The notes under the pieces were generated by a model, which saw nothing but the letters and a program-made list of their open reading frames with translations, was not told the origin of the DNA and ran no database searches. This document shows, in pieces, positions 1 to 64,000 of a stretch of 64,000 bases of DNA. The DNA is taken from positions 202,641-266,640 of the IMG/VR virus record IMGVR_UViG_3300005253_001115, one strand, 5' to 3'. Positions within the stretch are counted from its first letter, which is position 1; each line of letters opens with the position of its first letter. The translations under genes were made by a program, and so were the position numbers.

Positions 1-1327
1 CCACGACCTCTGTTGTGGTGGTCTTCAGAGCTGACTTCATGGTCCTGGCCATTCCCTCGGCCTTGGTAAGCTGCTCGGCAATGGCTTCGGTATCGAGCGG
101 CTGTCCACAAGTGGGGCACTCCGACTCTGTGAGTTTGGCTAGCTTGGTAATGTTTGTCTTGGACTCCTCAAGCTGGTGCTCGATGACGCTCAACGCGCCT
201 TGTGCATCCTTCAAACGTTCGGGCACGTCGTCACCGATTTGTCTTACCTGGGGGAGCTTCTCCTCCAGAACAATACGCCGCCTAATGCCATCAAGCTCCG
301 CTTGCAGCTTAGCCAGACGGGTCTGAGACCTGCCTAGAGACGCAGCCGCCTCTTGTTCCGTCATGCCTACGTCTGAATCGTAGGCTGCCTCCAACTCGGT
401 CTTCTCAGAAACTAGAGCCTCAAGCTCTTCCAGTTTCGAGATGCGAGCGTTGAGCTTGCGCAACTTGGCTTGCCGTGTTTCGGACACGTCATTCACATCT
501 AGTTCATCCCACTTGGGAAACATCAGGTCTAGCTTCTGCCGGACACCCTTACGGTCCGCATAGCGCGATAGAGTCGAATCGGCTTCCTTGATGCGAGCAC
601 CCCACACGGCGTTTTTGTCATGTACGAACTGGGACGTGTTCTCGATACTGTCGGACATGGCCGCGAAGTCGGCGGAAGACATGGGGAGGGCAGCAAGCTG
701 GGATTCTACCTCGTCCCTTACAGCAGCCTTCTCTGATAGAGCTGCAATCTGTGCCTTAACTGCCTCCAGCTCGTCATCAACACCCTCCTTCACAAGGTCG
801 TAGCGGTCGAGGCTGAACAGGTCAGACAGGTAATTCCGCTTCTCTGCTCCCTTGCCAGAGATTAGTACGTGACCCGCGCCCTCCTGGGCTAGATACACGT
901 ACCCTCGGAATTCCTCTTCGGTGATCCCGATGATTTCCTTGATGTAGGTGATGCAATCGGCCATGTGACGAGTACCCTTAGGGGTAACGTCTACCTTGTC
1001 CTTGTAGATCTTGTAGCCGTTGGTGCGCTCTTGCTTCTTGGCACCACGGAACTGAAGGATCTTGTACTCGTGGGAATCGACTTCTAGGATCAACTCTGCG
1101 AAGTAGCCGTCACCAGCGAACTGGTTCCGGGCGAAGCCTTTGGAGGTGGAAGAGAACAGGATGTGCTGTAGCACCTCGAAGATGGTACTCTTGCCAGCGC
1201 CGTTGCTGCCGCCGGTATCCTTGTTATCGCCCTTGAGAAACACCCGTCCCTGGTGCTCCAAAGGGATCAATACAGTTTCTTGGAATGTAACGGCGTTCTT
1301 ATACCGCAGACTTTTGAATCGAATCAT
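1..1327 (-). CDS. SbcC/Rad50/gp46-like recombination ATPase (runs off the window start)
   Basis: Not in the ORF track; translated by hand from ATG at 1327: MIRFKSLRYKN...GDNKDTGGSNGAGKSTIFE (Walker A), then coiled coil and the zinc hook ECPTCGQP near 98-121. An SbcD partner lies at 8098-9129. Confidence 0.9.
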   Translation of the reverse strand, partial: MIRFKSLRYKNAVTFQETVLIPLEHQGRVFLKGDNKDTGGSNGAGKSTIFEVLQHILFSSTSKGFARNQFAGDGYFAELILEVDSHEYKILQFRGAKKQERTNGYKIYKDKVDVTPKGTRHMADCITYIKEIIGITEEEFRGYVYLAQEGAGHVLISGKGAEKRNYLSDLFSLDRYDLVKEGVDDELEAVKAQIAALSEKAAVRDEVESQLAALPMSSADFAAMSDSIENTSQFVHDKNAVWGARIKEADSTLSRYADRKGVRQKLDLMFPKWDELDVNDVSETRQAKLRKLNARISKLEELEALVSEKTELEAAYDSDVGMTEQEAAASLGRSQTRLAKLQAELDGIRRRIVLEEKLPQVRQIGDDVPERLKDAQGALSVIEHQLEESKTNITKLAKLTESECPTCGQPLDTEAIAEQLTKAEGMARTMKSALKTTTTEVV

Positions 1328-2048
1328 ATCCGTATCTCATCATTGTCAACTGTGCAACTACTGGCAACATGGAAGTAGTGATTCTGGTGTTGGGCTCCCG
1401 GTGCCTGTTTGTAGTACAGGAAATGTCCCCGAGAACCGCTTTGATCTCTCCCTCACCTTTAGTGTGTTCGGGGTCGATCACCTTGCAAATATCCTGTAAC
1501 AGAGTCCAGTTCTCTGTTGTAAGGTCTTCGAGGCGGTACCTAATATACTGGAGGTCCGCACGCCGCAGGACCGCAGACTCAATCCACAGGTTCCAGTTCA
1601 TCCACCAGTGGATTAACCTCTGGATCTCCCCAGGCCCTTCATGTTCTTCTGCCGCACCCTCGGGCCATACCCAGTCCTGGGTGGTGTCCCAGATGAACCT
1701 CTTCCAGGGGATGCTCTTGTTGTACAGCGGGTCGGACTCCAGACCTGCATTCTCGTCCCAAGTCCTGAAGTAGCTATCACCATCCGGCGGGAGATTCGAG
1801 TTCAGCACGTTAATGGGATTCCGTAGCTGGTGGAACACAACGGTGCCGGGTGGCAGTCCTTTCAAGTAAGGCACAGACATCCAGCTCGCGTCGCCCCAGA
1901 TTCCATCCTCTGTCCGTTCCACAGTAGCTTTCTCGTACCCAAAGTGGCGCTCGTGGCCACAATCGAGACTCATACTCGTGAGAACCTTGGCTATATATTT
2001 GGTGCCGGACCTAGGAAGCCCGGCAACTACGTACCGGATATTGCCCAC
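1299..2048 (-). CDS. Sulfotransferase-family protein
   Basis: N-terminal VAGLPRSGT (5'-PSB loop), RNPINVLNS (3'-PB-like) and YRLEDL. Confidence 0.7.
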   Translation of the reverse strand: MGNIRYVVAGLPRSGTKYIAKVLTSMSLDCGHERHFGYEKATVERTEDGIWGDASWMSVPYLKGLPPGTVVFHQLRNPINVLNSNLPPDGDSYFRTWDENAGLESDPLYNKSIPWKRFIWDTTQDWVWPEGAAEEHEGPGEIQRLIHWWMNWNLWIESAVLRRADLQYIRYRLEDLTTENWTLLQDICKVIDPEHTKGEGEIKAVLGDISCTTNRHREPNTRITTSMLPVVAQLTMMRYGYDSIQKSAV

Positions 2049-2338
2049 TACTCCCCCTTCTTGTCCGGGATGTTGAGGATGGATCGAACGCCGAGCTTGC
2101 GACTGCTGGCACCCAGTATGTGGCGCAGGGCACCCGCCGTCTTTCCGCTTCGACCGATAAGCTTTCCAACGTCGTCCTTGTCCACATCCACCACGAACAG
2201 GAACGTAGGACCAATCCCCTTATCAGGATCTCCTGCCGCTTCTGTGTGAGCTATGTGAATCGCTTCTTCGTTGTCAACAAGAGCCATCACCATTGCAAGT
2301 AACAACTCTACTAGAATGTCCGCTGCGTGTCTTCCCAT
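2048..2338 (-). CDS. khpA: KhpA/YlqC-like single KH-domain RNA-binding protein
   Basis: ALVDNEEAI...VDKDDVGKLIGRSGKTAGALR, with a GxxG KH loop and KhpA-like length. Confidence 0.8.
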   Translation of the reverse strand: MGRHAADILVELLLAMVMALVDNEEAIHIAHTEAAGDPDKGIGPTFLFVVDVDKDDVGKLIGRSGKTAGALRHILGASSRKLGVRSILNIPDKKGE

Positions 2339-2352
2339 TTATACATTCCCTT

Positions 2353-4509
2353 TCATCTATTATTGATATCGAACTCGATTGGGCAACCACCGCTGTCGCA
2401 TTCGAGTGCATCCCCTACGGCTTCATTCGTGTATCGGTCGATGTTGCCCGCGAGGCTCTCGTAATACTCTTTAGTGATTTTCTCCTCCGGCACATAGACA
2501 TACGCGCTTTTGGAGATGCTGGGCATGACAGCGCATGCCTTCACAGTAGGTTGATTCTCCAGAAGCATGTCAGCAAACTCTACGAAACTAACTACTTCCG
2601 GGTCATACTTCAGCGTGTAGCTAACTTGGTTATGGCATCCACGCCCCCCAAGCCAGTGCTTCTCCAGCAAACGAATCCATTCGTATTGCTCCATAGGAGA
2701 CGCCGCGCTAGCAATGGTAACGTCATCGCCCATCAGGTCTGAAATAGGCTGCCTCGTCGGAAACCCTATCGCGCAATGTCCAGAATATTGCTCGTCGATG
2801 TCCTTGACTGGGTAACCTCGCTTTTTGTGTGCCGCGACCTGCGAATCGCCCTTAGGGTACTGGACCCACCGGATGTACCAAAGCAGGGCAGCCAAGTGAG
2901 CACCCTCAGTGCAATTCATCACCTTACTGACTGTACCACTAGGCTTAATGGTAGTCATGGTATGGGGAATAGCCACACCAATCTCTTCGGCGTAGTCCAC
3001 CGCAGAGATCTCTACAGCTCGCCGCATTTCGTCAATGAACGACCAGAACTCAAGGGACTTCTCTTCGTCAAGGATATCTAGGAACGTCAGGCCGAATTGC
3101 TTGTAGGCAAACTCGTGAATTCCTGTAAGCCCAACACCAATACGATTTGTTCGTGTCACCTCGCTAGCGTATAACGAAGGCATGAGGTTGACTCTCATCA
3201 GGAATCGTGCCATTAGGCGTGCAGCGTTCAAGCAGTCCTGTGTGTTTTCGGCATTGGCCAGACACAGGTCACCAATAACGCAATAGCCTCCCATAAGAGA
3301 TATACAGATCTCTGCACAAGGGTTCACGATGAACTTGTATCTCTTCTTCTTGGCCCACCGTAGGGTGTGCTCAATCAACTCCATCGTCTTGGGGTGCAAA
3401 TCGAGCATCTTCTGCATCTTGGCACTGATGTAGGTGTCAGGTGTGATGTTATCTAGACCTGTCTCATTATTCGTGAGTAGATCCACATTGAGGAAGCCGG
3501 GCTCTCCTGTCTTGTCGAAGTACGCCGCTCCAACAGCAGCCTCATATACACGACGGGCATGAGAAGGCTCAGGACGCAGAGCACCAGCCCAAAACTCAGC
3601 ATCCACAGCAATAGAGTTATTCGCACTATAGAGCTTGGCTCTAGGCGATGCGACACGCTTAATGTCGATGAACTCGATGACATCCTTGTCTCTCCAGCTC
3701 TTCACTGCGATACGAGCAGACCTGCGAATACCACCGACAGCTACACAAGATGATAGGTAGTGGTCAATGAACATCGCCTGCTTCCAGGGCTTCATGCCAG
3801 CACCTTTGATGGTGGACACCTTGCCTAGAGAGTGCATGAAGGGAACAGGACCAGAAGCCGGTCGTCCCTGCTGTCCCTTAATAGGCTCACCCGCCCCGCG
3901 CACCTTAGAGAAGTCGAAGATATACAACTTGTCTTGATGCTTGGCCTGAGAAGAGGCAGTCTCAAGAATCTCTACGACCTTGACCCACCCCTCCCCAGAA
4001 TCCGCAACCTCGAACCAACGAACATCCTCAGACTCGCTATCGTACTTATGAACAGCCTCTTCTAGAGACTCAATTCCCTCTTGGTAGTCCGGGTGCTTCT
4101 CGGAAAGCACAAACCGGCAGTTCGGCATGAAGTCCCAGTTAACTCGACACAGATCCGAGTCGTAACAACGGCCTACACCAGAGCCCTTCAGCAAAAGCCA
4201 GAATTCAATAAAGCTGAACATAGCTGTAGAGCAATTGACGAATACCTCGCCAATCTTGTCCGGCTGCCGCAGATCTCCGTGCTGTAGATGACGACCCGAG
4301 AAGGGCATAATACCTGCTCTCGCAAGTTCCATGGTCTCCCGCATCTCTTCTTCGTAGTCGTCCCGTGTACGGGGGTCTAATAGAAAGTTGCCCTCTACAA
4401 CCTCAGTGACCCGCTCGCTCCACGTCTGGAAACCCGTATCGGTTTTCCGAGCGTATTTGTTCTCCCAAACCGATCGGGGCATTCCCTCCGGCACCTCAAA
4501 TACTTGCAT
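2353..4509 (-). CDS. nrdJ: Class II (B12-dependent) ribonucleotide reductase
   Basis: NPCAEI, TIKPSGT, GGIRRSA and C-terminal CDSGGCP; no beta subunit nearby. Confidence 0.88.
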   Translation of the reverse strand: MQVFEVPEGMPRSVWENKYARKTDTGFQTWSERVTEVVEGNFLLDPRTRDDYEEEMRETMELARAGIMPFSGRHLQHGDLRQPDKIGEVFVNCSTAMFSFIEFWLLLKGSGVGRCYDSDLCRVNWDFMPNCRFVLSEKHPDYQEGIESLEEAVHKYDSESEDVRWFEVADSGEGWVKVVEILETASSQAKHQDKLYIFDFSKVRGAGEPIKGQQGRPASGPVPFMHSLGKVSTIKGAGMKPWKQAMFIDHYLSSCVAVGGIRRSARIAVKSWRDKDVIEFIDIKRVASPRAKLYSANNSIAVDAEFWAGALRPEPSHARRVYEAAVGAAYFDKTGEPGFLNVDLLTNNETGLDNITPDTYISAKMQKMLDLHPKTMELIEHTLRWAKKKRYKFIVNPCAEICISLMGGYCVIGDLCLANAENTQDCLNAARLMARFLMRVNLMPSLYASEVTRTNRIGVGLTGIHEFAYKQFGLTFLDILDEEKSLEFWSFIDEMRRAVEISAVDYAEEIGVAIPHTMTTIKPSGTVSKVMNCTEGAHLAALLWYIRWVQYPKGDSQVAAHKKRGYPVKDIDEQYSGHCAIGFPTRQPISDLMGDDVTIASAASPMEQYEWIRLLEKHWLGGRGCHNQVSYTLKYDPEVVSFVEFADMLLENQPTVKACAVMPSISKSAYVYVPEEKITKEYYESLAGNIDRYTNEAVGDALECDSGGCPIEFDINNR

Positions 4510-4513
4510 TTAT

Positions 4514-5584
4514 TTACTCCTCTGGCTGTGCATTTCTTTTGATGATGGTTACAAGTCGCGCAGTCAGAGCCACAAGTACATGGTTAGCGTCTACGGTTCG
4601 TTCCTTTGCAAGGACCAAACTCTTGAGCATCTCGTCAAGAACTTCAGACATCACCTCTACAGAGATCGAGTCCCGAGTGATGCCCTTAGAGGTAAGCAAA
4701 GCAATCCAGCGATCAGAATATGATGTCAACAATTTCGAGCTAATGAAAGAGAACATGGCTTCCTTGTGCGTATCCATCGCACAAGACAGGAAGTAATCTA
4801 CGTTCTCTACAAGACCGGCTATACCCAGGGCAGTAGTGTACTTACCTCGGTAAATAGAGAGCATGTAACGGCGCAGGTAATCGCTAGGTGGTACTTGAAC
4901 AACCTGCTCCACTGCGGAGACTACGTTTTCAGCATTAGTAACGTCTCCCCCGCCAGCAATATAGTTGACGACCGCTTCAAGCGCTTGCAGTGCATCTCTT
5001 GGGTGTCCTTTGGTTAGACGTGCAATTTGCTTGAACACGTCCACGGGTAGATCTTGTCCCTCTTTCTCAGCAGTTCGCTTCAATAGGGCGAAGCAATCCT
5101 TGAGAGAAACCTTGCTGAGCCTGATCGGGTGGCACCTATTAATAATGGTATTCGGCAGCTTCTCGGGCTCGTTGGTGCAAAGGATGAAGATGGTCTTCGA
5201 CGGCGGCTCCTCAAGCATTTTGAGGAACGCCTGCTTGGCCTGGGGGGTCCATTGGTGGATCTCATCGAGAATGAAGACGCGGTAATTCCTCTTCGGAGCG
5301 TACTTCGCAGCCTTGATGAGCTGACGAACGTCGTCAATTCCCCGGGCCTCCGCTCCGTTCAGCTCTACTACGTCAACGAGCTTGGTAGCGTCGGCGGGGA
5401 GATCATTTGCCATTCTGGCGATGATTCTGGCGATAGTGGTCTTGCCGCTTCCCGTGGGGCCGGACAGGAGAATCGAGTTCGCAATATTCCCTGTGGAGAA
5501 CATTCCCTTGATTTGGAGGACGGCAGCTTCTTGGCCAACCAAATCTTCGAGCACGAGGGGGCGATATTTCAAGGCATATGACAT
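4514..5584 (-). CDS. dnaX: DNA polymerase III gamma/tau-like clamp loader subunit
   Basis: ALKYRP...LVGQ, GPTGSGKTT, ILDEIH, LKMLEEPP, TIINRC. Confidence 0.88.
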   Translation of the reverse strand: MSYALKYRPLVLEDLVGQEAAVLQIKGMFSTGNIANSILLSGPTGSGKTTIARIIARMANDLPADATKLVDVVELNGAEARGIDDVRQLIKAAKYAPKRNYRVFILDEIHQWTPQAKQAFLKMLEEPPSKTIFILCTNEPEKLPNTIINRCHPIRLSKVSLKDCFALLKRTAEKEGQDLPVDVFKQIARLTKGHPRDALQALEAVVNYIAGGGDVTNAENVVSAVEQVVQVPPSDYLRRYMLSIYRGKYTTALGIAGLVENVDYFLSCAMDTHKEAMFSFISSKLLTSYSDRWIALLTSKGITRDSISVEVMSEVLDEMLKSLVLAKERTVDANHVLVALTARLVTIIKRNAQPEE

Positions 5585-5659
5585 TACAGCTCCTTATCAA
5601 CTATCAGCTTAGGGTTTACATAACCCCTTGCACAACGTCTTTAGTCTCACCGCTCTCGG

Positions 5660-6190
5660 TTAGATCAGGGTGCTTAGCTTCGAGTGCAAATTCTCGTAAC
5701 TTGACCCCAAAATTAGGGCAAAAAGACGCTCGATTTTTTCGATCAGCTCCTCTTCCGTACCATTGTTGTCGATGATAATATCGCAATCGGTAGCCAGGAT
5801 TTTGCATGTCGGGTCCACTTGGGGTACTCTTTTCCCCGCCTCGACCCAGATCGCCATATCTGACAGATGCCTAGAGGCGATAAACTCAACCCTGCTCCGA
5901 ATTCCTACGTACATGTCGTAGCTTGCGAAAATCGCCGCAGACAGCTTAGACTCATCGTTCTCGTTGAAGGCCCGGATCGCATTGTACCACTCGACCCGGT
6001 GATTCACCCGGTCCTCGTAACACTCATCGAGAGAGTCGTAAGTGATTCCCAGCTTCTCCAACCAAGGGGTGACTACGTGCTCAGCACAGAACATCGAGGA
6101 GGACTCGAACGTCAGCCCCGTCATGTCCCTAATGACCTCCCCCACTGTGTCCTTCCCGTGCCGCCCGTGACCTATGACAAAGATTTTCAT
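5660..6190 (-). CDS. Deoxynucleoside monophosphate kinase-like P-loop protein
   Basis: IGHGRHGKDT and C-terminal DIIIDNNGT. Confidence 0.65.
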   Translation of the reverse strand: MKIFVIGHGRHGKDTVGEVIRDMTGLTFESSSMFCAEHVVTPWLEKLGITYDSLDECYEDRVNHRVEWYNAIRAFNENDESKLSAAIFASYDMYVGIRSRVEFIASRHLSDMAIWVEAGKRVPQVDPTCKILATDCDIIIDNNGTEEELIEKIERLFALILGSSYENLHSKLSTLI

Positions 6191-6540
6191 TACTCGAAGT
6201 CCTTCATGCGGGAATCAATTGCGCCCCATACGCTGATGAGCATTTCGTCCCGGTTAGGCCAATCTTGTGGGAGAGCAATCTCGAAGAGGAACTGATTAGC
6301 ACCGTTGAATGTGATGGACACTGGAACGGTTAAGCTAGACATTACCTTTTGCCGCAGGTTCTCCAGTGTACGTAGATCCTTTACTGTAAACAAGATGAAA
6401 GGGTGTTCCGGCAAGTTATGGTGACCTTCGTAGTCGTAGCCAGAACATGCCGACAGCACCGAGACAGACTTCAGCCCGTCCAATCTACCAAGTAAATTAG
6501 TGATGGGAGATCCCGGCTGCCTGCACTGCTTACATTTCAT
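6190..6540 (-). CDS. Hypothetical protein (start reassigned to ATG 6540)
   Basis: MKCKQC...; start overlaps the stop of the upstream gene. Confidence 0.55.
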   Translation of the reverse strand: MKCKQCRQPGSPITNLLGRLDGLKSVSVLSACSGYDYEGHHNLPEHPFILFTVKDLRTLENLRQKVMSSLTVPVSITFNGANQFLFEIALPQDWPNRDEMLISVWGAIDSRMKDFE

Positions 6541-7559
6541 CCTTCCCGTACTCCGTTCTCTAGATTGGCTCCTGCGGACACGCTCCAAAAGTTGCCACGG
6601 CACTTTCTCTGAAGCTCGTACACGTCTCTGGCCCCACCGTAGGTCAGGGCGCTTCTGAGAGAGCCTGATAGATAATCGAGGTAGTCCTCGGCGGAGCCCC
6701 AAACCTCGGCGTACATGGACTCCCCTTCCGGGACAGTACCGGGACGCAGCCCTCCGTAGTATTCCAACTGGAACTCGGCGCTTGCTTGCCCGCGATACTT
6801 GGCAACGTAAGGGCCTGTTCGGTTTAGCTCTCCATCAAGGTGCCCCTTCCAGGCAGCACTCTCGTCGCAAACAGCGAACTGCTTGCCCATCATAACGGTA
6901 CTAGCACCCGCAGCCAGAGCCTTAGCGATATCATCAGGACCGCTGATACCTCCGTCTGCGATGAAGGGGACGTGTAGCTTCATAGCCTCTTTCCCGATCT
7001 CGTAGACGGCTGTGAATTGGGGTACCCCGAACCCGGTGATTTTGCGGGTGGTGCAGGCAGCACCCGGGCCGATTCCCACCTTAACGGCGTCGGCTCCCCA
7101 TTCTACCAAGTCCTTGTATCCATCAACCGAGCATACGTTGCCAGCGATTACCTTGGTTCCGGCTTGCTTCAGCGTCGCGATGGCGGGCTTCATGCGAGAA
7201 TCGTGACCATGGGCGATATCAATACAGACACCTGTCAAACCCATATCTACCAGACGAAGGGCTTCCTTGATCTCAGAATCTTTGATGCCTGACGAAATGA
7301 AGCAACCCTCGAAGTCGTTGATCCACCCTACCTTCGTATCGAAGTCGGTGAACCTGTGAAAGATCGGTACGCCGCCACGCTCGAAGATGATCTTAGCTAG
7401 CGCCGGTCCGATCACTGTGTCCATGTTGGCCGGGATGAACGGAAGCTCTGTTTCCACACCCACGGCTAATTTGGTAGTCAGGGTCGGCTCTCCGCGAGAA
7501 GCTACGTTGTTGTACACCGGCTCGATGCAAACGTCACTATAGGTATATGCCCGCCTCAC
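6537..7559 (-). CDS. IMP dehydrogenase / GMP reductase family protein, no CBS domain
   Basis: [29 protein letters not shown] (catalytic Cys), IADGGI, LRSALTY. Confidence 0.9.
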
Positions 7560-7852
7560 GTCTTCACCCCTACAATCAGACCAGCCTTCTCGCCCTCAGT
7601 CTGAATAGCTTCACACTTCACTCGGACTTTGGCTCCGGGTAGTGCCGCCATGCCCTTCAGGGATGTCAGGGGAGCCTCCATTGCAGATGCCGTGTCTTCT
7701 GCGGCCATCTTGATAGGGTCCGGGTCTGTGTAAGTCTCAGGGTCCACTTCGTATTCGACCTGAAAGGACAGAATGAATCTCATCTTCTGCCTCTTGGGTC
7801 CACTAATGATCTTCGTCATCTTAGATCTCAAATCCTCTATTGATTTTCTCAC
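7556..7852 (-). CDS. Hypothetical protein
   Basis: ORF tiles with its neighbours (4-bp overlap). Confidence 0.55.
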   Translation of the reverse strand: MRKSIEDLRSKMTKIISGPKRQKMRFILSFQVEYEVDPETYTDPDPIKMAAEDTASAMEAPLTSLKGMAALPGAKVRVKCEAIQTEGEKAGLIVGVKT

Positions 7853-7897
7853 ACCAATCCACCTTTATCCCTATTGGGACTGCCCATTGCATGAATC

Positions 7898-8101
7898 TCA
7901 TTCTCGTGCCCATCCCATCACTTTGTATTTTAGGAATTCCCCAGCTCTACGAGCTATGTCGCAGTGACTCTTGTTAACCCCGTATGTCGTACAATGTTCA
8001 CGACCACTGTCACCAACTTTTCGAGCGATTATGATTACCTGATCGTAATCATACTTTTCCGCTATTTCCTTTGCAGCAGCTATCGGTATATCTTGAGTCA
8101 T
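7898..8101 (-). CDS. Hypothetical protein
   Basis: ORF overlaps the SbcD stop by 4 bp. Confidence 0.55.
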   Translation of the reverse strand: MTQDIPIAAAKEIAEKYDYDQVIIIARKVGDSGREHCTTYGVNKSHCDIARRAGEFLKYKVMGWARE

Positions 8102-9129
8102 TTTACGTATTTCTCCTGCACCCAGCGAACACCCTCTTCTTGAAGCTCCGCTGATACTCCTTTAGTGTGGAGGAAGTCTGTGAGGCCCTCTGTCAGAGAG
8201 TCCGTGAACTCCATCTGGACAGGTCCGTCTTCTGAATCCTCGCCTTCTGCCTCAGGAGCGACTCCTTCAGTCTTTATGACGTTTTCGGGCAGCTCCATCA
8301 GGCTCTCTAGGGGACCCAAATACCTGATGTAACAGTCCGTGGGCCACTCCTCAGGCAGCTCTGTAATCGTAACTAGGGACTTGATGCCATCCAGCTCGAC
8401 CAGCTCCGTGGTGGGGTTTCCGTCTTTTTCGGCCCCTACGACCAGAACGCCCTTTGGCTGGTGATCGCCGAAATCGTGCTGGATCGGGCTACCGCTGTAC
8501 CAAGCATTGTGCCCAATCTCCTGGGATCGGTGAATGTCCCCAACAGCCCAATAATCCACAAATGCCAGGTCAGGAATACGGGGTCCTCCGCTGATATTGT
8601 AGCCGATATCTGTGTTCGCGCCACTGATGGTGGCATGTAGCATCACCACGAAAGGTCGTTCGTCTTCGATGGTGCCGTGCCACATTCTTGTTACTTCAGC
8701 CGCCAACTCCTTGGTCGTCATGTTGTTGTTCACAACGGGGATGACGGCAATGTCGAAATCTGGCAGGTTGATTACACGGGGATCTCCGTCAATAATGTAG
8801 GTTCGCTTCAGACCACCAGCCTTCTCCACCATGGCAGGGAGCCAAAGATGCGACACACCTGTAGCCAATTCGTCATGGTTGCCGTTGCAAATGACCGTGG
8901 TGAAGCCATTGGCGTCGGCCTCGAACATCTTCTCCATGAAGAGTTGCTGCTCTTCCCACTTGATGTTCTTCGACTCGAAGATGTCACCGGCCATAAGGAC
9001 GGTCTTGATGCCTCTGGCTTTGGCTACCTTGTAGATTCCATCCAGCATTAGCTCCTGCCGCTCCAGATAATCCGGTAGCGTCCGGCTCTTGCCGATGTGC
9101 AGGTCCGCTGTGTGGATGAATTTGGTCAT
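8098..9129 (-). CDS. SbcD/Mre11/gp47-like metallophosphoesterase nuclease
   Basis: HTADLHIG, AGDIF, GNHD, GDIH, YSGSP. Confidence 0.9.
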   Translation of the reverse strand: MTKFIHTADLHIGKSRTLPDYLERQELMLDGIYKVAKARGIKTVLMAGDIFESKNIKWEEQQLFMEKMFEADANGFTTVICNGNHDELATGVSHLWLPAMVEKAGGLKRTYIIDGDPRVINLPDFDIAVIPVVNNNMTTKELAAEVTRMWHGTIEDERPFVVMLHATISGANTDIGYNISGGPRIPDLAFVDYWAVGDIHRSQEIGHNAWYSGSPIQHDFGDHQPKGVLVVGAEKDGNPTTELVELDGIKSLVTITELPEEWPTDCYIRYLGPLESLMELPENVIKTEGVAPEAEGEDSEDGPVQMEFTDSLTEGLTDFLHTKGVSAELQEEGVRWVQEKYVK

Positions 9130-10118
9130 TACTTACACTCGTCGCATATCAATCTGGGCTTGCCGAAGCTATACATGTACGAGAAGTTCTTCTTACACTT
9201 CTTGCACGTAACTTCCTTTAGAGAATGGGGCTTGTATGTGAGCTTCCTCTTCGGCTTCTCAGTAGGTTCATCGAGATCTATTGTCTCTGATGACGCCACG
9301 TCGATTTTTACGGCCTTTGCGGGCTCTTTCTTGGGCTTGGATGCCTTACGCCTATTCTTAGGTTCCTTCTCTTCCGTGCTCCATGTGCTCAGCCAAGCGC
9401 CAGCAAAGTAAACCCCTACAGCTTCGATATCGCCGTCATAGTGACCGGCTACTCGCATGGATCTTGTGTCCAGCGGTGTGATGCCACGCTGCTCTAGATT
9501 TGATAGTCTGTCAAATATGACAATGGCTTTGGCGTGGTGTTTAAGGCCATCCACGTAATTCCAGTATGCTCCGTAGCTGAAGTTAGATACGTTATATGCG
9601 GCTTGAGATCCGTCATAAGGCGGATCAAGAATAGCTACCCTACCGTGCGCGAGACCGTAGGGCAGCTCAGAATAGTGCATGTCCGTAACAATAGGCTTCA
9701 GCTCTTCCCATCTGGCTAGAGCCTCAGCGTACTCCTCTACAACACTTACAGGACCGATAGGTTCTCCATCTTTGGATTTCTTTATGGGTACGTTGTATCC
9801 GTTCTTGCTGTACCTAAACACGCCGGAGAAGCTCATTCTTTGCAAGCAGTACGCATGCCTCCACCAGTCCGGCTCACTGCGTACCCTGTAGTAATCGTGA
9901 GACGAAAACGTCTCTGGAACCTCCTGCCTGTTGAAGTATTTCAGAATTTTATAGATTTCGGGATCTATGTCATTCAAAATAGCTTTGCTGGCCAAATTGG
10001 CCGATAGGACTGCGCTCCCGCAGAAATACTCAATGAACTCGTCGCCCTTGAATAAAGGTGCAAGACGATCAACCCACTGCTTCTTGCTTCCCACGTATGA
10101 GGGGAGAAACTTTATCAT
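9129..10118 (-). CDS. Dam-like (D12 class) DNA adenine methyltransferase
   Basis: YVGSK, EYFCGS, ILNDI, FSGVFRYS, LDPPY. Confidence 0.85.
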   Translation of the reverse strand: MIKFLPSYVGSKKQWVDRLAPLFKGDEFIEYFCGSAVLSANLASKAILNDIDPEIYKILKYFNRQEVPETFSSHDYYRVRSEPDWWRHAYCLQRMSFSGVFRYSKNGYNVPIKKSKDGEPIGPVSVVEEYAEALARWEELKPIVTDMHYSELPYGLAHGRVAILDPPYDGSQAAYNVSNFSYGAYWNYVDGLKHHAKAIVIFDRLSNLEQRGITPLDTRSMRVAGHYDGDIEAVGVYFAGAWLSTWSTEEKEPKNRRKASKPKKEPAKAVKIDVASSETIDLDEPTEKPKRKLTYKPHSLKEVTCKKCKKNFSYMYSFGKPRLICDECK

Positions 10119-10669
10119 TTAGGCTTTCCTAGTGGCGTGCCAATAGCAGACAATGGATGCTGCCTGAAGCCCTCGCATTCTTTTATATCGTCGATAGGGA
10201 TTGGACGAAATAGAGTGTTATTGGGTTGTGTGTCATTAACGTGGGGGCCTAGTAGCGAATACTGTTGTTCTGCGTTTGCTTCACGATACCAGTCCCTTAA
10301 AGGTCCCATTGTCATAGAGAACATCTTGGGGATCTTTATGTCGTACTTTGATTGGCTGTTGGGCTCCAACCCCACAGCATACAGCAGAAGGGTGTCATCA
10401 TTTAGGGTTTCGAACCACCCTGGAGAGTTGAGATCGTGCCCCTCTTCAATGAAGTTCGACCAAATCTCTATAGCAAGGTTTCCATGATAGTTCTTCTCCG
10501 CCTTGACCTCCAGATTCCAGATCTTACCGTCTTTGCTTACTAGGAAATCTCCTCTTGGATCCTTTTTAGGGTGTTTTTCGACGGTGTAGCCCTTCCGTGC
10601 AAGCCACGGCAAAAAGTGATCTCTGTTCATGCGCGCTTCAAAAGCTAAGTCCGCGTCAAACTGGCTCAT
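10115..10669 (-). CDS. PD-(D/E)XK nuclease-like protein
   Basis: GDFLV...LEVKAE...GNLAIE. Confidence 0.65.
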   Translation of the reverse strand: MSQFDADLAFEARMNRDHFLPWLARKGYTVEKHPKKDPRGDFLVSKDGKIWNLEVKAEKNYHGNLAIEIWSNFIEEGHDLNSPGWFETLNDDTLLLYAVGLEPNSQSKYDIKIPKMFSMTMGPLRDWYREANAEQQYSLLGPHVNDTQPNNTLFRPIPIDDIKECEGFRQHPLSAIGTPLGKPK

Positions 10670-10968
10670 TTCAAATCCTCCTCAATCTTGCGCAGAAACT
10701 CTCGCCAGTCTTTTGGAGAGGAGTTCATGTCTGCTTCGTTCTCTACAGGATTGGAAATAGTTGGACCCAGATATTCGAAGTCATCGCCCTCTGGAAACCC
10801 AAATTGGCTATACCCAGGAATGCGGGCAGCGTACATGGCATCCCACTGCTCTAGTTCTTCTTCGATCTGGGCTTCCGTGTCTGCCTGGGCCTCTGCCTGG
10901 GCCTCTGCCTGGGCCTCTGCCTGGGCCTCTGCATCGTCTTGTATAGCCTTCGGGTGTCTAGACATCAT
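10666..10968 (-). CDS. Hypothetical acidic protein with AEAQ repeat
   Basis: ORF tiles with its neighbours and contains a 12-bp tandem repeat. Confidence 0.55.
   Translation of the reverse strand: MMSRHPKAIQDDAEAQAEAQAEAQAEAQADTEAQIEEELEQWDAMYAARIPGYSQFGFPEGDDFEYLGPTISNPVENEADMNSSPKDWREFLRKIEEDLK
10881..10932. repeat. 12-bp tandem repeat (ctgcctgggcct) x4, coding AEAQ
   Basis: Directly visible in the sequence. Confidence 0.9.
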
Positions 10969-11792
10969 CTAGCCTTGAACACATAATCTCCGTGGCCTAC
11001 ACCGTTACCTACGGACTCGTAGATAAGCTGTAGACCCGCTAACTCACACATCATCTTTAGTGCTTTTTGCGAAAAGATTATTGGGTGAACCTGAAAGTGA
11101 TACTCGGTAAGATGCCAGCGTGTCAGACCATCCGTGTCGTTGAGTGGAGTCCTTAGGAAAATCACGCCGTTATGATTCAACAAGCTCTTCATCTTCAGTA
11201 ATGCGACCACCGGCTCGTGGAAATGCTCGATGACATGCACCATCGAGATAAGGTCAAACCGCTTAGGTCCGAAGTCGTGCTCCATGAAGTCTGCTTGGAT
11301 CATTGGCACACCCAGCTCGTTGCCATAGGTCTCAGCATAGGGGCTACCATCCACCCCTAGGGTGGTCAAAACGCCCTTGTCCTGCATGTACTTCAGCAGT
11401 AGTGGATAACTAGGTCCAATGTCCAGAACGGAGTCTGGATCGTATTCCTTCACTAGGAAGTCAGCAAGCCACTGGAAGTGGCCTGCCTCTGACAGTATGC
11501 CAGCTTTCATACCTGCTTCGCTTTTGTCGTCCGCTTCGTACTGGAATGGCGGCGGAGGGAACTGAAGCCAGAGCCCGCACCGAGAACAAGCCTCGTAGGG
11601 CAGAACGTCCGGTACGTTCTGTCGAACGGCCTCTTGGGCTTCAGTCAGTTGGACAGGATTCAACTTAGTGGTACCACAAATGGTACACCGGATCACTTTT
11701 ATTTCAACAGCAACGTCCATTATGCGTTTCCATCCTGGGGGGTATTGAAGTATCGCTGGAATCCATCGCCTTCGCGCATTTGGGTCCAGCAC
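10965..11792 (-). CDS. Class I SAM-dependent methyltransferase with N-terminal Cys cluster (true start may be downstream)
   Basis: VLDIG, GVD, FDLISMVHVIEH, LLNHNGVIFLRTP. Confidence 0.8.
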   Translation of the reverse strand: MLDPNARRRWIPAILQYPPGWKRIMDVAVEIKVIRCTICGTTKLNPVQLTEAQEAVRQNVPDVLPYEACSRCGLWLQFPPPPFQYEADDKSEAGMKAGILSEAGHFQWLADFLVKEYDPDSVLDIGPSYPLLLKYMQDKGVLTTLGVDGSPYAETYGNELGVPMIQADFMEHDFGPKRFDLISMVHVIEHFHEPVVALLKMKSLLNHNGVIFLRTPLNDTDGLTRWHLTEYHFQVHPIIFSQKALKMMCELAGLQLIYESVGNGVGHGDYVFKAR

Positions 11793-13084
11793 GCCTGTCG
11801 AAGCGCGTCCTTGTTGGCGGGATCGAGCACCAGAGCCTTGAAGCCAGCACTGTCTACCTGGGTCTCGTGCCCAGGAAGCTCGATACCGAACTTGGTTCCG
11901 CTCTTAGAGAGCTGCCCCGTCATCTTGAGGTACTGGAACGTGTCGAACACGGGATCAATACCGGGTCCCGGAGCGCCATTGGCTTCGAACCACCAACGTA
12001 CCCATGCGACCTTGTGCGGCATGAAGTCCTTCGACTTCTCGCTCTTCAGGATCGAGAACGTGTAGCGGTCCTTGCCTTTGCCGTCCCAGCAGGTCTCCTC
12101 TTGGATACCGCTAGTGCCAGACCAGCCTGCGGGCGGAGCCCGCTTGGTCATCTTCACACGGTTATCGTGGGAGTGTGCCAGCATGTGACCACCCGGTGCG
12201 TAACCCGGGTCACCATAGGTGACGCCCGGCTTCTCACGGAACTGGTTGGTAACCACGAGGGTGAACCGCTTCTCCACCATGGCTGACGTGATACCTGCAA
12301 GGTGGTTCGATAGAGTTCTGGCCAGAAGTGCTTGAGCACCCGTGCCGTCCTTCCATTCATCCTTTTTCTTCTTACCAATCATCGCTTCCGGCTTCATAGC
12401 CGCAATCGAATCGATGTAAATGACAGCCTGGGCTCGTCCATCCTCAGCGGGTACCCAGACACCGGCACCGCATTCGCGGGTGACCTTCGGGTCGAAAGGA
12501 ATGTTCTGGGCCTTCGCTTCCTTTTGGGTCATCCCCAACATGACGTAGTACCACTGATCGTTGTACTGCCTCTTGTCCGGGTAGCTGTGCATGAGTCTGC
12601 TGATGAACTTCAGGGACTTCTCCGCAGAATCAGGAGCGTAGTACCGGAGGTTCGGACCAGCCGAGAACCCCTGTGCGGTCTTGGCCTCTTGCTGCGCTTC
12701 ATCGTCCTTGAAGTTACCGTAAAGCTCTATGCCAATGCGTCCCCAGTACCCCGGATCAGCAGAACCCTCGTGATCGAAAAAGATCGACCGGATTCCACGC
12801 TTCTGGGATTGAGCGATGCTACTGGCACAGGCGGTGGACTTTCCACCAGCCTCAGGACCGTACTGGCCGCAGAAGCGACCGGGCCCAAAGCCACCACCCA
12901 CAGCAAGGTCATAGGCAAGAAGCCCTGTGGACACGCAATTTTTTACGTGGTCCGACCTGTCTAGGGAGATGGGGACAAGACCGACGCTCTGGCTGATAGC
13001 CTCGTCAATCGTGTCATAATCAGGAGTCCAGGCGGCGGGAGCCTCCTCGACTGCCTCAGTCTTCTTTTTCTTGCGTGCTGCCAT
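11720..13084 (-). CDS. recA: RecA/UvsX-like recombinase
   Basis: STG...D...GGG, YGPEAGGKST, FFDHE, YIDSIAAM, NQFREK, PGG. Confidence 0.88.
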   Translation of the reverse strand: MAARKKKKTEAVEEAPAAWTPDYDTIDEAISQSVGLVPISLDRSDHVKNCVSTGLLAYDLAVGGGFGPGRFCGQYGPEAGGKSTACASSIAQSQKRGIRSIFFDHEGSADPGYWGRIGIELYGNFKDDEAQQEAKTAQGFSAGPNLRYYAPDSAEKSLKFISRLMHSYPDKRQYNDQWYYVMLGMTQKEAKAQNIPFDPKVTRECGAGVWVPAEDGRAQAVIYIDSIAAMKPEAMIGKKKKDEWKDGTGAQALLARTLSNHLAGITSAMVEKRFTLVVTNQFREKPGVTYGDPGYAPGGHMLAHSHDNRVKMTKRAPPAGWSGTSGIQEETCWDGKGKDRYTFSILKSEKSKDFMPHKVAWVRWWFEANGAPGPGIDPVFDTFQYLKMTGQLSKSGTKFGIELPGHETQVDSAGFKALVLDPANKDALRQACWTQMREGDGFQRYFNTPQDGNA

Positions 13085-13124
13085 GACAATTCCTCCTTCG
13101 ATGGGTTATACGGGCAGGGAAGAA

Positions 13125-13144
13125 GGCGGGGCCGAAGCCCCGCC
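13125..13144 (-). terminator. Probable intrinsic terminator after the SSB gene
   Basis: Minus strand reads GGCGGGGC-UUCG-GCCCCGCC followed by UUCUU. Confidence 0.65.
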
Positions 13145-13155
13145 AACTCTAGTTC

Positions 13156-14259
13156 CTACTCGAAATCGTCATCATCGAAATCGAACTCGTCATCGTCGTC
13201 TTCGACGACTTCGGCCTTAGCCTTGGACTTCTTGGTCTTTGCCTTGGACTTTGCCTTGACGGGCTCCTCATCGAACTCGTCGTCGTCATCGTCGTCGGCA
13301 ACTTCGGAATCATCGTCCAGTCCGAGATCATCGTCCTCGTCCTCAAACGAATCATCCTCTTCGACAACAGGCTTGGAAGCCTTGGCGGGGGTCTCCTCCG
13401 CACCCTCGTCGTCGTCGTCGAGAAGCTCAGCGCCCCCCTTCATGGTGGACTTGCTTACCTTCGTAGACGAACCAGCCGCCGCAACCTCTGCGGGGTCCTC
13501 ATCCGGCTCCACGATAATGTAACCGTGTCGCTTGAGGGAAGCCGCGATCTTCTCGGGGCTGTCCTTCGGGTAGATGCTGACCGACTCAGGGATCAATTCG
13601 CACTGCTTCATCTCAGCCTTGGTAAGCTCCACAGCATCGCCAAGCATGATGTTGTACTTAGCTTCTGCCGCTGCCGAGGAGTCGAACTTGAAGAAGAGAT
13701 CGAAACCGTCCTTAGGATCGGTCGGATCTGCCGTGCTCTTGGTCTTCTTCTCGAACATCTCGATGGCGTTCTGGACCTCGCGTGCGAATGCCGTCGGAAC
13801 AGTTGCGCACTTGATGTCACTGAACTTGACCGGCTGCTGGAACTTCTTCTTGAGGGGGATGCCCTCAGTCTCTTCCTGACGCTCGCGGTCGATGAAGAAG
13901 ATGAGGTAGTTCTTCGTGGGCTTCAAGCGCCCCCACGATGTAGAACCGTCATCCTCTATCTTCGGGTAGTGAGCCTTGCGGTAGAGACAATCGTTCGCAT
14001 TGAACTCTTCCGTTTCGGCATCGAAGTCCATGCAGATCGACGGGTACATCTTGCACTTCGTCTTGTACGGATCGTAAGCCTTCTTGGCTTCGGTAGGAAC
14101 CCAGAACCGCATGAACGGCTCGATGTGTCCGACAAGTCGGATACCGTGGTACTCACCCTTGGCAATCTGGCGGATATCCACCAGTTCGAAGGGAAGTTCG
14201 TCTTCCCACTTGTCGCCGTCGTCTACCTTGGTTTTTGCTGTCTTGAATGTCTTACCCAT
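13156..14259 (-). CDS. Probable single-stranded DNA-binding protein (gp32-like)
   Basis: Adjacent to RecA; DPTDPKDGFD motif; long Asp/Glu-rich tail ending DFDDDDFE. Confidence 0.65.
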   Translation of the reverse strand: MGKTFKTAKTKVDDGDKWEDELPFELVDIRQIAKGEYHGIRLVGHIEPFMRFWVPTEAKKAYDPYKTKCKMYPSICMDFDAETEEFNANDCLYRKAHYPKIEDDGSTSWGRLKPTKNYLIFFIDRERQEETEGIPLKKKFQQPVKFSDIKCATVPTAFAREVQNAIEMFEKKTKSTADPTDPKDGFDLFFKFDSSAAAEAKYNIMLGDAVELTKAEMKQCELIPESVSIYPKDSPEKIAASLKRHGYIIVEPDEDPAEVAAAGSSTKVSKSTMKGGAELLDDDDEGAEETPAKASKPVVEEDDSFEDEDDDLGLDDDSEVADDDDDDEFDEEPVKAKSKAKTKKSKAKAEVVEDDDDEFDFDDDDFE

Positions 14260-14338
14260 TGTCTCTTTCCTTTTCTCGTGTTTATGCCCAGTTGGCGTTT
14301 TGATGAGATCGGCATGGGTGCCGATGTCAAAGAGATCT

Positions 14339-15541
14339 TTATTCTACTGTATGGAAGCGCATGAGCGCGAGCGTTTGTCTGAGTTGCTCCTTTAGAATGT
14401 CCGGTTCAGTAAGGGCCTCATCGGCCTCTATATGAGAGATAACACCGAATTTCAGGCAGATGAACTTCTGGGACGTAGAATCAAGCGAGGTAAGCATTTT
14501 TCCGATCGCCATCCCCAACTCCCTCTCCGCAACGTCTTCCTCGTAGTCGGCATCAATCAAGGTATCTAGCAATTTGGCTATTTCTTCACCCTGTTGGACA
14601 GGCTGCTCAAGCGGAACCAACTTAATGACACTCACGTACTGACGAATCTTCTCGCTATTTTCGTCAACCTTTTCGCCTCTTTCTATCTTGTTGTACACAT
14701 GCCACACGGCACCGGGGATGCGAAAGAAGCTGACCTCTTCCTTCAGAGAGAGGAGAATTGCCTGCCGGACCCACCACCGGGCGTAGGAAGAAAAGTACGT
14801 CTGGCGGCTCAGGAAAAAGGTCGAGATGGACCTGATAAGGCCAAATACCCCAGACTGGAACACGTCCTCGAAAATAGACCTCTGGTCCCCGGAAAGTTTT
14901 CCTGCCTCAGCGAAAACAAGTCTCAGGTAAGGCTGGATGATAATGTTCCTCAGTTCCAGATAGCGATCGTAATGATACTGTACTCCGCTGATGGTTCCGT
15001 AGAGTCGCTCTTGAGAGAGCCCTGTGGCTCTCTCAATGGCGTCCTTGCCCAATCGGATGCTGCCTAGCTTGGCCCCCAGAGCGGGCCGCAGAGAGGCACA
15101 CAGGATGGCCTCGTCGGCGCACATTTCCTTATAGCCCTCTGTGATCCGCAGAAAGTCATCAGCTAGTTCCTCGAACAGTAGGCGTACCCAACACATCTTC
15201 CGAAGAAGCTTCTTCGTTTCACGTATGTTAGAATACGTCTTTCGGCTAGCCGTGAGGTGTAGAAGTTCCCCGCCCAGAGCGTGCCACTGATCTTGGCTAG
15301 CTTCGGTTTTGTTAAATAGAACCCTATTGTAGGTCATATTGCCCATCGAGCGTATCGTCACCTCAGACAAGCGGTTCTCCACGAAGCGCGTGGGGGCGTC
15401 CAGCATGTACCCCATACACTTCCAGATCTCCTCATCCATCATCTCGAAGGTGCTGTTGCTCTTTTCTCGGCTCAAAAGATCGTCGTTTCCGAAGACTCCT
15501 GCCCGGATGTGTTCTAGTGCGTCGGTTGTTTGTAATTCCAT
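14339..15541 (-). CDS. Phage sigma70-family RNA polymerase sigma factor
   Basis: Region 2 YLRLV...A...EDVFQSGVFGLIRSI...FSSYARWWVRQAI, FRIP, then region 3/4-like sequence. Confidence 0.85.
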   Translation of the reverse strand: MELQTTDALEHIRAGVFGNDDLLSREKSNSTFEMMDEEIWKCMGYMLDAPTRFVENRLSEVTIRSMGNMTYNRVLFNKTEASQDQWHALGGELLHLTASRKTYSNIRETKKLLRKMCWVRLLFEELADDFLRITEGYKEMCADEAILCASLRPALGAKLGSIRLGKDAIERATGLSQERLYGTISGVQYHYDRYLELRNIIIQPYLRLVFAEAGKLSGDQRSIFEDVFQSGVFGLIRSISTFFLSRQTYFSSYARWWVRQAILLSLKEEVSFFRIPGAVWHVYNKIERGEKVDENSEKIRQYVSVIKLVPLEQPVQQGEEIAKLLDTLIDADYEEDVAERELGMAIGKMLTSLDSTSQKFICLKFGVISHIEADEALTEPDILKEQLRQTLALMRFHTVE

Positions 15542-15553
15542 TATCTCTCTACT

Positions 15554-16270
15554 ATGACCATGTTGACTTTAGGACAGCTTCTCAAGGCCACCCAGTCAGC
15601 CTCCCAGAGAGGCAGCGGGCGGAGTGTCTCCGAGCGTGCCTCCAAGGTTTCTATTTCAGGTGTTAAGACAGGCTTCCGCGATGGCTGGAAGGTCCCTGAC
15701 ACTGCTTACTGGGGTTCCCCCGGGGTGCAGGAAATCCTCTTTGTGACCCAGGCTTCGGACTCCAAGACCGACCGGCGTTTCAGGAAGCCCTACCGGACGA
15801 TGTATAGGTTCCCACTGAATCAGGCGTCTGGGAGCCCCTACCCGTCCGGTGCTAGTGCTAATGACTTGCCAGTATGGGTCAACTGCACTTGTCCCGCATT
15901 CCGGTATTACAGTGAAGTCGCCCTCACCAAGAAGAACAGCTCCGATGTCATCGAGTCTGACGGCTCCCTCCCCAGGCAGAACAATCCCCAGATGGAGCCC
16001 TACATTTGCAAGCACCTCTACGCCACTGCCAAAATGGCTATGGACAAGAGACGTACTATCGGGGTGACTGCCTCTATTGCTACTCTGCAAGATGATCCCA
16101 TGAAGCCCAAGGGTCGAGACCCTGAAAGAGTTGATACCCAGACGCCGAAATCCCAGAAGGGTCGTAAGACCCCCAAGGTCAGTGCTACTGCTGCTAAGCC
16201 CACCACCATCCCTCAAACGTGGTTGGGCCGTTTGGCTTACATTCTCTTTAATGAACGGGCTGGACGCTAG
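15554..16270 (+). CDS. SWIM zinc-finger domain protein
   Basis: VNCTCPAF...ICKHL. Confidence 0.7.
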   Translation: MTMLTLGQLLKATQSASQRGSGRSVSERASKVSISGVKTGFRDGWKVPDTAYWGSPGVQEILFVTQASDSKTDRRFRKPYRTMYRFPLNQASGSPYPSGASANDLPVWVNCTCPAFRYYSEVALTKKNSSDVIESDGSLPRQNNPQMEPYICKHLYATAKMAMDKRRTIGVTASIATLQDDPMKPKGRDPERVDTQTPKSQKGRKTPKVSATAAKPTTIPQTWLGRLAYILFNERAGR

Positions 16271-16548
16271 GCGAACGCATCCCGATAGGATCGAAGCAGA
16301 CCCACCACCTCGTCCCACATTAACATCACTATCTGTTCCCTACCTGTACAACTGGCGACTTGTAGATTCAGGTCCCGGATATCTTGTCCGAGCAGAGAAT
16401 CCACATCAACGTGAATTCGCAGTTTGTTCAACATTACAACGCCTATTCTAAGTAGGCTAGCTTTTTCTTCTTCTTTGTCCGCGTTATCACAAAAGACCAA
16501 AAATCGGTCGAGAACGTTCTTGAACCGAATCCGGCTAATCTGATCCAT
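16267..16548 (-). CDS. Hypothetical protein
   Basis: Short ORF overlapping the Cas4-like gene stop. Confidence 0.5.
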   Translation of the reverse strand: MDQISRIRFKNVLDRFLVFCDNADKEEEKASLLRIGVVMLNKLRIHVDVDSLLGQDIRDLNLQVASCTGREQIVMLMWDEVVGLLRSYRDAFA

Positions 16549-17491
16549 CCGTCTCCTCTCCGAGCACCTCTCGCTCGGCTTTCTTGATCTTAATGAGTTC
16601 CCTGCGTTTTCCCTTCAGGAACTTAGTCCGGTCCGGTCGGAAACATTGACCGGCGAACTCACAATAGCGCATCTTACGCGCATATTTCTCGTTGGGGCAG
16701 ATGGCCCTGGCATCCTCGATGTTGCCCTTCTTCATGATCTCCTTGACCTCGGGGTACTCGACCCGGAAGTCCTCTAGCGCCTGGGGCGCAAGATCATGGA
16801 ACATGAAGCGCATCTTATTGGGGTAATCCCTCGGAATGTAACAGAAAGCGATTCCCTCGATATCCTGATCCAGACCCCAATCCCTCGGGGTGCAGAGTTC
16901 GGCGTATGTTCCCGCTTGGGCTACGTGTGGGGGATCAGGCTCCTTCAGGGCTCTCACAACAGACGAGGACGCCTTCGTTTTGACCTCAAGTAGGTACAGG
17001 TGCCCCCCGATAAGAATGAGGCCGTCACAGGAGCCCTTGAGCCCTGAGACGGGATCTATCAGCTCGAACTCGACGTACCGAGTAGCGAAACCCTTGCAGC
17101 AAGGGCCTTCCTCGGGTCCGATAGGGTTGCCTTCCCTGTCCTCCCCACGGGTCCATTCTGACCGATGATCCCCGCAATAGGGTGTCCCCAGACCCGGGGA
17201 TGAGGTATACCAGCACTTCTTGCACTTCCACCTACCGTAAAGGAGCCCTACGCGCCCCAGGTAAGTCTGGATGACCTCATGGGTCGCAGTTCCGATATTG
17301 ACGAAGATCTTTCCCATGAAATTGTCACCCACGGAGGCGTTAATGGGGTCCAACATCGCGAAAAGGTACTCGATTTGACAGAAGGGGAACGAAGATGGCC
17401 GAATCCGCACCTTGTACGGGGCCTTCCAGCTCTCGTTCTCAAGCAGCTCCTTCGAGACGTTCTCAAGGATCTTGTCATGGTTCGCTGTCAT
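16535..17491 (-). CDS. Cas4-like PD-(D/E)XK exonuclease
   Basis: PSS..C, GTATHE, GSCDG, LEVKT, QAGTY and C-terminal Cys cluster. Confidence 0.75.
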   Translation of the reverse strand: MTANHDKILENVSKELLENESWKAPYKVRIRPSSFPFCQIEYLFAMLDPINASVGDNFMGKIFVNIGTATHEVIQTYLGRVGLLYGRWKCKKCWYTSSPGLGTPYCGDHRSEWTRGEDREGNPIGPEEGPCCKGFATRYVEFELIDPVSGLKGSCDGLILIGGHLYLLEVKTKASSSVVRALKEPDPPHVAQAGTYAELCTPRDWGLDQDIEGIAFCYIPRDYPNKMRFMFHDLAPQALEDFRVEYPEVKEIMKKGNIEDARAICPNEKYARKMRYCEFAGQCFRPDRTKFLKGKRRELIKIKKAEREVLGEETDGSD

Positions 17492-17518
17492 GCAACTTCT
17501 TTAGTCTAAAGGCTTGTC

Positions 17519-18460
17519 ATGGAACGAAAACCAAAACCCGAACTAGACAGAGATTTTATTGTTGACCAGTTGGAGCGAGTTTGCTCAGATACCAAGATCC
17601 ACCGGCATGATATAGCCATCCCCTGTCCATTCAAGGCCCACTCCAATCCCAAGCCGTCCTGCATGGTACACCTATCCGGCCACAAGACCGGAGTGGGCGT
17701 GTTCCATTGCTGGAAGTGCGATGCTAAGGGCGGGTGGCCCCGACTAGCCGAGGCTCTGGGCCTGGAATACGGCGAGAACTACGCTCCCCAGAACCCCTTT
17801 AGTGCAAAAAGCCGCGCCATGAAGCAAATTCGGGCGGATGCCGACGAGCAGCTTGAGGCCCGGTATCGCGATTTCATGCCTCTTGGGGTGACACCTTGGG
17901 AGCATGGAGCCTTTCGAGGGCTGCCAGAAGAGTTTCTAGTCAAGGTCGGGGCGAAGAGGTTCTACGACGACCAGACCGAGTGTTACCGAATCGTATTCCC
18001 CGTTAAGAACAAGAACGGGACCACGTTGGGTAGCGTTGCTCGAAGGACTGACAAGGGCACCTTCATGCCCTGGCTTAACGCTCCCGGACCCTGGGCTCGG
18101 CGAGCGCTGTTCCCTCTACACATCTTGGATCGGCCCCTGGAAACCGTGGTTCTGGTTGAGGGTTCTTTCGACTCTCTGCGCCTCTGCTATCTGGGAATCC
18201 CTGCCCTCTCCATCCTCGGAGCATCTAATTGGACGCCCACCAAACTGAGTACACTGCAAGGTATGGGCTGCAAGAAGCTCATCATCTGTATGGACGGTGA
18301 TAAAGCAGGTCGAATAGCTGAGGCACAGATCTTCGAGGAAACAGCAGACAAGATCAAGCGCAAGAGGTTCCGGTTGCCCATCAACGTAGCAGATCCCGTT
18401 GACCCAGGTAACATGAACGAGGAGTTGATCGAGGCTCTCAGAGAGTTCGGCGGCTTTTAG
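17519..18460 (+). CDS. DNA primase (Zn finger + TOPRIM)
   Basis: CPFKAH...HCWKC, VEGSFD, MDGDKAG, DPG. Confidence 0.88.
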   Translation: MERKPKPELDRDFIVDQLERVCSDTKIHRHDIAIPCPFKAHSNPKPSCMVHLSGHKTGVGVFHCWKCDAKGGWPRLAEALGLEYGENYAPQNPFSAKSRAMKQIRADADEQLEARYRDFMPLGVTPWEHGAFRGLPEEFLVKVGAKRFYDDQTECYRIVFPVKNKNGTTLGSVARRTDKGTFMPWLNAPGPWARRALFPLHILDRPLETVVLVEGSFDSLRLCYLGIPALSILGASNWTPTKLSTLQGMGCKKLIICMDGDKAGRIAEAQIFEETADKIKRKRFRLPINVADPVDPGNMNEELIEALREFGGF

Positions 18461-21400
18461 GGGGAATCTATAGTTCGGTTAGACACGTCCATGTTGACAC
18501 CGCTCAAATCAATCAGCGTGCTGTGGTTGCCCGTATCCTCACCAATATTAGCGATATTTTGGCCTAGCTGCCACCAGTGCAGCAGAGTGGCGGAAGACAC
18601 GTAACTGCCAGAGTCAGTGAGCAAGTCGAATCCCGTAGAGCCGCCATTGTAAATTGCGGTCACCTCACCCGCCGTTAGTGCATTGCTCCACATGGACATT
18701 TGGTGATTGACACCCGGCCATTCAGTGCCACCGAAAGCGGCAGTGCCGCCTATTTCCACAAGCCGAACGATGGTATTGTCCTGAGGCCCAAGATTGTCCT
18801 TAGAAGCAGAATCCGCCACTCCTTGGTCAACTCCGTCAATGTAGAGTGTTACAGGGTCCCCGCCAACTGCTCCGTCGTAGGTGAATACGAAGTGAATCCA
18901 AGTGTCATCTGGTATCACATTGAACCATTCCAAATCCTTGAACTCAAAACCCCCAGGTTGGTTCGCATTGATTTGGATGCGTCCATTGGGCTGTGCAAGA
19001 ACAGGTGTCTTGGTTTGGATAGTGATCGAGTTCCCTGCCGCCGTGGCTCGCCACAATACGTCAAATGTGGAAGAGGTAATTTGATCGTTCTTGATCCAAC
19101 CCATGATGCTCCAAGCATCCACTGAACCCAGATCCTTGGCGATCCCTCCGGTCATGTACTCGTCAGTACCGTTGAAGACCAGACTGAAACTGGTCGGGGA
19201 TGAACCGTCCACAGACCCGGGAGCGTCTCCCAGAACGATGACTGTTCCGTTCTCTACCGTCATTGATCTGACGTTTATGCCGCGCATAGTGTTCATGAAG
19301 TCCCTTCCCTTCAGAAAGGTATCTTCGCCCAGCTTGTGGTAGTGTTGTAGGTTAGCTCCACTAACGTACTCATTCTTGTTATACCGGAGGTCAAGACCGT
19401 GACCTAGTGATGCAACTGTGCGCGCTTCGTTTGCACTTAGAGCCGAGTCCCACATCCCCACATGGCTGATCTTACCGGTGAAGGCTAGACCGGCCGAAGC
19501 TGCTAGCACCTCGTTAGAACCGCCCAGCTCCACGAAGCGTGACGAGTCAATCATAGTACCGGCGTTTGTTGTATCCACAACAGGAGCTACGAACCCTCCG
19601 TTATAGTACATCGTGATAAAGTTGTCGAACCATACCATGGTGACATGTTGCCACTCTCCCTCCACTAGAAGGTTGTTGTACCTAACACGCTGCAACACTG
19701 TACCTGCCGAATCGGTGACTTGCAGGATAAGTGGCTTTTGTGCGTCGTCGGCGTCAATTTGCCATGTGATCTCATTGGCGGACAGACCTGCTTGTGCTGG
19801 TCCCACGAACACGGGGTACTGCATGCCTGCACTAAGATCGTTCGGCTTTATCCAGGCTGAAATAGTCCACGAGTTGACCAAACCAATGGGAAGGGCTGTT
19901 GCGGTTGCAAGGTTGGCAGTGTCATCAAAGTCTGCGCAGTTACCCACTAGGCTGGTCTCGATGATGCCACGGTTACGCATCTCGGCACCAACCCCAGTCT
20001 GTTCCGTGGAGATGGTGTATCCACCCGGTACACGATCAGGGAACTGTGTATCTCCTGCGGGATGTGTTAGGCTGGCTGAAGGGTCTCCAAGCACCCACCA
20101 GTGTACCAAGGACGGAGCCTCACCGTAGCACGGGTGCTCTACACGAAGATCTAGATTCTTCCAACCACCACTATAGACTGCCTTAACCCCGTTTTCCGTT
20201 ACAGGAACAGACCACAGAGCTACAGAGTGTAGATCACCGTCAAACTGGTCGTTGACGCCTCGGCCATCGTAAAGGAAGTGGGTGCTTCGGGAAACGTTCG
20301 TTGTCGAGACAATACCACCGATCACAGGAGGCAGGTCATCCAGCCCATTAACAAAGAACCTAGCCGAGAACGTATCCTGCTTGCAGCCGAGGATATGGTA
20401 CCACTGATCCTCTACTACCGGAGTGGTTCCTGTCAGAACGTTGAACGTCCCTGCCGCGTTGGAGAACTCGTACTCCCAAAAAGACACGCCGCCAGATGTG
20501 ACAAGACTGAGAGCGATCTGGTCGAAGTTGCTGATGCCGTTAGTGACTCGCCAAACTTCCCGAGTAACGCCCTCAGCAGGAAGGCTTGTGGGCTTGACCC
20601 AGGCGGCAACTGTATGAGCGTTACCGACACCCTGAAACTTGTCGGTCTCGCCAACGGTACCTGCTGCATCCTTACGGTAGAAAGATCCTTCAGGAGCAGA
20701 ACGACGAACCTTTTCCGCTGTCTGCGTGCTATCAACATCAGGGATAGCTGTAGGAGCAAAGTTTGTGTGGACGGCACTACTAGGGGAGTCCCCATACCTG
20801 TACCACGTCTCTAGGTTGCCGTTACTGACGTAATCTCCGTGCCCCAGATTGAAATCGACATCGGTGCCAGAACCAGCATTGTAAATGGTTGAGATCTCGG
20901 CTTGCCCCAGTGGAAGGTTCCAGTGTGCGTGCGAATGGATGAAACCTTCAAACTTCTGGGCGAGGGAGGGGGTGTGAAGATTCCCCGCCGTGATGGACCG
21001 CAGTGTGTTGGTCTGGCTACCTGAGATGTCCGTCACGTTCGTCATGTAGGAGTTCATGTTAAGGCCGTTACGATAGACCGTCAGGGTCGCGCCGTCCCAG
21101 GTAACAACAATCTGGTGCCAGGAATTAACCCCGAAGAAGAACCCGTCTACTCCCGCCGTGTCGGTGTCTTCGACAGCGATCTGTCGCTTCTTGAAGACGG
21201 TGCCACCAGAGTTGTACATTGTGACGGAGAAGATGCCGCCCGTCTCAATAGCGATATCTAAAGAATTGGTAAGGCCACCGTTAAGAGTACCCATGCTGTA
21301 GATGGTTTGGTTGCTGGCAGGGGACAGAGAGGTGGGGGCGCACCAAACCATGTGGGTCCAAGCGTTAGTTACGTTTAGATCCGAGTCACCAGAAATAACA

Positions 21401-21552
21401 GCGGAGTCGCTGGTGCCGTTGAAGAACATGGCGGCGTTGTGGTGCGTCTTGGACTGGGGGTTCGCCAAAAAACTGTTCGAGCGATTACACGACTGGGTAG
21501 GCTGGCCACCTCCGAGTAGTCGGTACGGGATATCTCCTGCAAGTCTAGGCAT
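18457..21552 (-). CDS. Protein with about four LamG/concanavalin-A-like jellyroll domains (probable virion or receptor-binding protein)
   Basis: Repeated WT(I/H)xxWxK...WxHxxxTW..YxNG...F.G.I...WxxAL units. Confidence 0.75.
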   Translation of the reverse strand: MPRLAGDIPYRLLGGGQPTQSCNRSNSFLANPQSKTHHNAAMFFNGTSDSAVISGDSDLNVTNAWTHMVWCAPTSLSPASNQTIYSMGTLNGGLTNSLDIAIETGGIFSVTMYNSGGTVFKKRQIAVEDTDTAGVDGFFFGVNSWHQIVVTWDGATLTVYRNGLNMNSYMTNVTDISGSQTNTLRSITAGNLHTPSLAQKFEGFIHSHAHWNLPLGQAEISTIYNAGSGTDVDFNLGHGDYVSNGNLETWYRYGDSPSSAVHTNFAPTAIPDVDSTQTAEKVRRSAPEGSFYRKDAAGTVGETDKFQGVGNAHTVAAWVKPTSLPAEGVTREVWRVTNGISNFDQIALSLVTSGGVSFWEYEFSNAAGTFNVLTGTTPVVEDQWYHILGCKQDTFSARFFVNGLDDLPPVIGGIVSTTNVSRSTHFLYDGRGVNDQFDGDLHSVALWSVPVTENGVKAVYSGGWKNLDLRVEHPCYGEAPSLVHWWVLGDPSASLTHPAGDTQFPDRVPGGYTISTEQTGVGAEMRNRGIIETSLVGNCADFDDTANLATATALPIGLVNSWTISAWIKPNDLSAGMQYPVFVGPAQAGLSANEITWQIDADDAQKPLILQVTDSAGTVLQRVRYNNLLVEGEWQHVTMVWFDNFITMYYNGGFVAPVVDTTNAGTMIDSSRFVELGGSNEVLAASAGLAFTGKISHVGMWDSALSANEARTVASLGHGLDLRYNKNEYVSGANLQHYHKLGEDTFLKGRDFMNTMRGINVRSMTVENGTVIVLGDAPGSVDGSSPTSFSLVFNGTDEYMTGGIAKDLGSVDAWSIMGWIKNDQITSSTFDVLWRATAAGNSITIQTKTPVLAQPNGRIQINANQPGGFEFKDLEWFNVIPDDTWIHFVFTYDGAVGGDPVTLYIDGVDQGVADSASKDNLGPQDNTIVRLVEIGGTAAFGGTEWPGVNHQMSMWSNALTAGEVTAIYNGGSTGFDLLTDSGSYVSSATLLHWWQLGQNIANIGEDTGNHSTLIDLSGVNMDVSNRTIDSP

Positions 21553-21916
21553 TCTTTTCCCATCTCCCGGGCTTTGGATTCTCTACCAGAAAAGACAGCA
21601 GGCCATTGAAGCTTCCATCGAATCTGTAACCCCTGTCGTCTACGTAAATTGCGGCCTCAGGCTTCTCAAGGCTCACCGGAATAGGGGGGAACCCCCAGTG
21701 TTGTAACCAATTCTCGATCGCTTCGACCCCGCCCGGCTCATTTGCTCTTGCGGAGAAGATCACCAGATTGTATCTTTGCCCCATCCACGCTACTGCGCCT
21801 TTGGCTCCGGGAACCGGCTTGCCCCCTGGGGTAGGAAAGTTCTCTTCTCGCTCTTTGTATTCGTGCAGCACACCGTCAAAGTCTAAAGCAATGGTGAGGT
21901 CTCGGTCGTAAGTCAC
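21545..21916 (-). CDS. HAD-superfamily phosphatase
   Basis: IALDFDGVL, FSAR, KP...YVDDR. Confidence 0.8.
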   Translation of the reverse strand: MTYDRDLTIALDFDGVLHEYKEREENFPTPGGKPVPGAKGAVAWMGQRYNLVIFSARANEPGGVEAIENWLQHWGFPPIPVSLEKPEAAIYVDDRGYRFDGSFNGLLSFLVENPKPGRWEKNA

Positions 21917-21977
21917 TTGATTCTCCGCTATTTGAAAGATAACAGGCCCTACCCCCTCTTTACTCTAAAGGAGTAGC

Positions 21978-22166
21978 ATGTCTAGAAAAGTCCAAATTCG
22001 GGTCGATCTCCCCCAGGAAGAATACGAGGCAGTCAAGCTGGTGGCGGGAAGCTCCGCTAGCGTCCCGGGCTACATGAGAAATGCTCTGAAGGAGCACATC
22101 GAGAGATGGCGAAGAAGTCTGGCTGGCACAAGCTCTTCGGTAGAGCCTACCACAAGGCAACGCTAA
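21978..22166 (+). CDS. Small ribbon-helix-helix-like protein
   Basis: Beta-strand KVQIRV followed by two helices; SD-like AAAGGAG upstream. Confidence 0.45.
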   Translation: MSRKVQIRVDLPQEEYEAVKLVAGSSASVPGYMRNALKEHIERWRRSLAGTSSSVEPTTRQR

Positions 22167-22396
22167 TGGCACCTGTGTATGAATATCTGTGTAACAAAGG
22201 CCACGAGACCGAGATAGAACAGCGAATCGTAGAGGATGCCCTCACGGTATGCCCTAAGAAGGGGTGCAGATGTAAGGCTAAGCGCCTGATTTCCCGAACG
22301 AATTTTCAGTTGAAGGGCAACGGCTGGTTCAACCAGGGCTACTCTGGTTCCAGCAACGTGGCCCCGACAACCAGGGCAAAAGCGAAGGGTAAATAG
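22166..22396 (+). CDS. FmdB-family zinc-ribbon protein
   Basis: MAPVYEYLC..GH...CP...RLIS..FQLKGNGWF. Confidence 0.8.
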   Translation: MAPVYEYLCNKGHETEIEQRIVEDALTVCPKKGCRCKAKRLISRTNFQLKGNGWFNQGYSGSSNVAPTTRAKAKGK

Positions 22397-22413
22397 GGGG
22401 TTATCTCTACGAT

Positions 22414-22776
22414 ATGTACTGGGGCGGTGTTACACCTGAAATGCTGGCAGCAATGCAGAGAGGCACCTATGTGTCTCCTGCCTCGAAGGAGGCGAAGGAG
22501 AAGGCTGAGCAAGTTGCTGCCGACGCCAAGAAAACGCCTGATGAGAAGTTGCGGGACGGGTTTCGGTCTTGCAAAGAGGCCGGAAAGAAGCTACCAAGAA
22601 GGCTCCTTGGGATCGTAGATCGCGAGACCGGAAAGATGACCGACCAGTACACTGTCATGGAAGGCCATGAGAAAGAAGTTTCCAAGATCATCATGGATGC
22701 GTTCCTAGAACAGCTTGACATTGAACTGCTGGAACGAGGCTTGATTGTAGATGAAAAGCAGGAACAAGCACGATAG
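22414..22776 (+). CDS. Hypothetical protein
   Basis: ORF preceded by the TTATCTCT-N5-ATG motif. Confidence 0.55.
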   Translation: MYWGGVTPEMLAAMQRGTYVSPASKEAKEKAEQVAADAKKTPDEKLRDGFRSCKEAGKKLPRRLLGIVDRETGKMTDQYTVMEGHEKEVSKIIMDAFLEQLDIELLERGLIVDEKQEQAR

Positions 22777-23010
22777 CTCATGCGCGTACTCGGAGGGGCT
22801 AGGGCCTTCAATCCCATCGCCCGAGGGATCATGCCCCTCTATGCGCTCCACTAACCCGATCCTGGGGACATTATCATGTCCCAGGCTCATCAAGAAGATC
22901 ATCTAAAATGTCCATCACCTGAAGACAGACACCGTAGCCGCGAGCCGCCCTAGTTGTTCGATACGATCAATGTACTCTGTACACCAATCGAACATCTAAG
23001 GAGCGCTAAA

Positions 23011-23451
23011 ATGCGTACTGAAACAATCCGTGAAAACGGCTACTTCTACATCAAAGTCAAGATCCTCTCCCTGGCCGCAGAGGCCAAAATCATCCGCAAA
23101 CAAGAGCAGAAGGCTCGCGCACACGGGAATCGTTCCCTGCGCATTGGCCTTGCCGACCACCGTCGGGGCATCGTGCGTCACGAGGCGCGTCATGCCCAAC
23201 TGGCGTATGGCTTCCTTCGTGGTATGCCCTACAAGAGGATGGAGGCCAAGTGCCACCCCGGTTGTGGGCCGGACTTCGCCAAGGTGAAGTCTTCCATCGA
23301 GCGGTACGTCTGTGCCCGCCGGGAGATCGGCACAGAAGTGGACGAGTACGGCTACACTGTCACTAAGTGGGAGCCCATCGAGGAGTTCAATGCGCGTAAG
23401 GCGCAGCTCCTAGCTGACTTCGACAAGTGGGTGGCCGAAGCCAAGGCGTAG
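23011..23451 (+). CDS. Phage hypothetical protein (SLAAEAKIIR...LAYGFLRG type)
   Basis: SD AAGGAG before ATG 23011; followed by a hairpin. Confidence 0.65.
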   Translation: MRTETIRENGYFYIKVKILSLAAEAKIIRKQEQKARAHGNRSLRIGLADHRRGIVRHEARHAQLAYGFLRGMPYKRMEAKCHPGCGPDFAKVKSSIERYVCARREIGTEVDEYGYTVTKWEPIEEFNARKAQLLADFDKWVAEAKA

Positions 23452-23458
23452 CGAGAAG

Positions 23459-23479
23459 CCCGGGAGGGTGCCTCCCGGG
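23459..23479. terminator. Hairpin between convergent genes
   Basis: cccgggagg-gtg-cctcccggg. Confidence 0.6.
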
Positions 23480-23483
23480 TTAC

Positions 23484-24113
23484 CTACCCCACGCGAGAGG
23501 TAAAGACGTACTGTGCCATCACAGTGCTTCGTCCCATGTAGCAATAGTATTCGTAGTCCCGATTGAACCAGATATCTCTTTCCTTCTGAGAAAGCTTCTC
23601 TCCCAAGTTGTGAATGAAGTCTTCGGAATTCCAGCGATCATTGGAATACGCTGGGTTATTCAGCATAACGTTGACGCATAGCATGGTATTAAACGGGCAC
23701 CTGTGCATAGTGTTTACGGTCATGCTAACCAGTGCTGACGAGATAGCTGTACTGGTGGTATCCAAATACACCAAGGCGGGGTTAAATGCTGACAGGTTCG
23801 TTGACAGCACCATATCCCACATGCCGTAAAACCATTCGGCCTCAGGCCAACACAGCCTGTTACCTAGAATGAACTCTTCATTGTTATCCACACCCCGAAG
23901 CTGCTCGGCGGTGGCCAAACCAGAAGCCACAATCTGTGCAGATTCAGAATTGGTTCTGGTTTGCTTGTTGCACAAGAACCAGTATTGGCGGTCCAGCGGA
24001 ATAACGTAACCGAACACTTTCATGTACAGATTGAACAGCCACGCTCGGGCCGCTATCTTTTCATCGTTGTTGTATTCTTCTAGCATATTATGCTCCTCTG
24101 GTGTTGAAGACAT
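23484..24113 (-). CDS. Hypothetical protein, possibly a Rossmann/MTase-like fold
   Basis: GVDNN and LVYLD resemble SAM-MTase strands 2 and 4; last gene of the helicase operon. Confidence 0.4.
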   Translation of the reverse strand: MSSTPEEHNMLEEYNNDEKIAARAWLFNLYMKVFGYVIPLDRQYWFLCNKQTRTNSESAQIVASGLATAEQLRGVDNNEEFILGNRLCWPEAEWFYGMWDMVLSTNLSAFNPALVYLDTTSTAISSALVSMTVNTMHRCPFNTMLCVNVMLNNPAYSNDRWNSEDFIHNLGEKLSQKERDIWFNRDYEYYCYMGRSTVMAQYVFTSRVG

Positions 24114-24954
24114 CAGTGTATCCTCGTTTTTTAGCGAGCTTCAAGAGCTTAGGTCCGTAGAGAGGCCAACCATCTTTGTTGTTCTTTTTCTTCTCTCTCA
24201 TAGTAGAGAGCTTATTTCCTAGGGACTTCTCTACATGATCCTTAGAGACAGTGCTAGGAGCCCTGTCTTCGTGAGAATTCATCCACAGGAAAAGCTCTTC
24301 AGCCCATTCTAGAGCTTCACGGGTTAGATCGACCCTATTGAAAACAGCAGGGTAACCCCGTTTCTTAGCAAGCTTCATGAGCTTAGAACCATAGATAAGC
24401 CAGCCTCTTTTGTTGTTCTTTTTGATGTCTCTCATAGTAGAGAGTTTGCTTCCGAGAGCTTTCTCTACTGTGTCTTTAGACACAGCGCTAGGAGTCTTAC
24501 TTTCGTGAGAATCCATCCACTCGAAAAGTTCTTCGGCCCGGGCCATAGCTACCTTGGTAAGATCGGTTCTGTTGAAGACATCAAGATAACCACGTTTTTT
24601 AGAGAGCTTTAGAAGCTCTGATCCGTAGATAGGCCAGCCCTCTTTGTTGTTCTTCTTGTTGGTTCTCATCTTAGAAAGCTTTCTACCTAGAACCTTTTCT
24701 GTCCGGTCTTTGGATTTCTGACTAGGAATCTTGCCTCCGTGGGAATCCATAAAGGAGAAAAGAGTTTTGGCCCACTCTATCGCTGAAGCAGTAAGATCCC
24801 CATCAGAGTCAGACAAGAACCACGCCAAGTCTTCGGCGTTTCTTTCCCAATACACCATGTCTTCGGGTCTATGTGAAGACGGCAAGCCTTTGTCGTACCT
24901 GTGTCTCTGGTTCCTAAGGTACACGGCGTAGTTGTCGTATGCTTCAGTGTTCAT
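24088..24954 (-). CDS. Helicase-associated (HA)-like repeat protein, 3 repeats
   Basis: About 79-aa repeat W..ELF.WMDSH.GK.PS..SKD..EK.LG.KLS.MR. Confidence 0.7.
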   Translation of the reverse strand: MNTEAYDNYAVYLRNQRHRYDKGLPSSHRPEDMVYWERNAEDLAWFLSDSDGDLTASAIEWAKTLFSFMDSHGGKIPSQKSKDRTEKVLGRKLSKMRTNKKNNKEGWPIYGSELLKLSKKRGYLDVFNRTDLTKVAMARAEELFEWMDSHESKTPSAVSKDTVEKALGSKLSTMRDIKKNNKRGWLIYGSKLMKLAKKRGYPAVFNRVDLTREALEWAEELFLWMNSHEDRAPSTVSKDHVEKSLGNKLSTMREKKKNNKDGWPLYGPKLLKLAKKRGYTDVFNTRGA

Positions 24955-25826
24955 CTGGAGCCTCTGGTGTTGAAGACACGGGGATAACCACGTTGCTTAG
25001 CAAGCTTCAACAGTTTTGCACCGTAGGTGGTCCAACCATCTTTGTTGTTCTTTTTTCTTCTTTTCATATTAGAAAGCTTAGTTCCTAGAACCTTTTCTAC
25101 TGGGTCTGTAGACATCTGGCTGGGAGCCTTTCCACCGTGGGAATCCATCCAATCAAAAATCTCACCAGCTCCCTTTAGGGCTTCACTGTTTAGATCAATA
25201 GTGTCAAAGACATCTTGGTAACCACGTTTCTTAGCGAGCTTCAAGAGCTTAGGTCCGTAGAGTTTCCAACCACCCCTGTTGTTCTTTTTCTTCCTTCTCA
25301 TGTCGGAGAGCTTACTTCCTAGAGCTTTTTCTACCGGGTCTTTAGAAGACATTCTAGGAGTTTTTTCGTCGTGAGAGTCCATCCAACCGAAAAGCTCTTT
25401 TGCCCACTCTAGAGCTTCTCTGGTTAGATCTGTGGTGTTGAAGACATCAGGGTAACCACGTTTCTTAGCGAGCGTCAGAAGCTCTGATCCGTAGGTAGTA
25501 GTCCAACCACCCCTGTTGTTCTTTTTGTTATGTCTCCAATATGACAGCTTAGTTCCTAGAACCTTTTCTACTTGGTCTATAGACCCCTGGGTGGGAGCCT
25601 TTCCGCCGTGGGAATCCATCCAATCAAAAACCTCACCAGCTCCCCTTAGAGCTGAGGTAACAAGTCCCACGTCAGTGTCGGACAAGAACCACGCCAAGTC
25701 CTCAGGATTCCTTTCCCAGTACACTATGTCTTCTGGTTTGTGCGAAGACGGCAAGCCGTTGTCATACCGGCGTCTCTGGTTCCTCAAGTGTAGAGCATAG
25801 TTGTCGTATTTGTCGGAGGCTAGCAT
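24951..25826 (-). CDS. HA-like repeat protein, 3 repeats
   Basis: Paralogue of its neighbours with the same N-terminal leader and repeats. Confidence 0.7.
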   Translation of the reverse strand: MLASDKYDNYALHLRNQRRRYDNGLPSSHKPEDIVYWERNPEDLAWFLSDTDVGLVTSALRGAGEVFDWMDSHGGKAPTQGSIDQVEKVLGTKLSYWRHNKKNNRGGWTTTYGSELLTLAKKRGYPDVFNTTDLTREALEWAKELFGWMDSHDEKTPRMSSKDPVEKALGSKLSDMRRKKKNNRGGWKLYGPKLLKLAKKRGYQDVFDTIDLNSEALKGAGEIFDWMDSHGGKAPSQMSTDPVEKVLGTKLSNMKRRKKNNKDGWTTYGAKLLKLAKQRGYPRVFNTRGSR

Positions 25827-27178
25827 TTGGAGCCTCCGGTATTGAAGACACAGGGGTAACCTCGTTGCTTGGCGAGCTTCAGAAGCTTAGAACCGTAGGT
25901 GGTCCAACCATTTTTGTTGTTCTTTTTGTTCTTTCTCATATTGGAGAGCTTAATCCCTAAAGCCTTTTCTACTGGGTCTTTGGACCTCCTGCTAGGAAAT
26001 TTCTCTTCGTGAGCATACATCCAATCGAAAAGTTCGTCAGCCCACTCTAGAGCCTCGCTGGTTAGATCAACCCTGTTGAAGACACGGGGGTAACCACGTT
26101 TCTTAGCAAGCTTCAAGAGCTTAGAGCCGTAGGTAGTCCAGCCATCTTTGTTGTTCTTTTTGTTCTTTCTCATATTGGAGAGCTTACTGATAAGAGCTTT
26201 TTCCACTGGATCTTTGGACCTTTCCTTAGGAACTTTGCCTCCATGGGAAGCCATCCAATCAAAAAGCTCCTCTGCCCATATTAGAGCCTCGCTGGTTAGA
26301 TCAACCCTGTTGAAGACACGGGGGTAACCACGTTTCTTAGCAAGCTTCAAGAGCTTAGAACCATAGGTAGTCCATCCTCTATCGTTATTCTTTTTGATCT
26401 GTTTCATAGCGGAGAGCTTGACCCCTAAAGACTTTTCTACAGGGTCTTTAGCCGTCGTAATTGGAGCTTTACCTTCGTGCGAGTCCATCCAAAGGAAAAG
26501 CTCTTCAGCCCACTCTAGAGCGTTATAGGTTAGATCAGCCATGTTGAAAACATCAGGATAATCACGTTTCTTAGCAAGCTTCAGAAGCTCTGATCCGTAG
26601 ATGGGCCAGCCTCTATTGTTGCTCATTTGATTCTGCCTCATAGTAGAAAGCTTACTACCTAGAGATTTTTCTATAAGATCTTTGGACTTCTTGCTAGGAA
26701 GCTTGTCCTCGTGCGAGTCCATCCAAAGGAAAAGCTCTTCAGCCCACTCTAGAGTTTCGCTGATGGGGTCACGACTATTGAAAACATCAGGATAACCCCG
26801 CTTCTTAGCGCTCTTTAAGAGGCTGGAACCGTAGGTAGTCCAACCATTTTTGTTGCTTTTTTTATCTTGTTTCGTATTGGAGAGCTTACTACCTAGAGCT
26901 TTTTCTACAGGGTCTTTGCTTCCATCGCGGGGAGCCTTGCCCTCGTTAGAGTCCATCCAAAGGAAAAGCTCTTCAGCCCGCTCTAGAGCTGAAGCGGTAA
27001 GGTCCCCACTAGAGTCAGACAAGAACCATGCTAGGTCTTCGGCGTTTCTTTCCCAGTACACGATGTCTTCGGGTATGTGAGAAGATGGCAAGCCATTTTC
27101 GTACCTGACACGCTCGTTGCGCAGGAACTTAGCCTTGGCGTCGAAAAAGTCTTCCTTGCTCTTCTCAGTCCTACGCAT
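25820..27178 (-). CDS. HA-like repeat protein, 5 repeats
   Basis: Paralogue of the two downstream genes. Confidence 0.7.
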   Translation of the reverse strand: MRRTEKSKEDFFDAKAKFLRNERVRYENGLPSSHIPEDIVYWERNAEDLAWFLSDSSGDLTASALERAEELFLWMDSNEGKAPRDGSKDPVEKALGSKLSNTKQDKKSNKNGWTTYGSSLLKSAKKRGYPDVFNSRDPISETLEWAEELFLWMDSHEDKLPSKKSKDLIEKSLGSKLSTMRQNQMSNNRGWPIYGSELLKLAKKRDYPDVFNMADLTYNALEWAEELFLWMDSHEGKAPITTAKDPVEKSLGVKLSAMKQIKKNNDRGWTTYGSKLLKLAKKRGYPRVFNRVDLTSEALIWAEELFDWMASHGGKVPKERSKDPVEKALISKLSNMRKNKKNNKDGWTTYGSKLLKLAKKRGYPRVFNRVDLTSEALEWADELFDWMYAHEEKFPSRRSKDPVEKALGIKLSNMRKNKKNNKNGWTTYGSKLLKLAKQRGYPCVFNTGGSKC

Positions 27179-29057
27179 TGGAGGGCCTTATTCTCTTACG
27201 GTCCCAGAACTCATCACGCCAGTCCTTGCAAATTTCGTAGAACTTCTTCAACTCTTTCTCTGAAAAGCTTCCGTAGTGTGTGGTCTTGTCCTTATCAATC
27301 CTCTCGAACAACACCTCACCGTATTTCTTCAAGAACTCAGCAAGCTCTTTGTAGCAGGCCACACGGATCTTCTTGGCACCGAACAAATTCAAGAGCTTGA
27401 GCTTGAAATGGTCGGCAGCATGCTGCATGTGCTCCTCTGGGGTGTTGTATTGCACCAAGAGCTTCTCGATAAACAGGACTATATGCTCCATGTCCGTCAG
27501 ACCCTCGGGCTTCGGGGCACATCTATACTCTTCCAGAACAGCCCCCAGAAGCCTCTGGTACACCTCATGACCGTACATATCCTCGATTGTAGTGGCGTCG
27601 GGATCGCTCTCGCCCCGAGCTGACTTAGTTTTCATCGAAGGCAGCATACAAGGGTACGCCAAATTATCAACAATCAGGAAGAACAGCAGAATACGAGTAC
27701 GGTGCCCCAGAAGCTCCGCTCGGCTAGAGCAGCCTTTAGGGATTACGAACTTGGGAATGTAAGCCACGTACTTGACTGTAGTCTTTCCGTGAAACGATCG
27801 GAACATTCGACCCATCGTCTGGATGTTGTTCGTAATGGACTTCTTGGGAGCCGACTCGTGAATACGGTCGCAAATGACCCAATCTGTACCCTCACGCACG
27901 ATGTCGCAAGCAACCACGATGTCGAAAGCGTGCGCGTCCCCTCGCTGGAGAGCTTCGTTGTCCTCCAGCAAAAGGTGCTTGTTAAAGTCTCGTTCGGATG
28001 CTGACAACCCTTCTCTGATTACCAGATCACAAATTCGCCCAGGCTTTAGAGCCTTGAGCCCTTTGATTAGCTTTCGCAGTAGCTTTTCTCCCTTGGCACC
28101 CTTCCTCCACGCTTCTCCCGTTCGCGGACAAGGCAGCAGGTGATATCTGTTAGGCTCCTGTGCTACAGCGTCAAGCATCATCTGCACAGGGTCTCTATTG
28201 TACTCCGTGTATTCCATCTTGAATGATCGAATACCCAAAGTCTTCCAGTTGTCCAGCCATTTGTGTTCGTACACCGTGAACTGTACGTCGTCCGGGAAGA
28301 TCTTCTGGCAATCCCCACGAAACGGAGTAGCAGTGCTGTAGCAGACCTTGTACGACTTGCACCGGCTAGCGAACAAAAACCGATAGAATCGCCCCAGACC
28401 GTTAATGTCTGATTCGTCAGAAGAGGCAATGTGGTGCATTTCGTCGGGGCGGAATGTGGTGTTCTTGGGGATGCTATTGAGGCGCGCTCTTGCGGCCTTT
28501 CGCTCAGCCGCGCTCCCTTCCAGGGTCCGTGCCACCAATCTGTCGAACACAGCAACCAGTAGCGCATTTGAACATACTGCCACGAGCCCCCTGAAGCTGT
28601 CAGGGTCCTTACATGCTCCACGCTTTGCGGCGGACGTAAGGCACATCCAGTGCTCCAGAGCGTCCATCTTGGACTCTAAAGAGGAAAAGTCTCGCGTGAA
28701 GTTCTCGCTGTCGCTCACCATGTATTTGTATACTGGACCATCAACATCAAATTGGAAGTCTTGCTTCTTGACGAAGCCGAAGCCAATGTGCAGTTGGGGG
28801 ACTGGGATCAACTGGGCTTGGGTGAAGTTACTATCCACCATGTCTAGAATTGACATGAAGATCTGAAATGTGGTCTTACCACATCCGCAGGGTGCAATTA
28901 TCCCACACAAGCGGCAGCCATGCAGAGCTTCAACGCCCATTCGCTGCCATTCGCGAGGCCAACGCTTCTTCATGTATTCGGAGAAAGAGGGGAGTGGAGG
29001 CTTGTGCAGTTTCCAGTCCGGGTTGTCCAGAGCAACTGTAGCGAGATTCTTTGGCAT
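27171..29057 (-). CDS. Superfamily 2 (Res-like) helicase/ATPase
   Basis: APCGCGKT, DEMHH, STATP, EGTD, QTMGR. Confidence 0.8.
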   Translation of the reverse strand: MPKNLATVALDNPDWKLHKPPLPSFSEYMKKRWPREWQRMGVEALHGCRLCGIIAPCGCGKTTFQIFMSILDMVDSNFTQAQLIPVPQLHIGFGFVKKQDFQFDVDGPVYKYMVSDSENFTRDFSSLESKMDALEHWMCLTSAAKRGACKDPDSFRGLVAVCSNALLVAVFDRLVARTLEGSAAERKAARARLNSIPKNTTFRPDEMHHIASSDESDINGLGRFYRFLFASRCKSYKVCYSTATPFRGDCQKIFPDDVQFTVYEHKWLDNWKTLGIRSFKMEYTEYNRDPVQMMLDAVAQEPNRYHLLPCPRTGEAWRKGAKGEKLLRKLIKGLKALKPGRICDLVIREGLSASERDFNKHLLLEDNEALQRGDAHAFDIVVACDIVREGTDWVICDRIHESAPKKSITNNIQTMGRMFRSFHGKTTVKYVAYIPKFVIPKGCSSRAELLGHRTRILLFFLIVDNLAYPCMLPSMKTKSARGESDPDATTIEDMYGHEVYQRLLGAVLEEYRCAPKPEGLTDMEHIVLFIEKLLVQYNTPEEHMQHAADHFKLKLLNLFGAKKIRVACYKELAEFLKKYGEVLFERIDKDKTTHYGSFSEKELKKFYEICKDWRDEFWDRKRIRPSNA

Positions 29058-29067
29058 GTCAGGTATA

Positions 29068-29092
29068 TCGACCCCGAGCTGAGAATCTTGAG
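29068..29092 (-). promoter_or_regulatory. Sigma28-like phage promoter (CTCAAG-N15-TCGA, 10 nt before ATG)
   Basis: One of 13 copies of CT(C/A)A(A/T)G-N15/16-(C/T)CGA upstream of minus-strand starts. Confidence 0.65.
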
Positions 29093-29130
29093 CTAAATCT
29101 TAGACAAGTGGCTGCTGAGACGAAAGAAAC

Positions 29131-29151
29131 GGCCCCGGGAGACCGGGGGCC
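29131..29151 (-). terminator. GC-rich hairpin downstream of 29165-30190
   Basis: ggccccgg...ccgggggcc, followed by GUUUCUUU on the minus strand. Confidence 0.55.
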
Positions 29152-29164
29152 ACGGGCGCGTCGC

Positions 29165-30190
29165 CTAGGAAAGGAGCTTTTCAATCCTCTCTTCCGTTCG
29201 TTCGCGCTTCCCGCTCTTTCCCGACGTGATGTCAGGGATCAACCCATCCAGCTTGAAGCCGTGCTTGTTGAGCTTCGCCGCGAAAATCTTCGTGGACCGG
29301 ACGCTCAGGCACTTTTTGCCAGCGACGTGCCACATCATCAGCAGCCCGATGAAAGCCGTCTTTTTGAGAGGGATGGCACCAGAGTTCTTGTCCACATTGG
29401 CGCAAACACCCTCGATCCACTGCATCGCAGCAATGATCTTCTGGCGATTGGCGGGGGAAAGGCCAACAGGGGAGACGGTAGCGGACTCGCCTGCCTGCGG
29501 ACCCACCTGACTACGCAAAGGAAACACATCTGAATAGTTGCCGGATACGGGAACGCTTCCCCTGGTCGCCAGGTACTCGATGATGTAAGCAAGCTGGATG
29601 GTCTCCGTCTTTCCTACTTGGGCGATGCCCGCCCTGATCGCCATGTCTAGGATGATATCCCCGTAGCGAAGAAGGGGATTGGAGGTCTTCTCACCCGTGT
29701 TGTGCGACCGGTTGGTATTGAGGATCGAGTAGACTTGCTGGAACTCCGTAGCAGGAACAATGGAAAGCGAAACAACAGTCCGCAGGTCGGAGGCCGACAA
29801 CACACCTGCCTCGTAGGCTGCCATCAGCCCGCCAATGGTTCGATTGTGTCCATCAGCCAGCTTGATGTAAGGCTTTCCCTGCTCGTCCTTGAACACGGCC
29901 CCTGTGATTTGTCCGAAGGCTGCCGCACAGAAGTCCGAGACCATCTTTTTGATGAGCCTGGGACTGAATTGGTCTCCAGTCCCTCGATTGAACTCGAACG
30001 GCTTGATGCGCCTGTGAATGATGTTCTGGATCAGAGCGTCCAGAGTAAACACCCAAAGGTTTTTGGAGCCACCTTCTTTGATAGAAGCCGCTTTGGCGAA
30101 GCCAGGAGTGAGGGGAAAATCGTGCAGACAGTCGAACCCTTTGATGGCTTTCGCAGCCGCTTCTACGTCAATGTAGGTCTTACCACTCAT
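29165..30190 (-). CDS. ParB/DGQHR-like domain protein
   Basis: FNRG...KKMV, LADGHNRT, Y..LN. Confidence 0.55.
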   Translation of the reverse strand: MSGKTYIDVEAAAKAIKGFDCLHDFPLTPGFAKAASIKEGGSKNLWVFTLDALIQNIIHRRIKPFEFNRGTGDQFSPRLIKKMVSDFCAAAFGQITGAVFKDEQGKPYIKLADGHNRTIGGLMAAYEAGVLSASDLRTVVSLSIVPATEFQQVYSILNTNRSHNTGEKTSNPLLRYGDIILDMAIRAGIAQVGKTETIQLAYIIEYLATRGSVPVSGNYSDVFPLRSQVGPQAGESATVSPVGLSPANRQKIIAAMQWIEGVCANVDKNSGAIPLKKTAFIGLLMMWHVAGKKCLSVRSTKIFAAKLNKHGFKLDGLIPDITSGKSGKRERTEERIEKLLS

Positions 30191-30945
30191 CCTTGTTCTC
30201 CTTCGGCTTTCAGCCTATTTTCAGCAATTTCAAAAAAACTCTCGTCCATCTCGAAACCCAGTCCAACCCTGTTGGTTCTCTGGGCTGCCAGAAGCGTCGT
30301 ACCCGATCCTGCGAATGGATCGAGCACTGTAGCACCTTCTTGGGTCATCCACAAGAGGAATTGTTTAGCGAGCGCCACCGGTTTCTGTGTGGGGTGTCCG
30401 CACTTCTCCTTGCTTCCCAGAGTAAACACCCAATCTTCAATCTCCGATATTCTCTTGCGCTCTACTAACTCACCTTTCCTCTTCACATCTATGGGGTTGA
30501 GAGAAGGCTTGCCTTTGGCAAGGTAGATAATTGGTTCCCAGTCCCGCTTCGCGGCACCTTTCAAATCACCGCCGATAGCGAACCGCTTGTTCCAGGCGAT
30601 TGTTCCTTTGTACGTGAACCCCGACCGTTTTATGTTCTCCCAACGCTGTCCCAAGAAGGGCGGATTAGCGTGCAGCACGCAATAACTGTCGTCTTTCAAC
30701 ACCCTGAAGCACTCTGAGAAGAAGTCGTCCCAGGCAATAGCGGCGTTCTCTTCCGGTTCGTCCCCCGCGATGGGTTTTGAGAAACGGCTCTTAGATTCGC
30801 CGGATTTGTTCCAATTTTTCGATCCGGGTATATTTGAAACGTACCCAAGGCCATACGGTGGGTCCGTCAATACCAGATCCACAGACCCCTCTGTCACCTT
30901 CGGCAACAGGTCTTCCCACCTACCCCAGTGCATTCCGTTTAGCAT
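30187..30945 (-). CDS. N4C/N6A DNA methyltransferase (beta class)
   Basis: DLVLTDPPY ... HPTQKP ... VLDPFAGSGTT. Confidence 0.92.
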   Translation of the reverse strand: MLNGMHWGRWEDLLPKVTEGSVDLVLTDPPYGLGYVSNIPGSKNWNKSGESKSRFSKPIAGDEPEENAAIAWDDFFSECFRVLKDDSYCVLHANPPFLGQRWENIKRSGFTYKGTIAWNKRFAIGGDLKGAAKRDWEPIIYLAKGKPSLNPIDVKRKGELVERKRISEIEDWVFTLGSKEKCGHPTQKPVALAKQFLLWMTQEGATVLDPFAGSGTTLLAAQRTNRVGLGFEMDESFFEIAENRLKAEGEQG

Positions 30946-30958
30946 ACTCCTCTTTAGT

Positions 30959-31678
30959 CTACCACTCTACAAGAGTGCCGAGGGATGTTTTTGCTTCTTC
31001 AAGAATCTTCTCCGCTTCCTCCAAAGAAGTAAAAGTGCCAAGAGAAAGGACAACCCGGTACTGGTCTTCGAGCCCAGCCACCCGTTTTTTTCCTTTGTGG
31101 CTAAGGGGTTTTGTGGTAGCTTTTTGCCTGTAAATCCCCGGAGGTAAATCTCTGTTAAGGGTTGTGCGCCTGTTGAGTGTTTGTTGCCTATGTGTTGCCC
31201 ACCGCAAATTACCGGGTTCATAGTTTCCGTCGTTGTTAATTCGATCAAGAGAGTGCTCTTCGGGGCGTGGTCCCAGGTTTTCCTCCAGCCACCGTATAAA
31301 CGCGCCTGCGTCGTCTATCCACGGCTCATACATCTTAATGCCACGAGCACTGTAGTAGGCATGATACTTGCGACTTTTTCCACCACATCTTTCTTTAATG
31401 GAACACCACAGAGAGTACATAGGATTCTTTCCTCCTACTGGACTATATCCGTGCTTCTGTCTGTGCATATTTGCGCCGCAACTTTTGGTTACACCACTCA
31501 CACAATTGCCCAAATATACAATTTTCTCGACACCGCATTCACATATAGTGGCGACCTGACGACCGTTCTTTATTGTGGGAAACACCTCGTGTAGTACGGT
31601 CAGGGTTCCATAGACATTCCCCACCACATCCTTAGGCAAGGAACTACGTCGGCGCTTCCAGTTTTCTCCTCGGGGCAT
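30959..31678 (-). CDS. HNH homing-endonuclease-like protein
   Basis: KSCG, Y..RGI, SLDRINNDGNYEPGNLRWAT. Confidence 0.8.
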   Translation of the reverse strand: MPRGENWKRRRSSLPKDVVGNVYGTLTVLHEVFPTIKNGRQVATICECGVEKIVYLGNCVSGVTKSCGANMHRQKHGYSPVGGKNPMYSLWCSIKERCGGKSRKYHAYYSARGIKMYEPWIDDAGAFIRWLEENLGPRPEEHSLDRINNDGNYEPGNLRWATHRQQTLNRRTTLNRDLPPGIYRQKATTKPLSHKGKKRVAGLEDQYRVVLSLGTFTSLEEAEKILEEAKTSLGTLVEW

Positions 31679-31695
31679 GTAAATTCCTAGTTCGC

Positions 31696-32121
31696 CTATA
31701 TCTTCGCCACCTTCGCACATTTGTCGCACTTCTGCCTATGGATTTTGGCGTACCCAAATAGCTCATGGCTACAGTCAGTACCTGTGCAGAACACTCGGTG
31801 CTCGCCAGCGTTGGGCGTAATGGCAAACAGGTCTCCGGGTCCAGCCTCCGAGGGTTTCACCTTCGTGAACCACCCATCGGCGTTCAAGTCTGCCAGGAAC
31901 CGGGAGAGCTTGCCTCGCGTGGACAGATGCCCGCCCCCGCTCTTGAAGCCAGAAATGCGCTCGTAATCGCCTTTCTTCAACTTCTCAATCCAGATGTAAA
32001 CAAAAGTCCGCTCGCCGTTCATGTCCGTGATCCAAAGGCTATCGGGATTGATCCCGAACTCCTTGGCAATGAAGTCAGTCCATTTGTGAGTGAACTCTTT
32101 TGCTTTCTTTGTAACGGGCAT
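31696..32121 (-). CDS. Hypothetical protein with C-terminal Cys motif
   Basis: ATG overlaps the NUDIX stop. Confidence 0.5.
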   Translation of the reverse strand: MPVTKKAKEFTHKWTDFIAKEFGINPDSLWITDMNGERTFVYIWIEKLKKGDYERISGFKSGGGHLSTRGKLSRFLADLNADGWFTKVKPSEAGPGDLFAITPNAGEHRVFCTGTDCSHELFGYAKIHRQKCDKCAKVAKI

Positions 32122-32588
32122 TAGCGATACACCTGCATTGTAGGTAGCGGCTGCGGATCGAGAGACAACGGGATCAGCCAACGCAGATTGAATAGCACAG
32201 ACCCAGGCAGTTGGTCAACATACGTGATGACAACTTTCTCGTCTGTCGTGGATTTCAGTTGCTCAAGCGGGATGTTGAAAGCCTTGAAGCACTCTACCTG
32301 CCACGAGTCGTTACCCATTATATGGAATGATTGCCAGACCTCGACTTGCGTACTGAATCCGGTTTCTTCTCGAAACTCCCGAACCATGGCCTCTAGACCG
32401 GCACAGCTAGCGCCATGATCGCGATCGAAGTCCTCTATCATACCACCGATGCCATTCAGGTGCCCTGCCTGCCACTCAGGCTTGATTTTGCGGATCAATG
32501 CCACCCTACCCCGTTGGGGCCACATGTTTGGCTTAGGCTGGGGGATGTCGAATGCGAATCCGAGACAGTAACTCGTGAATTCTGTCAT
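32121..32588 (-). CDS. NUDIX hydrolase
   Basis: NGIGG.IE...AMVREFREETG. Confidence 0.85.
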   Translation of the reverse strand: MTEFTSYCLGFAFDIPQPKPNMWPQRGRVALIRKIKPEWQAGHLNGIGGMIEDFDRDHGASCAGLEAMVREFREETGFSTQVEVWQSFHIMGNDSWQVECFKAFNIPLEQLKSTTDEKVVITYVDQLPGSVLFNLRWLIPLSLDPQPLPTMQVYR

Positions 32589-32962
32589 TCGCTGACCTTG
32601 CGGTCAGGGTTGCGGGCGCTCCACTTCTTGCCCCTCTGGGCACGGCGGCGCTCCTCGAATGCAGACTGCCCATCGTCACCAAGAGGGTGACGGTCGGACA
32701 TGGCAATCTTCGTATTGACAGCCGCAGCCATCCCTTTCACCGCATCCTTGAGGCCACGGATGCGATCCTTCTCATCGCCGTCCATGTTGCCCGTCCAGAT
32801 ACGGAGGGTATTCTTGCGGAACTTACGACGACGCGCAACGTCCGGGTCCCCGGAGGACATGGGGACAGCATCAAGGAAAACTGCCGAGGGGTCAATCCCG
32901 AGGAACGTAGCGACATCATCAACAAGGCCGACCTGCTTTCTGCGAGACTTGGGCACGGGCAT
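32585..32962 (-). CDS. Hypothetical protein
   Basis: Preceded by the promoter motif. Confidence 0.6.
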   Translation of the reverse strand: MPVPKSRRKQVGLVDDVATFLGIDPSAVFLDAVPMSSGDPDVARRRKFRKNTLRIWTGNMDGDEKDRIRGLKDAVKGMAAAVNTKIAMSDRHPLGDDGQSAFEERRRAQRGKKWSARNPDRKVSE

Positions 32963-32972
32963 CTCTTACTCC

Positions 32973-32998
32973 TCGGTCTCTGCGGCTCAGAACTTTAG
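32973..32998 (-). promoter_or_regulatory. Sigma28-like promoter (CTAAAG-N16-CCGA-N10-ATG)
   Basis: Repeated motif. Confidence 0.65.
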
Positions 32999-33010
32999 CG
33001 AAAACTTATA

Positions 33011-33072
33011 CCGGGTGTGGTTTCCCACTTGAACGGCTTCTCAGCGGTTTCCCGCTCCACCACGCAGCCCGG
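33011..33072 (-). ncRNA. Candidate small structured RNA with a kink-turn and two GAAA tetraloops
   Basis: Minus strand: CCGGG..GGUGGA-GCGG-GAAA-CCGC-UGAGAAGCC..GUGG-GAAA-CCAC-ACCCGG; intergenic. Confidence 0.5.
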
Positions 33073-33075
33073 CGG

Positions 33076-33327
33076 CTACGAAGGGTTTGTGTATCTCTCC
33101 ACGAGGAGAGGCGCGGCATCAAGGATCGACATGATATCCTTCTTGCCAACCCCCGTTGCGTCGTGCAACAGTAGCACAATCGCTCGTCTTTTCAAGCCAG
33201 ATTCGTTGATCTGGTCGAAGCCGTCTGCCACTTTGTGGAGGCTGGAGACTATGATGCTGAGCGGCTCCTCAGTATCGTTATCGACCGTAACATGGGAGTT
33301 CTTGAGTTCTTTCTTAGGTCTGGGCAT
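33076..33327 (-). CDS. Hypothetical protein
   Basis: ORF tiles in the operon. Confidence 0.55.
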   Translation of the reverse strand: MPRPKKELKNSHVTVDNDTEEPLSIIVSSLHKVADGFDQINESGLKRRAIVLLLHDATGVGKKDIMSILDAAPLLVERYTNPS

Positions 33328-33589
33328 TCTTCCTCGCTTTCTGCGCCTCTATTGCTGCTCGTCTACCTGTAGATGCGGCGTTCTTGGGCGTGGCCTCTGC
33401 AAGATCGCTGGGCCAGTGTTTCGGGTTGTCCGTCCAGTCATTGCCATCTTGATGCAAGAAGACACCCCACATCTTACCTTCATGCTCTGTCTTAGCAAAA
33501 CAGTCCAGCCCTTGACTGTGCCCTTTGGGTCGGATACATCCCAGACCCAGACTGGGATAGCCCATGCTGCACAGTTCACCGCCCGGCAT
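33314..33589 (-). CDS. Hypothetical protein with C-terminal RRxAIxAQK motif
   Basis: Start reassigned to ATG 33589. Confidence 0.55.
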   Translation of the reverse strand: MPGGELCSMGYPSLGLGCIRPKGHSQGLDCFAKTEHEGKMWGVFLHQDGNDWTDNPKHWPSDLAEATPKNAASTGRRAAIEAQKARKNAQT

Positions 33590-33758
33590 TTTTCCTCGCT
33601 TTCTGCGCCGCGATTGCTGCTCGTCTGCCTGTCGGCTCGACCTTAGGTAGCTCGGTCTTCGCCTTGGGCATGGTACTGATAGCCTCAGCACACAGATTAA
33701 ACGCCCAGATGGCGTAGTCCCCAGGATACGATACGTCTTCATTCTTTTTATACGGCAT
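33576..33758 (-). CDS. Hypothetical protein with C-terminal RRxAIxAQK motif
   Basis: ORF tiles; shares a 3' DNA repeat with the downstream gene. Confidence 0.55.
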   Translation of the reverse strand: MPYKKNEDVSYPGDYAIWAFNLCAEAISTMPKAKTELPKVEPTGRRAAIAAQKARKNAGR

Positions 33759-34639
33759 TTTTCCACCACTCCTTGTCTATCTTCTCAAGCTCCGGCCCGA
33801 GTTTACTAGGAAAGACCACGGCGTAGCCCTCATCGTCGTTGATCTCGATGTGGTCGTGGTTGGTAGTGAGACGTGCAACTGCCTTGTAGAAAGCGCGCAA
33901 CTTATCTAGTTCGGCTGCTTCTTTCTCAGTCATTTGCGTCTCATCAATGTAACAGCGCTCTACGCTGCAACACCTGCGCCATGGCAGCCTTGAAGTTGGC
34001 TGCTGCGATCAGTATGTCCTGGGTGTTTCGGTCTTTCACCACCTGTACCAACTCATCGAGAGGCAGTGGCTCCAACGATTCTGCGAACGTAACGAACGCC
34101 CGAGACAGCGTGGGCAGATCTGCAAGTACATCGTTAACTGATAGATTCTTCATCAAAAAACTGCCTCAAGACCACTTTGGTACGGTCGGCAATGACCATA
34201 CCCATCGCTTCCACCACGGCTTCCACCGGACCGTTGTATGAGCCTACTAGCAAGTTTCCCGCCAACACCCGGGAAGGACCCTCGTCCCGTATGTGGACAG
34301 TGTATCCCTTGATCGTCAGGATTCCGGTTGAGGAGTCTGCCTTGACGTGGAAGTCGTGAGAGTCCTCAGGACCGCCCTCAAACAGCTCCACTGCCCTTTC
34401 GGCTGCCATCAGGGCCTTGCTGAAATTACTCATCTTGCTCTGGTCCATACTGAACTCCCATTCGCTCCTCGTAGGAGGGCGTCTTAGGGTAGAGATCTTT
34501 TACCCTTTGTTGGCGTTTTTCTTCCTCATCCCACGCAACCGCTCTATTTTTTGCGTCCTGCCACAAAAGAAAATGCACCCAGCCAAACACAGAGATGACG
34601 ATCCCTGCGGGAAGCCATGCAACTACAGTGACCCAGACC

Positions 34640-34960
34640 TCAGCGTTCATGACGCTTTCTCAGGCCGAACCAGAACTCTTGCATCTTGCCCAGCATGTAG
34701 TGGGTGATCTCCCCCACGCTGAGTTTGGCGATCACTGAATCGATGCCACAAAAGGGGCACAGTGCCGTGGCGTTACCGTGCATACCTGCATCCGGCATGC
34801 GAGATAAGAACGGGGTATCGTCAATCCACTCCTTGATAGGAAAATCCAGAGGGTCCCAGATGCGCTCGCAACAGAAACACCCCACCTGATTCGATGCCTC
34901 GATGGCGTGTCGATTCAGAGTGGACTTGCTGTGGATCTCGTGAAGCTGGCTTTCATTCAT
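34640..34960 (-). CDS. Cys-rich hypothetical protein
   Basis: GCFCC...TALCPFCGIDSVI, probably metal-binding. Confidence 0.65.
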   Translation of the reverse strand: MNESQLHEIHSKSTLNRHAIEASNQVGCFCCERIWDPLDFPIKEWIDDTPFLSRMPDAGMHGNATALCPFCGIDSVIAKLSVGEITHYMLGKMQEFWFGLRKRHER

Positions 34961-35317
34961 GAGTTACCTTTAGACAAGCTGAAAAAGTTTGGCTCCAATC
35001 CCGAATTTCTAAAAAGCTGGCGTATCTCTGTGGTAGTTCCGGGAACGATCAACCCGGGTACGATAGCAGCAGACGTGGAGAATGTACGGAGTTCTCTCCC
35101 GATGGCCACTGGCGCTGCGCCAATAGGCGATTCTGGTTTTGGGGCGTCTCCCTGAGGTCCAGATGAATTGTATCCAAAGACCAGAGACATCTGCGAGGAC
35201 TAGGGCAACCAGAGAACAACTGCTCCACTGTAACACATGATATCACCCCAATATTGATATGAAATAGAGTAGATAGCATGACTCTGATACACAAGCCACC
35301 CACCAACTTGAAGGAAT

Positions 35318-35845
35318 ATGATAGTGAAATCACTCAAAGAAATGATGGAATTAGGACATACTGTACAACTCGATGATGCCGAAGAGGAGATATATGCGGC
35401 ACTCGCTGGCTCTGGTCACCTTGATTCGCACATGTTGACACTTGCCGGACCGCTCGACGGGAAGCCTCGGCCACCTGAATGGTTTCGGGAGGAATTCCAC
35501 ACTATGTGTGCCGCTTACTTGCGCATGTACGACGAAAACCCTCAATGGCACATGGTGATAAATCGAGGCTGGTCCGGCACTGGTCAATGGAGTGCGCACG
35601 TAACTTGGGTGAACGAGAAGCCCCGGAAATTGAAATTCTTCACTTGGTGGTGGAATAAGCGTTTCGGCACGATGCGTTGTGTGCTATCTGTACACTCGAA
35701 TGGTCTCCGGTATATCGTAAAGAACATGGTGCAACCCGACGCCCGGACCTACGAAGGAGCACGAAATCGCCGAAATACCAAAAAAAGAGGTAAAGGTTTC
35801 CGTGGGGTTACCGATAAAGAGACCGATGCCGAAATCGAAGGATGA
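35318..35845 (+). CDS. Hypothetical protein
   Basis: 175-aa ORF with SD AAGGA. Confidence 0.55.
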   Translation: MIVKSLKEMMELGHTVQLDDAEEEIYAALAGSGHLDSHMLTLAGPLDGKPRPPEWFREEFHTMCAAYLRMYDENPQWHMVINRGWSGTGQWSAHVTWVNEKPRKLKFFTWWWNKRFGTMRCVLSVHSNGLRYIVKNMVQPDARTYEGARNRRNTKKRGKGFRGVTDKETDAEIEG

Positions 35846-36314
35846 CCCCAGAGAATTCAAGAACGAGAGCCTGCGAGACTGCTCAATGGACCGAGACGCC
35901 CAAGATATCCGCCGTCACGGGGAGCTTGAGAAGGCCAAGGACCGGGGCACCGCCAACATCGCCGAATACTTCTCTGGGATTCCGGCCGATCTGCTGACTG
36001 GGCTACCGGAGGTCATCAAGTCCCTTCCTGGGAAACTCGATGAGGACATGCTCGATATTTTGGCTGGTGCTCAACAAGCTCTGGAGATGCGGGACGCAGA
36101 AGACGACTAGGGCCTGTGCTGCCAACACTGGATAACGTCCTCGATATCCTCCCGCTGGCGTTTGCATCTCGAACCGGCCCGGGTATCTTCAACGCAGCGC
36201 ATCAAGTCTGCCTCAAGATACTCCATGATGTGCTTGAGACGAGTACGCAACTCGTTCGTGACGCGCTCGGAATCCCAGTCTAAATCGCTGTCGGCCATGC
36301 TGCCTCGCTCCCTA

Positions 36315-36656
36315 TTAGTGTATCCTACCTTTCATGGTCGCAGTTGAGACTGAAGTGGTGTCCTTCAGCGGATCTTGTCCTGCGGGAACGATGTAATCGA
36401 AACCCCGTATTTCTTGCTTTACTTTATTCAAGGTCGCTACCACACCATCCCAATACATCGAGAGATCCGGTGGCATGTCCCCGCCAGAGACCACTACGTG
36501 GTAGGCATTCGTCCTGATCTTCTGCTCAATCGCGAATCCAAGCTGGTGAGGGCCGGTGATAATGGAACCCATCTGGCCCAGCTTGTCATTCCAGTTGACG
36601 ATCTCGTAATCGAGGTATCCGATGCCTTTGCCGTTTAGCGTGAATCTGATACGCAT
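36315..36656 (-). CDS. Hypothetical protein coupled to the upstream metallopeptidase-like gene
   Basis: TAATG stop/start overlap. Confidence 0.55.
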   Translation of the reverse strand: MRIRFTLNGKGIGYLDYEIVNWNDKLGQMGSIITGPHQLGFAIEQKIRTNAYHVVVSGGDMPPDLSMYWDGVVATLNKVKQEIRGFDYIVPAGQDPLKDTTSVSTATMKGRIH

Positions 36657-38917
36657 TAGTAGCCCCTCAGCGTGGCGATGATAAGGGCCATGTGCTCAGG
36701 GTCGTCCCGAACCATAGCACCCCACATGTGCTCGTTGTAGAATGCCTGGACCCCCATAGAGACTAGCTCGCCATGCCCTTCCCGGTCACCGTAGCTCTTA
36801 CCACAGTAGACAGAGAAGAAGTGGTCAGGAATGAACTCCTCGTTTTTGTCATAGTGCCTCAGGTCAGGATACGGCTGCCCTGTTTTGGGGTCAATATCCC
36901 CGTTCCTGACGAGGGGCTGGCCTTCTGTCCGGTTCTTGTAGAAACCAGAGAAACGTCGAGCTGTATCGGGGTTGCTAAACTCCATGTGGTGCGCGAATTC
37001 GTGGATGGCGATATCGTCCCTGTCCGAAGCCGACCCCCCGCTGTACTTGCGTGTGGTGTCCCACATCTCATGCTTAGGTACCTTCTTGAGGTCCGCCCCT
37101 ACACTGAGGCAGATACGCCCGTCGGACGAGCTGGCGTAGGCTCGCACCATAACCTCCGATTCCCATGTTATGCCCACCATCCCCGGCCCACCCACCACAT
37201 CACGGTGGGCAATCGAGAACAGGTCTTGTAGGCTCTCTTGGATCTTAGCGGAATTCGGATAGCGTGAGCTTTCCTCCAGCGTCTCCTTGGATATCTGGTC
37301 TCGGTGCTTCTGTCTCAAGACCAACAGCTTCTTTCCTGTCAAGCCAGCGATGCCCTTGCCTTTCGCGACTGTGTAGTCCTCATCTTTTTCGTTAATCTCA
37401 GCCCACGCAGCATTCCCTACATTGTGCAGTATTTCACCAGCGCTTTCGGCATCAATTTGGGTGTATTGGTTGACTTTCCTCATTGCATTTTTGATGGGTT
37501 GGCGAATTTTCTCCGCCTCCTTCAGGATCTTTTCGCTCGCCCGTAGTACGCCCATGTGCGCGTTTCTTCCGAGTTGGTCGATGGCATCTTTGTCGTCTTC
37601 TAGGTCAGAGACCAGTTTAGCGAATTCACCCGTCTCCAGAGACTTGCTGTCTCTACGCTTTAGGATGTCAGCCTTTCTAGTTTGGTACTCCTTTTCGAAT
37701 TCCTCAGAAGCGTATTCTGCCTCTGCCAGGGCGGACCCTGCCAGCATGTAAGCTCTTTGTGCCGCGTCGATACCAGACCAATCAGCCCACTGCTTCATTT
37801 CCGTGGTCGCTTTCTCAGCAGCTTTGCGGTGATCGTGAAGATAGGAGTTCGGTGTCCATGATTCACTTAGACCGAAGCTCTCCCACAACATCCTGTTCGC
37901 CGACTCATCTCCAACTCTGGCCGAGCGGTCTAGTATTGCCATCGCCAGCTTCGTATTAGTCTCGAAGGGGGACCTTTCAACGGGGTCGATTTGTTGCCCC
38001 ATTCGCATTCGAAGCAAGTTCTGAAGAGTAACGGGTGCATCGGGATCATCCACGAACATCCTAGCTAAGTCGGCTCCTCCGAGTGTGGGCGACTCCCGCC
38101 AACTCGCCAGAAGCTCTTTCATTTTCGTTATCTTGCGGTAGGCGAGGTCCCGCCCAGAGTCCGGGATAGCGTCCATGTCAAAATTAGACAACTGTAGTAG
38201 ATCTTCTACCTCTAGAGTTTCCGGTCTATTTTGTACCTTGTCCCAGGTTTGAATGTCTCGCGGGTCGTCAGCCTTGATCGAGCTATTGAACTGATCCACA
38301 GCGAACTGGGCTTTGTCTACTTTCTTTTTGAAGTAGTTACCGCCTCTCTTGCTGGGCGGAATATCCTTATTGCTAATAAACTCCAGCGCCTCGTTTACAG
38401 CGGCTTGTAGCGCCTCGACGGCCTTCAGGTTCTCGGCCCTGTCGTCGCTTTGGAGAGCCTGGGCAGCCTCTTTCAGCTTGATGGCTTTGGTGTTGCCCTT
38501 CGGGGTTCTAACCAGTACAGCCTGAAGGGACTCAAGAGCTTGAGCCACCATGTCCTTCTGGCGTGCCCACTGTCCTTCCGGCACCAACTCAATAGCCTCC
38601 GCAGAGGGGCCAGGCTCCTCAGGAGCGGGCTCGCTGGGCTTGTTGTCATCCCAGTCCACATCCCGCTCGTTACGCTCGTCAGCGGAGTTCTCGTCGGTCC
38701 AGTAAGGGTTCTCTCCTGGCTCTGGTCGGTGAGCTTCTCCGTCGTGGCAGTCCTTGTCTTTTGAGATCCACCCGTCACCACAAGGGATATCGTCGGGACT
38801 GTTAGGTACTTTGTCGCCCGCGTAAGCAGGGTCCTCGTCTTCCGTAATGAAGCTGTCCCAATTCAAAAAATCACGCATCGGTAGCCACCTAAAGGGGTTT
38901 ACACTAGAAATAACCAT
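36656..38917 (-). CDS. Large protein with C-terminal HExxH zincin-like domain
   Basis: IHEFAHHME...YCGKSY...ELVSMG...DPEH; N-terminal CGDGWISKDKDC. Confidence 0.65.
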   Translation of the reverse strand: MVISSVNPFRWLPMRDFLNWDSFITEDEDPAYAGDKVPNSPDDIPCGDGWISKDKDCHDGEAHRPEPGENPYWTDENSADERNERDVDWDDNKPSEPAPEEPGPSAEAIELVPEGQWARQKDMVAQALESLQAVLVRTPKGNTKAIKLKEAAQALQSDDRAENLKAVEALQAAVNEALEFISNKDIPPSKRGGNYFKKKVDKAQFAVDQFNSSIKADDPRDIQTWDKVQNRPETLEVEDLLQLSNFDMDAIPDSGRDLAYRKITKMKELLASWRESPTLGGADLARMFVDDPDAPVTLQNLLRMRMGQQIDPVERSPFETNTKLAMAILDRSARVGDESANRMLWESFGLSESWTPNSYLHDHRKAAEKATTEMKQWADWSGIDAAQRAYMLAGSALAEAEYASEEFEKEYQTRKADILKRRDSKSLETGEFAKLVSDLEDDKDAIDQLGRNAHMGVLRASEKILKEAEKIRQPIKNAMRKVNQYTQIDAESAGEILHNVGNAAWAEINEKDEDYTVAKGKGIAGLTGKKLLVLRQKHRDQISKETLEESSRYPNSAKIQESLQDLFSIAHRDVVGGPGMVGITWESEVMVRAYASSSDGRICLSVGADLKKVPKHEMWDTTRKYSGGSASDRDDIAIHEFAHHMEFSNPDTARRFSGFYKNRTEGQPLVRNGDIDPKTGQPYPDLRHYDKNEEFIPDHFFSVYCGKSYGDREGHGELVSMGVQAFYNEHMWGAMVRDDPEHMALIIATLRGY

Positions 38918-38938
38918 CTAATGAGGGCATCGGATTCC

Positions 38939-39475
38939 CTAGTTGCCCCTTTCTTTCATCTTTTTGGCCCACTTCTTCTGCCACTCGGACTGCGGAGTGT
39001 CGTTCAGAATATCCTCGACCGAAGCCGTAGCCCTGTGTGGCCCAGAGGCTCTTGTTTGCGATCTACGGGCTTTTCTCCTTCTAGGCGATGGCGGAGTGGC
39101 CTTAGCGAAGAGGTGGTCCCTCTGCTCGTCATAGTAACCGTCAGGGCCAGATTTGTAATACTTCAGGGTTGGATCGTTGGTTCCCCAGTTCGGCGGGGGC
39201 GGCTTCCTTCTGGCTTCCTTCCGCTTCTTCTCCCTATGGTGGTAAGAGGTCCCCGTGGGGGGTTTTGACCTTATCACCGGCTCTCGGTACGGACACTTCC
39301 CTGCCTTGGTGGGGTTGGTGATTGCTCGGTAGGCCCAATTGACCAATTGGAACTCCATATCTGGTAGATCCGGGTTCAGGTCAGGATGGGTTTCCCTGGA
39401 GAGCTTCCGGTAAGCGTTCTTGATCCGCTTCCTAGTGGAACCTCTTTCAATTTCGAGCACCTTGTACGGGTCCAT
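38939..39475 (-). CDS. DnaJ (J-domain) protein
   Basis: DPYKVL...IKNAYRKL...HPDLN. Confidence 0.85.
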   Translation of the reverse strand: MDPYKVLEIERGSTRKRIKNAYRKLSRETHPDLNPDLPDMEFQLVNWAYRAITNPTKAGKCPYREPVIRSKPPTGTSYHHREKKRKEARRKPPPPNWGTNDPTLKYYKSGPDGYYDEQRDHLFAKATPPSPRRRKARRSQTRASGPHRATASVEDILNDTPQSEWQKKWAKKMKERGN

Positions 39476-39633
39476 GCGTCTAAATAGCGCATTTAGATGT
39501 TACAGTCTCCAAAAGATAAAGCCTCCGAAGCCTAACATAGCCAAGAGCGCAATTACCTCAATTATGTCCATTAGTGACCAACCGCACCTCAGTAGATATA
39601 TTTCGGCGCGTACCAACCGTACACCTAAACTGT

Positions 39634-40038
39634 TCATTTTCTCTCCTCTGCCGCGAAATGCTGCTGAACATCCGACAGAAGCTCGTCCAGCTTCCCCTCA
39701 AGGATGTCCTTGTAGCGATAGGTCTTCCCGGAACGGTGGTCCTTCACACGCTGATCGGACTCGTGATAAGTCCTTACACGTTCTGTACTTGTAGCCTCTA
39801 CTTGCGTTTTAGCGGCCTCTTTCATCAGAGGCACGAGGATATTCGTCATGCGCTTGAAGGCAGCCTTCTTGTTCTTTCCCTGCTCCTTATGCTCCTCGGC
39901 TTTAGCTGTAATCCCAGTTTCTACATGTGTTAATCGAACAGCCGTATCCCTTTTATTTCGATTTTGACCACCTTTGCCGCTAGCGCGGTAGTAGTCGATT
40001 CTGATGTCTTCTTTACGAACTGTCTGTGGCCACGCCAT
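39634..40038 (-). CDS. GGQ peptidyl-tRNA hydrolase domain protein (truncated class I release factor-like)
   Basis: RASGKGGQNRNKRDTAVRLTH...RTYH...RVKDHR; start reassigned to 40038. Confidence 0.88.
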   Translation of the reverse strand: MAWPQTVRKEDIRIDYYRASGKGGQNRNKRDTAVRLTHVETGITAKAEEHKEQGKNKKAAFKRMTNILVPLMKEAAKTQVEATSTERVRTYHESDQRVKDHRSGKTYRYKDILEGKLDELLSDVQQHFAAEERK

Positions 40039-40096
40039 TTTGTTTCTCACATGCTTATGTTTAGGAGGGAGTATTACTAAAGAAAGGATCATCTTT

Positions 40097-40900
40097 ATGT
40101 TACTATCATTGCCTTTTGAAGAGATAATTGCACGGTACCAGAAAGGAGAATCCCAAGCACAACTTGCTAATAGCTTTAGTGTAGACCGGCGAACTATTAG
40201 GAGAAGGCTGGTTAAAGCTGATATACCTCTTAGGTCTGGTGGAGAGGCTTCCAAGGTCCAAAAAAACAAAGCCTTTACTGCATCCACTGTGGTAAACGAA
40301 TTGGTCGATGGAATGTTATTAGGTGATGCTTGGATAGAGCAAGGACAAGACAACGCTCGCCTTGGTATTGAAGTGACCAAAAAATCCGAAGGGTGGATAG
40401 AACAGATATCTGATATCCTCACAGCGCACGAGGTCAAGCATTCCATAGGGTATAGAAAACCCAGAGAAAAAATAATAAACGGCATTCATACCCGATCAAA
40501 GGAAAGCGTTATGCTTAGGACCAGTCTATATCCTAATTTTGCTGTCCAAAGACTACGGTGGTATCCAGAAGGTACAAAAATAGTGCCCAGAGATTTAGAA
40601 CTTACTGCAAGTAGTATAGCTCATTGGTATTGGGGTGACGGATCAACCAGCAAGTATATGGTCCGTCTATACACGAACAATTTCTTAGAAAAAGACTGTG
40701 AATTCCTAGTAAGCTGTCTGTTGGAGTTCGGAGTAAGTTTTTCAATAAGCAAAAGTCGCAAAAATCCTGTTCTTAGTCTGTACAACAATTCTGAAAGAGA
40801 AAGGTTTCTGGACCTAGTTCGGGACCACGTTCCAGAATGTTTCGAATACAAAGTACAAAAACCTGTAATAGTGAGAAGAAGCAAGCCTACTCTTTTTTGA
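40097..40900 (+). CDS. LAGLIDADG homing endonuclease with N-terminal HTH
   Basis: GMLLGDAWI and IAHWYWGDGS; SD AAAGGA before ATG 40097. Confidence 0.8.
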   Translation: MLLSLPFEEIIARYQKGESQAQLANSFSVDRRTIRRRLVKADIPLRSGGEASKVQKNKAFTASTVVNELVDGMLLGDAWIEQGQDNARLGIEVTKKSEGWIEQISDILTAHEVKHSIGYRKPREKIINGIHTRSKESVMLRTSLYPNFAVQRLRWYPEGTKIVPRDLELTASSIAHWYWGDGSTSKYMVRLYTNNFLEKDCEFLVSCLLEFGVSFSISKSRKNPVLSLYNNSERERFLDLVRDHVPECFEYKVQKPVIVRRSKPTLF

Positions 40901-40906
40901 AAATTC

Positions 40907-41340
40907 CTGCGCCGTAGACACCATAGTACCGGATTACACTGTCATGTTGGTCTACGGCGCAGAACGAGGCACGGCATTCTCCTTTTGGATTACACTGCTA
41001 TGTAGGACGTTCCTCTTTGAAAATTCCTGCGCCGCAGACATCATAATGTCGGGTTACATCACCGAGTCGGTCTGCGGCGCAAGTTAAAATGTAGTAGACA
41101 CGGCAAGACCACTCGGGCTACAACTTCAACACGGCCGTGTCTACTGTGTTAGAAAAGGAGGCGCGACATTCTCCTTTTGGGTTACACTGCTATGTGGGCC
41201 GTGCCTCTTTGAAAATTCCTGCGCTGCATGGCACGGCTCTGGGGGGTTACAACATCGCTAAGGCCACACAGCGCAGGTTAAAATGTAGTAGACACGGCAT
41301 ATCCCAAACGGGTTACAACATTCTGCTGGCCGTGTCTACT
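40907..41340 (-). repeat. TIGR-like stem-loop guide array, block 1 (7 units)
   Basis: Units at 40907-40962, 40966-41015, 41028-41081, 41093-41145, 41158-41207, 41218-41277 and 41287-41340. Each is a 9-14 bp stem enclosing CCN-N9-TGTAA(C/T)CCN-N9-TG. Confidence 0.88.
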
Positions 41341-41349
41341 TTCGTTAGA

Positions 41350-42174
41350 TCAATCCGATACCTTCCGCCACTGCTTCCACAGTTCCCGCAGGATGCGCTT
41401 CGACAGGAGCCTACGCTGGTGTAGGAAGATGTGGCCCGTTGTCCAGTCAGGGTGTGCAGCAGCAGCTTTGGCCTTCACTCCCTCAGAATATTGGTAGAAT
41501 TCATTGTTGGTCTTCTTGCCGTTCTGGTGAACAGTACCCTGCACAACGAACATCATGGATCTCCTGCTCGGGTTGTAACCGTGCAGTTTAGCCATTTCAG
41601 TGCCACGTCGAAGGCGCTGGCGAACCATGGGATCTTGCGCATTCTCGGACACCATACCTAGCCCAAAACGCTTCCACAATTTAGCGGGCGTGGCGAAATT
41701 ACGCAAGTCGGCTCCGGCTTCTGCCAATATCCTTCCTACAGCTAGGAGGCTCAGGCCGGGGGTTCCTTTACCGGGGCGACCAACCCACGAAGCGATCGGC
41801 ATACCTGCCACTATGGCAGTGATGTCTTTGTGGTATTGCCTTATTTGGGGGTCGAAGCCCCTGATAGCAGGGACCATAGCGAGCGCCATAATCTCCACTT
41901 TCGCAGCAAATACCTCTATTGGGTCGGTGGAGGTCCGATCAATCTCGTCAGGCTTCACATGCAACATCCACTTTTTGTGGACGGCAGTTGCCAGCGCTCC
42001 GTCTTTTGTGCAGAGAGCGTACTTCTTAACGAAGCACGTCTTACCTTTGCAGTGGTGGTCCTGCACAGCACGCTTGATGACGCCATGTAACTGCTGGTTG
42101 AGGGACTCTCTTGCTCTCTCAAGATTCAGACAATCTCTATGGAGGCCGAGGAGTTTAGTGATTTCGTTGTGCAT
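41350..42174 (-). CDS. Nop-domain / IS110 C-terminal-like RNA-binding protein without nuclease domain (TasA-like)
   Basis: Helical N-terminus, then PGLSLLAVGRILAEAG.DLRNFATPAKLWKRFGL...GYNP...H...RR...KRILRELW; no RuvC/DEDD or HNH domain; flanked on both sides by dual-spacer arrays. Confidence 0.82.
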   Translation of the reverse strand: MHNEITKLLGLHRDCLNLERARESLNQQLHGVIKRAVQDHHCKGKTCFVKKYALCTKDGALATAVHKKWMLHVKPDEIDRTSTDPIEVFAAKVEIMALAMVPAIRGFDPQIRQYHKDITAIVAGMPIASWVGRPGKGTPGLSLLAVGRILAEAGADLRNFATPAKLWKRFGLGMVSENAQDPMVRQRLRRGTEMAKLHGYNPSRRSMMFVVQGTVHQNGKKTNNEFYQYSEGVKAKAAAAHPDWTTGHIFLHQRRLLSKRILRELWKQWRKVSD

Positions 42175-42189
42175 TTTCTAATCCTTGTA

Positions 42190-42512
42190 GGAGCGGCACG
42201 GAATGCTCCAAACGGGTTACACTGCATCTATGTCCGTGCCGCTCCGTAATATAGGGCGGTTGGTCAATGAGATTTCGGGTTACAAATGGGAGTTGGACCA
42301 ACCATCCTGTAAAGTTGGGGCGACGCCGCACAGCGGATTCGGGTTGCATGAGCGCATCGACAGCGTAGCCCCTTTGTAAGTTATGAGCGGCGCGACACTC
42401 TCCCAAAGGGTTGCATCACGGCGGTGGTCGCGCCGCTCTGTTATATTGAGTATTTTAGTGAGGTTGGTCACTCTTCTAGAGGGTTACACCGGTCTTTTGG
42501 ACCAGCCTCACT
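42190..42512 (-). repeat. TIGR-like stem-loop guide array, block 2 (5 units)
   Basis: Units at 42190-42245, 42253-42308, 42317-42372, 42385-42438 and 42457-42512 with the same architecture. Confidence 0.88.
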
Positions 42513-42517
42513 GTGAT

Positions 42518-43099
42518 TTACATGTAAGTCCTCTCGCGTAGTCTCTCGACAAACTCATCCTGAACGACTGAGCCTACCGTGCGCTTGTCTCCGGCGGAGA
42601 CGCCTTCGGCCTGCATCTTGTCTGCAATGGCGAAGAGCATCCGTGCGTCACGTCCGAAGGTGCCAGACTTCTTGTCTCGCATCTGCGCCTCGGTGGTCAC
42701 CTGATCGAACGTAGCAGAGCGCAACTTCACGCCCCCGTGGGTCAGGTAGAATGTGTCCATGTAGAGCGCAGCGACGGTCTCAGCACTTGCTGCGTCGGCT
42801 GCTGCTGTTCTCTTGGACTTGTTTGGCTTGGCGGCTCCGGTTGAGGGTGCCTGGGGCGTGATAGGCAGAACCCGAGACTGCGACCGAAGTCGCTGCACGA
42901 TGTTGTTGATCTGACTGTTGGCGAAGCGCTTCCAGACTTCCGTCTCGATAGCAGACGCCATCGCAGGGCTCAGATTATCAATCTCAGCATCAGCGACAGC
43001 AAGAAAGGCAGCTTTCGCCTTCTCCCAATCTCCGCTGCTTGCTGTCCACGCTGTCTCAGCCCACTTGGCAAAGACCTCTTCTATGTCTACGGAACTCAT
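42518..43099 (-). CDS. Hypothetical protein embedded in the array (candidate accessory gene)
   Basis: 193 aa, SD AAGGA, lies between array blocks 2 and 3. Confidence 0.7.
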   Translation of the reverse strand: MSSVDIEEVFAKWAETAWTASSGDWEKAKAAFLAVADAEIDNLSPAMASAIETEVWKRFANSQINNIVQRLRSQSRVLPITPQAPSTGAAKPNKSKRTAAADAASAETVAALYMDTFYLTHGGVKLRSATFDQVTTEAQMRDKKSGTFGRDARMLFAIADKMQAEGVSAGDKRTVGSVVQDEFVERLRERTYM

Positions 43100-43147
43100 A
43101 CGTTTTCCTTCTTTATCCCCGTGGCAAAATCGCCCGGTGGAAATGTA

Positions 43148-43259
43148 GCGGTCCTGACACCTTGAAAGTGGGTTACAAGTTCTTTATGGTCAGGACCGCC
43201 GTTGAAGTATAGCAGGTCGGTCAGTGGCGACAAGGGTTACAAACACAGAAAGGACCGAC
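43148..43259 (-). repeat. TIGR-like stem-loop guide array, block 3 (2 units)
   Basis: Units at 43148-43199 and 43216-43259. Confidence 0.85.
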
Positions 43260-43291
43260 ACTGAATCCAATGAATAGGTAGCTTTCGAACA

Positions 43292-43747
43292 TCAGCTTTC
43301 AACCTCTTTCTTCTCCAAGTAGAAGAAATCCAGACCCTCAGGTTCTTTCTCTCCTCGAAAGATGAGAGCAGCAGCCCCCATGCAAATATTGTCACCTAGG
43401 ATCTTCTGTACCTTGGCAACCGCTTGCCCAGAAGACACCACATCGTCCACGATAAGGTACTTCTTTTTGCTGAACCCAGGGCCGCGCGTGCGGTTCTCCA
43501 GGGTTAGCACCTTCACTCGTGGCTTGTTGAGTATCCCGGCCACCACGAAGGCAAGCTCGATGCCGCCGATAATCGGGGTGGCGATAAAGTCTATCTCGTC
43601 TCGCAACGTTTCGGGGATCAACTCTGCAAGTTGCTCTGCATACTCTGTCGTAGCTCGGCTGTCGAGTAGATCGAAGTCGTAGTAATACGGAGAACTCCTA
43701 CCAGAGGTAAGTTCGTGGTCTTCTTTGATCCGGCATTCCTCGAACAT
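43292..43747 (-). CDS. pyrE: Orotate phosphoribosyltransferase-like protein
   Basis: LTSGRSSPYYYD and PRPP motif LIVDDVVSSG. Confidence 0.8.
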   Translation of the reverse strand: MFEECRIKEDHELTSGRSSPYYYDFDLLDSRATTEYAEQLAELIPETLRDEIDFIATPIIGGIELAFVVAGILNKPRVKVLTLENRTRGPGFSKKKYLIVDDVVSSGQAVAKVQKILGDNICMGAAALIFRGEKEPEGLDFFYLEKKEVES

Positions 43748-44414
43748 GCTGCCTACACCTTACGTATTTTCGATCCCTTTCGAGATGACCTTGTAAATTG
43801 TGTGTGGAGCATACGTTACCTTAGTTCCATCTGCAAGGGTGTGGGTATACCCTCGACGGATGATGGACGAAACCTTGCAATCAACCAGAATCTCGGCTGC
43901 TGTTTCCCACCGGTCATTCATGTTGGTCGAGTAAGACAGCGGCAGTTTGAAGACCTGAAGCGGTCTGGGAATTCCTTGGGCGGTACCTTCGCTCGTGACG
44001 AATACCGTCACGAGGTAGTCCGTCTTCGTGAGAGTCGGAGGGCTCAAGATACCGAGCCGAACTAGAATATGCCTAAACATCACTTTCTCCTTTCGTTCCA
44101 ACGGAACGGATTTGGTTTGACCGTCGGAGCCGCGATCGAATGCTACAAACAAGGGTGATAATCGCGTAGGCCAATACGATTAGCGCGAATATCGTTGTTT
44201 TCATGCTGGTCTCCTGGGCGAATCGCTAGTCCGAATCACAGCGCAAGCTGGAAGTAACAACTACGATGTTGTTACGGGATTCTTCCCGGTCGTAGTCGTC
44301 CACATCCCGGTCTCCCGGTGAAAAGTATTTACGCAAGCACTCAGCTTCCGTTCCCTCTGTGCAAATGATACTTTCGTTTGCACCGCTGTATACTATCAGT
44401 CCCATTTTGTCTCC

Positions 44415-44603
44415 TTAGGTGACAGGTGTAGTTTCCTCTTCGGCAGCCAGCCTCATAGCTTTAGCCTTTTTTTGAGCTTCTATGGCTTGCCTTCGACCGG
44501 ACTTTTTTAGCTCTGCTGGATAAGCATGGCCATAACAGATGATACGGTTGGGAATTGCCTCTGCCTTGCACCCCTTGACTTCGCAGGTTTTCCAAATTGC
44601 CAT
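44415..44603 (-). CDS. Small Cys/His protein with RRQAIEAQK motif
   Basis: CEVKGC...CYGH; SD GGAG. Confidence 0.55.
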   Translation of the reverse strand: MAIWKTCEVKGCKAEAIPNRIICYGHAYPAELKKSGRRQAIEAQKKAKAMRLAAEEETTPVT

Positions 44604-44790
44604 GTCGCTTCTCCAGCGGGTAGATGCCTATTCCATGTCTCCTTCAACTTCAACCAGCTTTCGGTCTGTGTACTTGCCTCGAACTTTATTTACCTTGTCG
44701 GTCGCTTCGGCGATTTCTCTAGCCTCTTCGTCAGACAGGTCGTGATCCAGCACGAGCCTCTTCGCGGAGAACACAATTCTTTCGAATAGG

Positions 44791-45027
44791 TCAAGGACTT
44801 TCATTTTTACGCTCCTTCTGAGCCATTATCGCCTGACGGCGACTGCTCATCCGTGGTTCCTCCTTAGCCTCCTTGAGAGCGTGCCCGCGATACGCAAGGT
44901 CACCGATCCATCCACTCGGGTTGTCTATATAGTGATACTCCCCGCGCAGGGGCTTACTGTCGTCGGCGACGTACACTGCACCTAACTTGCGCAGTAACAG
45001 GTTGCTGTCCTCTAGTTTAGCAGCCAT
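44791..45027 (-). CDS. Hypothetical protein with C-terminal RRQAIMAQK motif
   Basis: Start reassigned to ATG 45027. Confidence 0.5.
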   Translation of the reverse strand: MAAKLEDSNLLLRKLGAVYVADDSKPLRGEYHYIDNPSGWIGDLAYRGHALKEAKEEPRMSSRRQAIMAQKERKNESP

Positions 45028-45608
45028 GCCAAACCCACACAGAGGGCACCCAAAGCCGCCCCTGCCGAGAAACCGACGAGGAGCGCTGCCCGCAATGCCT
45101 TCTGCATCCGCCCTACAACCTGAGCAGCGTGCTGCACCTTGGCAACCGTGACGCAATGCTGGGCAGGCTCCCAATCGAGAACCATCTGGTTGATGCACTC
45201 GATCGGAACACCGTGGGTGTTTCGCTGAGCGGCAACAATAGTCGCAGGGTGGGGGAGTTCCACAATAACTACGCGGTAACCCTCAGCCTCAGCAGCCTTT
45301 ATGTACGGGTGGTACTGTTCGGTCTTGACGTTCGTGTTGTCCACAATCACGCAAGGCTTCCCAGCGGCGCACGAGTCCTTGAAGTTCTGGAGGTTCTGGG
45401 CGTGCCGCTCCCCAGCCAGAGCCACATCGAACTTGTACTCGCCATCGACCATGCACAGATCGTCGGTCGAGTGGATCGCTGCGTCAGTCAACCGCCGACT
45501 GCCGTCCCTGCTCGTCTTACCGGGGAAACAGCCCCGGGCGATCATTTTGGCAACAGTGGATTTCCCAGAGCCCGGAATACCTCTCATTATGAATGCGAAT
45601 TTTTTCAT
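45012..45608 (-). CDS. N4BP2-like P-loop (polynucleotide) kinase with C-terminal hydrophobic anchor
   Basis: MRGIPGSGKST, VIVDNTN, RNTHGVP; promoter motif 10 nt upstream of ATG 45608. Confidence 0.75.
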   Translation of the reverse strand: MKKFAFIMRGIPGSGKSTVAKMIARGCFPGKTSRDGSRRLTDAAIHSTDDLCMVDGEYKFDVALAGERHAQNLQNFKDSCAAGKPCVIVDNTNVKTEQYHPYIKAAEAEGYRVVIVELPHPATIVAAQRNTHGVPIECINQMVLDWEPAQHCVTVAKVQHAAQVVGRMQKALRAALLVGFSAGAALGALCVGLAWLLN

Positions 45609-45618
45609 ACTTTCCTCA

Positions 45619-45643
45619 TCGGTCACCTAGCGCAGAACATTAG
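45619..45643 (-). promoter_or_regulatory. Sigma28-like promoter (CTAATG-N15-CCGA-N10-ATG)
   Basis: Repeated motif. Confidence 0.55.
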
Positions 45644-45914
45644 CTTTTTATATCCCTGGCTTATTCGGTCTTTGGTTCCGGCTTCCAGTCCCCGTCGGCG
45701 TCCAAGTGTTCCGGGGGCCAACCCTGCATCGTCACCTTTATTGTTCTGAGGATTCGGTTGGGCAACACGAAGAAAATCGTCCGTAGGAACTGAAAAGTGC
45801 ATAAAATCAGGAAGATAAGTCCCCAAAATGCGGTCCAGCCGAAAAATATCCAGTGTTCTCTACCCCACTCAACGAACGCCAGTAATACCTGATCCATATT
45901 TTATGCCAATTCCT

Positions 45915-46898
45915 TTAGATCGTTTCTCTGAAAAGCGAGGAGATGCTCTCTTCGTTGTTGGTGCGGCGAATTGCCTCACCCATTAGAGGTGCGATGCTTA
46001 CTACCTGCACCTTGTTGTAACCGTCGTTCTCGGCGTTACGCGGGATTGGGTCTCGGGCAATCAAAGCCACTGTATCGGTGGTGAGCAGCTTCGTGAGCCC
46101 CTTCGTGTTGCCCATAGTCTTGTAGGCGTTCCCCGAGAGAACCGGGTGTGTGATGGCCGCAATGGCGCTCGTTGCGCCCTGCTCCATCAGGGCATCGACG
46201 CCCTTGCACAAGGTACCGGCAGTGTCGATCATATCGTCAACAATCACGCAGACTTGACCCTCCACATCGCCTACGATATTCATGACTTCGTTCTCGTTGG
46301 AGCGAGCACGCCGCTTGTCGATGATGGCGATCGGTGCCTCAAGCCTCTTGGCGTAAGCCCGTGCCCTCTCTGTACCACCAGCATCCGGCGATATGATAGT
46401 GAAGGGGGTGAGTCCCACTTCCTTGCGGACAGATTCCAATAGAACAGGCTTGGCGTACAGGTTGTCTACCGGGCAATCGAAGAACGCCTGGATCTGCCCG
46501 GCATGCAGGTCCATGCACATTACACGGTCTGCGCCAGCCCTGTCGATCAGGGACGCTACCAGCTTGGAAGTGATGGGCATTCGAGCAGCGTTCTGCTGGT
46601 CCTGGCGAGAGTACCCGAAGTACGGGATGACTGCTGTGATGCGACCAGCAGAGGACCGACGCAAGGCGTCGATCATAATGAGCAGTTCCATCAGGTTCCG
46701 GTTGGTGTGGGGCGGGCAAGTCGGTTGGACGATGAAACAATCAGCGCCTCTTACGTTCTCCCCGATTGCTACCTTGATCTCACCGTCGCTGAAACGATCT
46801 ACCTCGGCCTTGCCTAGAGGGCGGTCCAGATAATCAGCCACGTCGTGGGCTAGCTGGGGGTTGGCGTTTCCAGTGAATACCCGGATATCACCCTTCAT
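45915..46898 (-). CDS. prs: Ribose-phosphate pyrophosphokinase
   Basis: FSDGE, LMELLIMIDAL, PYFGYSRQD, DLHAGQIQ, SPDAGG, IVDDMIDTAGT. Confidence 0.93.
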   Translation of the reverse strand: MKGDIRVFTGNANPQLAHDVADYLDRPLGKAEVDRFSDGEIKVAIGENVRGADCFIVQPTCPPHTNRNLMELLIMIDALRRSSAGRITAVIPYFGYSRQDQQNAARMPITSKLVASLIDRAGADRVMCMDLHAGQIQAFFDCPVDNLYAKPVLLESVRKEVGLTPFTIISPDAGGTERARAYAKRLEAPIAIIDKRRARSNENEVMNIVGDVEGQVCVIVDDMIDTAGTLCKGVDALMEQGATSAIAAITHPVLSGNAYKTMGNTKGLTKLLTTDTVALIARDPIPRNAENDGYNKVQVVSIAPLMGEAIRRTNNEESISSLFRETI

Positions 46899-47924
46899 TC
46901 CTCGCTCCTTCATTTGTTGTACCATATGACGTGGGTGAATTCACCCCGGTTTTTTCCTTGCTTGAAGTCCGATGGGAGGAACTCGATACTGGTTTTGTGG
47001 GTGGCGGTTGCATAGTACGCAATACCGTCACTATCGATGATGGCCCCGCTCTCCAGTATAGAGGAAAACTCCTCTTTAGTAAAGTGATCCCCAAAGTCAG
47101 GCAGAGGGCTGAGGGTGAAGTTGTCGTCACTCATTCGTCAATCTCCATTTTCGTGATGGTGTAATAGATGCCTAGGGGACTACCTTCACAATAGATCTCG
47201 CACCACAACTCAGTTTCCCCCTCGTCTCGGGGCTCGTGGACACAGAATGTGTACCCCGGTTCGCTCCAGCTTTCTTTGGAGTCAGCTACCGCTGCTAAAA
47301 CTGCCCTGAAGAAGTCAGAGTAGACTCCCGTGTAGCTGGCATCGTTGCAGTCCTCAAAGAACTGTCTTACGACATAGACTTCGGGCATACTTCATCCTCT
47401 TCGTGGTCGCAGTCCGAGTGCTCACATTCGTACTCGTGGTCCACGTCGTAGTCGGTGTCGATGTGGGTATCGCAGTTGTGGCAGTAGATTACACTCATCC
47501 TTTATCCTTTCGCTGGAGGTAGGCGTGCTCGTCGAATGGTACATCACTCAGCACCCTATCGTCAATGGCAACAATCGTTCCAGTCTTCATGTCAATGTGG
47601 AATTTCACCTCGTAGAGTGCGCCCACGAGACGCCTCCACAGCACCTCAAAGCGGGGATCATCGTCGTCGATGTTGAAACCGTACAGCTTGTCCGCTGCGC
47701 TCTCTTTGGAGCCGTGCAGGCAGGTTGTAATGATGAGCGGGAATTCTTCCATGTTGTCTTCGATTTGCTCATCAATTGCCGCCTTGGCTTCCTCTTTGGA
47801 GGCGGCATAACCCCAACGGTTGTCGCCTGCCCCGTCGAAGTCCTCGTGAGCAAAACCCCAGTCCATGGCGCGGCACGGTATAGGCTTCGCCCAATAGTAG
47901 ATCCGGTAGCCCCTGTATTCGGTT

Positions 47925-48560
47925 TTACCAGCCATTTGATCGTTCCCTTCGTCGGTGATACTTGAGAAGTTCCTTGCCCCAGCTTCCCTGCCAGTCGCAA
48001 CGCCGCCCGTAGCGGCGGTGCAGGGTCGCCATTTCTTTCAGGTTGTCAGTACACAGACTTAACCATAGATCGTGCCAGACCACCGTGTACCGGACGCCCT
48101 TCGGGGGCTTGAACTCGTAGGCATCGGCCTCGATGATCTCGATCTTGCTGCCGAACTTCTCGGTCAGGCTAGGGCCGACGAGGGCGATGACCTCGGGCGA
48201 CTTCTCGATGATAGTCACCTTCGTGACATTCTCCAGAGCGGCTATGGCTCCGGCCACCATCCCGATGCCCAGTCCGTTGATGAGGACGTGTCCGCCGATC
48301 CGCTTGGCCTCGTAAATCGGGCTCAGGTGGTCCTTTATCTCGTCAGGGGTGTCGGACATCCACATGGAGCCGAAGTGGTAGAGCATCGTGTAGCGCCCAG
48401 CAGGCACAAACCGCCCCATACTCGACGGGTTACAGGCTCTCATGCGACCGCCCTTCTCATCCTCGTCTGAGACGATGATGTGCTCGATCTTCCAGTCGCC
48501 AATCGCAGCTTCCGGGACGTTCACCTTGTACTTGTCGTACCAGTGGATTCTGTCAGTCAT
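47925..48560 (-). CDS. Spermidine-synthase-like SAM methyltransferase
   Basis: WMSDTP.E, VLINGLGIG, IIEKS, EADA, WHDLW. Confidence 0.75.
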   Translation of the reverse strand: MTDRIHWYDKYKVNVPEAAIGDWKIEHIIVSDEDEKGGRMRACNPSSMGRFVPAGRYTMLYHFGSMWMSDTPDEIKDHLSPIYEAKRIGGHVLINGLGIGMVAGAIAALENVTKVTIIEKSPEVIALVGPSLTEKFGSKIEIIEADAYEFKPPKGVRYTVVWHDLWLSLCTDNLKEMATLHRRYGRRCDWQGSWGKELLKYHRRRERSNGW

Positions 48561-48570
48561 GCCTTCCTAT

Positions 48571-48595
48571 TCGGTCAGGGGCAGGAGAACTTGAG
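48571..48595 (-). promoter_or_regulatory. Sigma28-like promoter (CTCAAG-N15-CCGA-N10-ATG)
   Basis: Repeated motif. Confidence 0.7.
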
Positions 48596-48610
48596 AGTTA
48601 TCTCTCCAAT

Positions 48611-49057
48611 ATGGACCTCGCATATCAGCTTTTGTGGAAGACACAGGCAATTGGGGAGGCTAACGACCTCTCCTGCCACGAGCTTATGCACACTTTGAAC
48701 CACGGCAGGTTTGCGCTGATCGCTGGAGGTGCAAATTTCGAGCAACTTCGTGCCCAACTCGATGGGGCTGGCTACAGAATAACCCCAGCCGTAGGTAGCT
48801 ACGGCGGTGGCGAAGAGAAGATGTTTATGGTTCACGATCCCAACGAGAAGGATATGCTGGCCTTAGCTGAACGGTACAAGCAACAATCGGTGATGCTGGC
48901 GGACAAGGGTCGAACCAAACTGATTGTCACAAACGGACCCCACAAGGGGCGTACCAGGGCTGGTCGCGGATGGAGCATAGCAACGGGACAAGACGGCAAT
49001 TTTACACAAATAGAGACTTCGGATGGGGAGACCGTCCGCTTCAGGCTCGACTTTTGA
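48611..49057 (+). CDS. Hypothetical protein, possible phage SAM lyase-like fold
   Basis: GSYGGGEEK.F.V...LAERYKQQSVM resembles the G.Y..E...LA..(Y/F).Q..(I/V) pattern. Confidence 0.4.
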   Translation: MDLAYQLLWKTQAIGEANDLSCHELMHTLNHGRFALIAGGANFEQLRAQLDGAGYRITPAVGSYGGGEEKMFMVHDPNEKDMLALAERYKQQSVMLADKGRTKLIVTNGPHKGRTRAGRGWSIATGQDGNFTQIETSDGETVRFRLDF

Positions 49058-49349
49058 GAAGGGCTGCGTTCAGTACACCAGCGCCATCTTGTCGCACTTT
49101 TCGTGATACTCGTCCATAGCTTCGTGGTAAAGATCCCAAGCTACCTCTTGGTCCACTTCCTCTGACAGATTAAGCATGACAAAAGTAAGACCTTCTGTAA
49201 TGGCTGCTCTCCTCTTTCGGTTTTCTTTGGTCATCCATGCTAGGTCAGATGTAAACTTGCGGAACGTGTCCACTTCGCTTTGAAGCGTTTCGATGGAAAA
49301 GCACAAGCTCGGTACTCTTACACGTCCCATATTTACAGATAAGCTGGAA

Positions 49350-49946
49350 CTAGAATCGCTTCACTCCACTGTCCTCGTCCAGTCGCAACCGGTGGACCTC
49401 AACGCCCTCAAGACCCTCGAAGTAACCAGTCCACGCCTTGTAACCAGTGAACCGTTCCTTCTTGGTCTTTTTTCCGCTACGGCGGTAATCCCGGTCCGCG
49501 TCTATGTCGTCGGCCCGGATGTCCGAAGCGATAGAGTCAGCCTGGGCCTTTTCCTCGTAGCACCCAATGACGGTTACGTTCCCTGAGGACGAACCGAAAG
49601 TGTCCCCGGATGAATAGGTGACGACCACAAGGAAGACTTCGGCCCCAGTTACGGGCTCGAACTCCACGTCAATGCTCTCGTTGTACCTGCTCCAGCCTCG
49701 GCCGTCCTTGGCATCGCAGGAGTAGATACCCTGGACTTCGTGATCCTTGTACTCGGTCTCTCGGCTCGGATAGGAGCTATCCTCTTCGCCCTCGCAGATC
49801 TCCCCGCCGGAACAGCGAGTATACTCCCAATTCACCCAGACCCGGAACAGGTCTTCCTCGGGGGCAACCTTCTTGGTACCCTTGCCCTTGGCTTTCTTCG
49901 CTGCCTTGCGGGCAACCTTCTTGGAGACTGTTTTCTTTGCTGCCAT
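49350..49946 (-). CDS. Hypothetical protein with basic N-terminus
   Basis: VVTYSSGDTFG...W.GYFE.L; SD GAGG. Confidence 0.6.
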   Translation of the reverse strand: MAAKKTVSKKVARKAAKKAKGKGTKKVAPEEDLFRVWVNWEYTRCSGGEICEGEEDSSYPSRETEYKDHEVQGIYSCDAKDGRGWSRYNESIDVEFEPVTGAEVFLVVVTYSSGDTFGSSSGNVTVIGCYEEKAQADSIASDIRADDIDADRDYRRSGKKTKKERFTGYKAWTGYFEGLEGVEVHRLRLDEDSGVKRF

Positions 49947-50317
49947 AGTTTCCTCTTCGTCTCGCCGCAGAAGACCCCGATAGGAAATTTATTCCTACCG
50001 GGGTCTATTACAATTGTACTATAGTTTCTCGTTATTTTAGATCGCCTGTCGCGATCTCTCACCCCCTACGTTTGGGGTCGGCTGTCCGGCCGTTAAATAG
50101 AAGCCGGGAGCACTTGTACTTTAGTCTACTAGGACCAAGTTGGCAACCTCCGCATTGCACCTATCGACCTTGAGCTTCTTCTCAGGGTCGTCCTGGGGAC
50201 GACTCAAGCAGGCCATGATGCTCCCGACCACTGGAAACGTGTGGGTAATCTCCCACTCGTGCTCCACGTCTTGCGACCTTCCCCCAGGAATAGTGTAGAG
50301 TACCTTGTCCCCTACCT

Positions 50318-51001
50318 TTAACTTCGGGCTAGATTTTTTTCGACCCATGCGGGTTGCTCCGGGATGCGCTTGAGAATCTTCGCGGGGTATTGCACGGGGA
50401 GCGCTTCTCGCCGCTCTATTCGCTTGGCAATATGAGCCGGACCCCAATTGTAAGCCGCTAGGGCAGCGTGCTCATTACCAAAGCGATCAAGAAGCTCACG
50501 GAGATATGCGCAACCCATGCGCACATTAGTAGCAGGATCGTTCAAAGACGCCGAGGTGTAGTTCGCGATTTCTAGGCGCGCAGCGATCTCGGCTCCGGTC
50601 CTGGGCATGATCTGAGTCAGCCCGATGGCTCCTACGAGGGAGACGGCATTTGGGTTCCCAGCGCTCTCTACGCGAATGAGGGAGGCAATCAACCAGGGCG
50701 AGAGATCAAACTCACTGGAGGCATCCTCGATGGCCTGAGCGACGATCTCAGCAAGTTCTCGGTCCTTGATCCCGGTCTCGGCGGCAATAGCGTCCACGAA
50801 AAGGTTCCACATCTCTGCATCGCGCTTGGCGATGTACTTCTGGTGGCGGGCGCGGGTTTCGATCTGGTCGATGACGTGCTGAGGCACAACAGGCTGCTCG
50901 TTGATATCCCCGGGGGATACGACGCCCATGAGTACCAGCATGAAAATTCCAGTAAGGATCATGAGTCGTTGCATATGGCTGCGTTCCATCTGATTCTCCA
51001 T
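50318..51001 (-). CDS. Lytic transglycosylase (SLT domain) with N-terminal hydrophobic segment
   Basis: IRVES.GNPNAVS..GAIGLTQIMP, AAYNWG. Confidence 0.9.
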   Translation of the reverse strand: MENQMERSHMQRLMILTGIFMLVLMGVVSPGDINEQPVVPQHVIDQIETRARHQKYIAKRDAEMWNLFVDAIAAETGIKDRELAEIVAQAIEDASSEFDLSPWLIASLIRVESAGNPNAVSLVGAIGLTQIMPRTGAEIAARLEIANYTSASLNDPATNVRMGCAYLRELLDRFGNEHAALAAYNWGPAHIAKRIERREALPVQYPAKILKRIPEQPAWVEKNLARS

Positions 51002-51136
51002 ACCAAGAAATAATGGTGCTTTTATCCGAAAATGAAGTGTTTGAACACCGGGAGGAATACGACTCCAAAAATCACCACGAAGGCAAAGCAATAGAGAATG
51101 AATAGATCGAAGGCTGTTTTAAGCATGCCTTTTATA

Positions 51137-51161
51137 TCGGCCAACCCCTCCAGAACTTTAG
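51137..51161 (-). promoter_or_regulatory. Sigma28-like promoter (CTAAAG-N15-CCGATA, 10 nt from CCGA to ATG 51126)
   Basis: Repeated motif. Confidence 0.7.
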
Positions 51162-51166
51162 CTTCA

Positions 51167-51504
51167 GATGCCCTTCCCCTAAGGGACCTGGGTGCGTGAA
51201 GCGGGTTCAATGGAGCGACCATCCAGGGTAACAAATCCCTGGGACGCCTGTCGCGTAAACCTCTCCTCCGCCACTATCAGCTAACGCACCCCAGGGTACG
51301 ACTCTGCGAGTAGCCCGCTCTTTTGCCCCATCGACCGGTCATGACTCGGATTCCCGGAGCCGGGAGTTACGGCTCTCCCTACAATCTAGTTGCTGCCCTC
51401 CGTGGGAAGGGTAGTGATCGGCGCATTTGTCGGGCTACACGGGAGTGGCGGGAGCACGAACCGGAGCCTCACCACGAGGGATCAGAACAGTTGCTTCGCG
51501 GCAT
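51167..51504 (+). ncRNA. Candidate ~340-nt highly structured ncRNA (family unassigned)
   Basis: Intergenic; several long-range complementary segments, with G-U pairs favouring the + strand. Confidence 0.45.
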
Positions 51505-51510
51505 ACGTCT

Positions 51511-52014
51511 TTACTTTTCGGTAGTTCCGTTTGCAACTTTAGCACTTTCTGCAACTTTATCAGCGGATTTCTCAGCAGTCTTTTCGAGTAGTTTCTTGGC
51601 GAGCTTCTCGGCCACACGGTCCACAGTCTCAGCAGCCTCTTCCACGAGGGCCTCGGCTATCTCTTCGGCCTCGGCTTCCTTCTCAGCCTCTTCCTTGACC
51701 GCAGTCGGTCCTACGGGTCCGGTAGATGCAGTGGAGCCTCCGGCTTCGATGATCTTACGCTCGAACACTGCATCCATAGGATCAGCGTCAGGCTCCTGGG
51801 TCCATATCCAATCAATTTTTGTTTTGCCGCCATGTCCGTGGATATTCTCTACGTTTTTTATTCCGGCATACACATTAGTGCTGCCGTTCGCACCCAGCCA
51901 TCTTACTATAGATGTCCCATCACTGGCTTCGAAAACGTCGGCAAGATGGTCTCCTGTACCGGAGACACCGTGTACATCTTCGTTGCGCATAATTTTCCCT
52001 ACGCGAACCGACAT
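51511..52014 (-). CDS. Phage hypothetical protein (D..GVSGTG...DG...RW) with charged tail
   Basis: ATG overlaps the HNH stop. Confidence 0.6.
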   Translation of the reverse strand: MSVRVGKIMRNEDVHGVSGTGDHLADVFEASDGTSIVRWLGANGSTNVYAGIKNVENIHGHGGKTKIDWIWTQEPDADPMDAVFERKIIEAGGSTASTGPVGPTAVKEEAEKEAEAEEIAEALVEEAAETVDRVAEKLAKKLLEKTAEKSADKVAESAKVANGTTEK

Positions 52015-52640
52015 TAGGCTTCTTCCTCTGTTACATTGCTCCAACTTTGTCTAGACAATACTCGCGAAATTTGATCTGGCCCCACAGAGAACAGTAGCGC
52101 AATTTGCTTTTGCGTATTTCCGTTTTTGTAGAGCGCTCTAATTTCCCTCACAGCTTCTTTTGTAAGCTTGTTGCATTTACGATTCTGTTGTTGTTGTTGC
52201 ACCGTTGCCCAGCGACAGTTTCCCGGCTCATAGTTTCCTTCCACATCTATGCGGTCCAAGGTGCAATCTTTTGGTCTTTCTCCCATATCTTTCAAGAATG
52301 CTTCAAAAGAATTTGTCCATCTATGACATATTTTTACGCATTTATAAGCCTGTCTTGCTTCGGAAGCATAAAGTCCGCATCGGGTTTTCATCATAGCCCA
52401 CGATTTATACGTGGGTGTATCTGACATTCCGTGAGAAGTCATTCTAATGGCTGATGATTCCTTTTGAAAACATCCGCAAGACGTAGTGTTACCCGATCTG
52501 AGAGATTTGCCTGAAACTGTAAGTTTCTCGCCACAAGAGCATAGGCATAGCCATACTATGGCTCCGTCTCCTGCTCTTTGTCCAGAGTCCTTCAACACTA
52601 ACAACCTGCCGTATTTGTTGCCTGTTTCATCTATGCTCAC
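52014..52640 (-). CDS. HNH homing-endonuclease-like protein with C-terminal HTH
   Basis: WLCLCSCG, TSCGC, TLDRIDVEGNYEPGNCRWAT. Confidence 0.85.
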   Translation of the reverse strand: MSIDETGNKYGRLLVLKDSGQRAGDGAIVWLCLCSCGEKLTVSGKSLRSGNTTSCGCFQKESSAIRMTSHGMSDTPTYKSWAMMKTRCGLYASEARQAYKCVKICHRWTNSFEAFLKDMGERPKDCTLDRIDVEGNYEPGNCRWATVQQQQQNRKCNKLTKEAVREIRALYKNGNTQKQIALLFSVGPDQISRVLSRQSWSNVTEEEA

Positions 52641-52877
52641 CTAGCTTTCTCCGTGACTAATTTCGGGCATCGAATAGCTCTGCTCCTAGAGACTTTAGTC
52701 TAATCCGAGTCCGACCCCGAATAGATAGTATCCTTCGCCTGTGGTGCTCTTCAGGGATGCGCTCGTGGGCTACATCGACGTAACACCATGGCTTTATTGC
52801 GATGGCGCCCAATGAGCAAAACTGGCCGAACTCCTTGGGAGCCAAAGGCGAATACCCGTGCCCTTCGATCTCTTCGT

Positions 52878-53462
52878 TCAATAGAGAATGACATTTCCGC
52901 TCCTCTGCACCCCAAAACAGGCAGTAGTGTAGTTGCCGCCGCCACCCGAGTCTCGACTGTCACGGTTGTGCTCATCGTTGCCGACGAACTCGCCGCCGGT
53001 CCCTCGGGTCCAAGTGATAGCACGGAGCCGCTGGAACAGCAACGCAACTACCGGATTCTCCCGTGCGCGCTCGACCGCTCGATTGTTTTCCCCTGAGGAG
53101 TAGGTCATGGCACGCTTCTTGTTGTCCAGCGTGATGGTGACTTCCTCAAGGTGCAAAACCACACTTTTCGACGTGGGCAGGATGGGGAAAGCCTTCTTCT
53201 TCGGCTTGTAGATCTTCTTGTCACCTCGGCGGGTGATGTACTGAGCCGCTTCCCAAAACCGCTCCGAGTCCTGAACCCAGTCGGCTCGCGAGAAGCCTCG
53301 CTGCCCTTTACCGGCCTTCTGTGCCGCTGCGTAGGCTTCGCAGGCTAGCCTGTACTTCTTCTCGCGAAGTTCATTCACCTTCTCGATGATGGCAGTCCTG
53401 AAAGCCACCCACTCGCTCATGGAGAACTTGACGCTACCCTCCTCCCAGTTGTTACAACTCAT
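52878..53462 (-). CDS. Hypothetical protein
   Basis: 194-aa ORF with SD AGGAG. Confidence 0.6.
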   Translation of the reverse strand: MSCNNWEEGSVKFSMSEWVAFRTAIIEKVNELREKKYRLACEAYAAAQKAGKGQRGFSRADWVQDSERFWEAAQYITRRGDKKIYKPKKKAFPILPTSKSVVLHLEEVTITLDNKKRAMTYSSGENNRAVERARENPVVALLFQRLRAITWTRGTGGEFVGNDEHNRDSRDSGGGGNYTTACFGVQRSGNVILY

Positions 53463-53694
53463 TGTTTTCTCCTACCTCCCCCCTAAAAGTTTCGATCGCG
53501 GCCATCTCTGGGTCAGGTCCGTGAGGGCCACCTCCCATAAAAGCGTCGATCGCGTCCATCTCCGGGTCCGGGCCAACATGGGGCGTAGCGGGGGCGTCAT
53601 TAGCATACCATGCCCAGAACACACTGACTGCTGTCAGCCCACAAAAGCACATCATAAACACTAAAAACCATGCAAAGGCAGTCATTGTTTTCTC

Positions 53695-54153
53695 CTAGAA
53701 ACTATCGTCGTAGTCGTACCCAGGTTCGCTTCGAGTCCGGTCGTCTGCTTGACGCTGCTCGACTGCTTCAAAAAGAATCTCCTCAATGGAGGCTTGCTCG
53801 TTGCCCAGGAGGATCTCGTCGCCGAGAGACTTGAACCGGAACATCGCGTTGTCGCTGAAGGACTCCCAGTTTTTGCCAAAAAGGGTTCCCCGAAAGAAAT
53901 CCTTTATTTTGCGGGAGAAGGAACGAAAGTCGCCGTCGAGTATAATGGTAATGTCCTCAACACATGAGAAATCCATGCGACACCCTCGGTTCCCGTCTGC
54001 GTCGGCTCCGTAGTTGTGGTCAATGTCGATATTGACGAAACCCTCAACTTCAAGCTCGAAATAGTCAAGCTCGCCTTTGTAGGCGTCCATATCAACAATT
54101 TCGCCCGTCCAACCCCCGGGACGCTCAAACTCGTAGTGTGCGGTTGCTTGCAT
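53695..54153 (-). CDS. Hypothetical protein
   Basis: Promoter motif 10 nt upstream. Confidence 0.6.
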   Translation of the reverse strand: MQATAHYEFERPGGWTGEIVDMDAYKGELDYFELEVEGFVNIDIDHNYGADADGNRGCRMDFSCVEDITIILDGDFRSFSRKIKDFFRGTLFGKNWESFSDNAMFRFKSLGDEILLGNEQASIEEILFEAVEQRQADDRTRSEPGYDYDDSF

Positions 54154-54163
54154 GTATTACTCT

Positions 54164-54188
54164 TCGGCTCCTGTGACGGATTCTTTAG
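54164..54188 (-). promoter_or_regulatory. Sigma28-like promoter (CTAAAG-N15-CCGA-N10-ATG)
   Basis: Repeated motif. Confidence 0.7.
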
Positions 54189-54268
54189 CAGAAAGAGAAA
54201 TAATGAGCGAAGCCCCCGGAGAGCGCCAGAACACTCAACCAGGGGCTTGCTTAATGCCGCCTAAGCGG

Positions 54269-54691
54269 CTATTTCGAGAACTGTGCGCGCCAATACTTGT
54301 TCATCAAGCCACGGCGCACACGGCTGTTACAGTGCTCATCAGAGTGAGTCTCATGGAGGTTCAGGTCGGCCCCATGAACCTCACGCATGAACGAACCTAC
54401 CGCAACTGACCGGCTTACGCCAGCGCTACAGTGGATCATGAAGTCACTCTCGATGTAGCTCTCGATGAACTCATGCAGGATCTCAGCATGTTCGATCGAG
54501 AACGCAATGATGTTGTGCCCTGTCATGCCTGTGGGGATCTTCACAACGTCATCGAACTCGATGCGCAGAATGTCGTCCCAACCCTCTTTCAACTCGTAGC
54601 TTTCCCCGGGGCTACCGATGGAAATCACCACTGTCCTGGGACGTGGCTCGATCTCGGCCGCATGGTACTTGCTGTAAACGTCCACCCTCAT
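54269..54691 (-). CDS. Cys-dependent (PTP/dual-specificity-like) phosphatase
   Basis: IHCSAGVSRS (CX5R). Confidence 0.85.
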   Translation of the reverse strand: MRVDVYSKYHAAEIEPRPRTVVISIGSPGESYELKEGWDDILRIEFDDVVKIPTGMTGHNIIAFSIEHAEILHEFIESYIESDFMIHCSAGVSRSVAVGSFMREVHGADLNLHETHSDEHCNSRVRRGLMNKYWRAQFSK

Positions 54692-55143
54692 TGTACTTCC
54701 TTCGACAAAGCCTCTGTAATCATTTCCCGGAGCTTGTCCATTACGGATGGAGTATTAGCGGTAGAGTGGACCAGTTCAGCACGTCCTCCGTTCTCTTCGA
54801 TCACCTTGCAGAACGACTCACACGCAGACTCAAGTTTACCTGCCGTTTCGATGAATCCGTGCGGAGCCTCCTCGACCAGTTCCTTGGAATCCTTGAGGCC
54901 CAGCCCCGTGAAAGCGCGCACTTCCTTGATGCACTGAATCTTCCTCTCACCGAAGGATATGAAGGTGATGCCTGCCGGTCGCCCCTCAGTCAGTGCCGGT
55001 AGCTTCGCGCGCAGAAAGTCGTTCACGTCAAGCTCGACGCTAAGACGATCGGCCCTCAGTACCTCGGGGCCGATGGTACATTCCAGTCCCTCGACTTCCA
55101 GCTTGAGGATGTTGTCTTTGAAGCTCAATTTCGATGCAGGCAT
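54688..55143 (-). CDS. Protein containing a ribosomal protein bL12 C-terminal domain
   Basis: KIQCIKEVRAFTGLGLKDSKELVEEAP. Confidence 0.8.
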   Translation of the reverse strand: MPASKLSFKDNILKLEVEGLECTIGPEVLRADRLSVELDVNDFLRAKLPALTEGRPAGITFISFGERKIQCIKEVRAFTGLGLKDSKELVEEAPHGFIETAGKLESACESFCKVIEENGGRAELVHSTANTPSVMDKLREMITEALSKEVQ

Positions 55144-55153
55144 GGTTTACTCT

Positions 55154-55178
55154 TCGGCCTCCCGACCGAAAACTTTAG
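55154..55178 (-). promoter_or_regulatory. Sigma28-like promoter (CTAAAG-N15-CCGA-N10-ATG)
   Basis: Repeated motif. Confidence 0.7.
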
Positions 55179-55298
55179 GCATCCATCGGAAAAGCACCAC
55201 ATGTCGGGCAGTGGCGGGGCCGAGCCTTGCGCGCCTTCAAAACCAGCTTAACTGCGATCACGAGCAACTCGTCAGCCAAATCATACCGAGCGAACATC

Positions 55299-55805
55299 TT
55301 AACGTGCCCTCTCATGTGCCAGAAGCGCCTTTGTAACCTTCGCCATGGCCGGAATGTACCGCTCCAGAGCTAATCGAATGTGATGCTCCGTCCGTCCCGG
55401 CTTCGGTGCAGCGTTCCGCTGAATGTCGGCCAGTTTGACGACGGTGGTGTCCCGATCGAGAATCGCCCGATCGAGAAACTCGTTGTAGGTTTCTTTGCCG
55501 AAGTAGTGCCGGGTCAACCCCGTCAGAATCTCATGGACCCGAACGAGGTCATGCTTCTCAAGGAACAGGGAGATCCGGCTCTCACTCTGTGGGTGGTCCT
55601 CCATCGCGTCGTGGAGAATCGCGGCAACCTGAACTTCGATCGACTCGTCCTGCTCCTGTACCGTCTTGAGAACCTGAAGTAGGTGGAAGATGTAGGGACC
55701 ACCACCGTAAAGGTCATCCTTGTGGATGTCGGCGGCGAGTGCGATTGCCTTTCCTAGTACCTTGTCCGTCGTAAAGCGCTTTACTAAAGCTAGTACCTTC
55801 GTCAT
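55299..55805 (-). CDS. HD-domain hydrolase, SpoT/Mesh1 (small alarmone hydrolase)-like
   Basis: A..H...PYIFH, AAILHDAMED, LT, VKLAD. Confidence 0.8.
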   Translation of the reverse strand: MTKVLALVKRFTTDKVLGKAIALAADIHKDDLYGGGPYIFHLLQVLKTVQEQDESIEVQVAAILHDAMEDHPQSESRISLFLEKHDLVRVHEILTGLTRHYFGKETYNEFLDRAILDRDTTVVKLADIQRNAAPKPGRTEHHIRLALERYIPAMAKVTKALLAHERAR

Positions 55806-55829
55806 GGTGTGTTCCCTTCACCCTATCTA

Positions 55830-55854
55830 TCGGTCCTCACCCGTGGAACTTGAG
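55830..55854 (-). promoter_or_regulatory. Sigma28-like promoter (CTCAAG-N15-CCGATA)
   Basis: Repeated motif. Confidence 0.65.
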
Positions 55855-56090
55855 GCTTTTCCCTATGGAAGCGAATGCTGCCTTTGTTTCACACTGGTTG
55901 CTACAAAAATCTCGTGTGGTTTCATGGCCGCAGAAGTTGCACTTCCCCTGCTTGCTCTTGTACTCCTGTTCGACGTAACGCTCAGCGTTCACGCGGTCGT
56001 CCATACGGCGCTGGATTTCCAGCGGGGCAGGAACAAGTTTGGCTATCATCCAGTTAACCTCTTCTTTATCTAGTCCCATGTTCTCTACCT

Positions 56091-56116
56091 TCGGTCCGAG
56101 CCTTGATTGCCTTGAG
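56091..56116 (-). promoter_or_regulatory. Sigma28-like promoter (CTCAAG-N16-CCGA-N11-ATG)
   Basis: Repeated motif, inside the upstream CDS. Confidence 0.5.
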
Positions 56117-57009
56117 GTTTTTCTCGTACCCTGGCGAATTGTAGTCGTTCGCCGAAAAGCCTACTACAAAATTGCTGAACTCCTGCTCTAGCAGTTCCCA
56201 CACGCTGCGGTAGGTGGTGTGGAAAGTTGGCTCCCAGTCTCGGTAGTCAGCGCTCTGGCGTCTCTGGGGCTCCCAGTCTCGGTAAACCGGGTCGTTGACA
56301 AACTGAACCTGATTTGTGGCCTGCTCATGACGCTCGGTCATTTCGCGAGGATCGTCCAGTACGTGCCCACCCGGAGTACAAAACCCGTAACATCCCATGG
56401 CATTGGAAAACCGCAGGTTGTGCGCATCGCAGAATGGTTGCAGTACATTCTTCTCGAAATACTGCACATGGCTATCGAAAGCCTTCTCCATGCGATCAGC
56501 GATTCTCTCGCTGTGCTTCTGCACCTTCCCAATGCCCTCTTCTAGACTCACGGGGTGACTTTCGGGAGCTTCCACTCCATGCGGTCGCCGTAGGCGTTCT
56601 TGATGAGCGTCTGCTCGCTGATAGCCGCCGCCAAAGCCTTGCGGGCATTCCGGGCAGTGGCACCGAACCCACACGCACCTCGCAGCATGGCACCTTCCTT
56701 CACCTCGCACCTACGCAGGCTGGCGACCTTCTGGTTCGTTGCAGTCTCGGTGACTTTTACCTTGCTGTCGGTCATGTACTCGACTTCTTTCAATCTCATG
56801 CGTATGCCTTTCCTATTTAGCGGTTCCGATGTACCAGCCGGGCCAGCTTTGACCGTGACTGCTCGATCTCTTCGTCACTCATTGGAGTCTGGACGAACCG
56901 GCGTTCGGTCTCATTGAACCCAGGGAAATCGCCGTGCTCTTCGAGACCTTTGTGGAAGGGATCGGTCGCGATGTTGTCCTTGACTTTTTCGTCTTCCATA
57001 CTTTATTCT

Positions 57010-57034
57010 TCGGTCGTTTCTCCAGAAACTTGAG
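57010..57034 (-). promoter_or_regulatory. Sigma28-like promoter (CTCAAG-N15-CCGA-N10-ATG)
   Basis: Repeated motif. Confidence 0.7.
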
Positions 57035-57363
57035 GGAAAAATGGCCGCTCCGGGCCGGTCCCTGTCAACATGCCACCCGGTCAACCCTACAACCAAAGGG
57101 TGGGTGCGTCGGAAATGCAGCCCGGAGCGACGACTACTGTGGCTTTAGGATAGCCTCGCCGTGGGTCGCGAACGCTTCGGCCTGCTTCTGGAACCAGAAG
57201 TCCTCTTCCATCTCGTGGACCTCGGCTTTGAGGTCGTCCATGTAGGCTTGCGTCATCGGCACGAGATTACCGGACTCGTTTCGGACCATCACTCCGAACT
57301 CGCCGAAGTCCTCACGCTGGAGGGGTCGAAAGGCGTCTTGAATCATGCTGAGTAGTCTGCGCA

Positions 57364-57801
57364 TCACCAGACCTCTACGAGAGCATCGGAGGGCATCTTC
57401 GGCACTGCGATCCGAGCGTCTTCGGCAAGGTCATCTGCCACGGCGCTCGACTCGATCATGTTGAGAATGATGTCCCTGACCGAAAGCTCGAACACGCGAG
57501 ATACTGCGTCCCCGAGAATGTCGTAGTCACCACGATGCACCTCGTCGGTACTCTCGGGATCATCGAACGTAGCATGGAAGGGCACGACCGTGAACACCTG
57601 CCACTTCGGACCGCGAACCTCGCGCCCGCCCATACCAAAGCGCAGCGTGCCGTCTGTTTCGATCAGCAGGTTGATGCCCAGACCGGGCAGGTTGACCAGA
57701 AACTCGGTGTCGGACTTCTGCTCGACCTCGATGGTGCTCGTCATGCCCAGCGTCTTGATGCCTGCTTCGAGGAACTTGATTGTCTGCTTTACGCTTTCCA
57801 T
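57364..57801 (-). CDS. Hypothetical protein
   Basis: Promoter motif and SD upstream. Confidence 0.6.
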   Translation of the reverse strand: MESVKQTIKFLEAGIKTLGMTSTIEVEQKSDTEFLVNLPGLGINLLIETDGTLRFGMGGREVRGPKWQVFTVVPFHATFDDPESTDEVHRGDYDILGDAVSRVFELSVRDIILNMIESSAVADDLAEDARIAVPKMPSDALVEVW

Positions 57802-57827
57802 TTTGCTTGCTCCCTTTCCTTTATGTA

Positions 57828-57852
57828 TCGGACACTTGGTCAGGATCTTGAG
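57828..57852 (-). promoter_or_regulatory. Sigma28-like promoter (CTCAAG-N15-CCGATA)
   Basis: Repeated motif. Confidence 0.65.
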
Positions 57853-58232
57853 GCTTTCTTAGCCTTTTGTGCCCGGATCGCTCCCCGTCTATTCGTCATT
57901 TCTCGGCCCGTGCCGTCGGTCTGCACCCCACCGGTTCGCTCATGCTTCGGGACGTAGTTGTCTACGAGTTTCTGCAACTCGTCATGGAAGTGGTCGCCAC
58001 GCCACGCTATATCGGCGTTCCCTTCACGGAGATCTTGCACACGAAGGACCGCCACGCACGCCTCGACAGTGGAGAACTCGTCACTGTCATCTGCGGGGTT
58101 ATCGGGCTCCCGGGGAAAGAATGTAGCAACGAAGCGGAAACCGGCAATTGTAGTGATTTCGGCATCGTCGTGCCCCACGAACAAAATCGTCCAGAATCCA
58201 CGCCCGCTTACTCCGTTTCGGTGGTAACTCAT
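57840..58232 (-). CDS. Hypothetical protein with C-terminal RRGAIRAQK motif (start uncertain)
   Basis: YHRNGVSG...WRGDHF; the track start overlaps the GGDEF gene. Confidence 0.55.
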   Translation of the reverse strand: MSYHRNGVSGRGFWTILFVGHDDAEITTIAGFRFVATFFPREPDNPADDSDEFSTVEACVAVLRVQDLREGNADIAWRGDHFHDELQKLVDNYVPKHERTGGVQTDGTGREMTNRRGAIRAQKAKKASRS

Positions 58233-58275
58233 GTCGAGCACCTCACCCACGAGCCTGCCAGATTTCGGGATGCGC

Positions 58276-58830
58276 TTAGCCAATTTCGACTCGATTTCGG
58301 CCACCGTTTTTGGCAACGTAAAGAGCCTCGTCTGCCCGCTTGGCGAGCTTTTCGGCTGTATCCCTAATGCGGGCCATTGCGACACCGACGCTCACTGTAA
58401 CAGCAGGGTCGTCGCTCTGGTGGCTATCCTCGATGGAGGACCGGATCTTCTCTGCGAGAAGGGAAGCGCCCCGATAACTGGTAACAGCGACCACCGACAT
58501 CTCTTCGCCACCTTGCCGGAAGGCCGCATCTCCACCCCGGATAACTTGCTGGATAACTGCGGCGACGCGCATTAGGACCGCATCCCCTACACCGTGCCCG
58601 TGGGTATCGTTTACCCTTTTGAAATGGTCAATGTCTATGGCAACGAAGGTTAGGTCGGTCTGTTGCCGATCGGCCTGAGACAGTGCTCGGCCCAGGTACT
58701 CGTTGAGCCCACGACGATTGCCGAGCCCCGTAAGCTCATCCAGGGTCGCCAGCTTCTCAAGGTGGCCGATGCGTTGATACGCCGCACCTAGCTCGAATTC
58801 GAGGTCTCTGATTGTATCACTCTCACTCAT
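58276..58830 (-). CDS. GGDEF-domain diguanylate cyclase
   Basis: DELTGLGNRR, DIDHFKRVNDTHGH..GD, RGGD I-site, GGEEM, ADEALYVAKNGGRNRV. Confidence 0.92.
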   Translation of the reverse strand: MSESDTIRDLEFELGAAYQRIGHLEKLATLDELTGLGNRRGLNEYLGRALSQADRQQTDLTFVAIDIDHFKRVNDTHGHGVGDAVLMRVAAVIQQVIRGGDAAFRQGGEEMSVVAVTSYRGASLLAEKIRSSIEDSHQSDDPAVTVSVGVAMARIRDTAEKLAKRADEALYVAKNGGRNRVEIG

Positions 58831-58840
58831 ACTTTATGTA

Positions 58841-58865
58841 TCGGCGGCACCCTGGGAAACTTGAG
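58841..58865 (-). promoter_or_regulatory. Sigma28-like promoter (CTCAAG-N15-CCGATAC, i.e. GCCGATA; 10 nt from CCGA to ATG)
   Basis: Repeated motif; closest match to the FliA -10 consensus. Confidence 0.72.
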
Positions 58866-59233
58866 CCCAATTCATTCGGCCGCTGCGAAATCGTTCTCCT
58901 CGAAAACCTAGTCCGTTTCTCTCTTGTAAGGCACAATATCTGGAGTCATCTTCCTGTATTTGTTTTGGTCATGCCTCTTCCACAGTGTGCAACTTTGCGC
59001 TGCCGCTCCAGCCTCAAGACCCGGGACGCTTTCGCGCCCCGGGTCCGGGAGGCGGGTGACCACACTCTGTGGTCAACCCCTTGGCAAACCTCTTAGCGAC
59101 CGTATCCGCCAGATGGCACTCCTCGTTCCTTGCAAATACGTTCTACACACAAGCGTAGGTGACAATCGCTGCAAATGTCCTTGCTACCCTGATTCGTGGC
59201 ATAGCTCACAGCCTCTTGAATCGTCTAGTCCGG

Positions 59234-59671
59234 TCATACAACCTCCGGTTGCGTCCACTTGGGTTTGACCTTGACGGTGGTTCCGTGCCCATGCGTGCCC
59301 TCGGTGGGGAACTGGTACTCTCCCCATCCCTGCTCCGGGTCGTCATTGCTGACGGTCACGTTCTCCATGTCGCCGTCGAAGCAACCAGAGTGGTAGGCTG
59401 CGATTCCGCTGTAGCTGCAACCGTTGTAGTGCAGGCTTACAATATCGCCCCAATCCATCGCGGTCCATAGGTAACTCGCCTCGTCGCCGCAGTGCGGCCC
59501 GAGACCTTTCGTTTCGACCTTGAACACGCGCCCGTAGGAGTCATACTGCCCCTGCATCCATTCTAGCACTACCCCTTCCTTCACTAGCATGAGGATGCAG
59601 TGCTCGCCCGAGAAACTGTCTGAGCAAATCGGATGCTCACACTCGGGGCAAATGTACGAAACACAACCCAT
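59234..59671 (-). CDS. Hypothetical Cys-containing protein
   Basis: MGCVSYICPEC...YDSYGRV...DDPEQGW. Confidence 0.6.
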   Translation of the reverse strand: MGCVSYICPECEHPICSDSFSGEHCILMLVKEGVVLEWMQGQYDSYGRVFKVETKGLGPHCGDEASYLWTAMDWGDIVSLHYNGCSYSGIAAYHSGCFDGDMENVTVSNDDPEQGWGEYQFPTEGTHGHGTTVKVKPKWTQPEVV

Positions 59672-60033
59672 TTTCTATCCTTTCCGCCGATTACGCCCAG
59701 TCCGGCGTTCGTACCCGTAACCCCGAAGGGCACTGTAGAACAGATTTTCCTTCTCGGCTTCATTCATTTGAATGAACCTCGACTCACGAATCTCTTCCGT
59801 AAACCCAACTACCTCTTCGGCAGCGGGTTCCAAAACCTGAGTGTTATCCTCGCTCATGTTGGCCACCTGCTCGCCCTTCTGAGGTCGTGAATCACTTCCT
59901 CGGTCGTCCTTTCGGTCCAGAGCCTTCTGCCAGCGCTCCATGAAGTAAGTCAAGCGCTCGCGGATAATTTCGGGGTCTCCCGAGAATACCGCAGCATCGA
60001 TAGTCTGTAGTGCCTCTTCGTCTGAGGGGTGAA

Positions 60034-60492
60034 TCATGCTTTCCTCCGCTTCTCGTAGATGGCTCGAACCTTATCCGATGCCTGTAGCTCGCCCGTGAAG
60101 AGGGCAAAACCACAGTCGCACTCGCGTAGGCCGATGCCCCCCGCTGGGAAGATGTTGCACGCATCCTCGTGGCGACCGTAGCGGAGCATAGCACTTGCGT
60201 AGTCATTGCCGGATAGCTCCAGAAGTCGCTCGACCTCTTCGGCCTCGATGCCTTCGTGGGCGAGCCGGATAGCCTCTAGCGCGAGGCTGAGGTGATACTC
60301 TCGCTCACTGTCCTCGAACATGCCGTCGCCCACGGTGGTGGCAGAGTAAACTGTCTCGCCACCACAGCCGGGGTAGTCGGCCCTAAAACCGCCATGCCGC
60401 AGCCTGAGGTAGCCCACCTGCTCGTCGTTCTCATCGAGAACGTCGTACTGCTCGGGGCAGGCACCGCATGTCTGTACGAGTCTGAAGCTCAT
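60034..60492 (-). CDS. Phage hypothetical protein (TCGACPEQY...YLRLRHG)
   Basis: ORF tiles in the operon. Confidence 0.6.
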   Translation of the reverse strand: MSFRLVQTCGACPEQYDVLDENDEQVGYLRLRHGGFRADYPGCGGETVYSATTVGDGMFEDSEREYHLSLALEAIRLAHEGIEAEEVERLLELSGNDYASAMLRYGRHEDACNIFPAGGIGLRECDCGFALFTGELQASDKVRAIYEKRRKA

Positions 60493-60551
60493 TACTGCCC
60501 CTCTTCGGCTCGGTCCAAGTCCTGTTGGGTATACTTTATCGGTCTCTCCCT

Positions 60552-61097
60552 TTATCCGCTTCTAATGACCAGTTCGATAGCCATTCCGTCGATGCGGATC
60601 CGGCGTTGCGGCAAAGTGCCGGAATTCTCAAAAAATCCGTCGCTTACGATTCGAATCCGGGTAAAACCCTTCTCTTTCGCATGGACGAGAACAGACTCAA
60701 GCTTGGTGCCGCCTCCCGCTTCCGCTGGCCTCTGTTCACTGACAAACGTAGTGAACCAAAAAGTTTGTCCGATGTTCTCGGAGGCCACGAGAGCGTCCAG
60801 ATCGTGTCCGTGCATCGACCCACTACAATCAAAGTAGGTTGCTTCTACAGCCGTGCCAGCAGCCCACTCGCCTGTAGCCCACTCGTCCACGGTGCCTTTG
60901 ACGCTGAACCTGATCGTATCAGGGTCCACGATCTTGACGGCTTCGATCACTAGACCGCCCATCTCGTCCACTCCGACTTTCTTCTCGAAGAGCGCTCGAA
61001 GCTCATCCTGCCCCCCGAAAAGCTCCGCGAGTGTCATATCAACAGTTGTGTCAATCGCCTTTCCCTGGCTCTCTGCCGAGGGTTCGTTGTCAAACAT
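60552..61097 (-). CDS. Hypothetical protein with vWA-like MIDAS motifs
   Basis: DCSGSM, GGGT, IVSDG. Confidence 0.5.
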   Translation of the reverse strand: MFDNEPSAESQGKAIDTTVDMTLAELFGGQDELRALFEKKVGVDEMGGLVIEAVKIVDPDTIRFSVKGTVDEWATGEWAAGTAVEATYFDCSGSMHGHDLDALVASENIGQTFWFTTFVSEQRPAEAGGGTKLESVLVHAKEKGFTRIRIVSDGFFENSGTLPQRRIRIDGMAIELVIRSG

Positions 61098-61127
61098 GTT
61101 TCTTCTCCTGGTTACTTTTCTTCCTCA

Positions 61128-61153
61128 TCGGACAAAACCACCCGAACCTTGAG
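61128..61153 (-). promoter_or_regulatory. Sigma28-like promoter (CTCAAG-N16-CCGAT)
   Basis: Repeated motif. Confidence 0.6.
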
Positions 61154-61997
61154 CTTTCCTTTCGCTCCGTAGTGGAAAACCGCCCACATTCCCAACCGGC
61201 CCAGGAAGGAAATCCCCGCGCCGAAAGCCATGATGGCAATCACGATCCAAAACTGGGTTTCAGCGTCCATTGAGTTGCTCCCTGATCCAGTCGGCTGCGT
61301 CGTACATGCCTTCGCGCTCTGCGAGAGCAGCTAGGTCACGCAGTTGCTCGTAGGCTATCTTGCCGTTGCGGCTCGGCCATTCAGATCTTCTCCACATCAT
61401 TGATGTCGGCCTCGCTCCAGTAGCCACCCGTGCCAGCCCACACAATTGTGGGGTTCGCCTCGGCGACGCCGCTGATTGTCACGCCAGAGAGAATGTGATG
61501 CACTTTCACTGTGTAAGAGCGACAAGCGAGCTTGGTACCCGTCCGGTAATTCTTGACAAGCGTTCCCTTGGCGATTTTCACCCTGTCCCCCGCTTGAATG
61601 GGCAAGTCTTTTCGATCGTAAAAGCCTTCGTATCGCATGTTCTACCTCTTTGCCTTCTTCGCTGGCTTCTTCCTGAGGGTAACCCCGTACTTGGGAACGA
61701 TGGCCTGCCGAGGCAGGAGTGGGGCGACGTAGCGCAGGGGTGCTGGCAGTTGGTAGCACTGGAGGGTGTCGGGTCGGTGGAGGAAGTGGACACGGAGTTC
61801 ATGGGGCATCTGTGTGGACTGGCCGAGGGTAAGGACGAGCGGGCCTTCTACGAGGCTGCGTTCGGTGATCCACAGGTAACGGCCAAGCCTGATGTGGTTC
61901 AGGCTATCACGGATAGGAAGCTGCTCCAAACGTTGCTGGATGCTGGGAGGTTGACGCGAGGGTCGGACGGCATACTGCACAAGGGCGAGGCATAGCC

Positions 61998-62237
61998 ATG
62001 GCTGAGATGGGAACCGCAATGGAGCGTCCTAATCTACCGAAGCGCCTTGAGAACATCGAGGCCCTGCTACAGTCGTCCCGTGAGATTGTAAGTAGGATAC
62101 AAAGTCCTGATGAAGAAAAGGCAGAGCTGGCTCCAGAGGCCAACGGTATCGAGGCAGCAGCAGCCCATATTGAGCAGGGCCTACAACGCCTCAACGCTCG
62201 GCTCATAGGAATTGCTGACCGAATAGGGCAGTTGTAA
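61998..62237 (+). CDS. Hypothetical coiled-coil protein
   Basis: Early gene of the + strand run; SD GAGG. Confidence 0.55.
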   Translation: MAEMGTAMERPNLPKRLENIEALLQSSREIVSRIQSPDEEKAELAPEANGIEAAAAHIEQGLQRLNARLIGIADRIGQL

Positions 62238-62404
62238 TGGATAGGCTAGAACTCACACTGGTTTACAAGAAGGCCACCAAAGGCAAGTATGTGTATGAGG
62301 AGGAGGGAGAGCAGCCTACCATCCAGTCCCTCTACATCGAGAAGTCTGTGATGGAGGGAAGCCCACCTTCTCGCGTACAAGTCATAGTCTACCAACTGGC
62401 GTAG
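62237..62404 (+). CDS. Small hypothetical protein (MDRLELTLVYKKATKG...LYIEK)
   Basis: Translated by hand; TAATG coupling to the upstream gene. Confidence 0.55.
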   Translation: MDRLELTLVYKKATKGKYVYEEEGEQPTIQSLYIEKSVMEGSPPSRVQVIVYQLA

Positions 62405-62416
62405 GAGGGACGTTCG

Positions 62417-62857
62417 ATGGAGAGAAGAGGGAACCGACACCACAAACCCCTGCTGGAAATCTTTGAGTCAAGGGTTGATGAGGTCAGCAATGAGTGTTGG
62501 AGGTGGCCTGGATACCAACATCCTGAGACAGGGTACAGCTTTATCCGCACCAACTACAAGCTGCATAGGGTTCATCGCCTTGCCTATGAGAGGCGCTTTG
62601 GCCCAGTACCTAAAGGAATAGACCTACATCACCTCTGTTTCCACAGGTGGTGTTGGAACCCTCTTCATCTCCTACCTGTCAATCGCAAGGAGCACTCACC
62701 CGAGGGCCTTGTGAACCAGTATGTTGGCAGGACACACTGCTCCAAAGGACATAACTACAAGGAGGATGGTTACTCATACACTAACCCCCAGGGTAAGACT
62801 TGTAGGCGGTGTAGGGCATGTAATAAGGAGTCCAGAGGTGCGTTGGCAGGAAGATAG
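62417..62857 (+). CDS. HNH endonuclease
   Basis: CWRW, HRLAY, LHHLC...CWNPLHL, THCSKGH...CRAC. Confidence 0.85.
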   Translation: MERRGNRHHKPLLEIFESRVDEVSNECWRWPGYQHPETGYSFIRTNYKLHRVHRLAYERRFGPVPKGIDLHHLCFHRWCWNPLHLLPVNRKEHSPEGLVNQYVGRTHCSKGHNYKEDGYSYTNPQGKTCRRCRACNKESRGALAGR

Positions 62858-63488
62858 TTCCTTAGCTCGCCGTATGCTCGATGACCTAGAGAGTGAGATG
62901 TGGATTGATAAGAAGCTACCACACCTCACAGAACTCATCTACTGCCTCACTGCGAGTTGGTGCCGAAGGGTCCAGCCACTTCCCTACACCCCTCAGGAAG
63001 TGTCCCTATTTGCTGTCGGTGTAGGTGTGGAGAAGGTACTACTCCGCTCTCACCGGCAGCATCTAGAGGGTGTGTGTGATGGGATTTACTACGATGCGGA
63101 CTTCCTAGACTACAACAACAATGTAGGGGAGTTTAAATGCACTAGGAAAAGCATGAAGTACATGCCAGAGGAATTTCCCTGGGGATGGGAGATGCAGGTC
63201 AAGGGGTACATGTATGCGTTGGGGAAGGACCAGGCTACGCTTGCAGCAATGTGCCTCATGGGGGATTATCGGCCACCGTTTCCTCAGTTAGGAGCCTGGC
63301 ATGGTAGTGCTAGTGAACAGGAGTTGGCTAATACCTGGCAGTGGATGTGCTGGAGGAAAGAAGTGTACCTGGATCACTTGGAGAGGAAGGTGATGCCCAG
63401 ACAGTTTACCTATAACCAGGACTACGAGTGTCAGTATTGCAGTTTTAAGGTATTGTGCGATGCACGGGAGGTGATTGAACGTGATTAA
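62838..63488 (+). CDS. Cas4-like/PD-(D/E)XK nuclease
   Basis: HLTELIYC, DAD...GEFKCT, QVKGY, ECQYCSFKVLC; GTG start at 62838. Confidence 0.65.
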   Translation: MRWQEDSSLARRMLDDLESEMWIDKKLPHLTELIYCLTASWCRRVQPLPYTPQEVSLFAVGVGVEKVLLRSHRQHLEGVCDGIYYDADFLDYNNNVGEFKCTRKSMKYMPEEFPWGWEMQVKGYMYALGKDQATLAAMCLMGDYRPPFPQLGAWHGSASEQELANTWQWMCWRKEVYLDHLERKVMPRQFTYNQDYECQYCSFKVLCDAREVIERD

Positions 63489-64000
63489 GGACAAGAATGA
63501 CATAGAGCACCTGCCGCTTTGGACAATTGTATTTAGGTATAACCGTTGCAGGATTCTTCTAGAGGGAGCAAAGGAGCGGAAAACACTTCTTGGCGGTTGG
63601 GACAAGGTATATCTTGAAGCCGCCCTGGAGATACTACAAGACGATAGGCCATAGGAGGGCAGGACGATGATAAAATATGAGGTTAGTAAGCAATCAAGGC
63701 GACGGGTATGGCTAGAGGTAGAGCCAAGGGCTGCCCTGGTGGAGTTGGTGGAGGAGACTAGGCTACCCCCAGCGTTAGCGCCTGGGCCGGAAGCCTGGGA
63801 CCGCCATTCCATACAGGTGTCATTGAACGGGTTAAGGAACGCCCTAGACCAGGTTGCTATCCAGCACGAGGTGGGATGATGGTTGGATGTACCTGTCTAC
63901 CACGTAGCCACGACGATCAGTGCCCTCGGCATGGGCGCGAAGCGTATCGTAGAGAGACTACCCTGGGCACACGTGAGGAGTGGCTCAGTGAGTGTTGCAG

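What the first reader, a model, noticed from the sequence alone, without database searches (positions are those of the whole stretch)
23484..29092. SF2 helicase operon with three paralogous modular repeat proteins (11 repeats) and an MTase-like gene
Seen: five overlapping genes behind one promoter: a Res-like helicase, three paralogues sharing a ~55-aa leader (RY..GLPSSH.PED.VYWERN.EDLAWFLSD) with 5, 3 and 3 copies of a ~79-aa basic repeat, and a possible MTase-fold protein. Repeats vary mostly around P-x-x-x-SKD and KLS-x-x-R/K. Established: HA domains are usually fused to SF2 helicases and are predicted to bind nucleic acid. Inference: exchangeable, recombination-diversified specificity subunits that dock on the helicase through the shared leader, possibly a restriction-like or inter-phage competition system.
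Basis: partly seen in the sequence, partly recalled or inferred. Interest (0 to 1): 0.65.

Follow-up and report, generated by a model that had tools for sequence, protein, structure and literature searches.

The report
Phage helicase with detachable HA-repeat adaptors
A marine-sediment jumbo phage carries a conserved but unstudied three-part gene set: a motor helicase, three interchangeable-looking proteins built from nucleic-acid-binding "HA" repeats, and a methyltransferase-shaped protein; relatives fuse these parts into single proteins, so they most likely work as one machine whose job is still unknown.

Summary
Five co-directional minus-strand genes (23484-29057) encode a DExH SF2 helicase, three paralogues (452, 291 and 288 aa) and a ~200-aa protein. 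Each paralogue has a 77-81% identical ~50-aa leader followed by 5, 3 or 3 copies of a 78-aa (234-nt) basic three-helix repeat.

The repeats belong to the HA family. They fall below Pfam's cut-off, but a profile-profile comparison with Pfam-verified HA units gives 98% probability. The solved HA domain 2KTA ranks 2nd of 48,161 chains.

Gene 5 has a class I SAM-methyltransferase fold but lacks the glycine-rich motif I.

The helicase, the leader proteins and the gene-5 family recur together in about 17 other large-phage loci. Relatives fuse the array to the helicase C-terminus, and one fuses gene 5 to its N-terminus. The same leader also carries other payloads (INT_rpt repeats, non-repeat domains). 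In distant relatives the leader is HA helices 2-3, and the gene boundary appears to split an HA domain.

So "modular adaptors for one motor" is well supported by comparison. Docking was not shown: the complex prediction gave no verdict. Nothing supports a restriction function, because no nuclease and no defence-family match were found. This is a new variant of a known kind, and its function is open.

The parts
29133..29148 (-). GC-rich hairpin (CCCCGG..CCGGGG) followed by a T-rich tail. It lies between the upstream 341-aa ORF and the helicase gene and is the likely upstream boundary of the unit.
27171..29057 (-). SF2 DExH helicase/translocase, 628 aa (P0001). Motifs: I CGCGKT, II DEMHH, III TATPFRGD, V REGTDW, VI QTMGRMFR. 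It has a ~170-aa helical C-terminal domain and no nuclease domain.
27011..27178 (-). Leader of R5 (aa 1-56). The start codon overlaps the helicase stop by 8 nt (CCAATGCGTAG).
25841..27010 (-). R5 array: five 78-aa HA-family repeats (aa 57-446 of P0002).
25820..27178 (-). Gene R5 (452 aa, pI 9.55). A 99%-identical assembly (L006) has 4 repeats instead of 5.
24951..25826 (-). Gene R3a (291 aa): leader aa 1-51 (25674-25826) and three repeats aa 52-286 (24969-25673).
24088..24954 (-). Gene R3b (288 aa): leader aa 1-50 (24805-24954) and three repeats aa 51-284 (24103-24804). In the AF2 model each repeat is three helices with pLDDT >90; the leader is at pLDDT 54-63.
23484..24086 (-). Gene 5, 200 aa from the likely start (the alternative ATG is at 24113). 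Class I SAM-methyltransferase fold, acidic (pI 4.9). Motif I is LCNxQ rather than GxGxG. The Asp at the end of strand 2 (GVD) is invariant.
23459..23479 (.). Perfect 9-bp GC-rich hairpin (CCCGGGAGG-CAC-CCTCCCGGG) just after the gene 5 stop, between convergent genes. It is the likely downstream boundary.

Best explanation
This is a conserved, uncharacterised three-part module of large phages.

Part 1 is an intact DExH SF2 ATPase/translocase.

Part 2 is a set of adaptor proteins. Each has a ~45-55-aa N-terminal leader followed by a variable nucleic-acid-binding payload. Here the payload is an array of a 78-aa, basic, three-helix subtype of the HA (helicase-associated, PF03457) domain.

Part 3 is a ~200-aa class I methyltransferase-fold protein.

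Shown: the homologies, the folds, the synteny and the natural fusions.

Inferred: the three parts act as one complex. The repeat arrays tether or target the motor on DNA or RNA, and the MTase-fold subunit acts on the substrate that the motor exposes.

In this phage the array has been separated from the helicase and triplicated (5+3+3 repeats). The three genes would then give alternative adaptors that compete for one motor.

The most likely docking mode is completion of a split HA domain. In distant relatives the helicase ends in an HA helix-1-like tail (W...Y/W...K...EKG) and the next gene begins with HA helices 2-3. For the window's own, more diverged leader this is positional inference only.

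The biochemical end-product is unknown. My preferred guess is modification or remodelling of phage nucleic acid.
For: Repeat = HA family:
- A profile of 25 repeats finds 1062 proteins at E<=1e-3. These include proteins that Pfam scores as HA arrays at E 3e-105, 4e-73 and 6e-98.
- hhalign against those units gives 98%, E 1.4e-13; the reversed control gives 0.2%.
- 2KTA is rank 2 of 48,161 chains: Z 5.1, 74 residues aligned, 22% identity.

Natural fusions:
- Helicases of this clade carry the repeats C-terminally in P0024, P0099, P0105, P0139, P0148, P0150, L015 and L021.
- P0008/L026 fuses the helicase C-terminus, the window-type leader and 3 repeats in one frame.
- L017 fuses gene 5 and the helicase in one ORF.

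Synteny:
- All loci fetched through the gene-5 family have the helicase adjacent (5 of 5: L010-L014).
- All seven viral contigs fetched through the helicase have gene 5 within 2.5 kb (L015-L021).
- L007, L008, L023, L024 and L026 show the same pairing.

Modularity:
- The window-type leader precedes INT_rpt repeats in P0014, P0010 and L026 gene 2.
- The broad leader precedes HA-like arrays, non-repeat domains (P0233, P0234) or a third repeat type (Tunturi_5 gp98/gp99).
- There are 1-4 such genes per locus.

Leader:
- Broad leader vs HA helices 2-3: 98.1%, E 6.4e-14.
- The helicase HMM aligns the tail Trp of unfused helicases with the helix-1 Trp of the first HA unit in fused P0099.

Helicase motifs I, II, III, V and VI are invariant in six homologues.

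Gene 5: AF2 pLDDT 92; at least 500 PDB methyltransferase hits at probability 1.0.
Against: - No direct evidence of binding: the complex prediction returned no verdict.
- The window-type leader is not significantly similar to HA or to the broad leader (hhalign 0.5-0.9%).
- The helicase tails are not significantly HA-like (0.3%). The split-domain idea therefore rests on one fused relative and visual colinearity.
- Gene 5 lacks the GxGxG SAM loop and matches no Pfam, NCBIfam or PHROG family, so it may not be a methyltransferase at all.
- The cultured relative Tunturi_5 has the helicase and adaptors but no gene 5 anywhere in its genome, so the third part is dispensable in at least one lineage.
- Nucleic-acid binding by this HA subtype is untested.
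Confidence: 0.6

Rival explanations
1. Anti-restriction or self-protection machine. The helicase plus MTase-fold protein travels along phage DNA and modifies or shields it from host restriction, and the repeat arrays provide DNA grip. This would be functionally like P1 DarB (methyltransferase plus helicase) or a nuclease-less type I/III enzyme. The comparison comes from my own knowledge and was not tested here.
For: - An SF2 motor is consistently paired with, and once fused to, an MTase-fold protein.
- The module sits among DNA metabolism genes, next to an N6/N4 DNA methyltransferase and an HNH endonuclease. L008 also has an N6_N4 MTase nearby.
- No nuclease is present, which fits protection rather than attack.
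Against: - Gene 5 has none of the DNA amino- or C5-methyltransferase motifs and no family match.
- Its structural neighbours are a mix of small-molecule, protein and RNA methyltransferases.
- The adjacent DNA MTase is not conserved with the module.
Confidence: 0.15
2. Restriction-like or inter-phage exclusion system with exchangeable specificity subunits.
For: - The helicase resembles ResIII-type motors.
- Several alternative adaptor genes recall exchangeable specificity subunits.
Against: - No nuclease domain was found in any of the five proteins by Pfam, PHROGs, NCBIfam or PADLOC.
- No PADLOC family matched the helicase or gene 5.
- The 'Cmr5' scores on the repeat proteins have no individual significant stretch and reflect repeat composition.
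- 'ResIII' is a generic SF2 N-terminal domain, not evidence of restriction.
Confidence: 0.07
3. The repeat proteins are free-standing DNA- or RNA-binding proteins (nucleoid-like or regulatory). They merely sit in the same operon as the helicase. The leader is a degenerate half-repeat with no docking role.
For: - Most relatives of the 78-aa subtype are stand-alone arrays.
- One cluster member is labelled 'predicted transcriptional regulator' by its source.
- The leader is modelled at low confidence.
- The window leader has no significant similarity to HA.
Against: - Repeated independent fusions of arrays to this helicase clade, including one through the window-type leader.
- The start codons overlap the helicase stop in every locus examined.
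- The leader stays conserved while the payload is swapped.
Confidence: 0.13

Closest known systems
ResIII-Helicase_C-HA(n) helicases (Pfam PF03457 'helicase associated domain'). The solved unit is 2KTA, B. vulgatus A6KY75/BVU_0683; Mills et al. 2013 is cited as ref. 64 in PMC12191111.
   Same: An SF2 motor combined with tandem three-helix HA units. The first two helices of the window repeat align with HA at 98% probability. The same helicase clade occurs fused to 4-6 such units.
   Different: - The array here is on separate genes, in three paralogous copies, behind a dedicated leader.
- The unit is 78 aa, with a different third helix (YGxKLLKLAKKRGYPxVF instead of L..LE.I.GW.W).
- It scores below Pfam's cut-off (12 vs 28.4 bits).
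- An MTase-fold partner gene is conserved alongside.
INT_rpt (PF14882) repeat proteins and ResIII+INT_rpt phage helicases
   Same: They occupy the same slot. The window-type leader precedes INT_rpt arrays in L007 and L026. Helicases of this clade are fused to INT_rpt in L021 and in an Atlas cluster of 83 mostly viral proteins. L019 has helicase + three INT_rpt genes + gene 5, the same layout as the window.
   Different: It is a different repeat (~56 aa...HPDWPSxPxxxYxxWVSWxDLFG), and none is present in this window or genome.
Motor-plus-methyltransferase enzymes: type I / type III restriction-modification enzymes and phage P1 DarB (from my own knowledge, not tested)
   Same: An SF2 translocase is combined with a Rossmann methyltransferase-fold subunit and a separate, exchangeable nucleic-acid-recognition part (compare HsdS).
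   Different: No nuclease is present. Gene 5 lacks DNA-MTase motifs and the glycine-rich SAM loop. Recognition would be by helical repeat arrays, not TRDs. No PADLOC match was found.
T4 UvsW / UvsW.1 (from my own knowledge, not tested)
   Same: A phage SF2 helicase whose small C-terminal helical piece is encoded by a separate gene immediately downstream.
   Different: No sequence relation was tested or seen. UvsW.1 is a single small protein, not a repeat array, and it has no MTase partner.
TALE / PPR / Pumilio helical repeat arrays (analogy only)
   Same: Tandem helical units with variation concentrated at a few positions on one helix face (positions 34, 38, 41, 45, 48, 49).
   Different: There is no evidence of a one-repeat-one-base code. 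The variable face may simply be unconstrained surface.

Membership tests
HA domain (PF03457) | Scores above the Pfam gathering cut-off (28.4 bits) | tested here: not met
   Best score is 12.1 bits, E 0.25, on P0004. A six-frame search of the whole 266-kb genome with PF03457 found nothing.
HA domain (PF03457) | Profile-level homology to verified HA units | tested here: met
   hhalign of 25 repeats against 27 units from proteins that Pfam calls HA at E 1e-73 to 1e-105 gives probability 98.0%, E 1.4e-13 over 47 columns. The reversed control gives 0.2%. The repeat profile scores those proteins at E 5e-35 to 9e-53.
HA domain (PF03457) | Three-helix fold like the solved HA unit 2KTA | tested here: inconclusive
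   In the AF2 model each repeat is three helices at pLDDT >90. 2KTA is rank 2 of 48,161 chains with the highest identity in the list (22%) and all 74 residues aligned. However, Z is only 5.1 and rmsd 5.2 A, which is within the noise range for helical models. Foldseek with the whole model found nothing.
HA domain (PF03457) | Tandem copies associated with an SF2 helicase | tested here: met
   The arrays sit immediately downstream of the helicase with overlapping start and stop codons. Fused forms occur in P0008, P0024, P0099, P0105, P0139, P0150 and L015.
HA domain (PF03457) | Binds nucleic acid | not testable with these tools
   Only indirect evidence: pI 9.55-9.75, and net charge 0 to +9 (most +3 to +9) per repeat. 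The title of the 2KTA paper reports 'domain binding to DNA' (PMC12191111 ref. 64); the paper itself is not held.
SF2 helicase (ResIII/DEAD + Helicase_C) | Conserved motifs I, II (DExH), III, V and VI | tested here: met
   CG(C/S)GK(T/S), DE(M/A/F/S)(H/Q)H (DExH in five of six homologues; DESQH in P0012), TATP(F/Y)RGD, REGTDW and QTxGRxFR are invariant or nearly so in six homologues at 31-55% identity.
SF2 helicase (ResIII/DEAD + Helicase_C) | Family HMM match | tested here: inconclusive
   Pfam Helicase_C gives 17 bits against a cut-off of 23.5. PHROG_16 'DNA helicase' gives E 1.3e-10. The fused homologue P0024 (E 3.5e-47 to the clade HMM) hits ResIII, DEAD and Helicase_C above cut-off. Atlas neighbours are all DEAD/ResIII clusters at 0.95-0.98.
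Restriction enzyme (type I/III Res) or other known defence system | Nuclease domain, or a match to a defence-system model | tested here: not met
   No nuclease family was found in any of the five proteins. There was no PADLOC match for the helicase or gene 5.
Class I SAM-dependent methyltransferase | Seven-stranded Rossmann-like fold | tested here: met
   AF2 pLDDT 92.3, pTM 0.90. At least 500 PDB hits at E<=1e-3, all methyltransferases, with TM 0.5-0.6. The Atlas model gives TM 0.65-0.70 to MTase clusters. BFVD hits are likewise methyltransferases.
Class I SAM-dependent methyltransferase | Glycine-rich motif I (GxGxG) after strand 1 | tested here: not met
   The family consensus is YWxLCNxQP...E, with no glycines.
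Class I SAM-dependent methyltransferase | Acidic residue at the end of strand 2 (ribose contact) | tested here: met
   The GVD motif has an invariant Asp (D67 of P0164) at the end of strand E63-67 in 36 sequences.
Class I SAM-dependent methyltransferase | SAM binding and methyl transfer | not testable with these tools
   No Pfam, NCBIfam or PHROG family match. A biochemical assay is needed.

The most novel reading that the evidence does not exclude
One helicase-methyltransferase motor is re-targeted by swappable helical-repeat adaptors. The adaptors plug in by completing a split HA domain: helix 1 comes from the helicase tail and helices 2-3 from the adaptor leader. The repeats would read nucleic-acid sequence through the few variable residues on one face of helix 2. 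That would make a natural, programmable targeting system in jumbo phages.
Probability: 0.1. Interest if true: 0.85.

Novelty: new variant of a known kind. Interest (0 to 1): 0.58.

Why it matters
HA domains are a large Pfam family with one NMR structure and no established biology. This locus, with about 17 related ones, gives the family a testable context:
- a conserved partnership with one SF2 helicase clade and an unstudied methyltransferase-fold family;
- natural fused and unfused versions that mark where the parts should touch;
- a leader that carries at least three or four different payload types.

If the adaptors really dock on the motor and confer target choice, this would be a new way for phages to direct a translocase or modifying enzyme, and a compact modular scaffold for engineering. 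If not, it is still a widespread unannotated gene set of large marine and soil phages. About 1060 repeat-protein cluster representatives match at E<=1e-3, and 71 gene-5 homologues were found. Current pipelines label these proteins 'hypothetical' or, misleadingly, 'DNA helicase'.

Tried and rejected
- Complex prediction (helicase 455-628 + R5 1-134): 'no answer', score 0.00. This is neither for nor against binding (after two busy refusals).
- Foldseek of the whole 288-aa R3b model against PDB: no match at E<=1e-3, only designed helical repeats.
- Repeat profile against PDB sequences: no significant hit; 2KTA was not found by sequence.
- Helicase against PDB sequences: only Walker-A-level hits.
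- hhalign of the window-type leader against HA, the broad leader and the Tunturi leaders: colinear but not significant (0.4-0.9%).
- hhalign of the helicase tails against HA or the repeat: not significant.
- Gene-5 profile against the Methyltransf_8 domain of the helicase-HA-MTase fusion P0033: unrelated (0.1%). That fusion is only an analogy.
- Sub-threshold Pfam, PHROG and PADLOC hits on the repeat proteins (HNOB, Urocanase, DUF1764, tail fibre assembly, Cmr5, PDC-M45C) have no individually significant stretch. I rejected them as summed repeat or composition noise.
- DNA search of the 7-kb region against 50,697 phage records: no match. The single-protein helicase scan of IMG/VR found nothing until an alignment was used.
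- Gene 5 tblastn against cultured phages: no match.
- Reads: only Logan contigs were available, and they break into 155-254-nt pieces inside R5. The 4-versus-5-repeat question could not be settled, and no RNA run holds the locus.
- Sigma-70 promoter scan: fewer sites than in shuffles and none credible.
- Gp23 family search of the genome: nothing rang, including in the controls, so it is uninformative.
- Literature: no paper on this module, on PF03457 biology beyond the NMR note, or on Tunturi_5. The NMR paper is not held.

Full report
CONTEXT

The window is bases 202,641-266,640 of a 266,640-bp IMG/VR viral record with a CheckV completeness estimate of 89%. It is a jumbo phage. The window carries T4-type replication and nucleotide-metabolism genes: ribonucleotide reductase, clamp loader, an SbcD-like nuclease, a UvsX-like recombinase, a sigma factor and a Toprim protein. 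It also carries a 1031-aa LamG-type virion protein. The same phage is present at 99-100% identity in marine-sediment metagenomes of 2015 and 2019.

THE OBSERVATION

Five minus-strand ORFs lie at 27171-29057, 25820-27178, 24951-25826, 24088-24954 and 23484-24113.

- Tandem Repeats Finder reports a 234-nt period with 4.9, 2.9 and 2.5 copies in the three middle genes.
- At protein level there are 5+3+3 units of 78 aa. They are 54-82% identical at protein level and 64-82% at DNA level, with 22 invariant columns.
- The three proteins share a leader that is 77-81% identical. They are basic, pI 9.55-9.75.
- Gene junctions overlap by 8, 7 and 4 nt.
- Gene 5 most probably starts at the ATG at 24086, one base after the R3b stop, behind GAGGAG. 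This matches the 200-aa call in a sister assembly and the homologue alignment.
- GC-rich hairpins at 29133-29148 and 23459-23479 bracket the unit.
- A single promoter could not be verified.

WHAT THE REPEATS ARE

Pfam does not call them. HA (PF03457) reaches only 12 bits against a cut-off of 28.4, and a six-frame scan of the genome with PF03457 is empty.

An exhaustive profile search with 25 repeats gave a different picture. It found 1062 cluster representatives at E<=1e-3 and 390 at E<=1e-10. Among them are proteins that Pfam scores as HA arrays at E 3e-105 (P0039, ResIII + Helicase_C + 9 HA), 4e-73 and 6e-98.

Profile-profile comparison of the repeat with 27 units cut from those proteins gives 98.0% probability and E 1.4e-13 over 47 columns, covering helices 1 and 2. 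The reversed control gives 0.2%.

AlphaFold2 models each repeat as three helices at pLDDT >90. In an all-against-all structural search the solved HA unit 2KTA ranks 2nd of 48,161 chains. All 74 of its residues align at 22% identity, but Z is only 5.1.

The repeat is therefore a divergent 78-aa subtype of the HA family. Its third helix (YGxKLLKLAKKRGYPxVF) differs from the canonical L..LE.I.GW.W.

THE HELICASE AND GENE 5

The helicase matches PHROG_16 'DNA helicase' at E 1.3e-10. Six homologues at 31-55% identity keep motif I, III, V and VI; motif II is DExH in five of the six (DESQH in P0012). Its language-model and structural neighbours are all DEAD/ResIII SF2 clusters. It has no nuclease domain.

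Gene 5 matches no family library. It folds with pLDDT 92 into a class I methyltransferase fold, with at least 500 PDB methyltransferase hits and TM 0.5-0.6. The Atlas model gives TM 0.65-0.70. The family has 71 homologues in the word-indexed search, almost all ~200 aa and viral. It keeps the Asp at the end of strand 2 but replaces the GxGxG loop by LCNxQ. Fold membership is therefore shown, and enzymatic activity is not.

COMPARATIVE EVIDENCE THAT THE PARTS BELONG TOGETHER

Loci fetched through the gene-5 family all have the helicase next door (L010-L014). Loci fetched through the helicase all have gene 5 within 2.5 kb (L015-L021). L007, L008, L023, L024 and L026 show the same pairing.

The arrays are fused to the helicase C-terminus in many relatives: P0024, P0099, P0105, P0139, P0148, P0150, L015, and L021 with INT_rpt. 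In L026 the helicase C-terminus, the window-type leader and three repeats are one reading frame that is open to the contig end. In L017, gene 5 and the helicase are one ORF.

Two exceptions were found. A canonical HA helicase of another clade (L025) and the cultured Tunturiibacter phage Tunturi_5 lack gene 5.

THE LEADER

The window-type leader recurs in front of INT_rpt-type repeats in L007 (P0014), in P0010 and in the second gene of L026. One locus therefore carries both payload types.

More distant loci use a leader of the form W..QR..Y..G.L....LE.IPGW.W. It precedes:
- HA-like arrays of 1-5 units, in up to four genes per locus (L010);
- non-repeat domains (P0233, P0234);
- a third helical repeat in Tunturi_5 gp99 and gp98.

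This broad leader is HA helices 2-3: hhalign 98.1%, E 6.4e-14, and Pfam HA positions 30-62 at E 0.0019 on P0011.

In the fused relative P0099, the clade HMM aligns the tail Trp of the unfused helicases with the Trp that opens helix 1 of the first HA unit. Written end to end, the helicase tail and downstream leader of L008, L010 and L012 are colinear with one HA domain. This suggests that the gene boundary cuts the first HA domain, and that docking happens by completing it.

Several caveats apply:
- The tails alone are not significantly HA-like.
- The window-type leader is colinear with, but not significantly similar to, HA or the broad leader.
- The leader is modelled at pLDDT 54-63.
- The complex prediction gave no verdict.

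REPEAT-NUMBER CHANGE

A second assembly from another sample (L006, a 100,743-bp contig) is identical over the five genes except for two differences. One is a synonymous change in R3b. The other is an exact in-frame 234-nt deletion in R5, whose junction lies in an 11-nt microhomology. It leaves four repeats.

This could be real unequal recombination or an assembly collapse. Logan contigs shatter inside R5 and cannot decide. A 90-95% relative in a 2024 sediment run has a contig that joins 24098 to 26088, which is 1989 nt shorter, but joints at this identity are weak evidence.

FUNCTION

Nothing points to restriction. There is no nuclease and no PADLOC match for the helicase or gene 5. The 'Cmr5' scores on the repeat proteins have no significant individual stretch. 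The neighbouring N6/N4 DNA methyltransferase, HNH endonuclease and 341-aa ORF are not conserved with the module, although L008 also has an N6_N4 methyltransferase nearby.

I commit to the following reading. The helicase, the adaptors and the MTase-fold protein form one complex. The HA arrays hold or target the motor on nucleic acid, and the three paralogues are alternative adaptors. Modification or remodelling of phage nucleic acid is my preferred end-function, but it is unproven. No paper in the held library describes this module.

VERDICT

This is a new variant of a known kind (HA-domain helicases): split, triplicated, leader-bearing, with a conserved MTase-fold partner.

Noticed in passing
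window 29165-30945 (-) and 30959-31729 (-): Directly upstream of the unit lie a 341-aa ORF with no family match, then (with a 4-nt overlap) an N6/N4 DNA methyltransferase (phrog_67 E 3e-53; PADLOC type II MTase), then an HNH endonuclease (phrog_374 E 4e-47). They are not conserved with the module in other loci, except for an N6_N4 MTase near L008.
   Followed up: partly
L026:1-2285: A short contig holds the helicase C-terminus fused in frame to the window-type leader and 3 HA-like repeats. Next comes a second gene with the same leader and 2 INT_rpt repeats, then gene 5. Both payload types therefore sit in one locus.
   Followed up: yes
L022 (Tunturiibacter phage Tunturi_5, PP885688.1 75742-79525): A cultured 308.7-kb soil phage has the helicase (gp100, E 8e-182). 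Two downstream proteins (gp99, gp98) carry an HA-half leader plus 5 and 3 copies of a third ~57-aa helical repeat. All three are annotated 'DNA helicase'. Gene 5 is absent from the whole genome.
   Followed up: partly
L017:3927-6887: One ORF carries the gene-5 family domain (residues 137-316) followed by the helicase (348-924). This is a natural MTase-fold/helicase fusion in a 222-kb viral contig.
   Followed up: partly
L019:4365-10464: A 147-kb viral contig has the same layout as the window, but with INT_rpt repeats: helicase, three repeat genes (4, 3, 5 units), then gene 5.
   Followed up: partly
window 24000-28000: G+C drops to 0.46-0.48 over the repeat genes, against ~0.53 in the flanks. 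This is probably the Lys/Asn-rich repeat coding, but it would also fit a cassette of different origin.
   Followed up: no
window 25820-27178 vs L006:10001-11125: A sister assembly has an exact one-repeat (234-nt) in-frame deletion with an 11-nt microhomology at nt 804-815 of R5. The rest of the five-gene unit differs by one synonymous base.
   Followed up: yes
window 24098-26088 (run X5): A 90-95% identical relative in a 2024 marine-sediment run has a contig that skips 1989 nt between gene 5 / R3b and R5. This hints at a shorter adaptor region in that relative, but it is weak evidence at this identity.
   Followed up: no
window 18457-21552 (-), 17519-18460 (+), 22106-22396 (+): A 1031-aa Laminin_G_3 / virion structural protein, a Toprim-domain protein and a small zinc-ribbon protein flank the unit. 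Between them, at 22954-23451 (+), lies a 165-aa ORF convergent with gene 5 that has no family match.
   Followed up: no
P0033 (989 aa): An unrelated lineage has Helicase_C + HA repeats + a C-terminal Methyltransf_8 domain in one protein. The MTase is not related to gene 5 (hhalign 0.1%). A helicase-HA-methyltransferase combination therefore seems to have arisen more than once.
   Followed up: partly
gene 5 model (mfc1b62610dc4): The best viral structural neighbours are MTase-fold proteins of giant viruses that also carry chromo domains (Tetraselmis virus 1, Hyperionvirus; TM 0.66-0.67).
   Followed up: no

Follow-up and report, generated by a model that had tools for sequence, protein, structure and literature searches.

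A 267-kb uncultured phage from marine sediment carries about 37 predicted promoters that match the consensus of the bacterial flagellar sigma factor, sigma-28 (FliA), and a third of them are placed so that the mRNA would begin at or very near the start codon. This suggests, from sequence alone and without RNA data, a phage gene programme run through a minor host sigma factor and leaderless translation. The sites were first recognized in a 64,000-nucleotide stretch (the window) at positions 202,641 to 266,640 of the IMG/VR record IMGVR_UViG_3300005253_001115, and the search was then extended to the whole contig of 266,640 bp.

Distribution and statistics of the sites

An earlier note listed 13 minus-strand sites of the form CT(C/A)A(A/T)G-N15/16-(C/T)CGA upstream of start codons in the window, and this observation is confirmed: all 13 are present, and at nine of them ATG lies exactly 10 nt after CCGA/TCGA, as the note had stated. 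At the remaining four the distance is 24, 11, 26 and 30 nt ( Table 1 ). A position-weight model (PWM) was refined on the whole contig and consists of two blocks, cTMAAGtTyT and gCCGAWAg, with 15 or 16 nt between CTMAAG and CCGA. It finds 39 sites scoring 18 or more, against 0.0 in Markov-2 shuffles, and the score distribution is bimodal. The strict pattern gives 39 matches against 4.5 expected. Nineteen of the 39 sites lie in the window: 12 of the 13 listed in the note, which score 22.7 to 35.7, and seven that it missed. The site upstream of 56079 is weak and scores near noise. One of the seven additional sites, at 8073-8076, has CTGC in place of CCGA and is doubtful.

The frequency of the motif in coding sequence had been named beforehand as a point that could overturn the observation, and the motif is not equally frequent there. 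Of the 39 sites, 25 lie in the 15% of the genome left non-coding by our rough gene calls, an enrichment of about 4-fold, and all 39 are co-oriented with the local genes. Contrary to the note, the set is not limited to accessory genes. It is found at the head of blocks of small accessory genes at both ends of the contig, in the tRNA region among the tRNA arrays, in front of a helicase-like gene, and at the head of a divergent block of nucleotide-metabolism genes (DNA ligase, ATPase-like and NMN-adenylyltransferase/Nudix).

Table 1. Sigma-28-type sites in the window and the sigma gene of the phage. Coordinates are those of the window and run from the −35 element to CCGA/TCGA, except where noted; distances to ATG are counted from CCGA/TCGA. 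Sites marked "added" were absent from the earlier note.
Position	Strand	PWM score	Feature and context
8073-8076 (CCGA position only)			Added; CTGC in place of CCGA, doubtful
29068..29092	-	22.7	CTCAAG to TCGA; ATG at 29057 (10 nt) of a 628-aa helicase-like gene; weak helicase matches (PHROG helicase family E 1e-10; Pfam Helicase_C below its cut-off)
32973..32998	-	30.4	Spacer 16; ATG at 32962 (10 nt) of a 125-aa gene
33281..33306	-	24.5	Added; CCGA at 33281-33284; no start codon close by
35790..35814	+	23.3	Added; GTAAAG ... CCGA, CCGA at 35811-35814; ATG 11 nt after CCGA opens a 94-aa ORF
44440..44464	-	30.8	Added; CCGA at 44440-44443; 34-nt leader carrying AAGGAG before a 59-aa ORF
44698..44722	-	25.2	Added; CTAGAG ... 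CCGA, CCGA at 44698-44701
45619..45643	-	35.7	ATG at 45608 (10 nt) of a 198-aa kinase-like gene (Pfam AAA_33)
48571..48595	-	32.1	ATG at 48560 (10 nt) of a 211-aa methyltransferase-like gene (PHROG methyltransferase family E 9e-39)
51137..51161	-	32.2	Near-perfect E. coli consensus; ATG at 51126 (10 nt) opens only a 34-aa hydrophobic ORF, not the SLT transglycosylase gene behind it (SLT domain)
51518..51542	-	23.8	Added; CCGA at 51518-51521
54164..54188	-	28.0	ATG at 54153 (10 nt) of a 152-aa gene; a relative (L128) has a similar site with ATG 10 nt after CCGA ahead of a 152-aa ORF, a probable (inferred) ortholog
55154..55178	-	35.5	ATG at 55143 (10 nt) of the 151-aa L7/L12-C-terminal-domain protein; conserved in three diverged relatives with no indel between −35 and ATG
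55830..55854	-	26.8	24-nt leader before a 168-aa gene starting at 55805
56091..56116	-	9.7	Weak candidate, spacer 16, close to the noise level; ATG at 56079 (11 nt)
57010..57034	-	34.2	ATG at 56999 (10 nt) of a 60-aa gene; relative L128 keeps the promoter but has lost this ATG
57828..57852	-	30.3	26-nt leader (AAAGGGAG) before a 145-aa gene starting at 57801
58841..58865	-	32.5	ATG at 58830 (10 nt) of the 184-aa GGDEF diguanylate-cyclase gene (Pfam GGDEF E 2.7e-41)
59817..59841	-	25.7	Added; CTCAGG ... CCGA, CCGA at 59817-59820
61128..61153	-	32.4	Spacer 16; 30-nt leader (AGGAG) before a 181-aa gene starting at 61097
14339..15541	-		Only sigma-70-family gene of the phage (400 aa; Pfam Sigma70_r2); −10-reading regions resemble RpoD; candidate reader of another promoter class rather than of this one; no sigma-28-type site upstream

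Correspondence with the sigma-28 consensus and geometry of the start codons

The motif equals the sigma-28 consensus TAAAGTTT-N11-GCCGATAA, as quoted in PMC2859248, in both sequence and register. The −35 consensus of the 39 sites is a-a-n-G-CTAAAG-t-T-t-T, in which T, the two A's after the variable position, and G are nearly invariant. CCGA or TCGA is present in 37 of 39 sites, preceded by G and followed by W-R-A, and the importance of CGA in the −10 element is documented in PMC2859248. The 11 nt between the two octamers of the consensus equals 15 nt between TAAAG and CCGA, a spacing found in 31 sites, while 8 sites have 16 nt. When the core of the phage-derived model was applied to both strands of 34 kb of E. 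coli K-12, the known tar, motA, fliA, fliD and fliC promoters took the five best scores and aligned in the same register, and a lower hit is the otsA-internal FliA site listed in PMC4183435. The phage sites score like good E. coli FliA promoters.

In relatives with 73 to 80% protein identity, the −35 element, CCGA, GTAA and the ATG are invariant, with no indel between them, whereas the sequence upstream of the −35 element cannot be aligned. Positions after CCGA (GTAA or TAA at 4 to 7 nt) are conserved beyond the known sigma-28 octamer, both here and in other phage contigs, which a phage-specific reader could explain.

Thirteen of the 39 sites have ATG exactly 10 nt after CCGA (binomial p about 2e-14), and none has GTG or TTG there. 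At these sites the −10 octamer ends 7 nt before the ATG, and the promoter itself fills the space upstream, which leaves no Shine-Dalgarno sequence between the expected start site and the codon. The mapped E. coli aer start lies 6 bp after its −10 octamer, which would be 2 nt before these ATGs. The fixed 10-nt distance to ATG puts the expected start 0 to 2 nt before the start codon. The base before the ATG is a pyrimidine in 11 of 13 sites, against 39% for other genes (p 0.002). Sites with longer leaders carry AGGAG-type Shine-Dalgarno sequences, and 46% of the genes of the phage have a strong Shine-Dalgarno sequence against 11% of control positions. However, some of the 10-nt sites contain GAG or GGAG at a Shine-Dalgarno-like distance, and read-through transcripts could therefore also be translated in the normal way.

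Candidate readers of the promoters

The earlier note proposed that a host flagellar-type sigma factor, or a phage sigma factor of similar specificity, drives these genes from starts at or near the ATG, and this interpretation is partly supported: the promoter class and the start-codon geometry hold at the sequence level, and of the two candidate factors the phage sigma is the less likely. Regions 2.3, 2.4 and 3.0 of the phage sigma follow RpoD (YARWWVRQAI...RIP) rather than FliA (YAVQRIRGAM), and the protein is 29% identical to RpoD against 21% to FliA. Six-frame searches with Sigma70_r2, Sigma70_r4, FliA_WhiG and two multisubunit polymerase domains found nothing beyond this one sigma, and a search for a T7-type polymerase, which had no positive control, also found none. 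Sigma-70-type promoters are not enriched between 44 and 64 kb of the window (13 found against 10.4 expected). Phage contigs that share almost no proteins with this one, at 41 to 62% G+C, carry the same promoter type although their sigma genes differ: RpoD-like in one (G003), ECF-type in another (G001), and none in a complete 35-kb genome (G002).

In our interpretation, held with no more than even confidence, these are genuine promoters of the sigma-28 (FliA/SigD/WhiG) class, 18 to 19 of them in this window, and are most likely read by host core polymerase carrying a host sigma-28-type factor. Transcription at 13 sites would begin at the A of the ATG or up to 2 nt before it, yielding mRNAs that lack a ribosome-binding site and would be translated as leaderless messages, while the remaining sites have 20- to 35-nt leaders with a normal Shine-Dalgarno sequence, or precede tRNA genes or small ORFs. 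The motif, its statistics, its equivalence to the FliA consensus, its conservation in relatives and the nature of the phage sigma rest directly on our analysis; which sigma acts, any dependence on sigma-28 holoenzyme, the exact start sites and leaderless state of the mRNAs, and the time in infection at which the promoters fire are inferred, as the only sequencing runs that contain the phage are DNA from marine sediment. The link to host motility proposed in the note, like any link to c-di-GMP, likewise remains a conjecture. The GGDEF gene does sit behind one of the strongest sites, but three cultured flagellotropic phages (Chi, 7-7-1 and phiCbK) lack such promoters, as do the nearest cultured relatives (PaBG, RSL1 and others). 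Dependence of roughly 37 promoters on a minor, FlgM-controlled sigma factor would also be an unusual and risky strategy. The best match of the phage PRPP synthetase (62%) is to Deltaproteobacteria and Spirochaetales MAGs, which is only a weak hint of the host.

It is possible, though less likely, that the phage's own sigma reads the promoters as a middle class switched on after its gene is expressed, as with gp36 of phiEco32 or gp28 of SPO1. The phage does encode one sigma-70-family protein, its region 4.2 and C-terminus are divergent and short such that its −35 specificity cannot be read off, and the absence of a sigma-28-type site upstream of its gene is expected if it belongs to an earlier class. 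The bases conserved after CCGA go beyond the bacterial octamer, and G003, which has 17 such sites, also carries a sigma of similar length that is 25% identical. Yet the G003 sigma is plainly RpoD-like (E 2e-81), G001 and G002 carry the motif with an ECF sigma and no sigma, respectively, and it seems unlikely that an RpoD-like protein converged on a 16-position motif and its exact spacing. The RpoD-type YA.WW.RQAI and RIP residues of the phage sigma argue against this reading but do not exclude a changed specificity.

An undetected phage factor is more doubtful still. A sigma-28-like gene could lie in the missing ~11% of the genome, since CheckV completeness is 89% and the contig is linear without terminal repeats. 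A sigma could also be too diverged for the profiles, or a non-canonical phage RNA polymerase could be present, given that about 87% of phage protein families have no known function and that phiKZ-type polymerases escape standard profiles. The searches above nevertheless found no such gene, and the motif is exactly that of a cellular sigma-28 holoenzyme. Least likely is that the repeats are not promoters but binding sites for a phage regulator, recombination sites for swapping gene cassettes, or an RNA-level translation signal. Other sediment metagenomes do carry variants in which the DNA between neighbouring copies is deleted (55823 joined to 56088, and 56810 joined to 57006), and two further short motifs also sit at fixed distances before ATGs. 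However, two conserved blocks separated by a fixed-length, non-conserved spacer, strict co-orientation with genes, a position just before start codons or Shine-Dalgarno leaders, and identity with a known promoter class all fit a promoter. The flanks hold no excess of hairpins, and recombination between repeated promoters would be a by-product of their repetition rather than an alternative function.

Relation to known systems and significance

The sites share the TAAAGTTT-like −35 element, the GCCGATAA-like −10 element with invariant CGA, and the 11-nt gap with class 3 flagellar and chemotaxis promoters of E. coli and Salmonella, read by FliA, and with those read by SigD of Bacillus, WhiG of Streptomyces and sigma-28 of Chlamydia. 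They differ in lying in a lytic-type jumbo phage genome in front of accessory, nucleotide-metabolism and tRNA genes rather than flagellar genes. In addition, a C precedes TAAAG, the first A is often C, CCGA is often followed by AGAG or TAGA and then TAA instead of TAA directly, and one third abut the start codon. Many promoters of the large Thermus myovirus phiYS40 also sit directly on start codons, and its middle and late transcripts are mostly leaderless, lacking a ribosome-binding site (PMC3594737). The phiYS40 promoters are of the −10-only or extended −10 type read by the host primary sigma, in a host phylum that uses leaderless mRNAs widely, whereas here the promoter is of the sigma-28 type and the phage otherwise uses Shine-Dalgarno sequences.

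Like phages whose sigma factors have their own promoter classes (phiEco32 gp36, phage 7-11, SPO1 gp28 and gp34, T4 gp55; PMC8948821), this phage carries a sigma gene and several distinct promoter-like motif classes, which suggests a temporal programme, but the motif studied here fits a cellular alternative sigma rather than the phage's own RpoD-like sigma. Promoters dependent on FliA are carried by temperate phages next to phage flagellin and TldR loci (bioRxiv 10.1101/2025.07.22.666180). In that case a single promoter serves a flagellar moron in a prophage, while here about 37 predicted promoters would form a major transcription class of a 267-kb phage. In the promoter-early stem-loop (PeSL) cassettes of T4-type phages, many short gene cassettes each have their own repeated promoter, and population variants such as those above, lacking single cassettes between promoter copies, recall this arrangement. 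The PeSL promoters are sigma-70-like, however, and no conserved stem-loop accompanies the sites described here, as the 50 nt upstream of them fold no better than random 50-mers (mean −9.7 against −10.4 kcal/mol).

Phage early programmes are generally described as using the host housekeeping sigma factor, a phage sigma factor or a phage polymerase. Full-text literature searches returned no report of a phage whose main promoter class is of the flagellar sigma-28 type, only the single FliA-dependent promoters beside prophage flagellin loci. The motif also gives a simple genomic marker for finding more such phages in metagenomes.

A broader and more tentative proposal is that several unrelated lineages of uncultured phages, including this jumbo phage, run a major part of their gene programme (accessory, tRNA and nucleotide-metabolism genes) through the host's flagellar sigma factor instead of the housekeeping sigma, with this phage also fusing those promoters to start codons, so that the messages would be leaderless. 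Infection would then be gated by the motile state of the cell, and could proceed while sigma-70-dependent host transcription and Shine-Dalgarno-dependent translation are shut down, perhaps helped by the phage's own translation genes (an L7/L12-like protein, an RF-1-domain protein and 32 tRNAs). If a host FliA reads these sites, phage development would be coupled to motility and insulated from any shut-off of sigma-70. The inferred leaderless arrangement in a phage that otherwise uses Shine-Dalgarno sequences suggests a second layer, the selective translation of phage messages.

The phage contig and its repeated promoter-like motif

The window is the last 64 kb of a single linear viral contig of 266,640 bp, with a G+C content of 53% and a CheckV completeness estimate of 89%. 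Near-identical DNA occurs only in marine-sediment metagenome runs, and no RNA run was found to contain the phage. Alignment of DNA contigs from these runs revealed population variants (583 differences) but no transcript ends. Family scans indicate a tailed jumbo phage with a terminase, tail sheath, tail fibres, a family-B-type DNA polymerase and a helicase. A DNA search of the window against cultured phages found no match, and scans of viral contigs with the helicase-like protein and with the phage sigma factor found no close relatives. By terminase, the phage is distantly related (31-35% identity) to PaBG, NCTB, GR7B, RSL1 and Motura. Our rough gene map shows blocks of small genes at both ends, a divergent block, and large structural and replication modules in between (see table).

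The observation in the earlier note, that 13 sites of a sigma-28-like motif lie on the minus strand of the window and that at nine of them an ATG lies exactly 10 nt after CCGA or TCGA, was confirmed. Twelve of the 13 score 22.7 to 35.7 with the weight matrix described below, while the remaining site scores 9.7 and is doubtful. Seven strong sites in the window had been missed. In the whole genome the strict pattern occurs 39 times, against 4.5 expected. A two-block weight matrix refined on the genome also gives 39 sites at a score of 18 or more, against 0.0 in shuffled sequence, and hardly anything scores between 12 and 18, so the sites form a discrete class. Two sites, in which CTGC or CCGC replaces CCGA, were not counted as secure. 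The consensus is a-a-n-G-CTMAAG-t-T-y-T followed by gCCGA-W-R-A, with 15 nt between CTMAAG and CCGA in 31 sites and 16 nt in 8. Every site points the same way as the local genes, and 25 of the 39 lie in the 15% of the genome that our gene calls leave non-coding. The motif is not equally frequent in coding sequence; equal frequency there had been named beforehand as an outcome that would refute the promoter reading.

The published E. coli consensus for FliA (sigma-28) is TAAAGTTT-N11-GCCGATAA (PMC2859248), which places 15 nt between TAAAG and CCGA, exactly as in the phage. As a control, 34 kb of E. coli K-12 was scanned on both strands with the core of the phage-derived matrix. The best scores were the known FliA promoters of tar (23.3), motA, fliA, fliD and fliC (13.8 to 14.0), and a lower hit (9.2) was the otsA-internal FliA site listed in PMC4183435. 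The phage sites are therefore sigma-28-class promoters by sequence and by register. In window 44-64 kb neither sigma-70-type promoters (13 found, 10.4 expected) nor intrinsic terminators are enriched, and there this is the only detectable promoter class.

Two further repeated motifs were found. TA[GC]ACTAAAG has 19 exact copies in the genome, against about 1 expected, and in 6 of them an ATG opening a long ORF lies exactly 7 nt downstream (about 0.1 expected). It shares CTAAAG with the -35 element of the sigma-28-type sites and occurs in all genome modules, including the structural genes; it could be a promoter, a processing site or a translation signal. A third motif, TTATCTCT (often followed by A), has 22 exact copies, mostly just upstream of structural and replication genes, and in 4 copies an ATG lies 5 nt downstream. 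This is a candidate late-type, -10-only promoter, and possibly the target of the phage's RpoD-like sigma factor. One copy overlaps the start of the sigma gene on the opposite strand.

Positions of the features discussed in the text (window coordinates unless marked as genome coordinates)
Feature	Position	Strand	Detail
Block of small genes	genome 0-31 kb	+	
Divergent block	genome 187-200 kb		
Block of small genes	genome 231-264 kb	-	
Sigma-28-type sites	genome 0.4-27 kb	+	
Sigma-28-type sites	genome 187-197 kb	divergent	
Sigma-28-type sites	genome 231-264 kb	-	
Sigma-28-type site, not secure	8073-8076		CTGC in place of CCGA
Sigma-28-type site, not secure	genome 73977		CCGC
Doubtful site	56079		score 9.7
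Examples of sites with ATG 10 nt after CCGA	54153, 55143, 56999 and 58830		T-A-A at positions 5 to 7
Sigma-70-family gene	14339-15541		
TA[GC]ACTAAAG motif	17499-17508, 30952-30961, 40174-40183, 50119-50128 and 52693-52702	-	14 more copies in the genome
TTATCTCT motif	15541-15548, 22401-22408 and 48598-48605	+	most copies lie at genome 30-190 kb
TTATCTCT motif	40120-40127	-	
L7/L12-C-terminal-domain protein	54688-55143	-	151 aa, Pfam E 1e-13
34-aa ORF and SLT lytic-transglycosylase gene	51022-51126 and 50318-51091	-	
RF-1-domain ORF and LAGLIDADG homing-endonuclease ORF	39634-40900	- and +	head-on overlap; G+C 0.476 in the 40001-42000 bin
DnaJ-domain gene	38939-39475		
PRPP synthetase and NMN-adenylyltransferase/Nudix fusion	45915-46925 and genome 196,581-197,693	- and +	
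tRNA genes (32)	genome 73-24,017	+	outside the window
tRNA nucleotidyltransferase gene	genome 32,092-35,202		
Deletion variants in other marine-sediment runs	55764-56089 and 56810-57006		55823 joined to 56088; 56810 joined to 57006
60-aa gene whose ATG is lost in relative L128	56999		

Start-codon geometry and conservation in relatives

At 13 of the 39 sites an ATG lies 10 nt after CCGA. With a chance of 1/64 for an ATG at a given position, this gives p of about 2e-14, and no GTG or TTG occupies that position. Eleven of these ATGs open ORFs of 60 to 698 aa. The other two open short ORFs only, an 11-codon ORF before an ATPase-like gene and a 34-aa, very hydrophobic peptide directly followed by an SLT lytic-transglycosylase gene that has its own hydrophobic N-terminus; the latter pair may be a small lysis or cell-wall module. 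The mapped start of E. coli aer lies 6 bp after the -10 octamer, with CGA at -11 to -9 (PMC2859248). Transferred to the phage, +1 would be the ninth base after CCGA, 2 nt before the ATG, and that base is a purine in 12 of 13 sites. The base just before the ATG is a pyrimidine in 11 of 13, against 39% in other genes (p 0.002), which suits initiation at the A itself, given the preference for a pyrimidine at -1 and a purine at +1. In either case the inferred 5′ untranslated region would be 0 to 2 nt.

Sites with 22- to 34-nt leaders carry AGGAG-type Shine-Dalgarno sequences, and across the genome 46% of genes have a strong one, against 11% of control positions. So the host ribosome uses Shine-Dalgarno pairing, and the 10-nt genes form a distinct set. 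In this set of 13, positions 5 to 7 after CCGA are T-A-A (T in 8, A in 11 and A in 11), an in-frame stop codon two codons before the ATG that could be an AT-rich discriminator or a guard against translation reading in from upstream.

A scan of metagenome contigs with the L7/L12-like protein returned diverged relatives from other sediment assemblies, with protein identities of 80, 76, 73 and 43%. The three closer relatives keep a sigma-28-type site in front of the orthologous gene, with ATG 10 nt after CCGA, while the most distant one keeps the promoter but has a 25-nt leader with a Shine-Dalgarno sequence. In the alignment, CT.A.GTT, CCGA, GTAA and CATG are invariant and there is no indel between the -35 element and the ATG, whereas the spacer accumulates substitutions and the sequence upstream of the -35 cannot be aligned.

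Candidate factors reading the sites

The genome has one sigma-70-family gene and no FliA/WhiG-type match beyond it. Two weak Sigma70_r4 hits turned out to be homing endonucleases, one LAGLIDADG and one GIY-YIG. Searches also found no FlgM, AsiA, T7-type polymerase or multisubunit polymerase domains, although those for T7-type polymerase and AsiA had no valid positive control. Aligned with E. coli RpoD and FliA, the phage sigma keeps the RpoD residues of regions 2.3, 2.4 and 3.0 (YARWWVRQAI and RIP), where FliA has YAVQRIRGAM, and it is 29% identical to RpoD and 21% to FliA. It has no sigma-28-type site upstream of it.

Strict pattern scans of IMG/VR found the same promoter type, with several sites per contig, in phage contigs of 38 to 63% G+C that share almost no proteins with this phage. 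Three were examined in full, counting sites that score 15 or more. A complete contig of 109 kb has 17 such sites (shuffled mean 1.9) and a plainly RpoD-like sigma gene, a 19.9-kb fragment has 4 (0.4) and an ECF-type sigma gene, and a complete contig of 35 kb has 5 (0.4) and no sigma gene. The nearest cultured relatives by terminase show no enrichment of the motif, and neither do the flagellotropic phages Chi, 7-7-1 and phiCbK.

A promoter class shared by unrelated phages with different sigma genes or none, and identical to a bacterial consensus conserved across phyla, points to a host sigma-28-type factor. The identity of the motif with the sigma-28 class is established by sequence and register, whereas the factor that reads it and the start sites are inferred from sequence alone, and we hold the host-factor reading with only moderate confidence. 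About 11% of the genome may be missing, and positions 4 to 7 after CCGA (GTAA or TAA) are conserved beyond the known octamer. The phage's own sigma factor is a possible but less likely reader, an undetected phage factor is doubtful, and a non-promoter function is very unlikely. The idea of promoter-early stem-loop (PeSL) cassettes was dropped, since there is no excess of hairpins upstream of the sites. The best cellular matches of the phage PRPP synthetase, which with the NMN-adenylyltransferase/Nudix fusion represents nucleotide and NAD salvage, reach 62% and include Deltaproteobacteria and Spirochaetales MAGs, but they are spread over these and many other groups and are at most a weak hint to the host. 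The interpretation in the earlier note is partly supported, as the assignment to the sigma-28 class holds at the level of sequence, but the proposed link to motility and c-di-GMP remains speculation.

The promoter class itself is well known, leaderless phage messages are known from phiYS40, and single FliA-dependent promoters are known beside prophage flagellin loci. In the open-access literature searched, we found no report of a phage whose main promoter class is of the sigma-28 type; a search with the bare octamer returned only primer lists.

Genes behind the sites

Contigs from other marine-sediment runs lack single small genes, and the deletion ends lie in or next to neighbouring promoter copies. 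The relative L128 has lost the ATG of a 60-aa gene. The promoter-flanked small genes behave as dispensable cassettes. Outside the window, tRNA genes lie in arrays interspersed with sigma-28-type sites, and a tRNA nucleotidyltransferase gene is also present. Elsewhere in the window, an ORF with an RF-1 (peptide release factor/peptidyl-tRNA hydrolase) domain overlaps head-on with a LAGLIDADG homing-endonuclease ORF in a stretch of lower G+C, next to a DnaJ-domain gene.

The protein with a ribosomal L7/L12 C-terminal domain sits behind one of the strongest leaderless-type promoters and is conserved in related sediment phages. That domain binds translation GTPases, IF2 among them, and a role in favouring leaderless translation is conceivable. 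Other genes directly behind strong sites include a DNA ligase, a helicase-like protein and an ATPase-like protein (weak matches only for both), an NMN-adenylyltransferase/Nudix protein, an AAA_33 kinase-like protein, a methyltransferase-like protein and the GGDEF cyclase. These are typical early or middle functions, and the structural modules carry almost none of these sites.

Follow-up and report, generated by a model that had tools for sequence, protein, structure and literature searches.

Why do unrelated small proteins of one phage carry the same C-terminal peptide? The question arises from the final 64 kb (the window) of a 266,640-bp record of an uncultured jumbo phage from marine sediment, where an earlier note had picked out five unrelated small proteins ending in a common motif and had suggested a portable tag for capsid packaging, localisation or docking. 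All five copies were confirmed at the coordinates given below, each on the minus strand. Four of the genes (D, E, G and H) do end in the motif; F continues for a further 14 residues beyond SGRRQAIEAQKKAK and is not strictly motif-terminated.

Extending the search to the whole genome raised the number of tail genes from five to at least 11, about 3% of the phage's genes. A six-frame translation of the 266,640-bp genome contains 11 occurrences of RR.[AL]I..Q[KR], against 0.15 expected from composition and a mean of 0.2 (maximum 1) in 30 codon-block shuffles. Chance is therefore excluded, and composition, the explanation against which the earlier note had cautioned, does not account for the motif frequency. 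All 11 motifs lie within the final 13–26 residues of an open reading frame. Arrays of small genes house the tail genes, close to either end of the record as well as around 161 kb and 195 kb, and none falls within the annotated terminase-portal-tail-fibre stretch (~47–77 kb). Runs containing the sequence are DNA runs only. Within detection limits, the bodies in front of the tail are indeed unrelated: in an all-against-all BLASTP comparison of N-terminal parts, only D and G gave a match, which was weak (E 0.013) and lacked support in profile comparison (P 0.13).

The tail itself is a basic peptide of 14 residues with the consensus x-T-[GDN]-R-R-[AGQ]-A-I-x-[AD]-Q-K-[AE]-R-[KN], and its first Arg usually lies 13–17 residues from the C-terminus. 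Across 50 distinct tails, R1 (Arg in 50/50), I5 (50/50) and Q8 are invariant; R2 (48/50), A4 (49/50), K9 and R11 are found in 90% or more of the tails, whereas A10 stands at 80% and T-2 at 72%. Position 6 is variable, with A-I-E in only 8 of the 50, and Ile5 is the sole hydrophobic residue of the logo. Outside the D/E pair, synonymous codons vary widely among the copies (Arg as CGC, CGA, CGT, AGA or AGG; Ile as ATT, ATC or ATA; Gln as CAG or CAA), and the motif is therefore conserved at the protein level, as had been proposed. RNAalifold found zero conserved pairs in the tail DNA. Among homologue pairs the tail core averages 89% identity versus 65% for the bodies, and tails are still 86–100% identical where bodies drop to 36–50%. 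The motif is under strong selection as a protein sequence.

Genes D and E show how such genes come and go. Gene D (33314–33589, minus strand) encodes 91 residues, a length also returned by a gene caller, with a body of no known family and the tail TGRRAAIEAQKARKNAQT, whose core T-G-R-R-A-A-I-E-A-Q-K-A-R-K is encoded at 33329–33370 (minus). Gene E (33576–33758, minus) encodes 60 residues, again with a body of no known family, and ends in TGRRAAIAAQKARKNAGR (core at 33591–33632, minus). The start ATG of D lies within the final codons of E, an overlap of 14 nt; likewise, an SD-like GAGGAAG and the ATG of the next gene (33076–33327, minus; 83 residues beginning MPRPKK.., without a tail) both fall within the closing codons of D, again overlapping by 14 nt. 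The 48-bp DNA repeat reported for this pair is real and direct, its copies being 92% identical and corresponding to the tail-coding DNA of D (33323–33370) and of E (33585–33632), so that the two copies flank the body of D. That gene is missing from relatives L013 and L022 and from the contig of P0004, and relatives without D carry one chimeric tail copy; in L022 the body is replaced while linker and tail are retained. The tail is kept in the D orthologue P0017 and in the E orthologues P0002–P0005. Cassettes are gained and lost. As in integron cassette arrays and lambdoid boundary sequences, a repeat at the 3′ end of a cassette mediates whole-gene gain and loss, and D is such a cassette. Integron boundaries are non-coding, structured recombination sites with an associated integrase; the tail repeat, by contrast, encodes protein, and what is conserved in it is the peptide rather than any DNA site or structure. 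Its divergence is mainly synonymous, its structure is not conserved, and no integrase association was seen.

The remaining three genes differ in body and context. Gene F (44415–44603, minus; 62 residues) has a small Cys/His, zinc-knuckle-like body, with its tail core encoded at 44460–44501 (minus), and its orthologue P0028 retains both tail and extension. Gene G (44791–45027, minus; 78 residues) ends in SSRRQAIMAQKERKNESP (core at 44806–44847, minus); its body is preceded by additional Cys-rich N-terminal domains in relatives P0032 and P0033, and its tail codons AAG GAG .. AAT G double as the AAGGAG Shine-Dalgarno sequence and ATG of the next gene (44628–44804). Gene H had been placed at 57840–58232. 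Its tail, TNRRGAIRAQKAKKASRS (core at 57855–57896, minus), and its stop end stand, but the ATG at 58232, which would give 130 residues, is a less likely start than the GTG at 58304, because homologues conserve the extension MAEIESKLA..; H is thus probably a 154-residue protein encoded at 57840–58304 (minus). Immediately upstream of H, and overlapping it slightly, is a GGDEF diguanylate-cyclase gene (58276–58830).

The tail proved portable well beyond this genome. A profile search of 1.84 billion protein representatives, which extended the scan to relatives, brought to light another 33 small proteins that carry the tail C-terminally, on many different N-terminal bodies. The idea of a portable C-terminal tag is well supported: the bodies are many and unrelated, they can be exchanged or disappear with the tail left in place, and conservation is higher in the tail than in the body. 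The tail has also been added onto a widespread body family whose members outside this clade do not have it. The gene at genome positions 20671–21108 has a body from this family of at least 325 proteins, which are mostly ~120–125 residues long and in which every sampled member below ~60% identity is without a tail and close relatives carry tails of differing flavours. A tRNA-like sequence follows the tail of this gene. Four consecutive tail genes occupy one 2.2-kb contig that has nothing else in common with this phage. No tail match was found in Pfam, PHROGs, NCBIfam, PDB sequences, four cultured distant relatives or 185,579 prokaryote genomes; the tail profile gave nothing meaningful against PDB sequences or E. 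coli K-12, and the motif was not found in the literature searched. Ten of the 11 bodies could be placed in no family of Pfam, PHROG or NCBIfam, and the eleventh (20671) matches only two uncharacterised PHROGs.

What the tail might do is suggested by its predicted structure and charge. In AlphaFold2 models the tail is helical in both families modelled: in gene H a helix spans residues 115–129 after a low-confidence linker, and in the 20671 family the tail prolongs the final body helix (pLDDT 60–67). Net charges of the tails range from about +3 to +8, and the bodies are mostly acidic (median pI 5.2). One family (genome 194828–195181, with P0009, P0014, P0021, P0027 and P0037) has an N-terminal hydrophobic segment immediately followed by basic residues; by the positive-inside rule, body and tail therefore face the cytoplasm.

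We consider it about an even bet (a probability of roughly 0.5) that the tail acts as a docking helix, flexibly linked to its body and tying varied accessory proteins to one putative conserved, negatively charged cytoplasmic partner. Of the three purposes first proposed, the best reading is that the carriers dock to one shared partner, from either host or phage; both the docking and the identity of the partner are inferred. The tail would form a short basic amphipathic helix of ~12–14 residues with a T-[G/D/N] cap, hanging on a flexible Pro/Glu/Thr-rich linker. This clade of uncultured jumbo phages has placed it on many small accessory proteins unrelated to one another, with bodies that appear acidic globular, zinc-ribbon or Cys-rich and, in one family, membrane-anchored. 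It would gather all carriers at a single conserved partner of negative charge within the host cytoplasm, where each body would supply its own different activity. Recombination between stretches of tail-coding DNA would spread the tail and turn genes over, adding, deleting or swapping entire body-plus-tail cassettes in frame, and in so compact a genome the last tail codons often also hold the Shine-Dalgarno sequence and ATG of the next gene. Docking motifs need not lie within 13–17 residues of the C-terminus, as most of these tails do, and the C-terminal position bias fits a degron or nascent-chain role at least as well as docking; it can also be explained by spread of the tail through 3′-end recombination.

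Docking has precedents in short linear motifs that bind hubs, such as the clamp-binding C-terminal tails of T4 gp43, gp33 and gp55 and the partners of the SSB C-terminal tip. These resemble the tail in being short peptides, often terminal, on flexible linkers, attached to unrelated folds and directed to one hub (putative here), and the RPA32C-binding motif of UNG2, XPA and SMARCAL1 is, like the tail, a basic amphipathic helix. The tail sequence nevertheless differs from all of them. Clamp motifs are hydrophobic or acidic, and with Ile5 alone as a hydrophobic residue the logo contains no terminal QL[SD]LF or T4 LDFLF type of sliding-clamp-binding motif. The phage encodes an SSB-like protein.

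As a first guess, the candidate partner would be a nucleic-acid-containing machine, whether ribosome/RNA or DNA; a conserved acidic protein hub would be the second choice. The C-terminal tails of ArfB and SmpB, which occupy the empty mRNA channel, and the arginine-rich motifs of lambda N, P22 N and HK022 Nun are, like the tail, basic amphipathic helices that display Arg/Lys/Gln along one face and have a comparable length. Where the tail reads RR-x-A-Ix-AQK, E. coli ArfB has RR-L-A-SK-AQK, but the best hhalign alignment of the two (RRxAxxAQK; P 0.073, probability 0.8%) is not significant, and the residues that are reported to be critical for ArfB do not coincide with the conserved tail positions. 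ArfB, SmpB and ribosomal proteins were all absent from the PDB profile search at E up to 10, and none of the tail bodies matches a GGQ or SmpB family in Pfam, PHROG or NCBIfam. The phage's own GGQ-domain protein (window 39634–40038) has no tail. The clade has many translation genes: this genome encodes an RF-1/GGQ-only protein and a CCA-adding enzyme, and its relatives carry genes for IF1-like, RtcB and bS21 proteins; no tRNA was found in the window. Arginine-rich motifs of the lambda N type, which bind a specific RNA hairpin repeated in the genome, sit at the N-terminus and contain far more Arg (at least five), whereas the tail is C-terminal with two invariant Arg and usually one more. A search for an RNA target element identified no repeated hairpin and, in the window, no Rfam match.

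A degradation or adaptor tag is an unlikely alternative to docking. The tail would be read by an AAA+ protease system of the host (ClpXP, ClpAP, Lon or FtsH), perhaps with the phage's own ClpP-family protease taking part, either for timed destruction of early proteins or so that tailed proteins dock as adaptors delivering host targets, in the way that poxvirus PRANC/F-box proteins dock to SCF. The tail is strictly near the C-terminus, follows a flexible linker and occurs on both soluble and membrane-anchored bodies; a ClpP-family protein is encoded at genome 109110–109649; RRxAI resembles the MuA C-terminal ClpX signal RRKKAI; and many fast-turnover small bodies with a constant tail recall adaptor or F-box repertoires. 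However, known ClpX and ClpA C-degrons are read at the very end, whereas the final 3–6 residues vary here and 8–40 residues follow some tails (F, the 20671 family and P0020). In ClpX C-motif-2 degrons (MuA RRKKAI type) the basic-hydrophobic signal sits at the extreme C-terminus, whereas RRxAI is followed by 8–12 or more residues, the last of them variable. No phage unfoldase was found, a clamp loader being the only clear AAA match, and the ClpP-family gene could encode a prohead protease.

Virion packaging or ejection, in which the tail would target cargo to the procapsid, portal or DNA for delivery with the genome, is quite improbable and is disfavoured as the least likely of the three purposes originally proposed. 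One signal on many fast-turnover small proteins does have the look of an effector repertoire with a delivery signal, basic peptides could ride on DNA or scaffold, and both the T4 capsid-targeting sequence and encapsulin cargo-loading peptides are likewise portable terminal peptides that give unrelated cargo a common destination. Yet the T4 sequence of internal proteins is N-terminal and is removed by the prohead protease, whereas the motif is C-terminal in every case with no conserved protease-type cleavage site, and encapsulin peptides are Gly/Leu/Ile-rich where the tail is rich in Arg, Lys, Gln and Ala. The tail has no features of known capsid-targeting peptides. Its genes lie in small-gene arrays, outside the terminase-portal-tail-fibre stretch and not beside an HK97-fold shell gene of the kind that accompanies encapsulin cargo, and the N-terminal membrane anchor of one tail family is hard to square with capsid cargo.

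We regard as very unlikely a cis-acting nascent peptide, in which the tail would slow or hold the ribosome near the stop from within the exit tunnel and so tune termination-reinitiation on an overlapping downstream gene. The motif lies 9–13 residues before the stop in most tail genes, the last tail codons hold the SD and ATG of the next gene in 6–7 of the 11, the genome's only three 14-nt overlaps all belong to tail genes, and selection acts on the peptide, not the RNA. But overlapping starts are a genome-wide habit (128/375 genes versus 6/11 tail genes), four of the 11 (H, F, 20671 and 24228) keep the motif without an overlapping downstream gene, and the stop codon follows at distances that range from 9 to at least 22 codons. 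In known arrest peptides the register must be fixed, and the residues at the peptidyl-transferase centre have to be conserved.

It is highly improbable that R-R-x-A-I is an enzyme-directed motif, whether a modification site or a pseudosubstrate blocking either a basophilic Ser/Thr kinase or some other Arg-directed enzyme, such as one from a host defence system. The PKA pseudosubstrates of PKI (GRRNAI) and RI-alpha (RRGAI) share an R-R-x-A-hydrophobic core that the tail matches in pattern only (Arg at P-3 and P-2; Ala at P0 in 49/50; Ile at P+1 in 50/50), and the string RRQAI occurs in PKI papers. The equally conserved second half, A-Q-K-A-R-K, nevertheless has no counterpart in kinase pseudosubstrates, the tail is modelled as a helix rather than an extended strand, the phage genome encodes no Hanks-type kinase or Pkinase domain, and to our knowledge bacterial Ser/Thr kinases show no RRxS-type preference. 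An inert peptide that persists chiefly because its DNA serves as recombination linker and translation-initiation cassette between gene cassettes is no more credible, and the synonymous-site pattern has already largely refuted it: although D is bracketed by the 48-bp tail repeats and precisely missing in relatives, tails of differing flavour have been exchanged within the 20671 family and tail ends encode the next gene's SD and ATG, tail DNAs other than those of D and E are too dissimilar for homologous recombination, differ mostly synonymously, and encode a peptide nearly invariant at nine positions across bodies 36–50% identical, which only selection on the peptide explains.

A bolder form of docking, to which we give only tentative credence, is that the tail serves as a viral zip code, addressing a large, fast-changing repertoire of small effectors to a single host machine. 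Candidate machines would be the ribosome, at an S21/ArfB-like rRNA site, or an AAA+ protease; with one shared machine targeted, each body would modify or redirect it differently. Poxvirus ankyrin/PRANC (F-box-like) proteins and comparable viral adaptor families offer a parallel, being similarly paralog-poor, of fast turnover and located in variable regions, with differing N-termini and a common C-terminal docking module, although PRANC is a folded domain of ~50 residues that binds Skp1, whereas the tail is a 14-residue peptide on unrelated bodies. If the zip-code interpretation is true, the tail genes would be a bacterial-virus counterpart of the RxLR or PRANC-type effector families, with effector cassettes exchanged through their tail-coding DNA.

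The five small proteins that the earlier note had described as sharing RRxAIxAQKx(R/K) were all found where it placed them on the minus strand of the window: genes D (33314-33589), E (33576-33758), F (44415-44603), G (44791-45027) and H, which ends at 57840. For H the peptide and the end stood, but the start did not: because homologues conserve an N-terminal extension, GTG at 58304 is probably the start rather than ATG at 58232. The motif, a basic peptide of ~14 residues that we call the tail and number from the first Arg (R1), is C-terminal in each protein, although strictly F continues for 14 more residues beyond it. The N-terminal parts preceding the linker and tail, here termed bodies, show no similarity to one another, apart from one weak D–G match; homology between these two bodies was rejected as unsupported by profile comparison. 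The 48-bp DNA repeat noticed in D and E (33323-33370 and 33585-33632) was recovered as copies that are 92% identical. Among the neighboring minus-strand genes, a stand-alone GGDEF diguanylate-cyclase domain protein of 184 aa (58276-58830) lies directly upstream of H and slightly overlaps it, and a P-loop kinase of the AAA_33/zeta-toxin-like type (45012-45626) lies directly upstream of G, overlapping its start by 16 nt, with a PRPP synthetase gene nearby (45915-46925).

As the earlier note had proposed, the pattern was sought across the full genome and in relatives, and both contain more copies. A motif profile applied to the six-frame translation (genetic code 11 for all translations; ~375 ORFs called in this phage) returned 11 strong copies. 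The six outside the window, in coordinates of the whole viral record, belong to plus-strand genes ending at 11606, 21108, 24590, 30643 and 195181 and to a minus-strand gene at 161187-161549. All 11 lie C-terminally in ORFs that follow the locally coding strand, and the expected number of copies is 0.15 from composition and averages 0.2 in codon-block shuffles. Two weak internal copies, MTDRKGLVAAQKALRQ.. in the ORF at genome 18580-18996 (+) and GEGRKAAIRAQKLNN.. in that at 190346-190687 (+), are degenerate, mid-protein, and look like decayed tails. A relative carries the former as a true C-terminal tail, suggesting a gene fusion through stop loss in this genome.

Across 50 distinct tails, the logo reads x-T-[GDN]-R-R-[AGQ]-A-I-x-[AD]-Q-K-[AE]-R-[KN], with R1, I5, and Q8 invariant, R2, A4, K9, and R11 kept in at least 90%, and A10 in 80%; the first Arg lies 13-17 residues from the C-terminus in 45 of 58 cases. 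Between homologues, the 14-residue core is 89% identical versus 65% for the bodies, and it remains 86-100% identical in families whose bodies have diverged to 36-50%. Synonymous codons are used freely at the invariant residues, and alignment of the 11 tail DNAs confines the conserved columns to codon positions 1 and 2, with no predicted base pair that would signal conserved RNA structure. Since the core is better kept than the bodies while synonymous positions drift, the tail ORFs are under purifying selection as proteins. The ORFs are thus probably translated, and composition does not explain the motif, which answers the two outcomes that the earlier note had named as fatal to its proposal. 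Scans for sigma-70 promoters and terminators around the tail genes found sites no commoner than in shuffled sequence.

In six or seven of the 11 tail genes, the final codons, for K-[A/E]-R-[K/N]-N-[A/G], double as the Shine-Dalgarno sequence and ATG of the gene that follows. Overlapping starts are frequent across the genome (128 of 375 genes), and four tail genes that lack an overlapping neighbor keep the motif, so dual coding influences no more than the last few residues and is not the explanation of the tail.

Several lines of comparison show that tail and body move independently. Two relatives carry, directly after their orthologue of E, the gene that adjoins D downstream in this genome; in a third, D is also missing and the E site holds another body with an E-like linker and tail. 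DNA alignment revealed that the single tail in one of the first two relatives (L013) joins the 5′ flank of this genome's E tail to the 3′ flank of its D tail. This chimera marks D as a "body plus tail" cassette, situated between direct repeats of tail DNA whose recombination adds or removes it. Two of the tail genes persist in a 184-kb relative (terminase 91% identical, DNA 70-78%), which bears two other tails on new bodies. In a further relative, an early stop has cost one orthologue its tail. At least 325 proteins, typically of ~122 residues and drawn from many phages and some bacteria, make up the family of the body encoded at genome 20671-21108; the tail is absent from every sampled member below ~60% identity and occurs, in different flavors, only in close relatives of this phage. 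Among 26 homologues of H, the tail is retained almost throughout.

Searching the tail profile against 1.84 billion representative proteins gave 34 matches at E ≤ 0.001, of which 33 are small proteins (59-198 aa) carrying the tail C-terminally on many different bodies, including a membrane-anchored Cys-rich family, several zinc-ribbon types, and a protein on which two tails stand in tandem. The remaining match is an unrelated 760-residue repeat protein. Four consecutive tail genes occupy a 2.2-kb metagenome contig that has nothing else in common with this phage.

The IMG/VR record itself (266,640 bp, 53% G+C, estimated 89% complete), of which the window covers bases 202,641-266,640, has identical or near-identical contigs in marine-sediment metagenomes, one of whose source projects is cited by Lokiarchaeota papers. 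The sequencing runs that contain the region are all DNA runs; no RNA run does. AAGGAG-type Shine-Dalgarno sequences and the GGDEF gene point to a bacterial host. The terminase shares no more than 31-35% identity with its counterparts in cultured jumbo phages (Pseudomonas PaBG, phage NCTB, Dickeya AD1, and Erwinia Alexandra-like phages). A minus-strand replication/transcription block at window 11720-15541 encodes a RecA-like protein (11720-13084), an SSB-like protein (13156-14259) with ..DDDDEFDFDDDDFE at the end of its long acidic C-terminus, and a 400-aa sigma-70-family factor (14339-15541). Repeats of other kinds also occur in the window. A 234-nt (78-codon) unit in ~9 copies of 61-78% identity spans three consecutive minus-strand genes at 24088-27178 (288, 291, and 452 aa, the last with a faint haem-NO-binding (HNOB) match), and a perfect 12-nt tandem repeat (TCTGCCTGGGCC, ~4.5 copies) lies within a minus-strand gene at 10880-10939. 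Between a LAGLIDADG homing-endonuclease gene (40004-40900, +) and a transposase-like gene (41350-42174, −), an intergenic cluster at 40890-41340 contains ~70-75 nt repeats spaced by 120-195 nt, each with a long GC-rich inverted repeat (TGCGCCG.AGAC ... GTCT.CGGCGCA) and with no Rfam or tRNA match.

Pfam, PHROGs, and NCBIfam assigned no family to the 11 tail proteins except for the 20671-21108 body, which matches two uncharacterized PHROGs. The tail profile found only chance matches among PDB sequences (E > 0.3), none in E. coli K-12, and none in phages PaBG, NCTB, Dickeya AD1, and Vibrio GR7B; as a positive control for the phages, the same search recovers 11 of 11 tails in the phage's own genome. 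A strict DNA-pattern scan of IMG/VR for RRxAIxAQKxRK yielded a single out-of-frame, chance match. Another DNA-pattern scan, of 185,579 prokaryote genomes, yielded 58 matches, all out of frame or due to chance and scoring at most 21 bits versus 35-52 bits for true tails; the best-looking was antisense to an acetyltransferase gene. An ESM Atlas feature search gave scores up to 0.82, an uninformative range, to unnamed clusters. Literature searches on the peptide strings and on shared C-terminal phage motifs returned nothing relevant. The motif is new in its sequence, its number per genome, and its cassette behavior; shared docking or targeting peptides are already a known kind.

In AlphaFold2 models of two families, the tail is helical. 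For H, the helix spans residues 115-129 after a low-confidence linker, and in the 20671-21108 family it extends the last body helix (pLDDT 60-67); Foldseek returned no PDB structure for the latter model at E ≤ 0.001. By inspection, Pro, Glu, and Thr abound in the linkers, and the T-[G/D/N] preceding R1 resembles a helix cap. Plotted on a helical wheel, the conserved Arg, Lys, Gln, and Ile fall on one face and A4, A7, and A10 on the face next to it. This leaves positions 3, 6, and 13 as the only free ones, suggesting that a partner largely encloses the helix. Tails carry charges of +3 to +8, and the bodies are mostly acidic. The membrane-anchored family has basic residues after its hydrophobic segment, and by the positive-inside rule its tail should therefore face the cytoplasm. 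Taken together, these features most likely describe a portable docking helix, which would bring diverse accessory proteins to a single partner that is conserved, negatively charged, and located in the cytoplasm.

The ribosome or RNA receives mild support as that partner, as the clade is rich in translation genes. This phage encodes a CCA-adding enzyme and a 134-aa protein (39634-40038, −) consisting of the GGQ/RF-1 peptidyl-tRNA-hydrolase region alone, with no codon-reading domains and no ArfB-type tail; relatives contribute IF1-like, methionine aminopeptidase, and RtcB RNA ligase genes within small-gene arrays (a 66-kb contig) and a bS21 gene directly following the double-tail protein in another array. 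Adjoining the GGQ gene is that of a 178-aa J-domain (DnaJ) protein (38939-39475, −) whose C-terminal half is very basic. The bS21 lead, which comes from a distant contig, was rejected: S21 is absent from this genome, and its C-terminus is unlike the tail. Of the possible likenesses to ArfB, PKI, arginine-rich motifs, MuA, and RPA-binding motifs, that to ArfB was compared: although the E. coli ArfB tail has RRxAxxAQK in common with the motif, the match is not significant.

A degron or adaptor role is a less likely alternative. The genome has a ClpP-family protease gene (109110-109649, +, within a 236-aa ORF), which may encode a prohead or auxiliary protease. The SSB-like protein, with its long acidic tail, is another candidate partner; its co-fold with protein E returned "no answer", neither for nor against. 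Action as a nascent peptide is an unlikely alternative: the distance to the stop varies, and some tail genes lack overlapping neighbors. The core RRxAI fits the PKA pseudosubstrate pattern. No Hanks kinase is encoded by the phage, and PKA-type pseudosubstrates lack an equivalent of the motif's conserved second half. Capsid packaging, one purpose offered in the earlier note, is disfavored by the membrane-anchored family and by gene location.

Small orphan genes that offer no handle for study abound in phage genomes. Here, one short, extremely conserved peptide is found on ~3% of a jumbo phage's genes and on dozens of families in related uncultured phages, and the behavior of the D cassette illustrates a simple route for in-frame shuffling of phage accessory genes. 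The tail provides a direct experimental handle, as a common partner would give many orphan proteins a shared context at once. Should that partner prove to be a conserved machine of the host, the tail would also serve as an off-the-shelf targeting tag in engineering.
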